Source: Leucoraja ocellata
Lineage: Eukaryota
DNA: 64,000 nucleotides
Reading direction: 5' to 3'
Assembly: GCA_036785375.1 (NCBI GenBank)
Contig: JAWMAR010000384.1
Location: 248,001-312,000 of the forward strand
Shown: in pieces, positions 1-64,000 of the stretch
How positions within the stretch are numbered: position 1 is the first letter of the stretch
Layout of the letters: each line of letters starts with the position of its first letter
Program-made: the position numbers and the translations under genes
Notes under the pieces: model-generated
What the model was told of the DNA's origin: nothing
Database searches by the model: none
Seen by the model: the letters and a program-made list of their open reading frames with translations, nothing else

Positions 1-2099
1 ATTCCCCACCAGCAGAGCTACCCCACTCCCTCTGTCCACCTGTCTGTTTTTCGTTAGGACGTATATAATAGAATATTCAGTTCCCAGCCCTGGTCCTCTT
101 GCATCCATGTCTCTGTAATTCCCACAACATCATACTTGCCAATTTCTGGCTCAAGCTCATCCACTTTATTTCTTAAACTTCGCGCAATACAACACCTTGA
201 CTTCGTTATCTACCTCCCCTCTCACTCCGGTCCCTATTGGCCCCGACCTTACTCTCTTTCCCTTCTCGAACATTCCTTCACATTAATTCGGGAGTCTTAT
301 GTAACTTTTCCTGTACTCACTTCCGCATTAACTCTATCTTTATACTAATTTGTCAATCCCTCCTCCCCCCCCCCCCCCCCCCCCACCCCCCATCCCGCTG
401 ACTAGTTAGAACGCAACAAAAGCTTTTCACTGTACCTCGGTACACGTGACAATATACTAAACACGAACTCCTAGTAGAGGTTGCTATTGAATCAGCCGGT
501 GCTTTTGAATGACGGAGAATTTTCAGGTGCTAAGCATCCCAAATTTGTTACAAATTGTATTTTCTGAAGCATATCAGCGATTCGTGGGGTTTGTGATCAT
601 CTGATAGCTCATGGCTACCGTCGCCCCAAGCAAAGATGATCTTTTTCCCAATTAGCTTTTAATTCCAGATTTCTTGCAAGTCATTACTAATTCAAACCCG
701 CAAACAGTGGAACATAATGTCTGAAATAACACACATTTTCTTATGCTATTACTTCGCGTGTGCCAGATGTGCTTACACCGGTAGGTGGTTATGTTGTAGA
801 CCTTAAACCTCCGTCTAGAAGATTATCGATAGAAAGATAACTAAGAAATTAATATTGAATTGCTAAACTTGCTATTGTGTTGTACTGCTTACAGCCGCAA
901 GAACGTGTAGCAATCAATAAAGGGCTATAGGCCGATTGCGAGTTTATGTACAGGGACATATCTATCCATGCACTGTATACTTGTATTTATACTTATGCAT
1001 CTTAAATATGCATGGCATGTTTTATACTTTGGCAATATAACAATGTATTTTTTATCATGCCAATAAAGTTTTTTAATTGAAATTAAAATTGAAATTGATA
1101 AATGTCTTCGGAAGCCGCGCCCGTAATAAGTCCGAGGAAAGATCTGGACTCAAAACATCACCTATTCCCTTTCTCCAGAGATGCTGCCAACCCCGCTGAG
1201 GTACTCCAGCTTTTTATGTCTTTCTTCCCTGAATACACAAGGTCGAATAGTCTGCGCACTGCAATCTTTTATAGGCTTTGTCGAATTCATGCGCTTCGAT
1301 TGTTCAGAATGATTCTACCCCTCTGTACTCGGCGCGGGTGTTTTCCAGTCGACTAAAGTTCCCAGATCCGACTGGCTCAGATTGGAACAACAGCAGCAGG
1401 AGCACCAACAACACGTGCTGTGCATGAGTCAAAGAGAGCATCACGTTAAAATCTTCGCCCTCTGTCCGAACTCACGAGAGATTGTCTATATTTCCGAAGG
1501 CCTTTGACTATCAGAAATATTTATCAACTGGTAAATCAGGGCCATTCAATTAAATAAGGAAAAAAAGTGAAAGGCAAGAAATTATTATTACCGACGTAAG
1601 ACAATGGTAATAATTTAAAACATTTAAAAAAATAATAAAAGCAATTTCAGATGTTGCAAACCGGGACAAAAAAACAAATTGCTGGAGGATCTCAGAAGGT
1701 TTGGCAGCATCAAATAAAACAAACTACCATATTTTAACCTAACTTCCGCTCGCTTTATACGCCAGAGAATGAGCTGGCTAATCCTATACCGCCTGATCAC
1801 CGACAAGATTTCAGCGTGTGTGTGTGTGTAAATGCGGTGGAATCTCGAGATCAATAGTGGTCGAGGCCCCGGACAAAATGGCTGATGGAGGTATCAAACG
1901 TTTTTTATGGTTGGATTTTCACTAAAGTTCTTCAAAAAGTCCTTTAACTTAAAGCCAGATAAGTCATGGGATCAATGCTTTGTCGGAGATTAGTTTAGTT
2001 TAGTGTAGATACAGCGTGGAAACAGGCCCTTAACCCCATCGAGTCCACACCAACGATCGATTTACCTATCACAGGATATTTTCCAATGGGTACCGAGGG

Positions 2100-2896
2100 T
2101 TGCTTTCTATACACCATCTCCCCCTCCACCTATTATCTATCATCTGCACACTTTCCCACAAAGCCTTCCATAGCCCAAAATAGACAGTAGACAGGCAGAT
2201 ACATATATCGCACAGTGCGTAATGAAAATAATGCCCGGTGTTGCTATATTTAAGAGGGAGTTAGATGTGGCCCTTGTGGCTAAGGGGATCAGGGGGTATG
2301 GAGAGAAGGCAGGTACGGGATACTGAGTTGGATGATCAGCCATGATCATATTGAATGGCGGTGCAGGCTCGAAGGGCCGAATGGCCTACTCCTGCACCTA
2401 ATTTCTATGTTTCTATGTTTCTATCCCCATGTCCAAATCATTAATATACAATGTGAAGAGTAGCGGCTCCAACACCAACCCTTGCGGAACTCCATGAGTC
2501 ACTGGCAGCCAACGAGAAAAAGCTGCATTTAGTCCCACTCTTCGTCTTCAGCCATCCAGGCAACCTGCTATCCGTGCTAGTATCTGCCTATTGATACCCT
2601 GGGCTCTCATCTTCCTAAGCAGCCTAACATGTGGCACCTTATCAAAGGCTTTCTGAAAATCTATATAAGCAACATCTACTGGATCTCCTTTGTCTGTCCT
2701 GTTATTTACTTCTTCAAATAATTCCAGCAAACTTGTCAAGCAAGATCTCCTCTTCACAAAGCCATGCTGACTTTAGCCTATTTTATCGTGAACTTCTAAA
2801 TACTCTGTAACCTCATCCTTCATAATGGACTCTAAAACCTTACCGACCAAAGCCAGTTTAACCGGCCTATAGTTCCACCTATTCTGCATTGCTCCC
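2100..2896 (-). mobile_element. CR1 LINE reverse-transcriptase fragment (degenerate), interrupted by a younger insert
   Basis: ORF 2548..2757 SCLTSLLELFEEV...VDVAYIDFQKAFDKVPH; copies at ~18900-19437 and ~33770-34330. Confidence 0.85.
2243..2424 (+). mobile_element. CR1 LINE 3' end (5'-truncated young insertion)
   Basis: Matches the 3' ends at 4309-4974 and 62405-62935; (TTTCTATG)n tail; absent from the paralogous sites. Confidence 0.85.
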
Positions 2897-4308
2897 GTGT
2901 AAAATATGTTCACCTAGACTGCACTCAAGGCATTAATAACATTACTTAAAAAATGAGACTAATACTAAGTGGTATACTAAAGGTATGATTGCGGCAATTG
3001 TCAACTTCTCAAAAGCACATCCTTCTATTTTCATTCAATCGCCCAGCAAAGAAAAATAGCATTGTGTTAATTTTTTTTAATTACTTGATACCCGCATTAT
3101 ATGCTTTGATGTATCGTGGACATCCCTAATGGTTTACACAACATAATTATATATTGAATAGAGAGGAGACAAGATGGTGCAGTATTGTTTGGTAATCCCG
3201 GTGTGGGTCGGGAGTGCAAAAGAGATTGAACAGCGCACATCGAAACAGGAAAGTGTTCACTTTATAGAGACTGAAGAGAGTGCTTTTGGTGGAATCTTAA
3301 TGGGAACTCAAAGTGCTGGAGGAACTCAGTGGGGCAGGCTACTTCTGGGGAATTAAATTGACAGATAACAGTTCGGATTAGGACCACTGCTCAAATGGAT
3401 GTTAATGTTATGGATAGCATCAGAAGTGAAAGAAGAATAAATGGGAGATTAAAAATGGAGTCAAAGGAGGAAATTGATCGAACGCCAGCTAACATAACAC
3501 CCCTACTTAATTGAGGCTGTGAAATAATGATTTCCCGAATCAACCAAACGCCATGGATCTGAAACGTCACCTCTACTTCTGTGGTCATAGGTGCCATCTG
3601 ACCTACTAACTGGTTCCAGCCTTTATTGTTTATTTCCGATATACAGCCTTTTCATTTATAATTACGTGTTTCTTGCAGAATTCAACTGGAATAAATGAAG
3701 GAATCATAATAATTTCCATTCATAAACTTCACTGAAATAAATTGCAAAACCCGCCTCCAGATGTGTCATCTATTACAACTGTAAAAAAAAACTCACTACA
3801 TCGGAAAGTCTCCAATATTTTTTAATAATCATATGATATTAAAGGAAACACGCAATGAAACATTTTACTCAAATGGATCAGTTGACGTTCCTGTGCCGCG
3901 TTTTCTCAGAGCGGATTACTCTCTGAATGTAAATGCAGCCAAATGTCCAGCGACGGAGCGCAAAGCTAACATGGTTGGTGGAACTTGGTGGTGTAGTTTG
4001 TGACTTCCGCATACAATCTAACGTCCGAAAACGTCATGGAACTGATCAGCAGCGATATCAACCATTTGGCCAGTACCAATTCAAGGACAAGATGCGTTGA
4101 ACTGAAAGAGTACCATTCCAAGTCACGCGTGCCTTCTGTTTTCATTCAATCGCCCAGCAAAGAAAAATAGCATTTTGTTAACGTTTTTAATTACTTGGTA
4201 CCTGCATTATATTCTTTGGTGTATCATGGACATCCCTAATCGTTTTCACACAATAATTATTTATTGAATAGAGTCTGAGGAGACAAGATGGTGCAGTATT
4301 GTTTGGTC

Positions 4309-4974
4309 AAGAAAGCGAATGGTATGTTAGCATTCATAGCTAAAGGATTTGAGTATAGGATGAGGGAGGTTCTACTGCAGTTGTACAGGGTCTTGGTGAG
4401 ACCACACCTGGAGTATTGCGTACAGTTTTGGTCTCCTAATCTGAGGAAATACATTCTTGCCACAGAGGGAGTACAGAGAAGGTTAACCAGACTGATTCCT
4501 GGGATGGCAGGACTTTCATATAAAGAAAGACTGGATAGACTCGGCTTGTACTCGCTAGAATTTAGAAGATTGAGGGCGGATCTTATAGAAACTTACAAAA
4601 TTCTTAAGGGGTTAGACAGGCTAGATGCAGGAAGATTATTCCCGATGTTGGGGAAGTCCAGAACAAGGGGTCCCAGTTTAAAGATAAGCGGGAAGTCTTT
4701 TAGGACCGAAATGAGAACATCATTTTTTACACAGAGAGTGGTGAATCTGTGAAATTCTCTGCCACAGAAGGTAGTTGATGCCAGTTCATTGTCTATATTT
4801 AAGAGGGAGTTAGATGTGGCCCTTGTGGCTAAAGGGATCAGGGGGTATGGAGAGAAGGCAGGTACAGGATACCGAATTGGATGATCAGCCATGATCATAT
4901 TGAATGGCGGTGCAGGCTGGAAGGGCCGAATGGCCTACTCCTGCACCTATTTTCTACGTCTATGTTTTCTATGT
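4309..4974 (+). mobile_element. CR1 LINE 3' fragment
   Basis: KKANGMLAFI...LVRPHLEYCVQFWSP...FFTQRVVNL; CR1 3' UTR and microsatellite tail. Confidence 0.9.
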
Positions 4975-6215
4975 GCCTATCCAGTCCTCAGAATGACCTC
5001 ACGGGCCAGACTGGTTTAAAAAATAGTTAGACATGTACATTGATCGGACAGGTTTGGAGGGATATGGACCAAGCGCAGGCAAGTGGGACTAGTGTAGCTG
5101 GGGCATTGTTAGCTGGTGTGGGCAAGTTGGGCCGAAGGGCCTGTTTCCACACTGTAGCCCTCTATGACTCTATGACTCTGTAATTTCTCGACAATGATCT
5201 CAGCCTACCCAATTGCGGTTTTCACGAGTCCTTATTTTCTGATTTGTTGTTTTACCCATTCAGAAATATGTTTCACTATATTATCGCCCACAATGACAAA
5301 TCCTTCAATGGGCCTTTTGTTTTGTCAAATGCGTTTCAAGGATTTATCGTGTTTTCATGTAATTGTGCAAAACGCAATTGTCTTTCAAATATCTTCATTG
5401 CAATGATACTCCGCGTCTTCTTTTCCCTTCTCCATCAATCTGCCCCGAACATTTCGAGTTGACAATTGAAGTATTAATGCTTTCATTCCTATGGCGATGA
5501 AAACGGAAATTGCGGGAGCGTCCTCTGAATTGTTAGCTCGTCACACAGTATTATAACCTACAAATATACATATACACGTTGAGAATTGTTTTGAAGCTTA
5601 AACTCTCCAAGCACAAAGTATATGATGGTTTGCCGCAAAGCTTATGCGGCGTCATCGGAAACCTGCACGATTCATAGCATGTTATCTGTATGGGTAACAA
5701 CTGCAAAGAAAATAATGGTTTATAAAGTTTCCACAAATTAAGGCTAAAATTAATTTCAAAAATCTCCGTAAAATCTTCAACGTTTTTTTTTCACTCCTTC
5801 CAGCTCGGAATCAAAAATACGAAGTTGAAAATTGGAAATCTGAAACAAAAACAGTATATGGAGGTGACACTCGGTAGCATCTGTGAAAAGCTGGTTTATT
5901 TGGTTTTGGTGAAGCTTTATTGACTTAACAAAAGGTCACGTCCTTTTTCCCTTCACGTGTATTCTCTGAGGTGTTGAGCATCCCTAGTATTTTCTGTTTC
6001 TGCACAAAATATATCTGCCTGCCTAACCACTGACAACAAAGCAGTTCCTACATCTGGCCATGCAGTTTGCCACTCTTCTGTTCTCCTCTATGATTCTAAC
6101 TATACCCCTACCCCCCCCCCCCCCCCCCCCCCCTCCGCCCTCTACCCTACGCCCAAGCACAGAAAAAAGCCCGATGATTTGTCAATATCGCTCCACAATG
6201 ATCCAGTAATTCGAT

Positions 6216-6286
6216 GTCACGTGGATAGTGATTTGCATGAATAATTAAAACTCGGTGACGTTGTGATGTCGAGTAGTTCTTAAGGG
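6216..6286 (+). promoter_or_regulatory. Ig light-chain V promoter, cluster 1: E-box (GTCACGTG), octamer ATTTGCAT (6231-6238), CRE-like TGACGT (6256-6261), TATA-like TTCTTAAGG
   Basis: Canonical Ig octamer 130 nt upstream of the leader ATG; same motif order and near-identical spacing upstream of all three V genes. Confidence 0.85.
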
Positions 6287-6360
6287 GAGATTTCTCAAGA
6301 ACCAGAAACGGACTTCTGTCGGAAAACGTTTAGATTCTGACCCTCGCCACCTCCTTCACC

Positions 6361-6409
6361 ATGTCTGAATGGATTCGCGTTCTGGCCGCGTTCGTGTTCT
6401 GCTTCCATA
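6361..6409 (+). CDS. IGL: IgL cluster 1 leader exon (L1)
   Basis: Kozak-like CACCATG; hydrophobic MSEWIRVLAAFVFCFH; donor A|GTAAGT at 6410. Confidence 0.9.
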
Positions 6410-9400
6410 GTAAGTAGAAAACCTAATCACCAGGCAGCTGCTCTTTGCATTCTGCTGATAGATTGTGTGTTTACGAATATTAATTTGTTATTTCACCAGC
6501 TTCAATCGCAGAGGTTTTGTTGACTCAGAGCTCTACGTCCATCTCGACTTCTCTGGGGAAAACGGTCAAGATGACTTGTACCCTCTCGGGAGCCCAGATG
6601 AGCAGCTACTACACTAGCTGGTACTGGCAAAAGACCGGCAGCGCCCCGGTCTTGGTATGGTATGAGAGCACAAGAGCTTCTGGAATTCCAGATCGATTCA
6701 CCGGTACCGTGGATGAGCCGAGCAATATAATACATCTGACCATCACCAACGTGCGAGCTGAGGATGTCGCTGATTATTACTGTGCGGTAACAAAATCTGT
6801 AATTACATTCGGGAAAGGAACCAAGCTGAATCTGAGCAGTAAGTAAAATAATGGCTATCTGAAAAACGGCTTTTGACTAATCACCAGCTTTCAATTTTAA
6901 CCGATTTTCAAAACGTTCAACCTCCAATTCTTGCAATAATACGGAAGCGAATAAAACAAACCCGCAATTTGCTTTGTGAATATAAACGGAAACTGATGCC
7001 ATTATAATGTATTAATAGAGGGTACGTGAATAGCCTCCGGTGAGATTTAAAGAAAACGGACTGCACTTCCATTTGCGTAGCGTGACAAAAAACCTGGGGC
7101 AAATAAACAAACTAGCTCAGCGAGTTAGGCAGCATCTGTGGAGGCATTTCAGGTTGAGACCCAGTATCGTGACAATGTCCTAACTCCAACGTGTTACGTA
7201 CACAGATGGTACCTGGTCCACTCAGCTCGTCCACCAGTTTGCTTTTGTTTGCTTTAGATTGCAGCATCTGCAGTCTCCATGTTTGCGTGTTAAAATGTTG
7301 GAGCGGATCTCGGAGTCACTTATTAGATGATCCTCTTATCGAGCGTTTCAACTTTGAGAGGAGACGGGAATGGTTAAGTCTGGATGTAGCATAAGCATGT
7401 GTGATAGATTCAAAAACAAATTAGCTGTGTCAGTATCTAAGCCAAAACTGACGCACCGATGAATGTAGACAATTGTTTGATTGTGGGTTTAGCACTGTCC
7501 TGTGAGGATCTTCGCCGTGAAGTTCGACGAGGAAATACATTTTGAATTGACTCCCGTGCTAAAACTCATTGTCAGCAAATACCAAAAACGTAATTATAAA
7601 ACCTGTACACGTCGCATTTTATTTCACAGCAAATACTATGGTGAGCATTTTCCGATTGACGTTGCAGGGGTTGGTGTATGAAATTGTTGCAAGTCTCAAC
7701 AAATAGAACATTCAAATAGAACATGCGTTGAAGCCCATAACGTTACCTCTACGCTACACATAGCCGGCGCATGGGCTCCAACAACGCTCTTGGGTTGAGA
7801 TTTCAAATGATTCAGCACCATCTAATAACTAAATTTATTGTAACCTCAGTCTTGACACCGTCCCCTCCCTTCTAGAATTCCAAGCCTAGAACCGGCATCC
7901 CGGTATCTAAAACTGTCAAAGACAATAGGAAATATTTATGATATTGTCCCTGCTTTCAGAGTGCAGTCCCGGCCAGTGTAACTTCTCTTTGTAGTGCAAC
8001 CTCCGCAACTCAGGAATTAATTTGTGAATGAAGGTTACAGTCCCTCCATTGTATCAGCACCCGTACAATTTGCAGCGGATGCATCTGATATCCAACTCGG
8101 CAATTACAGAAAACAATTTAAAGATTTTAAATTTAAAAATGGGTGCTTTCTCAGGAGCTTGTCAAAAGCAATCCCTTTTGGTGCGCCGGTATTAGCAGCA
8201 TTTGGTGCTATTGAAACGAGGGCCGCGTGAACTGTGTTTTAAGATAGCAAGGGAAGGGCCGTACAATAACTGCAGATGCTTAAATCCTGAATAAAACACA
8301 AAGTGCTGGGGGACACCGTGGGTCAGTCAGCAACTGTGAAGCGAATGAACCTGTTCATTCCCTTCCAAGATGTTGCCTGATCCTCCGATTTCCTCCAGCA
8401 TTTTGTGTTTTACTCAATAGAGTTGGGCGAACTGGCTTCAGCAGTCTCACTTCATTCCTTGAGAAGCCAATGGATTTTATTTAGGAGGGAATTTGCATTG
8501 ATATATTACGTTTCACAACCACAGTATCCAAAGGCATTAAGGTTTTGGCCTGGATACATCTAGTGACATTTCATTCGAACTGAAATATCTTCTTCGGCTT
8601 GGTGTAACGATAAACATTGATTCATAATAACAGTCGTTATTTGTTGGAAAATGCATTTAATGAACTTGCACATTGAGTGACTTTAGCACCCATGACCTTG
8701 CCCATGTGTATGTATCACGAGGAGGATGAAGTCGTTCAGCAGACTTTTGAATTTGTTCTTCCTGTGAACCGGCTGGGATCTTGGTCAATGCGAGTAGGTT
8801 GGTTGAGGTAGTGTACATCCCGACGCCCCAGTTGTAGCCTGATATAACTTTGGCATATCCATCAGAAATAGTGCAAAACTGTAAACAATTGAAGTGGCGA
8901 AGGAGGTGGGGGGTTAAATTGTAGCGGAAATTATCTGAATTGGTAACACTGAAATATTTTGAGTTTGGTGGCGAAACTGCAAATCTCGCTGCTTATAATT
9001 TCAAGGATGGAATGAAACGAGCCCAACGCATTTCATTGTCAGAGTCCCGCTTTAATCAATGTTGATTCCTCTGACCGACCCCACCCGCTCCCACCCCTCC
9101 TGAATCACTCATTTTACATCGAAAACATCAAGATTGTCCGAATTATTTTTTCAACCCTAAGGATGTAAATAGGATGAACATTGAATGGAACACAGCGTAT
9201 TTACGGGAGTGTCTCTTTCCAAAATATCTACCGAAAATCGTTGATTTATTCTTACATTTGTGAATTGTTTCCAGACCTTTGGACAAATTGTAGTAATGAT
9301 CTTCTGTTGCACAGACATTTTCACGTGTTTAGATTAATTGTAAAGTAGTAATAGAAATAAAAACATAATAACTGGTGGCAGGAGTAGACTACACAATACT

Positions 9401-10279
9401 TCCAGTTGGCTCCGAAGATACTCAGTTCATGTTAACCCTAAACGGCCTGAAAGATATTCTGTTTAAGAAAGAACTGCAGATGCTGGAAAAATCGAAGGTA
9501 GACAAAAATGCTGGAGAAACTCAGCGTGTGATGCAGCATCTCTGGAGCGAAGGAATATGTGACGTTTTGGTTCGAGACCCTTCTTCAGACATTCTTCAGT
9601 CTAAAGAAGGGTCTCGACCCGAAACGTCGCATATTTCCTTCGCTCCATAGATGCTGCTTCACCCGCTAAGTTTCTCCAGCATTTTTGTCTACCTTTGAAA
9701 GATATTCTGAATCTGTTCTGTCTGGTGCTGGGGAAAATGTTCTCGCTGCATGCAATCTTTCAAGACATCAAAGGAGTTTGCCTGTTTCGATGCTCTGAAA
9801 TCCAGAGATTGCATCCCCGTCTACTCAATTCTCCCTCACACGGCAAACAATCTATCTCTGGAACCCGGGGAAGCAAAAAAAAAACAAAAAAAAAACACTT
9901 GATTCGGAAGGTCAGCTTTAATAATCCACTATGCTGTACTTCTTTCCATTTTCCAGATCCCCAGCCTCCCGCGGTGTCAGTCCTTCGGCCTTCAGAGGAA
10001 GAAATCGCGGGAAAGGGCACCGCCACTCTGGTGTGTTTGGTGAACGGGTTCAACCCGGGCGTTGTGGACATTGAGTGGACGGTGGACGGCAGTGCGAGAA
10101 GTGATGGCGTCGACACAGGCCGAGCCCAGCAGGATCAGGACAACACGTTCAGTACCAGCAGTTACCTGACTCTGCCAGCCGCCTACTGGAACTCACACGA
10201 GCTTTACTCCTGTGTGGTTAAACACGAGACTCAGACAAACCCACTGGAGACAAACATCGCCAGATCTGGTTGTGCTTGA
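6361..10279 (+). CDS. IGL: Immunoglobulin light chain, type II (lambda), cluster 1, germline-joined VJ; exons 6361-6409, 6500-6838, 9957-10279
   Basis: Spliced ORF MSEWIRVLAAFVFCFH-TSIA/EVLLTQ...MTC...WYWQK...DYYC-AVTKSVIT-FGKGTKLNLS-NPQPPAV...TLVCLV...WNSHELYSCVVKHE...ARSGCA*. All introns are GT-AG phase 1. WYWQK, PVLVW, the long DE loop and WNSHELYSC match chondrichthyan type II/lambda chains. Confidence 0.93.
6500..6838 (+). CDS. IGL: IgL cluster 1 L2 + germline-joined VJ exon
   Basis: Acceptor tttcaccag|C; conserved Cys, Trp, YYC and FGxG in one frame with no RSS between V and J; donor A|GTAAGT at 6839. Confidence 0.95.
9461..9696. mobile_element. Short inverted-repeat element (Penelope-associated type) in the J-C intron; copies include 10870-11090 and 25853-26088
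   Basis: ~95-nt arms (9496-9590 and 9599-9696) are reverse complements; the family motif GCTGAGTTACTCCAGC / CTGAAGAAGGGTCTCGACCCGAAACG recurs throughout the window. Confidence 0.7.
9957..10279 (+). CDS. IGL: IgL cluster 1 constant (C1-set) exon
   Basis: Acceptor ttttccag|A; ATLVCLV...W...YSCVVKHE; penultimate Cys; AATAAA at 10316-10321. Confidence 0.95.
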
Positions 10280-11705
10280 TTCAAAAATATGATGTCTTGA
10301 ATTGATACATTTGGAAATAAAATTCACGCACAGAGATTACATGTCTGTTTTTTTGATAGATGTATTCAGTAACAGCAAATGCACAATGTAATGTAATAAG
10401 GAGAGGAGAGCAATAATGTCTCATATATCTGCCCTGCATTGCTCGACTATTTTGTACCAAAACAATGATATCCTAAATATGCATTAATACATTAGTAAAT
10501 ATGCTGAGCAAAAGTTTTAACTTCAGCAAATTAACTTTACAACAGTTAGGACGGAAACGATGCAGTACACGAAGACTTTATTCGCCATGGTTTTGTTTCC
10601 AGGCCATGGCGCCTAATTAAACTAATCCAAGTTTGTCTTTTTAAAGTAATTCTAGGTGGGTTACGGCGGGAAAGAACAATGAATGGCTATGAAAGGAACT
10701 ACATATACTGGTGTACACTGAAGATAAAGACGAAATGCTGGAGTAACTCAGCGGGACAGGCAGCATCGCTGGATATATGGACTGCCCTTCAGTGTGAAGA
10801 AGGGTCACCCATTCCTTCTATCCAGAGATTCTGCCTGTCCCGATGAGTTACACCAATATTTGTGTCTATCTGTTTAAGAAAGAACTGCAGATGCTGGAAA
10901 ATTGAAGGTACACAAAAATGCTGGAGAAACTCAGCGGGTGCAGCAGCATCTATGGAGCGAAGGAAATAGGGAACGTTTCGGGCCAAAACCTGAAGTCTGA
11001 AGAAGTGTTTCGGCCCGAAACGTTGCCTATCTCCTTCGCTCCATAGATGCTGCTGCACCCGCTGAGTTTCTCCAGCATTTTTGTGTAGCTTTGTGTGTAT
11101 CTTCAGTGTAAACCAGTATTTGTAGTTCCTTGCTACGTACTTCCGTGAACCGTGGTTATTTTTTTTGTCAAAGACCTGGTCTCACATTTAAAAGCATATC
11201 AGTGACTGTCTCCGTTACTACATACCAGATTGACATAGGATTTTCTCTTGGCCGATTTTAAACATTGCATATTTTTTTACATTCTAAACGGGGTTCAATG
11301 ATAGTTATTCGCGAGCAAGTGCAAATGCAACGCGTCAGCTGTAAGTTTATGGAAGCGTTAATTCGCAACCACCCAATTATGTGCAGAGTCACCTTCTCTG
11401 ATTATATTTTCAGGACAGTGACAATGTTGCCACTGTCGTAGTCCAGTGCTCCAGTAGGGTACTCCAGTACTATAGACTTCATTAAGACTGCTTCTGGAGT
11501 ACACAACTCGCCGGAAAATTAAAACCGATCAAGTAAGATGGGAAAGTTTGCATTGGTTTGTAGAGGGCCAGTGCAACAACAACCGGAGAGTGCTAGGTAA
11601 ATAAAGCAGAAGAAAATTGCTGGAGGAACTCGGGTGGTTAGTGGCTCTGGTGGCAAATAAACTGTCAACGTTTGGGGATCGAGTGCATGCATCCGGATTG
11701 TTTGT

Positions 11706-11839
11706 NNNNNNNNNNNNNNNNNNNNNNNNNNNNNNNNNNNNNNNNNNNNNNNNNNNNNNNNNNNNNNNNNNNNNNNNNNNNNNNNNNNNNNNNNNNNNNN
11801 NNNNNNNNNNNNNNNNNNNNNNNNNNNNNNNNNNNNNNN
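11706..11839. other. Assembly gap (134 N)
   Basis: N run. Confidence 0.99.
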
Positions 11840-12409
11840 GTCCAGACAAGGGGCAACATTACATTAAAAATGCATTGCATATCAAATATTATAAATGCAT
11901 ATAAAATCTTGGTATATCACTTATAAAAACATCATAATTTATTTATTTTTTAAACACAATACTTAAGTTAAAAATCCAGATTAAAAGATGATCAATGTCC
12001 TACAACGAGACAACGATACCAGTGTCTCAACAGCTGGGATTCGTAGCGTGTAGTGCTAACCCTTATGTTTGTCAAGGCCACAATAAGCACATTTTTAGAG
12101 TCATTTGTCCTGCAAATGAATTTATACATGTGGTGTCTTAGGATAGCTTCTAAAGCACTGACTCCTGCAGCCACAAACATATTACTGACACTACACCATC
12201 TAGGTTGCCTTAGCAGTGTTCTCATGGCACCGTTACATGACACCTTTAGTCTCTGCATACTTGTCTTTAAATAGTTCGATCACAGGTGCGCAGTGTAGAG
12301 TGGTGTGCAGTATGCTCTAAATAGCGACATCTTCACCACATCTGCACACGCACCAAATTTACGCAAGAGGATATTCGCCTTTACATACAGCATGCGTCGT
12401 TGCCTATAA
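11840..12409 (-). mobile_element. 3' fragment of a non-CR1 non-LTR retrotransposon (RTE-X-like), present only in unit A
   Basis: RQRRMLYVKANILLRKFGAC...SLFRAYCTPLYTAHL and RLKVSCNGAMRTLLRQPRWCSVSNMFV resemble post-RT C-termini of RTE-X elements; empty site at ~27420. Clade assignment from memory. Confidence 0.65.
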
Positions 12410-14374
12410 CGAGCTAAGAGCGTGGGTGAGACCGGGGCTAGCTGGTGAAAAGTGGAATTAGTTAAGAAGGGCAGAAGGTGCCATGTTAAAGAGGGGGAGT
12501 GATAGAATCGGGAGAAAGCAGCTGGTGGGTGGGCGATAGAGACTGATGTGGGGAGAGAAGCAAAAATGAGAAAATAGGCCGGGGGGTGGGGGGAAGGGGG
12601 TGGATTTAGACACAGAAGGTGGAAGATGATGAGCAGAGACACGGGAGGCTGCATTTACAGAAACTGATAGTGGAGAAAGTGAGGGTTGGTGGGCACATGG
12701 AACCAGTTGAACAAGGTGTAGGAGAAAGAAAGTTGTGTAGATCTGTTTAAAAGTTCATAATTTAATCAATTATGGAAATACACAGCCGTGTATCAAACTG
12801 GGATAGACACAAAGAGCTGTAGTAACTCAGCGGGACAGGCAGCATCTCTGGAGAGAAGGAATGGGTGATCAAGAAGGGTCTCGACCCGGAACGTCAATCA
12901 TTCCTTCTCTCCAGAGATGCTGCCTGTCCCGCTGAGTTACTCCAGCTTTTTGTGTCTATCTTCGGTTTAAACAAGCATCTGCAGTTCTTCCCCACACATA
13001 TTATCTCACTGGGATAGTTTACATTCGAAAGGAAGGGATAAATGAGATGGTTTTCACTGGAAATGAGATTGATAACAGGATTCAGCATTGAGATGTCACC
13101 ATGATGATAGGATATGTCACTATGACGATAATAGTCACTATGACGATTAAAAAAAAAACGATTCCCCAATGGGTGAGATGGTGCCCGTCAAATCAAATTG
13201 AATGAACTATGGGCTAGCAGTTAGATCGGAAGCAGGGGGCGGGATGCAATAATCCAGGGTTTTCTCATTGGCTGGTTAAGCGGAGTTCCATTCCAGTCAG
13301 GAGAGGCGCAGATCGTAAAACGTTACGATGGGGAATAAACTGGGTGAAAACAAGAAACAAACGGATTAAGTCAGTCAGCAAAATAATAGCACGTGGATTT
13401 GACCGTGGAGAATTAATAAATCGTCTGCGGTCCCAGGATTTCTGAGTGAGGTCCCTGCGTGCTTAATGGACTTGGAAGGGCATTTTGAACGGCCAAAACT
13501 GTCCCCGAAACGAGCTTGATCGAAGCTGATCCTTGAAAATTATGACGCGTGCGATGTGATGGGTTCCCCCTAACCCCCGCCCCCCTCCCCCCCTCCCCCC
13601 CGCCCCCCTCCACCCCCAATCCCCCAGTGAGCTCCAATTTCTCAACAAACCCCAGGGTCGTGCTAATTGGCCACTGTAACTTTCAGTTAATGGAGGAGCA
13701 TTAATTGACATTGTGGGCGAATAGATCACGAGGAAATAAGAAGGAGAGCGGGATGGATTGGGTTGTTCTCTGACCTGCGAACACTCCCATCCATGGCGTT
13801 GTCAAATCTGGAATCGACGCATGAAAATATCAAGCTGTCACCCGGCGTCCATATATGGGACCTCCCATTAATGTGGAATTATTGACATTTATTTTCGATC
13901 ATTCTGCTGAGAGCTTTTGTTATTTAAGTTATTCAAGTGGAAAATTTACTTACTCCTGGCCTACTCCTGCACCTATTGTCTATTGTCTATTGTCTATTGT
14001 GGGTGACACCAAAGAAAGAGGAACTCATTATTATCGGTAGACATAAATGGTCGATTAACTCAGCGGGACAGGCAGCGTTTCTGGAGAGAGGGAATGGGTG
14101 TCGTTTTGGGTTAAGACCCTTCATCAGACCCTTCGTCAGCTTCATGTAAAATAACTCCAAAGTGATACATTGACCACGAATGACAGCACACGCACGTTGA
14201 TTGAATGTAATGAATCCAAACCTTACGAAATTAATCTACTTTAATTATTTAAGAGAAAGGAATTCTGTAGGTTAGGTAGTGAAAAACCTAGAAATTAATT
14301 GTTCAGCAATGTCATGCGTAGAGCTGTTAGAATGTGAAAATGAATCCCATCAAGATATTTCGAATTTGGTCATT

Positions 14375-17000
14375 TAATAAGGAATAGGAGTCCAATTGGG
14401 CCATTCGGCCCATCAAGTCTACTCGACCATTCAATCGTGGCTAATCTATCACTCTCCCCTTACCCCATTCTACTACCTTCTCCCCATAACCGCTGACACC
14501 TATGAATTTGTGTATATATTTGGTATCAAAACATATACCAATGCATGGTTATCAAATAAATGAACATGCGCCAACGTGGATCACATTCCACCTTATTCTA
14601 AATTTTGGGTAGCCACCAGAGAGGAAACACAGTCGTCAACTACCACAATGAACTCCCTCAATAGCAAGAATGTCCTTCCTCAAATTTGGACACCAAAACT
14701 GCACAGGGCCCTGAACAACTGCAGAAGAACCTCTTTGTTGCTATACTCAACTCCTCTTGTGATGAAGGCCAACATGTCATTCGCTTTTCTCGCTGCCTGC
14801 TGTACCTGCATGCTTGCTTTCATTGATTGATGAACAAGGACCCCAGATCCCATTGTACATCCCCTTTTCCCAACTTGACACCATTTAGACAATAATCTGC
14901 CTTCCTGTTATGCCACCTCACATCTATCCACATTAAACTGCATCTGCCATGCATCTGCCCACTCACCCAACCTGCCCAAGTCACTCTGCATCCTCATAGC
15001 ATCCTCCTCACAGTTCACACTGCCAACAAGCTTTGTGTCATCTGCAAATTTCCTAATGTTATTTTCAATCCCTTCATCTAAATCATTAATATATATTGTA
15101 AATAGCTGCGGTCCCAGCACCTAGCCTTGCGGTACCCCACTAGTCACTGCGTACCATTCTGAAAGGGACCCGTTAATCCCTACTCTTTGTTTCCTGCCTG
15201 CCAACCAATTTTCTATCCATGTCAGCACCCTTCCCCCAATACCATGTGCTCTAATTTTCCCCACTAATCTCCTATGTGGGACCTTGTCAAATGTTTTCTG
15301 AAAGTCCAGGTACACTACATCCACTGAATCTCCCTTGTCCATTTTCCCAGTTACATCCGCAAAAAAATCCAGAAGATTAGTCAGGCATGATTTCCCCTTC
15401 GTAAATCCATGCTGACTCGGACCGATCCTGCTACTGCGATCCAAATGTGCTGCTATTTCATCTTTTATAATTGAATCCAGCGTCTTCCCCACCACCGATG
15501 TCAGGCTAACTGGACTATAATTCCCTGTTTTCTCTCTCCCGCCTTTCTTAAAAAGTGGGATAACATTAGCCACCCTCCAATCCACATGAACTGATCCTTT
15601 CTATAGAAGATTGGAAAATGATCACCAATGCATCCACGATTCCTAGAGCCACTTAAGTACCCTGGGATGCAGACCATCAGGCCCTGGGGATTTATCAGCC
15701 TTCAGTCCCACCAACACCATTTCCTGCCTAATGTGAATTTCCTTCAGTTCCTCCATCAGCCTGGTTCCTCTGGCCACTACGATATCAGAAAGATTGCTTG
15801 TGTCCTCCATAGTTGTTTGTGAATGACCCACTACATGGATTAATAAGGGTTAATCCACATTAGTGAAGGATCCAAAGTACCTGTTCAACTCGTCTGCCAT
15901 CTCCTTCTTCCCTATACTAAATTCGCCCTGTTCAGTCTTCAAGGGTCCAACTTTGGTCTTAACTAAATTTTCCCTCTTCACATACCTAAAGAAGCTTTTA
16001 CTATCCTCCTTTATATTCCTGGCTAGCTTACCTTCGTACCTCATATTTTCTCTACGTACTGCCTTTTTAGTTATCTTCTGTTGCTCTTTAAAAGTTACCC
16101 AATCCTCTGGCTTCCCGCTTATCTTTGCTATGTTGTACTTTTCTTTTCTTTTATACTTTCCCCGACTTCCCTTGTCAACCACGGTCGCCTCTTACTCCCC
16201 TTGGAATCTTTCTTCCTCTTTGGAATGAACTGATCCTGCACCTTCTGTATTATTTCCAGAAATACCTACCATTGTTGTTCCACTGTCATCCCTGCTAGGG
16301 TATCTTTCCAGTCAACTTGGCCAGCTCCTCCTTCATGGCTCCATATTCCCCTTTGTTCAACTGTAACACTGACACCTCCGATTTACCCTTCTCCCTCTCA
16401 AATTGTAGATTAAAACGTATCATATTATGGTCACTACCTCCTAATGTCTCCTTTGCCTCGTGTTCCTTTATCAAATCCGGTTCCTTACACAACATTAAAT
16501 CCAAAATTGCCTTCTTCCTGGTAGGCTCCAGTAACTCCCTTTCTTGGGGTTCAGAACCAACCTGATTTCCCCAGTCCACCTGCATGCTGAAATCTCCCAT
16601 AGCAACCTTTACAACATGCCAATTTTAACTCTTGATTCAAACCTGCACCCTATATCCAGGCTATTGTTTGGGGGGCCTGTAGATGACACACATTAAGGTC
16701 TTTTTACCCTTAATATTGCTCAGTTCCATCCATACTGACTCTACATTTACTGATTCTATGTCACCCCCCGCAAGGGACTGAATTTAATTCCCCACCAACA
16801 GAGCTACCCCACTCCCTCTGCCCACCTGTCTGTTTTTCATTAGGACGTATATAATTGAATATTCAGTTCCCAGCCCTGGTCCTCTTGCATCCATGTCTCT
16901 GTAATTCCCACAACATCATACTTGTCCATTTCTGGCTCAAGCTCATCCACTTTATTTCTTATACTTCGCGCAATACAACACCTTGACTTCGTTATCCACC
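14375..17000 (-). mobile_element. Long degenerate CR1 LINE (endonuclease to RT, frameshifted)
   Basis: Fragments GDF...LGGSDHNMIRF (APE), KSPGPDGLHPRVLK, DFQKTFDKVPH, GVPQG, KFADDTKL; boundaries approximate. Confidence 0.9.
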
Positions 17001-20000
17001 TCCCCTCTCACTCCGGTCACTATTCGCCCTGACCTTACTCTCTTTCCCTTCTCGAACATTCCTTCACATTAATTCGGGAGTCTTATGTAACTTTTCCTGT
17101 ACTCACTTCCGCATTAACTCTATCTTTATACTAATTTGTCAATCCCTCCCCCCCCCCCCCCCCACCCCCATTCCGCTGACTAGTTAGAACGCAACAAAAG
17201 CTTTTCACTGTACCTCGATACACGTGACAATATACTAAACTCGAACTCCTAGTAGAGGTTGCTATTGAATCAGCCGGTGCTTTTGAATGACGGAGAATTT
17301 TCAGGTGCTAAGCATCTCAAATTTGTTACAAATTGTATTTTCTGAAGCATATCAGCGATTCGTGGAGTTTGTGATCATCTGATAGCTTCATGGTTACCGT
17401 CGCCCCAAGCAAAGATGATATTTTTCCCAATTAGCTTTTAATTTCAGATTTCTTGCAAGTCATTACTAATTCAAACCCGCAAACAGTGGAACATAATGTC
17501 TGAAGTAACTAACACACATTTTCTTATGCTATTACTTCGCGTGTGCCAGATGTTCTTACACCGGTAGGTGGTGATGTTGTAGACCTTAAACCTCCGTCTA
17601 GAAGATTATCGATAGAAAGATAACTAAGAAATTAATATTGAATTGCTAAACTTGCTATTGTGTTGTACTGCTTACGGCCGCAAGAACGTGTAGCAATCAA
17701 TAAAGGGCTATAGGCCGATTGTGAGTTTATGTACAGGGACATATCTATCCATGCACTGTATACTTGTATTTATACTTATGCATCTTAAATATGCATGTCA
17801 TGTTTTATACTTTGGCAATATAACAATGTATTTTTTTATTATGCCAATAACGTTTTTAAATTGAAATTAAAATTGAAATTGATAAATGTCTTCGGAAGCC
17901 GCGCCCGTAATAAGTCCGAGGAAAGATCTGGACTCAAAACATCACCTATTCCCTTTCTCCAGAGGTGCTGCCAACCCCGCTGAGGTACTCCAGCTTTTTA
18001 TGTCTTTCTTCCCTGAATACACAAGGTCGAATAGTCTGCGCACTGCAATCTTTTATAGGCTTTGTCGAATTCATGCGCTTCGATTTTTCAAAATGTTTCT
18101 ACCCCTTTGTACTCGGCGCGGGTGTTTTCCAGTCGACTAAAGTTCCCAGATCCGACTGGCTCAGATTGGAACAACAGCAGCAGGAGCGCCAACAACACGT
18201 GCTGTGCATGGGTCAAAGAAAGCATCACGTTAAAATCTTCGCCCTCTGTCCGAACTCACGAGAGATTGTCTATATTTCCGAAGGCCTTTGACTATCAGAA
18301 ATATTTATCAACTGGTAAATCAGGGCCATTCAATTAAATAAGGAAAAAAAGTGAAAGGCAAGAAATTATTATTACCGACGTAAAACAATGGTAATAATTT
18401 AAAACATTTAAAAAAATAATAAAAGCAATTTCAGATGTTGCACACCGGGACAAAAAAAAACAAATTGCTGGAGGATCTCAGAAGGTTTGGCAGCATCAAA
18501 TAAAACAAACCACCATATTTTAACCTAACTTCCGCTCGCTTTATACGCCAGAGAATGAGCTGGCTAATCCTATACCGCCCGATCGCCGACAAGATTTCAG
18601 CGTGTGTGTGTGTGTGTGTGTGTAAATGCTGTGGAATCTCGAGATCTATAGTGGTCGAGGCCCCGGACAAAATGGCTGATGGAGGTATCAAACATTTTTT
18701 ATGGTTGGATTTTCACTAAAGTTCTTCAAAAAGTCCTTTAACTTAAAGCCAGAGGTCATGGGATCAATGCTGTGTCGGAGATTAGTTTAGTTTAGTGTAG
18801 AGATACAGCGTGGAAACAGGCCCTTAACCCCATCGAGTCCACACCAACGATCGATTTACCTATCACAGGATATTTTCGAATGGGTACCGAGGGTTGCTTT
18901 CTATACACCATCTACCCCTCCACCTATTATCTATCATCTGCACACTTTCCCACAAAGCCTTCCATCCCCATGTCCAAATCATTAATATACAATGTGAAGA
19001 GTAGCGGCTCCAACACCAACCCTTGCGGAACTCCATGAGTCACTGGCAGCCAACGAGAAAAAGCTGCATTTAATCCCACTCTTCGTCTTCAGCCATCCAG
19101 GCAACCTGCTATCCGTGCTAGTATCTGCCTATTGATACCCTGGGCTCTCATCTTCCTATGCAGCCTAACATGTGGCACCTTATCAAAGGCTTTCTGAAAA
19201 TCTATATAAGCAACATCTGCTGGATCTCCTTTGTCTGTCCTGTTATTTACTTATTCAAATAATTCCAGCAAACTTGTCAAGCAAGATCTCCTCTTCACAA
19301 AGCCATGCTGACTTTAGCCTATTTTATCGTGAACTTCTAAATACTCTGTAACCTCATCCTTCATAATGGACTCTAAAACCTTACCAACCAAAGCCAGTTT
19401 AACCGGCCTATAGTTCCACCTATTCTGCATTGCTCCCGTGTAAAATATGTTCCCCTAGACTGCACTCAAGGCATTAATAACATTACTTAAAAAATGAGAC
19501 TAATACTAAGTGGTATACTAAAGGTATGATTGCGGCAATTGTCAACTTCTCAAAAGCACATCCTTCTATTTTCATTCAATCGTCCAGCAAAGAAAAATAG
19601 CATTGTGTTATTTTTTTTTAATTACTTGGTACCCGCATTACATGCTTTGATGTATCGTGGACATCCCTAATGGTTTACACAGCATAATTATATAATGAAT
19701 AGAGAGGAGACAAGATGGTGCAGTATTGTTTGGTAATCCCGGTGTGGGTCGGGAGTGCAAAAGAGATTGAACAGCGCACATCGAAACAGGAAAGTGTTCA
19801 CTTTATAGAGACTGAAGAGAGTGCTTTTGGTGGAATCTTAATGGGAACTCAAAGTGCTGGAGGAACTCAGTGGGGCAGGCTACTTCTGGGGAATTAAATT
19901 GACAGATAACAGTTCGGATTAGGACCACTGTTCAAATGGATGTTAATGTTATGGATAGCATCAGAAGTGAAAGAAGAATAAATGGGAGATTAAAAATGGA

Positions 20001-20849
20001 GTCAAAGGAGGAAATTGATCGAACGCCAGCTAACATAACACCCCTACTTAATTGAGGCTGTGAAATAATGATTTCCCGAATAAACCAAGCGCCATGGATC
20101 TGAAACGTCACCTCTACTTCTGTGGTCATAGGTGCCATCTGACCTACTAACTGTTTCCAGCCTTTGCTGTTTATTTCCTATATACAGCCTTTTCATTCAT
20201 AATTACGTGTTTCTTGCACAATTTAATTGGAATAAGTGAAGGAATCATAATAATTTCCATTCATAAACTTCACTGAAATAAATTGCAAAGCCCGCCTCCA
20301 GATGTGTCATCTATTACAACTGTAAAAAAAAACTCACTACATCGGAAAGTCTCCAATATTTTTTAATAATCATATGATATTAAAGGAAACACGCGATGAA
20401 ACATTTTACTCAAATGGATCAGTTGGCGTTCCTGTGCCGCGTTTTCTCAGAGCGGATTACTCTCTGAATGTAAATGCAGCCAAATGTCCAGCGACGGAGC
20501 GCAAAGCTAACATGGTTGGTGGAACTTGGTGGTGTAGTTTGTGACTTCCGCATACAATCTAACGTCCGAAAACGTCACGGAACTGATCAGCATCGATATC
20601 AACCATTTAGCCAGTACCAATTGAAGGACAAGATGTGTTGAACTGAATGAGTACCATTCCAAGTCACGCGTGCCTTCTGTTTTCATTCAATCGCCCAGCA
20701 AAGAAAAATAGCATTGTGTTAACGTTTTTAATTACTTGGTACCCGCATTATATTCTTTGGTGTATCATGGACATCCTCTAACCGTTTACAAACAATAGTT
20801 ATTTATTGAATAGAGTCTGAGGAGACAAGATGGTGCAGTATTGTTTGGT

Positions 20850-21510
20850 CAAGAAAGCGAATGGTATGTTAGCATTCATGGCAAAAGGATTTGAGTATAG
20901 GCGGAGGGAGGTTCTACTGCAGTTGTACAGGGACTTGGTGAGACCACACCTGGAGTATTGCGTACAGTTTTGGTCTCGTAATCTGAGGAAATACATTCTT
21001 GCCATAGAGGGAGTACAGAGAAGGTTCGCCAGACTGATTCCTGGGATGGCAGGACTTTCATATGAAGAAAGACTGGATAGACTCGGCTTGTACTAGCTAG
21101 AATTTAGAAGATTGAGGGGGGGATCTTATAGAAACTTACAACATTCTTAAGGGGTTAGACATGCTAGATGCAGGAAGATTATTCCCGATGTTGGGGAAGT
21201 CCAGAACAAGGGGGTCACAGTTTAAGCATAAGGGGGAAGTCTTTTAGGACCGAAATGAGAACATCATTTTTTACACAGAGAGTGGTGAATCTGGAATTCT
21301 CTGCCACATAAGGTAGTTGAGGCCAGTTCATTGGCTATATTTAAGAGGGAGTTAGATGTGGCCCTTGTGGCTAAAGGGATCAGGGGGTATGGAGAGAAGG
21401 CAGGTACAGGATACTGAGTTGGATGATCAGCCATGATCATATTGAATAGCGGTGCAGGCTCGAAGGGCCGAATGGCCTACTCCTGCGCCTATTTTCTATG
21501 TTTTCTATGT
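20850..21510 (+). mobile_element. CR1 LINE 3' fragment (duplicate of 4309-4974)
   Basis: ORF 20830..21096; same position in unit B. Confidence 0.9.
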
Positions 21511-22770
21511 GCCTATCCACTCCTCAGAATGACCTCACGGGCCAGACTGGTTTAAGAAATTGTTAGACATGTACATTGATCGGACAGGTTTGGAGGGATA
21601 TGGACCAAGCGCAGGCAAGTGGGACTAGTGTAGCTGGGGCTCTGTTAGCTGGTGTGTGCAAGTTGGGCCGAAGGGCCTGTTTCCACACTGTAGCCCTCTA
21701 TGACTCTATGACTCAGTTTTCTAAACTCTGTAATTTCTCGACAATGATCTCAGCCTACCCAATTGCGCCAATTTAACTCCAAAGTTTCCAAGTGTCCTTA
21801 TTTTCTGATTTGTTGTTTTACCCATTCAGAAATATGTTTCACTATATTATTGCCCACAATGATAAATCCTTCAATGGGCCTTTTGTTTTGTCAAATGCGT
21901 TTCAAGGATTTATCGTGTTTTCATGTAATTGTGCAAAACGCAACTGTCTTTCACATATCTTCATTGCAATGATACTCCGCGTCTTCTTTTCCCTTCTCCA
22001 TCAATCTGCCCCGAACATTTCGAGTTGACAATTGAAGTATTATTGCTTTCATTAATGTCGATGAATACGGAAATCGCGGGAGCGTCCTCTGAATTGTTAG
22101 CTCGTCACACAGTATTATAACCTACAAATATACATATACACGTTGAGAATTGTTTTGAAGCTTAAACTCTCCAAGCACAAAATATATGGTGATTTGCCGC
22201 AAAGCTTATGCGGTGCCATCGAAAACCTGCACGATTCATAGCATGTTATCTGTATGGGTAACAACTGCAAAGAAAATAATGGTTTATAAAGTTTCCACAA
22301 ATTAAGGCTAAAATTAATTTCAAAAATCTCCGTAAAATCTTCAACGTTTTTTTTTCACTCCTTCCAGCTCGGAATCAAAAATACGAAGTTGAAAATTGGA
22401 AATCTGAAACGAAAACAGTATATGGAGGTGACACTCGGTAGCATCTGTGAAGAGCTGGTTTCTTTGGGTTTGGTGAAGCTTTATTGACTTAACAAAAGGT
22501 TCCGTCCTTTTTCCCTTCACGTGTATTCTCTGAGGTGTTGAGCATCCTTAGTATTTTCTGTTTCTGCACAAAATATATCTGCCTGCCTAACCACTGACTA
22601 CAAATCAGTTCCTACATCTGGCCATGCAGTTTGCCACTCTTCTGTTCTCCTCTATGATTCTAACTGTACCCCTTCCCCCCCCCCCCCCTCCGCCCTCTAC
22701 CCTACGCTCAAGCACAGAAAAAAGCCCGATGATTTGTCAATATCGCTCCACAATGATCCAGTAATTCGAT

Positions 22771-22841
22771 GTCACGTGGATAGTGATTTGCATGAATAAT
22801 TAAAACTCGGTGACGTTGTGATGTCGAGTAGTTCTTAAGGG
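22771..22841 (+). promoter_or_regulatory. Ig V promoter, cluster 2 (E-box, octamer 22786-22793, TGACGT, TATA-like)
   Basis: Copy of the cluster 1 promoter at offset +16555. Confidence 0.85.
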
Positions 22842-22915
22842 GAGATTTCTCAAGAACCAGAAACGGACTTCTGTCGGAAAACGTTTAGATTCTGACCCTC
22901 GCCATCTCCTTCACC

Positions 22916-22964
22916 ATGTCTGAATGGATTCGCGTTCTGGCCGCGTTCGTGTTCTGCTTCCATA
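22916..22964 (+). CDS. IGL: IgL cluster 2 leader exon
   Basis: Identical to the cluster 1 leader; GTAAGT donor. Confidence 0.9.
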
Positions 22965-25900
22965 GTAAGTAGAAAACCTAATCACCAGGCAGCTGCTCTT
23001 TGCATTCTGCTGATAGATTGTATGTTTACGAATATTAATTTGTTATTTCACCAGCTTCAATCGCAGAGGTTTTGTTGACTCAGAGCTCTACGTCCATCTC
23101 GACTTCTCTGGGGAAAACGGTCAAGATGACTTGTACCCTCTCGGGAGCCCAGATGAGCAGCTACTACACTAGCTGGTACTGGCAAAAGACCGGCAGCGCC
23201 CCGGTCTTGGTATGGTATGGGAGCACAAGAGCTTCTGGAATTCCAGATCGATTCACCGGTACCGTGGATGATCCGAACAATATAATGCACCTGACCATCA
23301 CCAACGTGCGAGCTGAGGATGTCGCTGATTATTACTGTGCAGTAGCAAAATCTGGTGTAATTACATTCGGGAAAGGAACCAAGCTGAATCTGAGCAGTAA
23401 GTAAAATAATAGCTATCTGAAAAACGGCATTTGACTAATCACCAGCTTTCAATTTTAACCGATTTTCAAAACGTTCAACCTCCAATTCTTGCAATAATAC
23501 GGAAGCGAATAAAACAAACCCGCAATTCGCTTTGTGAATATAAACGGAAACTGATGCCATTATAATGTATTAATACAGGGTACGTGAATAGCCTCCGGTG
23601 AGATTTAAAGAAAACGGACTGCACTTCCATTTGCGTAGCGTGACAAAAAACTTGGGGCAAATAAACAAACTAGCTCAGCGAGTTAGGCAGCATCTGTGGA
23701 GGCATTTCAGGTTGAGACCCAGTATCGTGACAAAGTCCTAACTCCAACGTGTTACGTACACAGATGGTACCTGGTCCACTCAGCTCGTCCACCAGTTTGC
23801 TTTTGTTTGCTTTAGATTGCAGCATCTGCAGTCTCCATGTTTGCGTGTTAAAATGTTGGAGCGGATCTCGGAGTCACTTATTAGATGATCCTCTTACCGA
23901 GCGTTTCAACTTTGAGAGGAGACGGGAATGGTTAAGTCTGGATGTAGCATAAGCATGTGTGATAAATTCAAAAACAAATTAGCTGTGTCAGTATCGAAGC
24001 CAAAACTGACGCACCGATGAATGTAGACAATTGTTTGATTGTTTGTTTAGCAATGTCCTGTGAGGATCTTCACCGTGAAGTTCGACGAGGAAATACATTT
24101 TGAATTGACTCCCGTGCTAAAACTCATTGTCAGCAAATACCAAAAACGTAATTATAAAACCTGTACACGTCGCATTTTATTTCACAGCAAATACTATGGT
24201 GAGCATTTTCCGATTGACGTTGCAGGGGTTGGTGTATGAAATTGTTGCAAGTCTCAACAAATAGAACATTCAAATAGAACATGCGTTGAAGCCCGTAACG
24301 TTACCTCTACGCTACACATAGTCGGCGCATGGGCTCCAACAGCGCTCTTGGGTTGAGATTTCAAATGATTCAGCGCCATCTAATAACTAAATTTATTGTA
24401 ACCTCAGTCTTGACACCGTCCCCTCCCTTCTAGAATTCCAAGCCTAGAACCGGCATCCCGGTATCTAAAACTGTCAAAGACAATAGGAAATATTTATGAT
24501 ATTGTCCCTGTTTTCAGAGTGCAGTCCCGGCCAGTGTAACTTCTCTTTGTAGTGCAACCTCCGCAACTCAGGAATTAATTTATTAATGAAGGTTGCAGTC
24601 CCTCCATTGTATCAGCACCCGTACAATTTGCAGCGGGTGCATCTGATTTCCAACTCGGCAATTACAGAAAACAATTTAAAGATTTTAAATTAAAAAATGG
24701 GTGCTTTTTCAGGAGCTTGTCAAAAGCAATCCCTTTTGGTGCGCCGGTATTAGCAGCATTTAGTGCTATTGAAACGAGGACCGCGTGAACTGTGTTTTAA
24801 GATAACAAGGGAAGGGCCGTACAATAACTGCAGATGCTTAAATCCTGAATAAAACACAAAGTGCTGGGGTCACAGTGGGTCAGTCAGCAACTGTGAAGCG
24901 AATGAACCTGTTCATTCCCTTCCAAGATGTTGCCTGATCCTCCGATTTCCTCCAGCATTTTGTGTTTTACTCAATAGAGTTTGGCGAACTGGCTTCAGCA
25001 GTCTCACTTCATTCCTTGAGAAGCCAATGGATTTTATTTAGGAGGGAATTTGCATTGATATATTACGTTTCACAACCACAGTATCCAAAGGCATTAAGGT
25101 TTTGGCCTGGATACATCTAGTGACATTTCTTTCGAACTGAAATGTCTTCTTCGGCTTGGTGTACCGATAAACATTGATTCATAATAACAGTCGTTATTTG
25201 TCGGAAAATGCATTTAATGAACTTGCACATTGAGTGACTTTAGCACCCATGACCTTGCCCATGTGTGTGTATCACGAGGACGATGAAGTTGTTTAGCAGA
25301 CTTTTGAATTTGTTCTTCCTGTGAACCGGCTGGGATCTTAGTCAATGCGAGTAGGTTGGTTGAGGCAGTGAACATCCCGACGCCCCAGCGGTAGCCTGAT
25401 ATAACTTTGGCATATCCATCAGAAATAGTGCAAAACTGTAAACAATTGAAGTGGTGAAGGAGGTGGGGGGTTAAATTGTAGCGGAAATTATCTGAATTGG
25501 TAACACTGAAATATTTTGAGTTTGGTGGCGAAACTGCAAATCTCGCTGCATATAATTTCAAGGATGGAGTGAAACGAGACCAACGCATTTCATTGTCAGA
25601 GACCCATATTCCAAAATATCTACCGAAAATCGTTGATTTATTCTTACATTTGTGAATTGTTTCCAGACCTTTGGACAAACTGTAGTAATGATCTTCTGTT
25701 GCACAGACATTTTCACGTGTTTAGATTAATTGTAAAGTAGTAATAGAAATAAAAACATAATAACTGGTGGCAGGAGTAGACTACACAATACTTCCAGTTG
25801 GCTCCGAAGATACTCAGTTCATATTAACCCTAAACGGCCTGAAAGATATTCTGTTTAAGAAAGAACTGCAGATGCTGGAAAAATCGAAGGTAGACAAAAA

Positions 25901-26674
25901 TGCTGGAGAAACACAGCGGGTGAGGCAGCATTTCTGGAGCGAAGGAATAGGTAACGTTTCGGATCGAGACCCTTCTTCAGACCTTCTTCAATCTAAAGAA
26001 GGGTCTCGACCCGAAACGTCGCATATTTCTTTCGCTCCTTAGATGCTGCTTCACCCGCTAAGTTTCTCCAGCATTTTTGTCTACCTTTGAAAGATATTCT
26101 GAATCTGTTCTCTCTGGTGCTGGGGGAAATGTTCTCGCTGCATGCAATCTTTCAAGACATCAAAGGAGTTTGCCTGTTTCGATGCGAATATCATTCATAG
26201 CTCTGAACTCCAGAGATTGCATCCCCGTCTACTGGATTTCCCCTCAAACGGCAAATGATCTATCCCTGGAACCCGGGGAAGCAAGGTTAACACTTGATTC
26301 GGAAGGTCAGCTTTAATAATTCACTATGCTGTACTTCTTTCTATTTTCCAGATCCCCAGCCTCCCGCGGTGTCAGTCCTTGGGCCATCAGAGGAAGAAAT
26401 CGCGGGAAAGGGCACCGCCACTCTGGTGTGTTTGGTGAACGGGTTCAACCCGGGCGTTGTGGACATTGAGTGGACGGTGGACGGCAGTGCGAGAAGTGAT
26501 GGCGTCGACAGAGGCCGAGCCCAGCAGGATCAGGACAACACGTTCAGTACCAGCAGTTACCTGACTCTGCCAGCCGCCTACTGGAACTCACACGAGCTTT
26601 ACTCCTGTGTGGTTAAACACGAGACTCAGACAAACCCACTGGAGACAAACATCGCCAGATCTGGTTGTGCTTGA
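22916..26674 (+). CDS. IGL: Immunoglobulin light chain, type II (lambda), cluster 2, germline-joined VJ; exons 22916-22964, 23055-23396, 26352-26674
   Basis: Intact paralog of cluster 1; CDR3 AVAKSGVIT; all splice sites conserved; AATAAA at 26711-26716. Confidence 0.93.
23055..23396 (+). CDS. IGL: IgL cluster 2 L2 + germline-joined VJ exon
   Basis: ORF 23072..23404; YYC-AVAKSGVIT-FGKG; donor at 23397. Confidence 0.95.
26352..26674 (+). CDS. IGL: IgL cluster 2 constant exon
   Basis: 323 nt as in cluster 1; three substitutions seen (two replacement). Confidence 0.95.
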
Positions 26675-29371
26675 TTCAAAAATATGATGTCTTGAATTGA
26701 TACATTTGGAAATAAAATTCACGCATAGAGATTACATGTCTGTTTTCTTTTATAGATGTTTTCAGTCACAGAAAATGCACAATGTAATTTAATATAGAGA
26801 GGAGAGCAATAATGTCTCATTTATCGCCCTGCATTGCTCGACTATTTTGTACCAAAACAATGATATCCTAAATATGCATTAATACATTAGTAAATATGCT
26901 GAGCAAAAGTTTTAACTTCAGCAAATTAACTTTACAATAGTTAGGACGGAAACGATGCAGTACACGAAGACTTTATTCGCCATGGTTTTGTTTCCAGGCC
27001 ATGGCGCCTTATTAAACGAATCCAAGTTTGTCTTTTTAAGTAAGTTTATGGAAGCGTTAATTCGCAAACACCCCATTATGTGCAGAGTCACCTTCTCAGA
27101 TTATATTTTCACGACAGTGACAATGTTGCCACTGCCGTAGTCCAGTACTCCAGTAGGGTACTCCAGTACCGTAGACTTCATTCAGACTGATTATGGAGTA
27201 CACAACTCGCCGGGAGATTAAAATCGATCAAGTAAGATGGGAAAGTTTGCACTGGTTTGTAGAGGGCCAGTGCAACAACAACCGGAGAGGGCTAGGTAAA
27301 TAAAGCAAAAGAAAATTGCTGGAGGAACTCGGGTGGTCGGAGCATCTGGTGTCAAAGAAACTGGCAATGTTTGGGGTCGAGTGCGTGCATTCGGAATGTT
27401 TGTGGAGGGGAGGGGATATAAAGAGCGAAGAGTGTGGGGTGAAACAGGGGCTGGCTGGTGAAAAGTGGGATTAGTTAAGAAGGGGCAGAAGGTGCCATGT
27501 TAAAGAGGGGGAGTGATAGAGTCGGGAGAAAGCAGCTGGTGGGTGGGTGATAGAGACTAATGTAGGGAGAGAAGCAACAATGAGAATATAGGCCGGGGGG
27601 TGGGGGGAGGGGGTGTGGATCTAGACACAGAAGGTGGAAGATAATGAGCAGAGACACGGGAGGCTGCATTTACGGAATCGGATAGTGGAGAAAGTGAGGG
27701 TTGGTGGGCACATGGAACCAGTTGAACAAGGTGTAGGAGAAGGAAAGTTGTGTAGATCTGTTTAAAAGTTCATAATTTTAATCAATTATGGAAATACACA
27801 GCCGTGTATCAAACTGGGATAGACACAAAGAGCTGTAGTAACTCAGCGGGACAGGCAGCATCTCTGGAGAGAAGGAATGGGTGACCAAGAAGGGTCTCGA
27901 CCAGAGACGTCAACCATTCATTCTCTCCAGAGATGCTGCCTGTCCCGCTGAGTTACTCCAGCTTTTTGTGTCTATCTTCGGTTTAAACAAGCATCTGCAG
28001 TTCTTCCTCACACATATTATCTCACTGGGATAGTTTACATTCGAAAGGAAGGGATAAATGAGACGGTTTTCACTGGAAATGAGATTGATAACAGGATTCA
28101 GCATTGAGATGTCACCATGATGATAAGATATGTCACTATGACGATAATAGTCACTATGACGATTAAAAAAAAAAAAACGATTCCCCAATGGGTGAGATGG
28201 TGCCCCTCAAATGAAATTGAATGAACTGTGGTCTAGCAGTTAGATCGGAAGCAGGGGGCGGGATGCAATAATCCAGGGTTTGCTCATTGGCTGGTTAAGC
28301 GGAGTTCTATTCCAGTCAGGAGAGGCGCAGATCGTAAAACGTTACGATGGGGAATAAACTGGGTGAAAACAAGAAGCAAACGGATTAAGTCAGTCAGCAA
28401 AATAATAGCATGTGGATTTGACCGTGGAGAATTAATAAATCGTCTGCGGTCCCAGGATTTTTGAGTGGGGTCCCTGTATGCTGAATGGACTTGGAAGGGC
28501 ATTTTGAACGGCCAAAACTGTCCCCGAAACGAGCTTGATAGAAGCTGATCCTTGAAAATTATGACGCGTGCGATGTGATGGTCCCCCCCCTCCCCCGCCC
28601 CCCTCCCCCCCCCAACCCCCCAGTGAGCTCCAATTTCTCAACAAACCCCAGGGTCGTGCTAATTGGCCACTGTAACTTTCAGTTAATGGAGGAGCATGAA
28701 TTGACATTGTGGGCGAATAGATCACGAGGAAATAAGAAGGAGAGCGGGATGGATTGGGTTGTTCTCTGACCTGCGAACACTCCCATCCATGTCGTTGTCA
28801 AATCTGGAATCGAAGCATGAAAATATCAAGCTGTCACCCGGATGTCCATATATGGGACCTCCCATTAATGTGGAATTATTGACATTTATTTTCAATCATT
28901 CTGCTGAGAGCTTTTGTTATTTAAGTTATTCAAGTGGAAAATGTACTTACTCCTGGCCTACTCCTGCACCTATTGTCTATTGTCTATTGTCTATTGTGGG
29001 TGACACCAAAGAAAGAGGAACTCATTATTATCGGTAGACATAAATGCTCGATTAACTCAGCGGGACAGGCAACGTTTCTGGTGAGAAGGAATGGGTGACG
29101 TTTTGGGTTAAGACCCTCCATCAGACCCTTCGTCAGCTTCATGTAAAATAACTACAAAGTGATACATTGACCACGAATGACAGTACACGCACGTTGATTG
29201 AATGTAATGAATCCAAACTTTACGAAATTAATCTACTTTAATTATTTAAGAGAAAGGAATTCTGTAGGTTAGGTAGTGAAAAACCTAGAAATTAATTGTT
29301 CAGCAATGTCATGCGTAGAGGTGTTAGAATGTGAAAATGAATCCCATCAAGATATTTCGAATTTGGTCATT

Positions 29372-31880
29372 TAATAAGGAATAGGAGTTCAATTGAGCCA
29401 TTCGGCCCATCAAGTCTACTCGACCATTCAATCGTGGCTAATCTATCACTCTCCCCTTACCCCATTCTACTACCTTCTCCCCATAACCTCTGACACCTAT
29501 GAATTTGTGCATTTATTTGGTATCAAAACATATATCAATGCATGGTTATCAAATTAATCAACATGCGCCAACGTGGATCACATTCCACCTAATTCTAAAT
29601 TTTGGGTAGCCACCAGAGAGGAAACACAGTCGTCAACTACCACAATGAACTCCCTCAATAGCAAGAATGTCCTTCCTCAAATTTGGACACCAAAACTGCA
29701 CAGGGCCCTGAACAACTGCAGAAGAACCTCTTTGTTGCTATACTCAACTCCTCTTGTGATGAAGGCCAACATGTAATTCGCTTTTCTCGCTGCCTGCTGT
29801 ACCTGCACGCTTGCTTTCACTGATTGATGAACAAGGACCCCAGATCCCATTGTACATCCCCTTTTCCCAACTTGACACCATTTAGACAATAATCTGCCTT
29901 CCTGTCATGCCACCTCACATCTATCCACATTAAACTGCATCTGCCATGCATCAGCCCACTCACCCAACCTGTCCCAGTCACTCTGCATCCTCATAGCATC
30001 CTCCTCACAGTTCACACTGCCAACCAGCTTTGTGTCATCTGCAAATTTGCTAATGATACTTTCAATCTCTTCATCTAAATCATTAATATATATTGTAAAT
30101 AGCTGCGGTCCCAGCACCTAGCCTTGCGGTACCCCACAAGTCACTGCCTACCAGTCTGAAAGGGACCCGTTAATCCCTACTCTTTGTTTCCTGCCTGCCA
30201 ACCAATTTTCTATCCATGTCAGCACCCTTCCCCCAATACCATGTGCTCTAATTTTGTCCACTAATCTCCTATGTGGGACCTTATCAAATGTTTTCTGAAA
30301 GTCCAGGTACACTACATCCACTGAATCTCCCTTGTCCATTTTCCCAGTTACATCCGCAAAAAATTCCAGAAGATTATTCAGGCATGATTTCCCCTTCGTA
30401 AATCTATGCCGACTCGGACCGATCCTGCTACTGCGATCCAAATGTGCTGCTATTTCATCTTTTATAATTGAATCCAGCATCTTCCCCACCACCGATGTCA
30501 GGCTAACTGGACTATAATTCCCTGTTTTCTCTCTTAAAAAGTGGGATAACATTAGCTACCCTCCAATCCACATGAACTGATCCTTTCTATAGAACATTGG
30601 AAAATGATCACCAATGCATCCACGATTCCTAGAGCCACTTAAGTACCCTGGGATGCAGACCCTCAGGCCCTGGGGATTTATCAGCCTTCCGTCCCACCAA
30701 CACCATTTCCTGCCTAATGTGAATTTCCTTCAGTTCCTCCGTCAGCCTGGTTCCTCTGGCCACGACGATATCAGGAAGATTGCTTGTGCCCTCCATAGTT
30801 GTTTGTGAATGACCCACTACATGGATTAATAAGGGTTAATCTACATTAGTGAAGGATCCAAAGTACCTGTTCAACTCGTCTGCCATTTCCTTGTTCCCTA
30901 TAATAAATTCGCCCTGTTCAGTCTTCAAGGGTCCAACGTTGGTCTTAACTAATTTTTCCCTCTTCACATACCTAAAGAAGCTTTTACTATCCTCCTTTAT
31001 ATTCCTGGCCAGCTTACCTTCGTACCTCATATTTTCTCTACGTATTGCCTTTTTAGTTATCTTCTGTTGCTCTTTAAAAGTTACCCAATCCTCTGGCTTC
31101 CCACTTATCTTTGCTATGTTGTACTTTTCTTTTCTTTTATACTTTCCCCGACTTCCCTTGTCAACCACGGTCGCCTCTTACTCCCCTTGGAATCTTTCTT
31201 CCTCCTTGGAATGAACTGATCCTGCACCTTCTGTATTATTACCAGAAATACCTGCCAATGTTGTTCCACTGTCATCCCTGCTAGGGTGTCTTTCCAGTCA
31301 ACTTGGCCAGCTCCTCCTTCATGGCTCCATATTCCCCTTTGTTCAACTGTAACACTGACACCTCCGATCTACCCTTCTCCCTCTCAAATTGTAGATTAAA
31401 ACGTATCATATTATGGTCACTACCTCCTAATGTCTCCTTTGCCTCGTGTTCCTTTATCAAATCCGGTTCATTACACAACATTAAATCCAAAATTGCCTTC
31501 TCCCTGGTAGGCTCCAGTACAAGCTGCTCTAAAAACCCATCAGGGAGGCACTCCACTAACTCCCTTTCTTGGGGTTCAGAACCAACCTGATTTCCCCAGT
31601 CCACCTGCATGCTGAAATCTCCCATAACAACCTTTACATTTACTGATTCTATGTCACCCCCCGCAAGGGACTGAATTTAATTCCCCACCAACAGAGCTAC
31701 CCCACTCCCTCTGCCCACCTGTCTGTTTTTCGTTAGGACGTATACAATTGAATATTCAGTTCCCAGCCCTGGTCCTCTTGCATCCATGTCTCTGTAATTC
31801 CCACAACATCATACTTGCCAATTTCTGGCTCAAGCTCATCCACTTTATTTCTTAAACTTCGCGCAATACAACACCTTGAC
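29372..31880 (-). mobile_element. Long degenerate CR1 LINE (duplicate in unit B)
   Basis: ORFs 29677-31625 carry the same motifs; boundaries approximate. Confidence 0.9.
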
Positions 31881-34788
31881 TTCGTTATCTACCTCCCCTC
31901 TCACTCCGGTCCCTATTGGCCCCGACCTTACTCTCTTTCCCTTCTCGAACATTCCTTCACATCAATTCGGGAGTCTTATGTAACTTTTCCTGTACTCACT
32001 TCCGCATTAACTCTATCTTTATACTAATTTGTCAATCCCCCCCCCCCCCCCCCCCCCCAAATTCGGCTGACTAGTTAGAACGCAACAAAAGCTTTTCACT
32101 GTACCTCGGTACACGTGACAATATACTAAACTCGAACTCCTAGTAGAGGATGCTATTGAATCAGCCGGTGCTTTTGAATGACGGAGAATTTTCAGGTGCT
32201 AAGCATCCCAAATTTGTTACAATTGTATTTTCTGAAGTATATCAGCGATTCGTGGGGTTTGTGATCATCTGATAGCTCATGGCTACCGTCGCCCCAAGCA
32301 AAGATGATCTTTTTCCCAATTAGCTTTTAATTTCAGATTTCTTGCAAGTCATTACTAATTCAAACCCGCAAACAGTGGAACATAATGTCTGAAGTAACAC
32401 ACATTTCTTATGCTATTACTTCGCGTGTGCCAGATGTGCTTACACCGGTAGGTGGTGATGTTGTAGACCTTAAACCTCCGTCTAGAAGACTATCGATTAG
32501 AAAGATAACTAAGAAATTAATATTGAATTGCTAAACTTGCTATTGTGTTGTACTGCTTACAGCCGCAAGAACGTGTAGCAATCAATAAAGGGCTATAGGC
32601 CGATTGCGAGTTTATGTACAGGGACATATCTATCCATGCACTGTATACTTGTATTTTATACTTATGCATCTTAAATATGCATGTCATGTTTTATACTTGG
32701 CAATATAACTATGTATTTTTTATCATGCCAATAAAGTTTTTTTATTGAAATTAAAATTGAAATTGATAAATGTCTTCGGAAGCCGCGCCCGTAATAAGGA
32801 CCGAGGAAAGATCTGGACTCAAAACATCACCTATTCCCTTTCTCCAGAGATGCTGCCAACCCCGCTGAGGTACTCCAGCTTTTTATGTCTTTCTTCCCTG
32901 AATACACAAGGTCGAATAGTCTTTGCACTGCAATCTTTTATAGGCTTTGTCGAATTCATGCGCTTCGATTTTTCAAATGTTTCTACCCCTTTGTATTCGG
33001 CGCGGGTGTTTGCCAGTCGACTAAAGTTCCCAGATCCGACTGGCTCAGATTGGAACAACAGCAGCAGGAGCGCCAACAACACGGGTTGTGCATGAGTCAA
33101 AGAGAGCATCACGTTAAAATCTTCGCCCTCTGTCCGAACTCACGAGAGATTGTCTATATTTCCGAAGGCCGTTGACTATCATAAATATTTATCAACTGGT
33201 AAATCAGGGCCATTCAATTAAATAAGGAAAAAAAGTGAAAGGCAAGAAATTATTATTACCGACGTAAAACAATGGTAATAATTTAAAACATTTAAAAAAT
33301 AATAAAAGCAATTTCAGATGTTGCACACCGGGACAAAAAAACAAATTGCTGGAGGATCTCAGAAGGTTTGGCAGCATCAAATAAAACAAACTACCATATT
33401 TTAACCTAACTTCCGCTCGCTTTATACGCCAGAGAATGAGCTGGCTAATCCTATACCGCCTGATCGCCGACAAGATTTCAGCGTGTGTGTGTGTGTGTAA
33501 ATGCTGTGGAATCTCGAGATCAATAGTGGTCGAGGCCCCGGACAAAATGGCTGATGGCAGGTATCAAACATTTTTATGCTTGGATTTTCACTAAAGTTCT
33601 TCAAAAAGTCCTTTAACTTAAAGCCAGAGAAGTCATGGATCAATGCTGTGTCGGAGATTAGTTTAGTTTAGATACAGCGTGGAAACAGGCCCTTAACCCC
33701 ATCGAGTCCACACCAACGATCGATTTACCTATCACAGGATATTTTCCAATGGGTACCGAGGGTTGCTTTCTATACACCATCTACCCCTCCACCTATTATC
33801 TATCATCTGCACACTTTCCCACAAAGCCTTCCATCCCCATGTCCAAATCATTAATATACAATGTGAAGAGTAGCGGCTCCAACACCAACCCTTGCGAACT
33901 CCATGAGTCACTGGCAGCCAACGAGAAAAAGCTGCATTAGTCCCACTCTTCGTCTTCAGCCATCCAGGCAACCTGCTATCCGTGCTAGTATCTGCCTATT
34001 GATACCCTGGGCTCTCATCTTCCTAAGCAGCCTAACATGTGGCACCTTATCAAAGGCTTTCTGAAAATCTATATAAGCAACATCTACTGGCTCTGCTTTG
34101 TCTGTCCTGTTATTTACTTCTTCAAATAATTCCAGCAAATTTGTCAAGCAAGATCTCCTCTTCACAAAGCCATGCTGACTTTAGCCTATTTTATCGTGAA
34201 CTTCTAAATACTCTGTAACCTCATCCTTCATAATGGACTCTAAAACCTACCAACCAAAGCCAGTTTAACCGGCCTATAGTTCCACCTATTCTGCATTGCT
34301 CCCTTGTTGTGCATGGAAACACTATGTTTGAAAATGGAGAAATTACCGATAAGGTCTTCGAGATCTCCCTTGAGCGACTGTTCTGTAAAATATAGTGTGC
34401 CATTGTTTTCATTGACTTGTTTAAATTCGGTATATTGAACACTGGGCAGTATGTTCCTTACGCACTGTGCGATATATGTATCTGCCTGTCTACTGTCTAT
34501 TTTGGCCACTGAAGCCCTTCTATTCCTCAACTGTTGCAGTCTACGCCAACCCCGGCCTTGTACATCTCAAATCTCTGCTGTATCTTCTATTCCTCTGCCT
34601 TCCTCTGAAGAAGGGTTTCGACCCGAAACGTCACCCATTCCTTCCATCCAGGGATTCTGCCTGTTCCGCTCAGTTACTCCGGCATTTTGTGTCTACCTTC
34701 CCCTATACGTTTGTTTCTCTCAGCCCTTTGCAGTGAGCGAGCTCTGCAAATATCAGTCTAGAATGAACCTCTAATTCCGTAATGCTAC

Positions 34789-34857
34789 GTCACGTGTTCA
34801 GCAATTTGCATAAATAATTAAATTCAGTGACGTTGCGATGTTTCTGAGTTCATAAGG
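34789..34857 (+). promoter_or_regulatory. Ig V promoter, cluster 3 (GTCACGTG, octamer 34804-34811, TGACGT 34828-34833, TTCATAAGG)
   Basis: Same motif series as clusters 1/2 within otherwise diverged sequence. Confidence 0.85.
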
Positions 34858-34939
34858 TGCGGACTACCAAAAGCCAAGAATCAGACTTCTGTCGATCACC
34901 AGTTGCACCTTTCGCTTGGGATCCGCACTGTCACTCGCC

Positions 34940-35417
34940 ATGGCTGAATGGATTCGGGGACTGGACCGTACTGGTGTTATTTCTTCGCAGTGAGTAAACA
35001 CGCAATTCTTAATTTTGTTGTATATTCTTACATTGCATAAATGTTTCGAAGAGCTCTGAGCATTTAATTAATTTGTATTCCGACAGCCACAGCGCGGAGG
35101 TGATAGTTACCCAGTTCCCGTCTATCTCAGCATTCCCGGGGCACACCGTCAGAATCACCTGCCCCTGTCAGAAGGCACTTTATCCTATCCGAGCTGGTAC
35201 TGGCAGAAACACGACAACACTCCAGTCTTGGTGTGGTATGGCAGCACCAGAGCTTCCGGAATACCTGATCGATTTACCGGTACCAGTGACTCGTCGAGTA
35301 ACCAAATGCATTTAACCATCACCAACCTTCAATCAACGGACGCCGCTGATTATCACTGCTTTATGTGGACCGGTAGTCGATATATCTTCGGGACGGGAAC
35401 CAAACTGAATCTGGGCA
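34940..35417 (+). pseudogene. IGL: IgL type II (lambda) cluster 3 leader (34940-34989) + germline-joined VJ (35087-35417); frameshifted as assembled
   Basis: [22 protein letters not shown], then a -1 shift at ~35163 into [15 protein letters not shown]...[23 protein letters not shown]. Leader is 50 nt instead of 49 and L2 is 10 nt instead of 11. Could be a true pseudogene or consensus indel errors. Confidence 0.8.
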
Positions 35418-35669
35418 GTAAGTATTAACAGAATGCAACCCGTCCTATGTCAATCACCAGCTTTTATTTCTTGTTTTTTTAATCTTTCCATCTCCTTTGC
35501 ATCCACGCCCATCTTTTTGATTCATCCAGTGTACAAAGCGCTGATCAATTTATCGCTGAATCTTTTCTCTTTTCAGGAAGGAAAGGCAAATATCACCCAA
35601 CTTGGTAAAATATTTAGTTCAAGTGAAAAAAACAAAAGATTAAACTATATTCACACAGAACAGGGAGCT

Positions 35670-35980
35670 GAGTAGCGCAGTGTTAGGGTTGCTGCTTTAC
35701 ACAGCCAGAGACCCGATCTTATCTACGGGCGCTGCCTCTACAGAGTTTGTAAGCTCTCCCTGCGACCTCGTAGGATTTCCCCGGGTGCTCCGGTTTCCCC
35801 CCACGTTCCAAAGACGTGCAGGTTTGCAAGTTAACGGGTTTTATCTCATTTGTCCCCAGTGTGTAGAGAATGCATGAGAAAATGGGAGAACATAGAACTG
35901 GTGATCGATAACCGCCATGCAATCGGTGGGCTGAAGGGCCAGATTCCACGCTGCAGCTGTAAATTAATCTAAACTAAACT
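35670..35980 (+). mobile_element. Degenerate copy of the same SINE in the cluster 3 J-C intron
   Basis: Colinear similarity to 48627-48941; (CTAAA)n tail. Confidence 0.7.
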
Positions 35981-36199
35981 AGTGGTTCGTGCAGCGCAAT
36001 TTTAAAATCTCTACACACATAGTGCACAAGATAATAAAAGTTGGTGAAGTTTGGAAGGAGTTCCAGAAGCCATTTAGTAAGAGGCAACCACAACTGCGAT
36101 AATTTATCTTTCAAGGCAGACAGAGGAATCCAAGGCTAACGGCGGGCAAAGGCCTGGTGGGAGATTCGGCAGCAGACAAGTTGAGACAGGAGTAGAGTA

Positions 36200-36452
36200 A
36201 GGACGTCATTTTTCACACAGAGAGTGGTGAATCTCTGGAATTCTATGCCACAGAAGGTAGTTGAGGCCAGTTCATTGGCTATATTTAAGAGTGAGTTAGA
36301 TGTGGCCCTTGTGGATAAAGGGATCAGGGGGTATGGAGAGATGGCAGGTACAGGATACTGAGTTGGATGATCAGCCATGATCATATTAAATGGCGGTGCA
36401 GGTTCGAAGGGCCGAATGGCTTACTCCTGCACCTATTTTCTATGTTTCTATG
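36200..36452 (+). mobile_element. CR1 3' end
   Basis: Matches CR1 3' UTR with TTTCTATG tail. Confidence 0.85.
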
Positions 36453-38491
36453 TCATGAAACTGGAATAATAAATGTCTATTTTCCCCTATGTACCATTGC
36501 CCGATTTCATCTTTTCACAGATAGACACAAAATGCTGCGGTTGCACCCGTTGAGTTTCTCCAGCATTTTTGTGTACCTTAGATTTTCCAGCATCTGCAGT
36601 TCCTTCATAAACACAAAATGCTGCGGGTCGGGCTGCACCTTCGGAGAAAAAAAAGGTTGGGTGACGTTTCGGGTCGTCACCGCCACCCATCCCTTTTTTT
36701 CCAGAGATGCTGGTTGACCCGCTAAGTTACTTCAGCATTTTGTGTCTATTTTGGTATAAACCGTTCAGTTTAGTTTATTGTCACGTGGCCCGGTGTACAA
36801 TGAAAAGCTTTTGTTGCGTGCTATCCAGTCAGCGGAAAGACTGCATGCTTTCAATCGAGCCATTTACAGCGGACATGTAAAGGAATAATGTTTAGTACAA
36901 GGTAAAGCCAGCAAAGTCCGATCAAGGAGAGTCCGAAGGTCACCAATGAGGTAGATAGTAGTTCTGCACTGCTCTCTGGTTGTGGTAGGGTGATTCAATT
37001 GCACGATATGCGCTTTGCAGCTAAATTAGTAGTTGTGAAGTTCAGTCACTCAATTATGCCGGAAACAGTACGGTGCAGAGATATCTAACAGACAGCAAAA
37101 ATGAAGTGTGGGGGGGCGGGGGGGGGGGGGGGGGGGGGTACTTTAAGTCGTTTTGGATGATAAATAAATATCAGCTTGGCCATTTTTGGTTTCATGTTAA
37201 GAATTGCAGTGAATTTAGAGTTGATTCATAACACAAAGACATTGTTCATCGTATCGTTAGAAAATGGGCGATTATTGTTTCGTTAGAAAATGCATATATT
37301 TGATTTCGTGACTCTCTGACCCAGGAGCGGTTTCGGAAAGACAGAATGAGGGCCTGAAAAAAAATGGTGCATAAATGTATCTGTATCTTCGTGGTGAAAT
37401 ATGTACTCTGTATATTAGAGCTCTACCAGAGCGTGGCTGCAATGGTCAGCGAGGTTGAGAAACTGTGGCTGTGATTTGTCCAGAAACCTCGAAAATCAAA
37501 CTCTATTTTTGCCACTTCCATCAATATTAGCGTAGAAATCCAGACAGAAAGAAGCAAACGCAACTGATGGTGAAATGGATACTAAATATTGCAGCTCAGT
37601 TGTAGCCAGAACAGTTGAAAATATATTTCAATTTTGGATCTGTTCCATGTAAGTGCACATATCGCCGACGTCAGATTGAATGTCAGTCTTAAAACCATCC
37701 AATACATGACACCGTGGCAGTTTCCATTTTGATTCTTCTTTTACTGTTTCCATCTTTACTTAACTTTACTGAAACTTTTTCCTTCCGCCCACAATATTTA
37801 ATATGTAAAATAATATGTGATTCTGTTTGTAGTTTGTTTGGTTGTTTGTTTGTTTGTCTTTTTGCACAAAGTCCGCGAGCATTGCCACTTTTCATTTCAC
37901 TGCACATCTCGTATGTGTATGTGACGAATAGAACTTGACCTTGACTTGACATCCATTCAGAGCCGCCTTTTCTGGCCCAAACACCGAAATGTTCCCAATT
38001 GCATTCGAAACAGACATAAACGTGTCTTTGAAGGGAGTCGATAGTTCCAAATATAAAAATTGGATTAGTTTGAATTGTTTTCTTATGTAAAACATCTATA
38101 ATTCATACATATTACGAAGAGGCTATTTCCCAAACTGTGGTCCAGTATTCTTTCCAGGGTTCCAGGCTGTAAAAGTGCAAAATGCATTGATGAAATTCGG
38201 TGTAGAAAGGAACTGCAGATGCCGGTTTTTATCCCGCCAAAGATGGGCGCGGAGTGCTGGAGTAACTCAGCGGGTCAGGCCGCATCTCTCGAGAAAAAGG
38301 ATGGGTGGCGTTCGGGTCGGGGCCGGTTTTAAAGAAGGATCCCGATCCGAAATGTCACCCATTCTGTTGGTCGAACATTGACAACTCTTTGCACATGTTC
38401 CCATTTGTAGAATAACAGAAGAAAGAGGCAATTTGATTCAGACGTTGATGTTATTCCCCATTTCACTTTCCTGCACTTGTTCTATTTTCAG

Positions 38492-38814
38492 CTCCGCGAT
38501 CCCCAGCGGTGTCCGTCCTCCCACCTTCGGAGGCCGAAATCTTGGGAAGGAGCAGCGCCACCCTGGTGTGTTTGGTGAGCGGGTTTAATCCGGGCGTTGT
38601 GGACATTGAGTGGAAGGTGGACGGCAGGGCGAGAAGTGATGGCGTTGAGACCAGCCGGATCCAGCAGGAGAAGGACAACACGTTCAGTGCGAGCAGTTAC
38701 CTGACTCTGCCAGTCACAGTCTGGAACTCACACGAGCTTTACTCCTGTGTGGTTAAACACGAGGCTCGGACAGGCCCGCTGCAGGCAAACATCGCGCGAT
38801 CCAGCTGCATGTAA
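38492..38814 (+). CDS. IGL: IgL cluster 3 constant exon (intact)
   Basis: Acceptor attttcag|C; TPRSPAVSVLPPS...ATLVCLVSGFNPG...WNSHELYSCVVKHE...ARSSCM*; 323 nt; ATTAAA 38907 and AATAAA 38982. Confidence 0.95.
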
Positions 38815-39303
38815 TCCAAGCAGTTTGTGTATTCTGTTTTGCTTCCTTAGAAATGTGTATCATCGTACTTAGACAATTACACAACGTTTTGTCTAATACA
38901 GTTTCAATTAAAACAGTTGTACGATTCTCACAGTGGATTCATTCAGAAGTTAAAACCATCAATGTATCTTTGTCGCAACGTAATAAAACTTCTATTATCA
39001 CCGGGTCCATATTTCTCCTGTATTTTTTAATATCTCTGACAAAATTGAATTCATATAAATGTTTACGATGCTGGTGAGTGATAAGTCGGGCAAAGTGTGT
39101 TTAAAATTGAGCCGGTTCATTTCATATCGTGGAAATATGATCATTGTCACTAGAACCAGGACACGTGGCTGAGAAATTCATGCAGAGAATAAAGGCAAAT
39201 TAAGATGTAGCCAGATAATGGAGGGAAGATGGGCAGATTGAACCTGGGGGGAGGGGGGGGGGGGAGAGGAGGCTCTGTGAGCATGTATCAGGAGCCGGGG
39301 GTT

Positions 39304-39344
<41 letters not shown>

Positions 39345-39732
39345 CGGGGAGCGAGTTTCGAGGCTCCTAGCAATAAATCAGACACGTACAGTCCATGAAG
39401 CGCCTTTCCTTACGGAGTTTCCCTGCGTATTCACAGTGTTATTATCTGCGTAATGCTGTTTGTTGGCTTGCGGTAATTTCCCTTCCATACACAGATTTCG
39501 TTTTCTGCCTTATTCACTAATGACTCTTCATTTTCCTGGCTTCCACTAAAGGTGACTACAGGCTCCTGACATTGGACGTCACTACCACCGCCACCCAACC
39601 CCACACGCTCAGGTCTCCTACCCCTGCTGATTGCCATCCTCCTGTGAACCTATACCCAATTCCCAGGCCCAACACATGCCCGTCTCTCTCTCCCTCTGTC
39701 CGCTATCATCTGACGTCTGCACTCCCAACTCC

Positions 39733-39980
39733 ATAGAAACAGAAAATAAGTGCAGGATGAGGCCATTCGGCCCTTCGAGCCAGCACCGCCATTCATTGTG
39801 ATCATGGCTGATCGTCCCCTATCAATAACCCGTGCCTGCCTTCTCCCCAGATCCCTTAACTCCACTAGCCCCTAGAGCTCTATCTAACTCTCTCTTAAAT
39901 CCATCCAGTGATTTGGCCTCCACTGCCCTCTGTGGCAGGGAAATTCCATCAATTCACAACTCCTGGGTGGAAAAGTTTTT
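39733..39980 (-). mobile_element. CR1 3' end (second subfamily)
   Basis: Near-identical to the 3' end of 44554-45183. Confidence 0.8.
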
Positions 39981-42209
39981 TTCAGGACATACTGAACCCC
40001 CCCCCCCTCCCCCCCATTAGCGCATTGTGATCCAGCACCTCACACCAGCTCCACCTCACTCTTCCTTTCCCCGATATCCTCCTCGTTGACACTGCGTGGT
40101 CTGTATTCAGCGAAACATTACTTTCTACCGCTGCGCCTGCACCTCGGTCCCTCCAGTTTATCAAGCTCCTCGCCCTACGTTTCAGCTTCTGTGCATATTT
40201 ATTGGACAAGGAATCCTCATCCTGAACTATGTATTTTTTCTCTCATGAGCCCAGAACACTTTTGCATTCGGACATCTCATTATCTTTTAACCCCAATTAA
40301 TCAATAAATGAAGAAACTACAGATGCCGGTTTACACAAAAGTACACCACAGTACTGGAGTAAATCAGTAGGTCAGACAGCATTTCTGGAGAACATAGATA
40401 GGCGACGCTTCGGGTCGGGAGCCTTCTTCAGACTTCTTGTAGTTGGGGTGCGGGGGCCTGGGAGAGAGGGGATGTAGACAGAGCGTGGGATGTGCCGGAT
40501 GGACACAAACTAGGGTGGATTTTGACAGGCAGATGATGGAGGTTATAGGCGCGAGTCCAGGTGACGTACAGGGAGGGGAGGGGGCGAAACGGGGGAGGGG
40601 CAGAACGTATGAGGGGAGGGGTGTTAGAGGTTATCTAAAATTGGAGAATTAATTACACTCCCACTCCCCACACCGCGCTATCCCTGTGCCTCAGCTGGAC
40701 GAACGCCCATTTCTCTCCTCTTCCTCCACATCTTTCTCCCTCCCTCCTCTACATTCCTTCCTCTGGCTTCACAATAATCTCTGACCTTTATTCCAAACAT
40801 CTGCCGACCAAAGACTCCCTCGTGTGTCCACCAGTCACTTGCCACGCCTTGTCCTGCCTCTCCTGTCTCCCAGCTTTCTCTACATCCCCCCCCCCCCCCC
40901 CCCCCCGCTCCCCCACCCTCACTACGTCACCTATTCATGTTCTCCAGAGATGTTGCCTGACCCGGGTAGTTACTCCAGCACATTGTGTCCTTTGACAAGA
41001 TTGACGTCATCTGAACAGGAATGTGTAGATATTCAGATTGTGGATTTTATTCAGCTGTTGTTACCTTCGGCATTACGCGATCCTTAGGTATTTACCAGAA
41101 TGTAAACTATTCGATATTTCTCATGAAATTAAGAAAACCAATATTTTGGGTTGATCATAAATAGTGGACATATTACAAAATTCAATTCAAATGGCTATTT
41201 ACAGACTTTCTTTCTCATATTAGGCATGTATATACCATACCAGATATAAACGTTCCATGCAATTACATTGCATTTTCAGCCCATTCTACGTTTTATTTTT
41301 TCTACATTCTGCTCCCTTCCTCCGTCTCCTTTCAACTACATCTCTACCTCTGGCTTCACATTTCACTATTCTTCTCCACTTACCTTACACCCATTGTCAC
41401 TTTTTTTAAACCACTGTCCAGTGCCAGTGATATCACGGGCCATCTACCAGTCAAAGCTGTTCCATCTGCATCCCATCTGTCACACCAAAGGCCTCTCGCC
41501 ACCACCCCACCCCCCCCCCCCCCCCCACCCCCACACACCACATTTTCCATTATCGCCGCCCCCCACCAGTCAGTCTGAAGAAGGGTCCAGATCCGAAACC
41601 TTGCCTATTCATGTACTTCAGAGATTAGGTCAGGTCGGGCGGAGTTCCCCCGCCACGGGTACCATGTAATCCCGTGCTATCTGCTCCTTGGTCGGAGAGT
41701 CGGTGACTAAATCGTCTCCCCCACCTGGTTTGTGAGATGGGGGGGGGGTGGACCCCCAGCTGGACCAAAAACAAGACCGGCCAAGGGGGGATGAGTTTCT
41801 AGTGAGCCAACGGCCATCACACTTCAGTAGAAGTTGCGATCACTGTCGGACATAGCAGTGTAAGGAATGATGATAAAGCACGCACACATCAAAATCCTAT
41901 ACTTCCGGCGGCGGAAGTCTGCAGGAGCTGGAGGACAGGGGATGTGCGGTGCGTCCGTCACCGTTCCAGTCGGAACCAGCACCCACTGTGTTTCTAATGT
42001 TTTCAACGATGATAAATAAAATAAAAATAATAAAAGAGATGAATACTCTGAGTTACCGAGTTACTCCAGCACTTCGTGTTTTGCCCATTCCACCTATCAG
42101 TTCAAGAACCGTATTTATGATTCCCAGGAAACTCCTCCTTCCATATTACATTTGATTCTGCTATGGTATCTATTTGTTCCTTCGTATAACACAAAACCTG
42201 TGCAAGTGG

Positions 42210-42409
42210 NNNNNNNNNNNNNNNNNNNNNNNNNNNNNNNNNNNNNNNNNNNNNNNNNNNNNNNNNNNNNNNNNNNNNNNNNNNNNNNNNNNNNNNNNNN
42301 NNNNNNNNNNNNNNNNNNNNNNNNNNNNNNNNNNNNNNNNNNNNNNNNNNNNNNNNNNNNNNNNNNNNNNNNNNNNNNNNNNNNNNNNNNNNNNNNNNNN
42401 NNNNNNNNN
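42210..42409. other. Assembly gap (200 N) covering the 3' half of GP1BB
   Basis: N run. Confidence 0.99.
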
Positions 42410-42754
42410 AGGAGCACGACAGGTGCTTATACGGGGATCGGTCTTCTTGTTTAAGAAGCCAAGATCTCAGGTATAAAATGTTGCAATCGCATGTCCACGG
42501 GTTATTGTCCAAAGCCACAGACCTCAGGTGATACAGGGTGTCGAAGAGCCCGTTGGGGATGGCAGAGAGTTTGTTGTTGCTCAGCCTGATTTCGGTGATG
42601 GTGTTCCCAAAGCGCCTGGAATGGTGCTGACATTCAGCTCCTGGCCGCTGCAGTCCACAGAGGTCCCTGTGCAGCTGCACGCTTCTGGACACTCGAAGAC
42701 AGCCACCCGAAGCAGGGAAAGAAATACAAGGAACGTTTCTCGCCGTCTCATCAT
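42410..42754 (-). CDS. GP1BB: Platelet/thrombocyte glycoprotein Ib beta, 5' part of main coding exon (one -1 frameshift near 42618; remainder lost in N-gap)
   Basis: Signal-like MMRRRETFLVFLSLLRVAVFE; LRRNT CPEACSCTGTSVDCS; single LRR IRLSNNKLSAIPNGLFDTL; LRRCT NPWTCDCNILYLRSWL...RSPYKHLSC (human GP1BB RAPYRDLRC). Acceptor ccatccgcag at 42764-42765. Lies directly 3' of SEPTIN5 on the same strand, as in other vertebrates. Confidence 0.85.
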
Positions 42755-43401
42755 TTTAATAACCTGCGGATGGAAGGGGTGGGGAACGTGGGAGAAAATA
42801 ACATGTTAGGCTGTAAAATAGATGGTGAAAGGGACGTTGATGTAAGGAAGACGCCGATCAGGATCTGGCTCACAAGTCAAAAGTTGAGCGCTTATCTTAA
42901 AATGGTTATTAAGTAATAGTCGAACCGGATGGGTGGGTGGGTGTGTGGGGGAGAGAGAGGGATGTGGAGGAAGCAATCATAACATTATATTCAACATTTG
43001 GTCCTTGTGTTTCAAAGTTTCATTTAGGTTGGGAGGATTTATTGCTCGGTCTGCAATATCTTTGGATCACCGAGGACTGTGCACCTGGCGGGAACAGACA
43101 TATCACTCGCGGCCGTAGCTCAGTAGATAACCCTCTGGTTTCCAGGCAGCTAGTCCATTGAACACAATTCAATAGAGAACAAATTGCACAATATTTTGCG
43201 ACACAATACATTTCCGAGGCTGGCATCTTGAGCAAAAAATAAAAGGCTGGAGGAAGACAGCGGGTCAGACGGCATTGGTGGATGAAAGGAAACATAGGGC
43301 TGGAGTAATTCAGCAGGTCAGGGAGGGACATGGATATGTGCCATTTCGGGTCGAGACCGTTCTTCATATCTGACACTAGTCACCCCCTGCATAGCGGTGT
43401 C

Positions 43402-43718
43402 ATAGAAACATAGAAACATAGAAATTAGGTGCAGGAGTAGGCCATTCGGCCCTTCAAGCCTGCACCGCCATTCAATATGATCATGGCTGATCATCCAACT
43501 CACTATCCTGTACCTGCCTTCTCTCCATACCCCCTGATCCCCTTAGCCACAAGGGCCACATCTAACTCCCTCTTAAATATAGCCAATGAACTGGCCTCAA
43601 CTACCCTCTGTGGCAGAGAGTTCCAGAGATTCACCACTCTCTGTGTGAAAAAAAGTTCTTCTCATCTCGGTTTTAAAGGATTTCCCCCTTATCCTTAAGC
43701 TGTGACCCCTTGTCCTGG
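43402..43718 (-). mobile_element. CR1 3' end
   Basis: (CATAGAAA)n tail on + strand; reverse complement of the 4309 family. Confidence 0.85.
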
Positions 43719-44553
43719 GGTTTGTTAAACGTTGACCAACTAACCTTTCGATCCTGCAGGGTCGTCACAGAATCACAGATGTTTTCCGTCTTGGGTGTAT
43801 TTCCCACTTCCCTTGCAAAGATACGGTTGCTTCTCCTCTACTGATACGCCAGGCAGGTTTGTCCCGCTGATCAGAACCAAAATACTTCTTTGTTAGTCGC
43901 CAACTGGAGAAGAGGCACAGACATAGGATCAAGATTTTTTTTTAAAGCAACACAAGGTGAAACGTGATTTGGAGATCCTTTGGGACATCGTTTTTCATCA
44001 CATAACCATTGACGCCACACCAAAAAAATCAATGAACTGGAATGCCAGGATAAGGCAGCAATACAACGAGCCAGTCACGTTTATACTTTCTACAAGATAA
44101 ATAAAAGATTTATACCACCGGTTCTTTTTTTTTTTAAGTAGATATGGTGCGAACCCCTATTTTATTCTGCATGAAACGTCTTTTCTGACTTGTATTCTGC
44201 AGCTGGTTGCATGTGTAAATTTAGTTGGAACTTTTGCGACTCCTTTAGGATATTCCACTCCGAAATGTTGTTTTCATAAGCATGAGGATTTTGCGGCGCT
44301 GCAGAGGCGGATTGGCGACCGACTGGGGTTGCATCTTGGCGCATCCACTGGGGAAACGATTTTAGGGAGCTGTGTCTTGCGGGGTTCGAGCGGACCCCTG
44401 CTGAAGCTACCAGGCGAATTTAACCGTTTCCAAGCACATGTGTGAGAAATCCCCCATAATTTGTCCAAGATCCTAATGTTTCGATTACAATAATAAATTT
44501 AACTGACATTTCATTGCTACACTACACGAATAAAAGGTTTTTTGAAGCATCAT

Positions 44554-45183
44554 ATAGAAACATTGAAAATAGGTGCAGGATGAGGCCATTCGGCCCTTCG
44601 AGCCAGCACCGCCATTCATTGTGATCATGGCTGATCGTCCCCTATCAATAACCCGTGCCTGCCTTCTCCCCATATCCCTTGACTCCACTAGTCCCTAGAG
44701 CTCTATCTAACTCTCTCTTAAATCCATCCAGTGATTTGGCCTCCACTGCCCTCTGTGGCAGGGAATTCCACAAATTCACTACTCTCTGGGTGAAAAAAAA
44801 TGTTCTCACCTCAGTCTTAAATGACCTCCCCTTTATTCTAAGACTGTGGCCCCTGGTTCTGGACTCGCCCAACATTGGGGACATTTTTCCTGCATCTAGC
44901 TTGTCCAGTCCTTTTATAATTTTATATGTTTCTATAAGATCATCCTTCTAAATTCCAGTGAATACAAGCCTAGTCTTTTCAATCTTTCCTCATATGACAG
45001 TTCCGCCATCCCAGGGATCAATCTCGTGAACCTACGCTGCACTGCCTCAATCACAAGAATGTCCTTCCTCAAATTAGGATACCAAAACTGTACACAATAC
45101 TACAGATGTGGTCTCACCAGAGCCCTATACAACTGCAGAAGAACCTCTTTAGTCCTATACTGAAATCCTCTTGTTATGAAGGC
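44554..45183 (-). mobile_element. CR1 3' fragment
   Basis: ORF 44645..44884 [34 protein letters not shown]. Confidence 0.88.
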
Positions 45184-46199
45184 ACATTTTACACCATTGG
45201 TAATCAAGCTTGTCCGTTAAACACTAATAAAAACAAAAATGCTAATTCAATTTAATTGTTTATAAATTGTTTATACTGGAACTTGCTTAATTAACCCCCC
45301 CCCCCCCTCTCCCATCCCCCCTCTCCCCCCCCTCCCCCCATCCCTCTCCCCCCACCCCATCCTTCTCCCCCCTCCCATTTACCTTTCAGTGTCTTGACTT
45401 ATATCCTAATGTTCAGCATGTCTTTTCTACCGTAAAAGACGAGACTAAATAAATGCACAGGCGTGTGCAAGCATTTCACACCAAAATAATTTTTTAAACT
45501 CCAGTTCTTTTCAGTTTTGAGTGACCTCGTTAGGACGTCACGGCGACAGATGATAGATGCTGCCCCAGTTGATAAAGGGGACAGGGGTGGCCGTAAACAG
45601 CTGGTTGGTTTGCAGCCCCACCCAGTATCGTGTTAAACGGCACGAAATCAGCAAAGCCCATCGAGTTCTCTCTTCTGTGCAATTTCCAGTTTATCGGCTG
45701 GCTGGCTGCAAATTCATTGTTTGGTTCAGTAATAATTCCGAGAAACACGAAAATATCTTATGGCCTGACACCATCCAGGCCAATCCGTACACAGCAAGCT
45801 GGGAAAAGCCGGCCAGTACAAGTTGGGACATGAATGAAAGTGTAAAACCTGTGACCTCCGATGTCCCACAGCCCTCTGTGTGGCTTCTTGCCGCTAACCG
45901 TGTGTCATTATCATCGGTTTTGAATAGTTGTTTGCTACCTACACGATGTGTATCATTCTGTGTAAAACACCAGTAAATCCTTACCGAATACTGGTGCTCA
46001 ACTCTGAATTCGGGAGGTAATGAGGGCCATGGACAAATACGGCAAATGCACCTAGCCCATCTTTGTCAGTATGGCCAGGGTGGGCTGAAGGGCCTGGTTC
46101 CGTGATGTGTAGCTATATGACTCCATAATTTCTGTCCAAGTTTATCTCTCCGTCCTTTTGTGCACCGCCACCCCCCCCCCCCCCCCCCCTCCTCAAACC

Positions 46200-48400
46200 G
46201 CACAGCAGAGTATCCGGCCCAGCTTGCTCATGCCGACAAAGGTGTCCCATCTACACTAGTCCCACCTGTCTGCATTTGGTCTATATCCTCTAAGCCTTCT
46301 CTCTCCATATACCTGTCCAAAAGTCTTTAAACTGTTGTTATAGTTACTGCCTTAACTACACCCCCCCCCCCCCCCTCCACCTGCAGCTTATTCCACATAT
46401 GCACCACCCTCTGTGTGAAAAAGTTGCCCCTCTGATTCCAATTAAATCTTTCCCCTCTCATCTAAAACCTATGGCCTCTGCATCTTGATTCCCCTCATCT
46501 GGCTAAAATACTCAGTGCATCTACCCTATCATTTCCCCTCATGATTTTGTACACCTCTAAGATCTCTTCTCATCTCCCTACGCTCCAAGGAATACAGTCC
46601 TACCCTGCCCAACATCTCTCTGTAACTCAGACCCTCAAGTCCTGGCATCTTCTTTGAAAATCTTGTCTGCACTCCTTTCAGGTTAACATTATCTTTCCTC
46701 TAGCAGGGTGACTGAAACTGAACACAATACTCCAAATGTGGCCGTGCCAGCACCTTGTACATAATATTTCAACTTCTGTACTCAATACCCGACTGTTGAA
46801 GGCCAATACACCGGGAGACTTCCTGACTTCTTGATCTACCTGTGACTCAATTTTCCAGGTACTATGTACCTACATTCCCTTGATCCCTCTGTTCTTCCTC
46901 TCCACAGAGCTCAACCATTTACTGTGAATGTACTGCCTGGTTAAATTTCCAAAAGTGCATCACCTCACATTTATCTGCATTAAAGTTGCCCAACTGATCA
47001 AGATCCTGCTGTTACCTTTGTTAACCATCTTTGCTATTCTACAATATCATCCACTATAGTCTCATCTGCAAATCCATCCAAATGATTGATATAAACTGAT
47101 CCATCCAAATGATTGATATAAACTTCACCCTCATTAACAATCAGTACGGGAGCACCTCAAGGCTGCGTGCTCAGCCCCCTGCTCTACTCTATGTGTCTAT
47201 TATTATTATTGTTGCACTGTTTTGTTTGTTTTTTGAGTATGTGTGTATGTGTATATACATATATATGGGTATGTTGTGAGCATGTGTACGTATATATACA
47301 CATTAAGCTTTTCTTTTTTCTGTCTCGTTTGTCATATCATACTGTGTTTGCATATTCAGTTGTGCTGCAGCACGTAAGAATTTCATTGTTCAATCTGGGA
47401 CACATGACACTCTTGACTCTTGACTACAGAGCAGTGGGCCCAGTGCCGATCCATGAGGCACACCACTAGTCACAGGTCGTCAGTCTGAAAAACAAACTTC
47501 CACAATCATTCTCCGCTTCCTTCCATGAAGCCAATTTTCTATCCAGTCAGCTAGCTCTCCCTAATCCCATGTGATCCATCATTCCAACCTGCCATGTGGA
47601 GCCGCATCAAATGACTTGCTGACATCCATAATGGCAACTTCCACTGCTCTGCCCTCAGCAACCTTTTTGGTTAAAGCTTCAAAAAACTCAATGAGATTCA
47701 TGAGACACAAACTCCCACGTACAAAACTGTGCTGACTATCCCTAATCAGTCCTTGTTTTAGTTTTTAGTTTAGTTTTAGAAGTACAGTGCAGAAACGGAC
47801 CCTTTGGCCCACTGAGTCCGCGCTGACCAGTGTCCATCTTCAATGCGGAAGACACAGAAACCCTACTAGAAACATGAGAAAAAAATGTGTTTAGCAAGAA
47901 CAAGGAATTGAGGAAATTAATATTGGTGAGCTTAAAAGCTGAAAAATCTGAAGGACCCAAAGATCTATATCACAAAGTTCTGAAGGACAAGCTATAGAGA
48001 TTATATATCTTCAAAATTTCTGTGTTGTGAACCTATTTCTTATAGTTCAAAAAGTGAAAATGTGACAACACTGTCCAAAAACAAGGATTGACTAGTCCGC
48101 TGGCTTAAGTGGTAAGGGATAATACTAGAATTTATAATAAATTATGTATTAACAAATATCATTGAAAAAATGAATCAGATTGTCAAAGTCAGGGTGACCT
48201 ATGAAAAGAAGATCACTTTAGTCTGGAGTTATTTGCGATGCAATGGAAGAACTGGTGAAGAGGAACCAACGGATATGTGGTAATTGGGTTTTTTATAAAT
48301 CCCACAGTGAAAATTGATCAATTAGAAAATTAGAGTACATGAAATTGTGAGCAAATACTGACAGAGATTGAGAATTGGTTATCAACAGAAAGCTGAGAGT
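46200..48400. mobile_element. Nest of older CR1 fragments with a short Rex1/Babar-like RT piece (~47125-47425)
   Basis: Degenerate CR1 similarity on both strands; STGAPQGCVLSPLLYS peptide at ~47145-47190 and a (TCTTGAC)n tail. Boundaries approximate. Confidence 0.55.
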
Positions 48401-48626
48401 GAGTATACATAAATCATTCTCATGTTAGACACAAAATGCTGGAGTAACTCAGTGGGTGAGGCAGCATCTCTGGAGAGAATCCTTCTCATGTTGGTGTGTT
48501 ACGACTGTTGGGATCCACTGAGGCTGCAGCTTGAAGTCTCATCTTCTCACGATCTATGTCAACAATTTGGCCGAGTGGACCAAATGACATATTTTAAAGT
48601 TTGATGTTCACGCAAAACTAAGCAGT

Positions 48627-48941
48627 GTCACGGTGGCGCAATGGTAGAGTTGCTGCCTTACAGCGAATGCAGCGCCGGAGACCGGGGTTCGATCCCGACC
48701 AGGAGTGCTGTCTATAGGGAGTTTGTACGTTCTCCCCGTGAACAGTGTGGGTTTTCCCCGAGATCTTTGGTTTCCTCCCCCACTCCAAAGGCGTACAGGT
48801 TTGTAGGCCAATTGGCTTGATGAATGTCAAAAATTGTCACTAGTGGGAGTAGGATAGTGTTTATGTGCAGGGCTCGCTGGTTGACATGGACCCGGTGGGC
48901 CGAAGGGCCTGTTTCCACGCGGTATCTCTAAACTAAACTAA
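48627..48941 (+). mobile_element. tRNA-derived SINE (V-SINE / HE1-like)
   Basis: A box TGGCGCAATGG, B box GGTTCGATCCC, central GGAGTTTGTACGTTCTCCCCGTG domain, CR1-like 3' end, (CTAAA)n tail. Confidence 0.8.
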
Positions 48942-50603
48942 GCAAGCGTGGAGGTGAATGTAAGAAGATTTAGAGGGGAATCAAGCCATGTTGAGTGAAT
49001 GGGTAAGAACATGGCAGATGGAGTATCATGTGAAGAAATTTAAGTTTGCACACTCTGGTGCACAAAGAGAAATCCAGAATGACTTTAAATTATGAAAATT
49101 TGGGAAGTGCTGATGTTGAACTGTATCAAAATGTGCTTGTACACAAGTGAAAGGCAATTAACCCAACACTGTTTTTTTTTGTTTTTTTTATAATTTTTCT
49201 ATGGATGTACTGAAACTTAATTATTTATTTTATGTAAAGCACTTTGGTTTCAACGCGAGTTGATTTAAATGTGCTATATAAATAAAATGTACTTACTTAC
49301 TTACTGAATGCCGACATGATGGTGCATCAAGTGATTAGGAATACAAATGCTTTGTAAACCTTAATTACAAATTCATGTAAACGTAAGAGTAAGGAGGTCT
49401 TATTGTATTGTATATAATCTGGGTATGACTGCATTTATGCAGCTTCTGTAACCTTATGTGCTCAAGTCTCTGGGTGAAAATTGAATTCACATGGAAATGC
49501 AGGGAATGAAGGGATATTGATCACATGCAGGCAGAGGTAATTCGTTTAACTTGACATCATGTTCAGCATGAACATTGTGGGCTGTAGAGTCTGTTTCTAT
49601 ACTGTACTTTTCTATATTTTACGTTCTAAGGTTGGAATGTTACCAACTGAGACACGGATAACCTCATCAATGGCCCTGCCTTCACTCCACTCTCACTCTT
49701 CCTCTCATATGATGGGAGATTGCTTGTCAGGTATCTGTAACATTTGTGACATCTGGACTGGAGTACACTGCATAGTATTGACCTCCTCATGTAAGGATGG
49801 TAACACTGGAAACAGATTAGGGAAGATTTACAGACACTGAAACCTGGAATAAAAGGCTATTTTATGAGGAAAACTTTCAACAGATTAGACTAGAAACAGT
49901 GACCCATAAGGATTCCATACTGCACTGCTATGGATAAAACAAAACTTCTCATTAGCTAAAAATAGACAATGACAAAATTCCACATATCATGGGTGATTCT
50001 ATTCCTATATGTGTTTTAAAGATCACTCTGTAAAACACGCTTTATGAAGATATAACCATAAAACTAATTTGTTTTACCCAGTGTTTCCAAAGACATAGCA
50101 ATTTTCTGGAGATAGAGAAGAATGTGTTAGTGTTTCATTTAATCCCTGCTGAACAAAACACAATGACTAAGGGTCTATTTTTAAAGTCAGCCACCCTACA
50201 TCATATATGCCTTATTTTTATGTACAGTTTTTGAAACATAAACACGTTGATCTCCTCAAGGAACCCTTCATAATATGAATGCAAGTAGAGTAGTCAATTT
50301 CCAAATGACCACACCATATCTCATACATTCACAGGTAGAATGATTAATTAAAATTATTGTCATTTGCTGTTAGTTTCCAATAATTTGCTTTGTCATAGAA
50401 TTCCTTAGGTTAAATTTTTAATAAACCACTGATCTTTTTTAATGATGCCTCCCTTCTAAATGCAAAATCCAAAAATATTCTTGATATATTTACATATTGT
50501 CAGGAATTCCAATTCATTTTTTGTTCCATCTGCAAAACTGTAGAAGTTTTTATCAAAAGTAAAGATTGCAATTTTATTTAAAATTAAGGCAAAATTTTCT
50601 TTA

Positions 50604-50607
<4 letters not shown>

Positions 50608-50654
<47 letters not shown>

Positions 50655-50672
50655 AAAAATATATATATATAT
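50608..50672. repeat. (TA)n microsatellite
   Basis: Directly visible. Confidence 0.9.
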
Positions 50673-53610
50673 TTTTCCTTCCATAGTAACGCTTTCTTCC
50701 TTTTGAAACTACAGGTTATTTGTTTTTTTTGTTCCTTGTCTAGTTTAGGGCAAAGGCTATAATATACTTGGCACATAGTCTTGGCTTTTAGTTCAAAAGC
50801 AGCTTATCAATATTGCTGGCTGCAAATGAACAACAAGTCAATGTAGCAGTGTAGATGAGTTGGCAGTTTTTCAACCATTTTATCTCTGTCTCCCTGCTGG
50901 AGCTTGGCATGAAAAACAAGTGTTTCTAATCTTTGCAGAGCCTGACAGCAATTGTCACTTTCATGCTGTCCTTAAAGTACACCAATTATTGGAATAAGGG
51001 CAGTATTTTAATAACACGAGGGCAAGCATTACAGTTGGGGATACAAGCTGTGAAATCCATTTTAAAACAAATACAAGCCTCCGTACTTCTGCGAGGCCCT
51101 GCAATGAAAGCTATTGATAAACAAAATAATGTTTGATTCATGTCAGCATTTGGAATTGATATGCTAAACACAAGCATGATGCCAATTTATTAAGATGGTT
51201 CAGTAGGCTTTTCAGAAATATATTAAAATGCTCTACATTAAGTAATGACAAAAGATACATTGTCGCTACAAGGGGATATAATGCAGCGTGCCTTCAGTAA
51301 ATGCACCTGTTTACAGGAAGTATAAAAACACAGGGAACCATACAGGAAATGAGTAATGCACTACACCAAGCAAAGAGTGAGATTTTTGATCCAAACATTA
51401 ATAAATATTACATTACCCTTTATATTACAATGACTGTAATGAGTGTAATGTTGTAGAAATTGAACTGCTCATCAGAATCTATCAACAGAAGCTTGTCTTG
51501 TCTGTAATGCCAAGAAGATACCGTGCCGAGCTGTTTCCATTTACAGCTTGAAGGGAACTCCCTACTCTGTGCCTTATTTTGAGGCAGACAGCAAAATAGG
51601 TAGAGTGCTACAACATATGGGGCCTCCTGTTAATGATACACAGATACCAAATAGTTACAGAGAAAAATAAGCTGAAAGCTGCTGAGTCGGGTGGGGGGAG
51701 GAGCAGGAAAGAAAATCTTTATCCTTTTGACATGACTGCCTAGTTTTTATCAGAAGCATAAAATACGCAAAAGCTGTAAACTGAGTAAAGTTTAAATATT
51801 AGAATGGAATATTTCCTCAAGAAGACATAGATGGTCCAGGAAGAGCAAGGTGTTCTCCGACTCTCCAGCCAACATTTATATCTCAGGCATCATCACTGTA
51901 TTATACCACATGCTATTAATTTCATTACGGTATGTGTGGAACCATATGGCACATAATTATCTGTTGTGATTTCCAACAGCGCCTACATCTTCAAAGTGTT
52001 TCATTAGAAGTGTTCCTGAAATATACAATATGAATGATATTTCTACATCTTTTTAACAATGCCCGATATTTTTTTAAAAAAGTAGGCCATTCATACCGAG
52101 GCCTGTTCCATCTTTCAATAAAATTGCAGCTGATCTGTATTATAGCTTTTTCACTAGCCTTTGGCACATATCCCTTTATAACCCTGGACAGCAGTAATCA
52201 ATGAATCTGAGATTTAAACATTTGTAATGCTTTAGAATCTACTGTTTTCTGTAGGAAAGTATCCCGTACTACTACTACTACTCTTGTGGGGAGAAGTGAA
52301 TCCTAATTATTTTTCTCAATTACTTTGGTTTATGTAAAGTACCTTTGTCTGACAGCACTTCAGCAAGTCAGTTCCTCTATCTATCCCATTAATTCCATTC
52401 AGAATGATCAAAACTCTCTGAAATCACCCTTCGTTCTGTAATTTACATGGAATGCAAAGCTAATTTATGCAAATTCTTCTCTCAATCATCAAAAGCATGG
52501 TGAAATACTAGTGAAACTGGCCGAACTTTCTCCAAGGAGAAAGCTTGTAAGCCTGGAAAAGGCTTGTAGAAGTATTGGAATGTGTCTCACACTTCAGTAG
52601 GGAAATGTGTCTCCCATTGCATGTGCTAAATGTGATTTGTATGTTCATTGGAATCTGCTTCCAAAATTCTGTCCAATGGAGTCAACTGAATTAAACGTTG
52701 CAAGCAGGATAAATGCATTTATACAGTGCTGTGATATATTTTTCCACCAAGGACAATTTTGTGTCTTCTGAAACATAAACTAGGTTTGTCTTAATAATGG
52801 TTTCTATGCAGCCAGAGTTCACAGAAAAGAGAAAGGAATTATTCAATTGACATAGACATGAAACCATTCTGGGAGAAATCTTGTATTCAATACACAATGA
52901 ACTTCCTCATTGCCAATCTGAACTCTTATTCAGGTTCCATTGTTTGATCATTATTCATTAAAAGCAGAGATTGATAGATACAATGTCATAGAATCATACG
53001 GCATGGAAACTCTCCCTTACGTCCATCTTGTCCATGCCGACCAAGATAGCCCATCAAAGCTACTTCCATTTGTTCATGTTTAGCCCATATCCCTCTAACC
53101 TTTCCTATCCATGTACCTTTCCAAGTTTCTTTTCAATGGTGTTATGCTACCTGCCTCAGCTGCATCCTATGGCAGTGTGTTCCCTATACCCACCTTGACA
53201 TGAAGGGAACCAGGGGATATGGGGGTTTTGCTGGCAAATAGCCATGTGTTAATAAATGGCACTGAGGTAGAAGATCAGCCATGATCATAGTGAACGGTGA
53301 TCCAGTGGGCAAGGAAGGACTATACTTATTTCTATTTCTTATGTTCTTATGATGATTTTGATGGACGGGCTTTGAGGCACGGCAGAGTTTTGTGCAATTT
53401 CGCCCAGAATATTCATGGGTTTCTATTCAAACCTTAGCAGGAAGGTACGGAGAGCTTAAAGAAAAATGCAAACTGTCATTTCTGCTTTTCTCTGCGGTTA
53501 TCGGAAAAAAAATGGGATGTCAATGTGTACAAAATTATTCACTGGCCAGCACGTGCACTCCTGACCTTTAAAAAAAACCCAATACCTGAAGTCAGACCCA
53601 TTTGAAAACA

Positions 53611-53616
53611 TTTATT
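53611..53616 (-). terminator. Candidate SEPTIN5 polyadenylation signal AATAAA
   Basis: TTTATT on + strand ~320 nt after the stop codon; further candidates at 51186 and 50573. Confidence 0.4.
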
Positions 53617-53933
53617 AGTAAAGAGTATTTTCCACATACGCATTCCAATGTAGATATCCCTCTGAATGTTGTTAAATTGTACTGACAAGATATTAAATAC
53701 AAACCCAGACAAACAAGCAGGATATGTAAATTATATGGTGGCACTATACAGGGTAGGCCAGACACAAGGTGACCCTTGAGCTGTCTCTAGAGTATAACAG
53801 GAAACACATGACACGTTCTGTACAGTGCATTTCCCCCAGGGGCTCGCCCTGCGTCTTGTGTCACCTTCCTCACGCCAGTTGGATTTGGTTGAAGTGGTGA
53901 GTCTTTGTTCTTTGCTCAGTCTCAGTCCATCAC

Positions 53934-53990
53934 TCACTGGTCTTGCATTTGCTGTTGCATTCGTTGCAACATTTCCTGCATTCGCCGGAG
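53934..53990 (-). CDS. SEPTIN5: SEPTIN5 last coding exon
   Basis: [21 protein letters not shown]; ctttctgcag acceptor. Confidence 0.92.
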   Translation of the reverse strand, partial: LRRMQEMLQRMQQQMQDQ

Positions 53991-56900
53991 CTGCAGAAAG
54001 GAAGGTGTAATTACTGAGCTCTATTGCGTACTGATACACACTGGCAACAGGCAGCAGCAGTGGTTTTTCCATCATTGAACAATACACACTGGTTCAACAA
54101 CCACGCATCCCTTATACTGGGATAATGAGTGTCTAAAACGCTTGGGAACATTCATATTATTCAGATAATGAAAAATGCAAACAGCTGAGTTTGCATAAAT
54201 TGAATACTATGTGAAATTAAATTATATTCAAATACACTGAGAACTGACAGATGACATAAGAAATTACCTCAACATCTATGATAAGGAGATTACTTAATAA
54301 CAACTTGATTCCCTGGTCAAATCAGAGACCAAAGGCTAATATTCAAGTTACAATCCAAGTTTCCAAATTCTTGTGTGGATAGGCCTTGTATACTTTCATC
54401 TGTCCAGTTTTACCTTCTGATGATTCAATGGGAAACCAATTTGAGTGGTTCCTATGTTGGGCAATACATTTGCAAATCCAGTTTAATATCTGGCTGAAAT
54501 TCGAAATTGTAGATTATTTATAGCCAGATAAGCAGTCATTAGAAAGCCCACTACTCAGGAGCACAGGGAATGAATTCATTGCTGGGAAAGAACAACATTG
54601 CAACACCAATTTTATTTAACTGGCTCTGCCCACTGTTGGCGATTCCATATTCAAGCTAATCATGGCAAAATCTCATCTTGATTAATTTGCAAATGATTAC
54701 TTCCTGTCAAGTCTCAAAACAATTAAAAAATGAACAGCAAACCAAAATTAAACAGTAAAATCACAAATGTGGATTAAATATTTTCGGTGAATTTGGCCAC
54801 CAGTAACAGACTCAAGATTGTCACAGACTATTCAGTTACATGATGTGGATTTCACACCTCAAACACTCATCTCTCTTCACACTTCAGCCACTCACCTCTT
54901 CATCTTTCATTTTGATCAGTTTCTCTGTCTCTGCATCCGGAGTTGGCACTGGGAGTATGGGGAGGGGACTTTCTGCTCGGTTGTCCTGGGTCAATTTACT
55001 GTGTAAATTAAAGAATGGAAAAGTCAGTGGCTTTTTTCAGCTGGCTTTGCAATTTTATAATGTCACACTGGGAATAATAAAATAATTTCTGATCTTCCGA
55101 TTCTACACTTCCAAACATGACGATAACATGAACTGAGTGAAACTCCCTAACGAGAAAATGGCCACAATTTAGCATGGTGGTTGGTGTCGATCCCCTATAC
55201 CTCCACGAAAACCTCACCAATGTTTCGTAGCGTACTTGTGGGAAACCCTTGAGAATTTGAGGACCACTCATTGAACCATTGTAATTTGTCTGGAAAAGCC
55301 ATGAATTTTAGCAGAGCAATTCTTGCAAGGAGTCCTCAGAAAAGGAGTGGTGAAAATTCAAGGAAATGGTATAATTCACTGATAAGAACTTCCATGGAAA
55401 TTCTACCCTAAAAGAGCTATTTTTGAGAGAGGACCGCATGTTTTTTTCTTTGCATGAGGCATGAACCAAATGATTCCGACAATCCTGTGGTTCTTGCACT
55501 ATAATGCTGAGAACTGTATCCTGCATTTTTCATCTTTCCCTTCACTCTAACTATTGCACTTGAGTTTGGCTTGCTTGTATTTATGTCTAATATTATCTTA
55601 TTTGATAGTATGCAAAATGAAAGCTTTTCAACGTATCAATACACATGACAATAATAAACCTAAAGGTCAACCTAATTCAGCATCCATGATATATCATGAA
55701 TGCAATAAACAATAGGTGGAATTGGCTGCCGATAAATTCAGTTTCAACATTGCTCTGATGGGAGGGTGAATGATGGGCAGAAAGAAAACCAACCTTGTCA
55801 TTTCCTGAATGCACCGAGCTCTGAAGTTCTCATAGTGAATGTCCCAGGTAACATCCTTCAGGTCCTGCATGTGTGTTCGGATCAGCATGTTCCGCAGTTT
55901 TACAAAATCACAGTGTGCCTGGTTCTCCACTGTAATGAAATATAATCAAGAAACAATTCTTCAGGCTAGTTATTTATTGACTGCAATGACGAAGTGTCAG
56001 ATGACGTCTGAGGAAGGTTCCCCGACCCAAAACGTCACCAAACGTCACCATGTCTTCCAGAGATGCCACCTGACCTGCTGAGTTACTCCAGTACTTTGTG
56101 TTTTTTTGTAAAACCGAAAAACTGCAGTTCCTTGCGTCTGTGCTGTTCAGGGGAGAGCTTTAGGAAATCTCACTCAATACCAGATCCAGCCCTACCAAAT
56201 GGACTTGAATATTTCACTCATATTAGAAAGTGGAGGTTCAGCCATACTGGGCAAGTGGTGCTGAAACTTTTGTCTCAGAGGCAGTAATGCTGCACCGAGG
56301 CAAATGCTCTGTGAAAATAATTCAGTGTAAAGAAGTGGCTGGTAAATATTGACTCTGAAAAATGTGTAATCAGGAAATCTATTGTCAATTACTTATTTTT
56401 CCTCAATCAATTGAGTTTTACTTTGGACAGTAAAATTCAGGTGGACCTTTTTGCACTTTTCATCTTATTGATGTCCTAGTGTTACATGGTGTTATTGTCA
56501 TTTCAGACATAAAGATGTTGTTCCTAACTGTCCGCACATTTCGAGGAAACCCTAAAGAACCAGCATTTATGCTTCTGGCACAATCTTATTGAATAGCAGA
56601 GCAAACATTTTTGTGTACCATGAGAAGTCAAATGGCCTGCTGTTACTTTTTATATATTTACATTCTTGGGATCCAACAATGTAACAATGGTTCATATGGA
56701 GTCAATTACACTAAAATATTTAAACGTTATGAAGGATTTTTTTTGTTTAAAATGTTAATTAATTAACCACTGTGCCCATTTAAAATGGCAAATTACATTT
56801 AGAATCAGTTTATCATAAATGTTGCACTAAAACCACGTGCAAAAATGAGCATACCTTTTGTGTATGGTAAGCCCATTTTCAGCTTTCGTAATCTAATCGT

Positions 56901-59900
56901 ACTATTGGCATGTTTTAGTATGTCATGGAATACTTTGTAAAAAAATCAGAATAACTAATTAGGTCTTAAAACACTGCCCAGCATCTTATAACACATGTAA
57001 AGCACTGGCCAACGAGAGTTGTTTTTTAAAATGGGCTATATAAATAAATGTGAGTTGACTTGACTTGAATATTGGCTCTTGACAGTTTTTGCATTTCGCA
57101 ATAAACAAATTAGTGGGAGTGGAGAATTAAAACTAAACATTTCACAAAAGGGATGCTAGTTTGGGCATGATTTAAATTGAGCACGCCCAGGTTGAAAATT
57201 GTATCTTTGACTTTTATCCAAACAAGCACAACCTCAGACACACCTACATGTAATTTCTCGAAGTGTCTCCAAAGCAGTCAGCCCAATCATTCTAGTCTTT
57301 GCCTCTGAATGGTACAGATGCGAACATAATACTTTTGTGGGAGTTCGCCTCATTCAGAATGCATTTTGTGCTCCCGATGTGGTCTTTTTTACATAGGAGA
57401 GACCAAGTCACCATTTTGCTGAACACTTGCACGCTGCCGGCCAAGACTGGCTGGAGCTCCCGGTTGCTACTCATTTATTAAAGACCTCTTCCCATTCCCA
57501 TGCTGACCTTTCTGTCCTCTAGTGCCAAAGTGAGACCACACATAAACCGGAAGAAAAGCACATCATATTCCTCCTGGGCAGCTTACAAACAAGTGGCTTG
57601 AATATAGAAGTAACCAATTAAAAATAATGCCCCCTTTTAAAAACATTGCATACATTTACACCACTTCCCACCACCCCAGTCACCATGCTCCTATCCCCAC
57701 TTCCATGTGCTTATCTCCCATCCCTCTACCAATTTTCCTATTTATCTCCCTATCCTTCACTTCCCCCTGCCCCCTTCCACCAAAATTCTTCCCTCTGACT
57801 TCACATTTCAGTCTTCTTCCCATATCTGATACCTTTTTGTATCCTTTTCACCTCTAGTCTTTGTCATTTACACCCATCTGTCAATTAGCCCCCCTCATCT
57901 GTATCCACATATCACCTTTGTCCCACCCTCACCTCTCTTTTCTAGCTTTCTCTCCCCGACTGCAAACAGTCTGAAGAAGGGTGTCAAAACACAGTCTGTC
58001 CATTCCTTCACAGATGCTGCCTGACCCACTGAGTTCTTCCAGCACTTTGTTTTTTAATCACAATTCCAGCATCTGCATTCTCCTGTGGCTGATTTGATCC
58101 ATTCCCCAGCGATTTTGCACGAAACTGATGATGCCATCCATACAACTCTCTTGGCTAAGGTAACACGAGTGGGGATTAATGTGACATTCTGTAAAGTATT
58201 AATCTTAGTTTAATATCAGGGAATGTCCTTTTGTATAATAGTGTCAGATTAATTAGAAAGTGCTCTATAGTTTACATTCTTCCGCTGAGTTATTTTGCTA
58301 TCTATCACTTGGATAATAGCCTATTGTTAATATGTTATGCTTGCAAAAAATTCCATTCAAGAAGAGAAAGGGGGGGTTTTCTCCTCTACTTTAAGATTTA
58401 AAACGCTCACATGTCAGGGCCTCTCTGGAGCAGGGCAAGTTAGGCTGCCTCTCTTTCCCTCCTTCCCTGAGCTTGCTCACCTTCTACAATGCCCCATGGA
58501 TACAGTCGGCCACGGACCCTCTGACCTCGAGCTTCCACCACTGTGTTGCTGCCGATGACTGCAAAGGGAATGCTTTCCTGTAACCATTCAGAAGTAGGAA
58601 ATTATATTAAGGAGGATTAATAAAAATGAAAAGTAAGGAAAGACAATGGAATATCTCATTGAAAAATATATTTAATAATAAGACCAACACAGGTTTAATA
58701 AATGCCTCATCCCACTGAATGGTTTGTCCTAATGTCTCCTATGAGAAAACAATGAATTAATATAAGAATATGTTCCTGCTTCTAATGGCACACTGGGCCA
58801 TAATTATAGACTCTATCACAAAATATTACCTCTCCCAATAACAATCAAATCAGAATTGATTCCAAAGTTTATCAACAGATAAGTATAAAGATCAAATCCT
58901 TTTACAAATCTGTATCTTCTTCGTAACGTTGCGATCCTCATGGATATAGAGCATTGCATTATATCAGGTCTATTATATTAGTCTGTGTTCTGAGCCCAGG
59001 CAAATACAATGATGGTCAGGATTAAAGCCCTGTTCAGCTCTGGGAAGGTAGAATTGGGGAAGATCCCGCTGTTTCCACTCAGAATTTGCATCAGGTAGGA
59101 ACACAGTAAAACTCCAGTGAATAGCAACAAGGATGTGTTATATAGTGAAACAAGTGCATCAGAGTTGGAGTTACTTCACTGAAGCTGTCCTCATCATATC
59201 ATTTCCTTCTCTAGTATCTGTTGCTGCTGTATCAAAGTCTGATTCTTTCTATAAACTAAAATCACCACTTCCACCATTTTCCTTGAATCTCTCGTTCCTT
59301 GAATTTCAATTTACCTTTAGTTCTTTATCTTGCTTTTTAAATTCGTCATCTTCATCCGAGTCACATTCAGGAAATTGATATATTTTAATTCCGTATTGTT
59401 CAATTTCATCTCTTATCTACATTGGAACAAGGAAGAGCAGAGTAGAGTTCCAGTTAATAAACCAGGCTGAGAAATTCAATTTGACAAGAACAGCATTGAT
59501 TATGACATAGTCAAACAAGACCATGAACTTCAGACATGACAAAAATCCAAACAAAGGAGTAATAAGGGAGGTTGACTCTGAAGACATTGATGAAGCTAGG
59601 AAAATTGGTGGAGAAACATAAAAGTTCCAGGCTTTTGCAGCATATGTGGGGTGGTTGTGTGAGAATGCAAAACAAACTGGAAATGCTAGAAATCTGAAAT
59701 AAATGTTTTTAAATGCTGGAAATACACAGCAGGTTTGGCCACATCTGCGGGTAGAGAAACAGTTAATGTCAACCCCTATTTTGCTCCCCACAGATGTGGC
59801 CTGACCTACTGATTATATGGGTGGAGGCCTTGGCAGCAAATGTAGGGATGAGTTTGGGTTTAGGAACCAACAGACCACAGCGTGCTGTGTTTCACAGTGT

Positions 59901-62900
59901 TTCGCAGTCAGTGAAACTATAAGCGCAAGCTATGAAATGGATTTAAAATGTTGCAGAGCTGGTGAACTGAGCAGTGAGGATGGGGCAATGGCTTGGGAAC
60001 CATCAAAGGACCTGAGATTGCAAAATAATGGCTGCAAGACTGAAAAAGTGTGGATGTTGGTAAACGCTGACCAGGTTGACCAGGCGCTGGGTTTAATGCC
60101 CGGATTGTCTCTACCGCTTGACAATGTTGGGGAATATCTTGTGCAGATGATGCATCGCTGAGAGAAGACTGATTGGGCAATAATTAGCCAGATTGGATCC
60201 ATTTAGTTTTTTTTGTTAAAATTAGTTATCTGGGCAATTTTCCACATTGTCTTTAAATGTCAATGTTGCAGCTGTAATGGAATTCCAAACCAGATGGTAT
60301 TTGTGAATGACTAGCAATATGGGCTGTTGATAGCACAGTTTGTTGGTGACAACGTGACATACTTCCTGGGATATTAATAACACCAATAATATGGAGGATG
60401 TGCTTTTTGCCTGTGGCAGCTGAATTTTATGTTCTGCTTTTTTAATCTCTGAGGCACTTATATTATGAATGATTTTTCTCACCCTCTCTTTGAGTTTCTT
60501 CACCTCGATGGGAGTGAGCGAGTCTGCTTTTGCAATTATTGGTACAATGTTCACTTTCTGATGTAACGCTTTCATAAACTCCGTGTCCAGTGGCCGCAGC
60601 CTATATCCAAGCAGATGGAATAAATTACACTCACAGTGGGCGGACTGTCCCTCCCCACCTCCATAGACCAAGCATCTCCAGAGAAAGTACAATCACAGTG
60701 AAGGACAAATCTAATCTCAAAGGCTAACCATGGGCCATCTGCAAGTGGATAGTGGTTCCAATGATACAAGGAGCAATGCTGTTTTTCCAAGTCCCATAAT
60801 AAGATGTAAAGAAAAGCAGATTTAGCTTCTCGTGCAGTCTCTTCCACAAGAGACTGCAAGAACCACTGATTTCTCTGCCAATGTCTTACACAATTGTCTC
60901 AAAGAACAATCAGACACAATTAGCCCAGGACTGGACCCACTGTAAAACAACCATAGTACAGTCTAATATGTTACCCTTTCAATTCTCTCTCAAAGGTAAA
61001 GCATAATAAATTAATTACAGAACACCGGCCTGTCCATAACTCACAACACAACCTAAAATACCTTCAGATAGCTGGAGCATCTCTAAAACAAATGACAAGC
61101 TCTTCTGCAAGGCAAAATGCAGACCATAAACTCACCCGAGACTAAGAAATCAAATACAGAAAGTTCAATAAAACCCTGGTGACATTATTCTCAAGAGAGG
61201 CTCTCCTTCACTCCCAATCAACACATTGGGCTGTGAATGTGGCTGATGACACATCATTAAACTTTACTTGCCTTGCCCCTTGATCGCATTTAGTGCGGGA
61301 AACTAACCCAAGTACACTGCAGAAAGTCATTTCCTTCCTGATTACTTCAATCTCTATCAATTGCATTCGCTCTTACCCGTGTCCATAGGGAGAGATAAAA
61401 TACAAGCAGCAGTGGATACGGTTATCCTGAATGTTCTTGCGATTTAGGCCACTCTCATCTCGGAAATACTGCTCGAACTGTTGGTCAATATAGTCCGCTA
61501 TAGGCTTCCAGCTGCCACAAAAAAAAGAGGAAGAGAAATGAAAGAGATCTCTTTTAAAGGAACGTTGGCTCACAAATGTCAGCAAATCAGAATAGAGTCA
61601 GTGAGATTCCCTCTTGGTTTGTTTAGGAAGGCACAGGTTGAAGTGTTGACTTGGTCTGGGCAAACAAAACAAACACATTTCACTGCTCTGATACTGAAAG
61701 GACATTTAAATATAGGTTGATTGATGAATGACAATATTCGTAGAAATACTGACTTTAATATAGAGGCCTGGTAAATATAGACTTTAGTATTGTTAAGAAC
61801 AATAAATATGATAGAGAAATTCATCAGCGCCCACAGGGGCCATTAATACATCTGCATACCATGCTGGTTAGTAAAGCATTCAATACTCACAGGTATCAAG
61901 GAACAACTGCATAACATTTTAGGTTATGTTTAGACCTAAAGACCTATAAGAAGGGGAAACAGGAGTAGGCAGCTCAGCCTCTTGTACCTGCTCTGCCATT
62001 CATGGTTGATGCCATTGTTCTAACCTTTCCCCATAATCATGATGATCTTGTTTGTAGACAGCTTGCCATCACACCAGTTTCAGTCACTTCCCTTGACTCC
62101 AGTATTCATGACTGCAAACACTCTGAGGGAAGTACGCTGGTACTGTCATCCTAAATTGTGCATTCAACAGCGATCTCAGTTCCTCAGAGTAATGTCGGCA
62201 ACTGTTGGTGATTTTCCATTGTTACGACCAAAAACCTCCAGGCCAATATGATACAAAGATAAGGCACGATGATGAATTAAGGTTTATGCTGCGATACAGC
62301 TTAAACATTGATGCAAACATTTTGGAACAAATGACCTGAATCCAACTGTGTAATATTCACTTACAGATGTTCAGATGTGGGCTATTCAGCTGGTTGCACC
62401 TTGCATATTCTTGCCATCGAGGGAGTACAGAGAAGGTTCACCAGACTGATTCCTGGGATGGCAGGACTTTCATATGAAGAAAGACTGGATAGACTCGGCT
62501 TGTACTCGCTAGAATTTAGAAGATTGAGGGGGGATCTTATAGAAACGTACAAAATTCTTAAGGAGTTGGGCGGGCTAGATGCAGGAAGATTGTTCCCGAT
62601 GTTGGGGAAGTCCAGAACAAGAGGCCATAGTTTAAGGATAAGGGGGAAGTCTTTTAGGACCGAGATGAGAAAAATAAATTTCACACGGAGAGTGGTGAAT
62701 CTGTGGAATTCTCTGCCACAGAAGGTAGTTGAGGCCAGTTCATTGGCTATATTTAAGAGGGAGTTAGATGTGGCCCTTGTGGCTAAAGGGATCAGGGGGT
62801 ATGGAGAGAAGGCAGGTACAGGATACTGAGTTGGATGATCAGCCATGATCATATTGAATGGCGGTACAGGCTCGAAGGGCCGAATTGCCTACTCCTGCAC

Positions 62901-63254
62901 CTATTTTCTATGTTTCTATGTATCTATGTTTCTATATTATTCAGATGGTTCCTGGAAGATTAATTATCTTAACCCAGCTTGGATATATTACCCTTTAAAT
63001 CCATGCTTGAGGAAAATAATATCCACCATTCTGAGTTTTGAAACCTTCTATCATCCTGTTCCTTGGAAACAGAGTTCCACATGCCTGTCGCTTTTGTAAG
63101 GAAATCACCATTGGCATCACAAAAACGTACCTTTGTATGTTGTTGACTGCATCGCCAAATCCAGGCGTATCAACTATCGTCAACTTTAATTTAACACCTT
63201 TCTCTTCAATGTCCACTGTGTGTTTTAAAATCTCCACTGTTTGATTGATCCTCT
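53934..63254 (-). CDS. SEPTIN5: Septin-5, last eight coding exons (5' part lies beyond the window)
   Basis: Exons 63131-63254, 61377-61511, 60483-60600, 59315-59416, 58481-58577, 55794-55929, 54896-54998, 53934-53990 splice in frame via GT-AG to [35 protein letters not shown]...AKAD...[18 protein letters not shown], matching SEPT5-specific sequence. Confidence 0.95.
54896..54998 (-). CDS. SEPTIN5: SEPTIN5 exon
   Basis: [34 protein letters not shown]; 103 nt. Confidence 0.92.
55794..55929 (-). CDS. SEPTIN5: SEPTIN5 exon
   Basis: [45 protein letters not shown]; 136 nt. Confidence 0.93.
58481..58577 (-). CDS. SEPTIN5: SEPTIN5 exon (septin unique element)
   Basis: [32 protein letters not shown]; 97 nt. 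Confidence 0.92.
59315..59416 (-). CDS. SEPTIN5: SEPTIN5 exon
   Basis: [34 protein letters not shown]; 102 nt; read by hand, not in ORF track. Confidence 0.92.
60483..60600 (-). CDS. SEPTIN5: SEPTIN5 exon (G4 motif AKAD)
   Basis: [39 protein letters not shown]; 118 nt. Confidence 0.93.
61377..61511 (-). CDS. SEPTIN5: SEPTIN5 exon
   Basis: [45 protein letters not shown]; 135 nt. Confidence 0.93.
62405..62935 (+). mobile_element. CR1 3' fragment in a SEPTIN5 intron (antisense to gene)
   Basis: ORF 62377..62829 open to the CR1 ORF2 stop; TTTCTATG tail. Confidence 0.9.
63131..63254 (-). CDS. SEPTIN5: SEPTIN5 exon (G3 motif DTPG)
   Basis: [41 protein letters not shown]; cacag acceptor, GTACGT donor. 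Confidence 0.93.
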
Positions 63255-64000
63255 CTGTGAAGTAAAGATGAGGAAAATGTGAGGGCAAATGTAACTAATA
63301 TATTGCAATCATCCTGCTCATCCACTGACTGATTAATGCATTGTCCAATTTTGAGGAATCAAAGATATCTGATTAGTTTGTGATCGTCATTAACACCATT
63401 GAAAATTATTATTATGAATGGAATAATAATTATGAATGGAAAAATTTGCGGAGGCCAGAAATATGAAAGAAAAACAGAAAATGAGAGAAATGTTAAGCAA
63501 GTCCTGCAGCATCTGTGGAATAATTGCATGAAAGGTCTTGCACTTGAAATGTTTCTCTTCCATAGTTGCGACATGACCAGCTGACCAATTTCAGTATTTT
63601 CTATTTTTATTACTGCACTCTCACCATCAGAGAAGTCATCAGAAAAAAATATTTGATCAATATTGATTTTAATAGTCTCATCTATCTTTGTCATTGCGAT
63701 TGGTTAGCATTGCTGGGTTCCCATAAGTGCCGACAGCCATTGATTGCATTTATGTGACCACAAGGACTCCCATTATTAATGCACTTTTTTTATTATCAAG
63801 AAAAAAATTATCTTTCCCCTAACCAGTTTTCAAGAGTTTTCATCCAATTTAGCTGAGAATGATGCACATCACAGTGTATCGATCAGATTGTGTAGGAATG
63901 AACTGCAGATGCTGGTTTCAACCAAAGATAGGCACAAAAAAACTGGAATAACTCAGCAGGACAGGCAGCATCTCTGGAGAAAAGGAATAGGTGACGTTTC

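Follow-up and report, generated by a model that had tools for sequence, protein, structure and literature searches.

A lambda light chain array of a skate lies tail-to-tail with GP1BB and SEPTIN5, very probably on the conserved linkage group of lambda

The window analysed here, a 64,000-nucleotide stretch of the genome of the rajid skate Leucoraja ocellata, very probably represents an end of the type II (lambda) locus of chondrichthyans, situated beside GP1BB-SEPTIN5 on the conserved linkage group of lambda. It contains three germline-joined type II clusters of leader, VJ and C, all on the plus strand, followed by GP1BB and SEPTIN5 on the minus strand (Table 1). A previous sequence-only reading had put the stop of the last C exon at 38814, where a TAA indeed closes cluster 3, and had described GP1BB coding sequence from 42410, SEPTIN5 next to it and a tail-to-tail orientation, all of which is confirmed. 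Its placement of the cluster array next to GP1BB also stands; the array consists of three Ig clusters, not one.

Table 1. Features of the window
Feature	Position	Strand	Remarks
IgL type II (lambda) cluster 1	6231..10279	+	open frames
Parts of cluster 1	octamer 6231; leader exon 6361-6409; VJ exon 6500-6838; C exon 9957-10279	+	
IgL type II cluster 2	22786..26674	+	
Parts of cluster 2	octamer 22786; leader 22916-22964; joined VJ 23055-23396; C 26352-26674	+	
IgL type II cluster 3	34804..38814	+	terminal cluster of the array
Parts of cluster 3	octamer 34804; leader 34940-34989; joined VJ 35087-35417; C 38492-38814	+	
Intergenic stretch	38815..42209	.	AATAAA at 38982; single-copy pieces interspersed with high-copy repeats; single-copy piece 41952-42209 abuts the gap
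200-N gap	42210..42409	.	length nominal; the final 70 codons of GP1BB, and more, fall inside it
GP1BB coding sequence, first 115 codons	42410..42754	-	ATG at 42754, runs down to the gap
Upstream GP1BB exon	43742..43807	-	corresponds to the extended N-terminus of Logan proteins P0004 and P0138
SEPTIN5-type gene, eight coding exons of its 3' part	53934..63255	-	stop at 53934; 5' exons outside the window
SEPTIN5-type exons (approximate)	63139-63255; 61373-61510; 60483-60600; 59309-59416; 58476-58580; 55796-55932; 54893-55005; 53934-53996	-	

V-set and C1-set domains were found in all three Ig clusters, VJ is a single exon in each of them, and a search for heptamer-spacer-nonamer motifs (RSS) near every cluster in the window returned none. 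The C exon encodes the terminal cysteine through which the heavy chain is bonded. Each cluster is a self-contained gene, with an octamer promoter, a split leader, a germline-joined VJ exon that makes a RAG step unnecessary, an intron of 3 kb and a single C exon. Cluster 2 is a 95-97% identical copy of the cluster 1 unit at a spacing of ~16.5 kb; the array expands in place by tandem duplication of this unit and terminates tail-to-tail against GP1BB-SEPTIN5. In this assembly cluster 3 has frame changes near 34965 (leader) and between 35090 and 35165 (V), neither of which occurs in its intact orthologues P0024 and P0153. A pseudogene reading of cluster 3 was ruled out, as the spliced intact chain P0024 is 99% identical and an intact orthologue exists in Leucoraja erinacea.

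The assignment of the chains to type II/lambda, already made in the sequence-only reading, is borne out by the gene anatomy and by identity to named shark lambda chains, three from Carcharhinus plumbeus and one from Heterodontus (69-70% for C3, 60-66% for V2). V1 and V2 nest among the lambda chains of these sharks in a quick tree that holds two tetrapod rows only, both on long branches, and lacks named chains of the kappa, sigma or sigma-2 type. PDB yielded 314 hits, and in the four with alignments shown the best single-domain match of V2 reached 95 bits with a V domain that we take from its letters to be of lambda type, as compared with 54-69 bits for presumably kappa-type domains, and the V domain appears nearer to tetrapod lambda than to kappa. 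The ESM Atlas gave names of lambda-like clusters only, automatic names that served as a lead. The NCBI label 'lambda-1 light chain-like', which spans sigma, sigma-2 and UrIg2 as well, was not taken as isotype evidence. Germline V-J joining is not diagnostic of lambda alone, as skate sigma-2 is joined too. C-domain trees in the literature intermix kappa and lambda, and the lambda orthology of type II chains has previously been accepted from V-domain trees. The clusters resemble chondrichthyan IgL type II/NS3/lambda in the Criscitiello and Flajnik classification (PMC5192425; PMC5985310) in their V-J-C miniclusters, germline-joined VJ and a C domain ~70% identical to sandbar-shark lambda. Their gene anatomy does not differ from that of this class, and neither a novel type of gene nor a novel mechanism is revealed; the locus contributes its position on the map and the conservation of this position.

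The visible GP1BB is identical to the named L. erinacea GP1BB at 66 of 67 residues, and eight of its 11 matches are named GP1BB, the other three being unnamed or hypothetical. It encodes a single LRR with flanks and follows SEPTIN5 in the direction of transcription, both genes being on one strand; a PDB search with the fragment, in which generic LRR proteins outranked GP1BB, was not used as evidence. The transmembrane and cytoplasmic part, present in intact orthologues, falls in the gap. A frame change near 42617 is seen in this assembly and in none of the intact orthologues, and the X6 contig has one extra base over the coding stretch (345 vs 344); a pseudogene reading of GP1BB was ruled out on these grounds. 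RNA run depth over GP1BB was below 0.4. SEPTIN5 rather than another septin is indicated by the position upstream of GP1BB, by four exons that are 81-95% identical to the septin nearest GP1BB in a fused teleost model, and by a C-terminal motif which we take to be SEPTIN5-like.

The spacing of ~3.6 kb given in the sequence-only reading does not hold as stated, the 3,595 bases including the 200-N placeholder. In an intact GP1BB orthologue the 70 codons beyond the last visible residue alone comprise 213 bases with the stop, which exceeds the nominal 200. From the right, read contigs of all three contig runs enter the gap by 412-419 letters; from the left, a single read contig enters it by 789 letters. 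If the pieces do not overlap, these overhangs amount to at least ~480 bases (run X1) or ~1,170 bases (run X6) and imply a true gap of ~0.5-1.2 kb or more. A false lambda-GP1BB adjacency, produced by a gap that joins unrelated contigs, would be in line with the round number of 200 N, with the single-base frame errors on both gap flanks, which suggest poor consensus at contig ends, and with the finding of no bridging piece among the 24 read pieces listed, in itself not evidence of a mis-join. Such an artefact is nevertheless extremely improbable, because the L. erinacea orthologue of terminal cluster 3 has the accession next to that of GP1BB and the same pattern recurs in five more species as well as in a published elephant-shark table.

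A lambda accession lies at most three numbers from GP1BB in six of 13 elasmobranch assemblies: L. erinacea (GP1BB XP_055511167/168, then XP_055511169, the cluster-3 orthologue), A. radiata (GP1BB 032899462, then lambda 463, 465, 467, 469), M. asterias (GP1BB 078082987/988, then lambda 989, 990, 992, 993), H. akajei (GP1BB 072911816/817, then lambda 818, 819, 821, 823), H. sabinus (lambda 059839158, 159, then GP1BB 160) and H. francisci (lambda 067911420, 421, 423, then GP1BB 426). In the A. radiata model XP_032898935 a chain of cluster-2 type is fused to one of cluster-3 type, in the order of the window. In the other seven species the nearest lambda accession is 24 to >28,000 numbers away (21 lambda clusters looked up). 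Throughout the 13 assemblies, in all of which both genes are on chromosome-scale records, the lambda proteins (74 of 74) share the record length of GP1BB; the length of a record and the order of accessions stand in for position and are not coordinates, and the 13 species are not independent. In the scaffold-level assembly of S. torazame none of four lambda rows is on the 41 kb scaffold of GP1BB. Shared records and consecutive accessions show, indirectly, that the lambda-GP1BB junction predates the shark-ray split. The linkage, which the sequence-only reading had proposed to check in other chondrichthyans, is thus seen in skates, rays, sharks and, from the published table, a chimaera. Its remark that clusters are often dispersed does not apply to lambda, which keeps to one record per species; the shared GP1BB records and the 22q11/12q24-type neighbours rather point to lambda genes concentrated on the 22q11/12q24 linkage group.

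In the elephant-shark table (NW_024704749.1; PMC10751288 suppl. file 9), sept5a (+) is followed 4.8 kb downstream by LOC103188591 (+, 1.6 kb) and then by 11 rows marked IgL lambda, ten of them on the minus strand, with the first 11.5 kb away as compared with ~4.4 kb or more in the skate window. The succession of sept5a, a small same-strand gene and opposite-strand lambda genes is alike in both. LOC103188591 carries no gene name in this table and occupies the place of GP1BB. Going by the table, the junction probably predates the elasmobranch-chimaera split. Three further small genes without a name are located at 2.52-2.55 Mb of the scaffold. According to the same table top3b (693 kb from lambda), ppm1f, mapk1, ypel1, ppil2, rsph14, gnaz and rab36 (855 kb) all lie within 1.1 Mb, tbx1 is 8.7 Mb from the array, and ift81 and vps29 belong to the same block.

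The skate locus would accordingly be placed, by its neighbours, on the linkage group of human 22q11-12 and 12q24 genes, where lambda also resides in gar, sterlet, chicken and human. In gar (LG20) and sterlet, judged via the elephant-shark table to share this linkage group, lambda adjoins IFT81 instead of GP1BB; in sterlet the cluster is divided and RSS are present (PMC5985310). Chicken chromosome 15 shows the order VpreB3-VPS29L-lambda C. Tetrapod IGL, located between MIF/VPREB3 and TOP3B, has TOP3B, PPM1F, MAPK1, YPEL1, PPIL2, HIRA and other 22q11/12q24 genes nearby and is a rearranging translocon, unlike the skate miniclusters (PMC9614664). The common linkage group suggests that lambda has kept to a single ancestral chromosome from the ancestor of jawed vertebrates onwards, with immediate neighbours altered by inversions. 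Positional, tree-independent support for lambda orthology, as claimed from the sequence alone, holds at this level (TOP3B-PPM1F-MAPK1-YPEL1-PPIL2, RSPH14-GNAZ-RAB36, from the elephant-shark rows consulted). Light-chain isotype orthology leans on short, fast-changing domains, and independent support comes from a chromosomal position that chimaera and human have in common; the lambda genes of sharks form a fixed, concentrated locus. No statement on a link of lambda with GP1BB/SEPTIN5 was found in a full-text literature search, subscription papers being mostly outside its reach.

Human GP1BB is presumably ~2-3 Mb from IGL. The proposal of the sequence-only reading that GP1BB was the neighbour of lambda already in the jawed-vertebrate ancestor is conceivable but rather doubtful. 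It draws on a junction common to elasmobranchs and, by position, a chimaera, and on the slow-changing synteny of elephant shark (PMC3964593); with tbx1 far from the elephant-shark array, the mammalian sequence of GP1BB then TBX1 (human and mouse, PMC4487986) may furthermore be a derived join. On the other hand, GP1BB as immediate lambda neighbour was not found in the bony vertebrates covered by the papers (human, mouse, gar, sterlet, chicken), in which GP1BB-TBX1 or lambda next to IFT81 or VPS29L is found. IFT81 is 4.3 Mb from the elephant-shark array and the rows consulted mark no Ig gene near it. With two sister lineages compared and no Ig-bearing outgroup to them, the GP1BB junction alone does not reveal the direction of change. 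The differing neighbours lower the case for the same exact site, not that for orthology.

A different view of the elephant-shark array classes lambda as MHC paralogue 14 and regards it as a mark of an ancestral link between antigen receptors and MHC paralogue 9 (PMC10751288, restated in PMC12227049); a term search of the main text of PMC10751288 found no mention of chromosome 22. Lambda and RXRA/NOTCH1 do share one elephant-shark scaffold, and lungfish rows marked lambda lie on a paralogue-9/14 chromosome in the published rows. However, going by human chromosome assignments that we take to be correct, the first 13.05 Mb of this scaffold are of 22q11-12/12q24 type and 9q-type genes follow from ~13.1 Mb. 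The boundary is sharp and is 9.9 Mb away from lambda, and RXRA is 16 Mb from lambda. In white shark paralogue 9 extends on chr8 as far as 170.96 Mb, beyond the 146.98 Mb of the lambda/GP1BB record, and in catshark paralogue-9 chr21 measures 71.0 Mb as opposed to 313.6 Mb, so that a different chromosome is concerned in both. The lungfish rows lie among 14q11-type genes (TEP1, APEX1, PSMB5), which speaks against one lasting linkage group of lambda, but their lambda label is to be taken with reserve given the breadth of the NCBI name. The paralogue-9 link is thus unlikely, and placement of lambda on the 22q11-12/12q24 linkage group removes one stated support for an ancestral antigen-receptor/MHC-paralogue-9 chromosome put forward in two recent papers, a point that can be checked in public coordinates.

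The V families of elasmobranch lambda were separated by BLAST scores, a regex split having missed 50 of 113 proteins. The short-CDR2 family, to which the window belongs, would be on the GP1BB side, and the long-CDR2 family is found ~18-24 accessions away. This offset would put the latter next to PPIL2-YPEL1-MAPK1-PPM1F-TOP3B, which in human is the block beside IGL. Tentatively, and with the odds somewhat against it, two old sub-arrays may bracket the block from HIRA to SEPTIN5-GP1BB. If so, lambda and its human neighbours would have been no more than ~1 Mb apart from a time before sharks and bony vertebrates diverged, and the published paralogue-9 link would result incidentally from the fusion or joining of chromosomes in the chimaera.

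The plus strand of the window carries three immunoglobulin light-chain clusters, each consisting of an octamer ~130 bases upstream of the ATG, a short leader exon, a single pre-joined VJ exon, an intron of ~3 kb and a single C exon; no RSS was found near any of the three. Clusters 1 and 2 are 95-97% identical copies with a unit of 16.5 kb; cluster 3, the terminal cluster beside GP1BB, shows ~83% identity in C. The window stems from a rajid skate, its visible piece of GP1BB agreeing with Leucoraja erinacea GP1BB in 66 of 67 residues. The coordinates and the orientation that the sequence-only reading had given for the lambda array relative to GP1BB and the septin gene proved correct.

Features of the window beside the light-chain clusters
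Feature	Position	Strand	Remark
N gap	11706-11839
N gap	42210-42409
GP1BB	ATG 42754, entering gap	-	coding sequence
GP1BB upstream exon	43742-43807	-
Septin	63255 to stop 53934	-	eight exons

With chains deposited as lambda from sandbar shark and horn shark, the C domain of cluster 3 shares 69-70% and the V domain of cluster 2 (V2) 60-66% identity, and in a quick tree the V domains of clusters 1 and 2 fall inside these chains. In the four alignments listed with single PDB domains, V2 matched best (95 bits) a V domain that we take to be lambda-type, compared with 54-69 bits for domains that are presumably kappa-type. Type II chains are lambda under the current classification and are germline-joined without exception, as stated in two earlier studies (PMC5192425, PMC5985310). 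The chains of the window are ordinary members of this known class. The orthology of shark and tetrapod lambda, which is backed by the linkage described here, was accepted beforehand; what the linkage adds is an anchor independent of trees. Automatic names mislead in two of the matched database proteins: a lambda-type chain is called kappa-like (P0132) and two fused lambda chains are called alpha-2 heavy chain-like (P0152). Two shark lambda C-region proteins are filed as Aeromonas veronii (P0001) and Salmonella enterica (P0003) on contigs of 410-652 bases, which would point to contaminated bacterial assemblies.

The association of lambda clusters with GP1BB and a septin gene is real and conserved over cartilaginous fishes. 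Two proxies for position were used, namely record length and RefSeq accession order. The best 120 of 178 matches include 111 chondrichthyan lambda-type rows, 74 of which stem from 13 species with GP1BB on a chromosome-scale record; the others were excluded as rows without contig (17), a Logan row (1), rows from four species without a GP1BB record (14, plus one scaffold row from one of these) and Scyliorhinus torazame rows on small scaffolds (4, none of them on the 41 kb scaffold of GP1BB). All 74 rows share their record length with GP1BB of the same species. Lambda is therefore concentrated on one chromosome, a single record per species, and the earlier notion that the clusters are dispersed finds no support. 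Whale shark and zebra shark possess GP1BB and are without a lambda row among the best 120 of 178 matches.

RefSeq accession order tends to track genomic position. When 21 lambda clusters were looked up, a lambda accession was at most three numbers from GP1BB in six of the 13 species (one number in L. erinacea, A. radiata, M. asterias, H. akajei and H. sabinus, three in H. francisci); the remaining seven species contributed one to three accessions apiece, none close to GP1BB. The accession right after GP1BB in L. erinacea is the orthologue of cluster 3, and a gene model of A. radiata fuses a cluster-2-type to a cluster-3-type chain in the order of the window. Lambda V domains fall into two families, a short-CDR2 family to which the window belongs and a long-CDR2 family. 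Across 60 accession rows from six species, the former makes up the runs adjoining GP1BB; the latter keeps to runs of its own, which stand at a distance of 18-24 numbers from GP1BB in A. radiata, L. erinacea and H. sabinus and, in four species, fall within a second batch of accessions, with one row (XP_032898961) breaking the pattern. This suggests two putative lambda sub-arrays flanking the HIRA-SEPTIN5 block, the second beside the TOP3B block.

The spacing of 3.6 kb originally proposed between the C exon and GP1BB is correct as a base count (3,595 from the C stop to the first GP1BB base, 200 of them N) and too short as a distance, since intact GP1BB extends 70 codons beyond the last visible one and the gap thus exceeds its written length. 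Contigs from four of 24 listed runs were placed on 37900-46100. Those of runs X1, X2 and X6 reach 418, 419 and 412 letters into the gap past 42410, and on the left side those of X1 and X6 reach 89 and 789 letters past 42209. Provided that the pieces do not overlap, the gap would measure at least ~480 (X1) or 1,170 bases (X6) and the stop-to-stop distance ~4.4 kb or more. None of the 24 pieces listed bridges the gap (467,093 further pieces and 3,991 joints lie outside these), and the reads neither show nor contradict the join across 42210-42409. Consensus errors probably account for the frame changes of cluster 3 and of GP1BB, because intact orthologues exist (P0024, P0153, P0136, P0139) and an X6 contig carries one extra base over the GP1BB coding stretch.

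In the elephant shark, the part of the gene table considered here (PMC10751288, supplementary file 9) places rsph14, gnaz and rab36 (1.8-2.0 Mb), top3b, ppm1f, mapk1, ypel1 and ppil2 on scaffold NW_024704749.1, followed by mrpl40, C22orf39, ufd1l, cdc45, cldn5a, sept5a (+) and LOC103188591 (+, 1.6 kb). From 11.5 kb past the latter onward stand 11 rows labelled IgL lambda, ten on the minus strand. LOC103188591, unnamed in the table, appears to fit GP1BB by place, strand and size. The arrangement of the window was thus already published there, without remark in the part seen. Three small unnamed genes occupy 2520194-2550558 of the scaffold, between ppil2 and the gene preceding mrpl40; the same interval is the predicted site of the second sub-array in elasmobranchs. 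A fused model from the teleost Aldrovandia (P0014) comprises two septins and then GP1BB, matching the order zgc:63587, sept5a and small gene in that table.

Judged by the locations that we take their human counterparts to have, table genes are of 22q11-12/12q24 type up to 13.05 Mb and of 9q type beyond 13.1 Mb. The authors of the table label the lambda genes MHC paralogue 14 and argue for a link with paralogue 9 (PMC10751288), a view restated in PMC12227049. We regard it as improbable that the lambda genes mark such a link. In its favor, two lungfish rows labelled lambda lie among 14q11-type genes; the automatic name is known to cover other genes as well. Against it, the 9q-type genes of the scaffold table lie 9.9 Mb from lambda and RXRA 16 Mb away, and in white shark and catshark the paralogue-9 chromosome cannot, by its length, be the lambda/GP1BB record. 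The published argument is hereby challenged in checkable form.

According to published accounts, lambda adjoins IFT81 in gar (LG20) and sterlet (PMC5985310), chicken chromosome 15 carries VpreB3, VPS29L and a lambda C (PMC9614664), mammalian VpreB1 lies beside TOP3B (PMC9614664) and GP1BB is followed by TBX1 in human and mouse (PMC4487986). As ift81, vps29 and tbx1 all reside on the elephant-shark block that carries lambda, at distances of 4.3 and 8.7 Mb (PMC10751288), the linkage group is common to all lineages and the exact neighbour is not. The ancestral neighbour of lambda is not polarisable from the GP1BB junction. The passages considered of PMC3964593 and PMC7916673 hold nothing further on light-chain position, and in the open-access literature, subscription papers being outside our scope, no statement of the lambda-GP1BB/SEPTIN5 link was found.

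Clusters 1 and 2 could partly be a haplotype duplicate, against which stands that A. radiata carries at least three genes of cluster 1/2 type. At 11706-12404, the 134-N gap and ~565 bases are found in the cluster 1 unit and missing from that of cluster 2. One spacer occurs in three copies (1-2900, 16739-19441, 31632-34307), which makes it probable that a further cluster adjoins the left end of the window. The last of these copies stops ~500 bases before the cluster 3 octamer, at a duplication breakpoint. Clusters 1 and 2 each contain a further octamer within the J-C intron (8491 and 25048), which cluster 3 lacks and which may be an intronic enhancer. The joined VJ of cluster 3 (35087-35417), whose CDR3 is fixed, represents a conserved invariant light chain: Leucoraja, Amblyraja and Rhinoraja possess one-to-one orthologues of it that are 87-97% identical across the 3' part of V. 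Over the C exon (38448-38721), summed contig depth in three contig runs is 10-45x the single-copy depth, which does not equal copy number and is in line with many lambda clusters.
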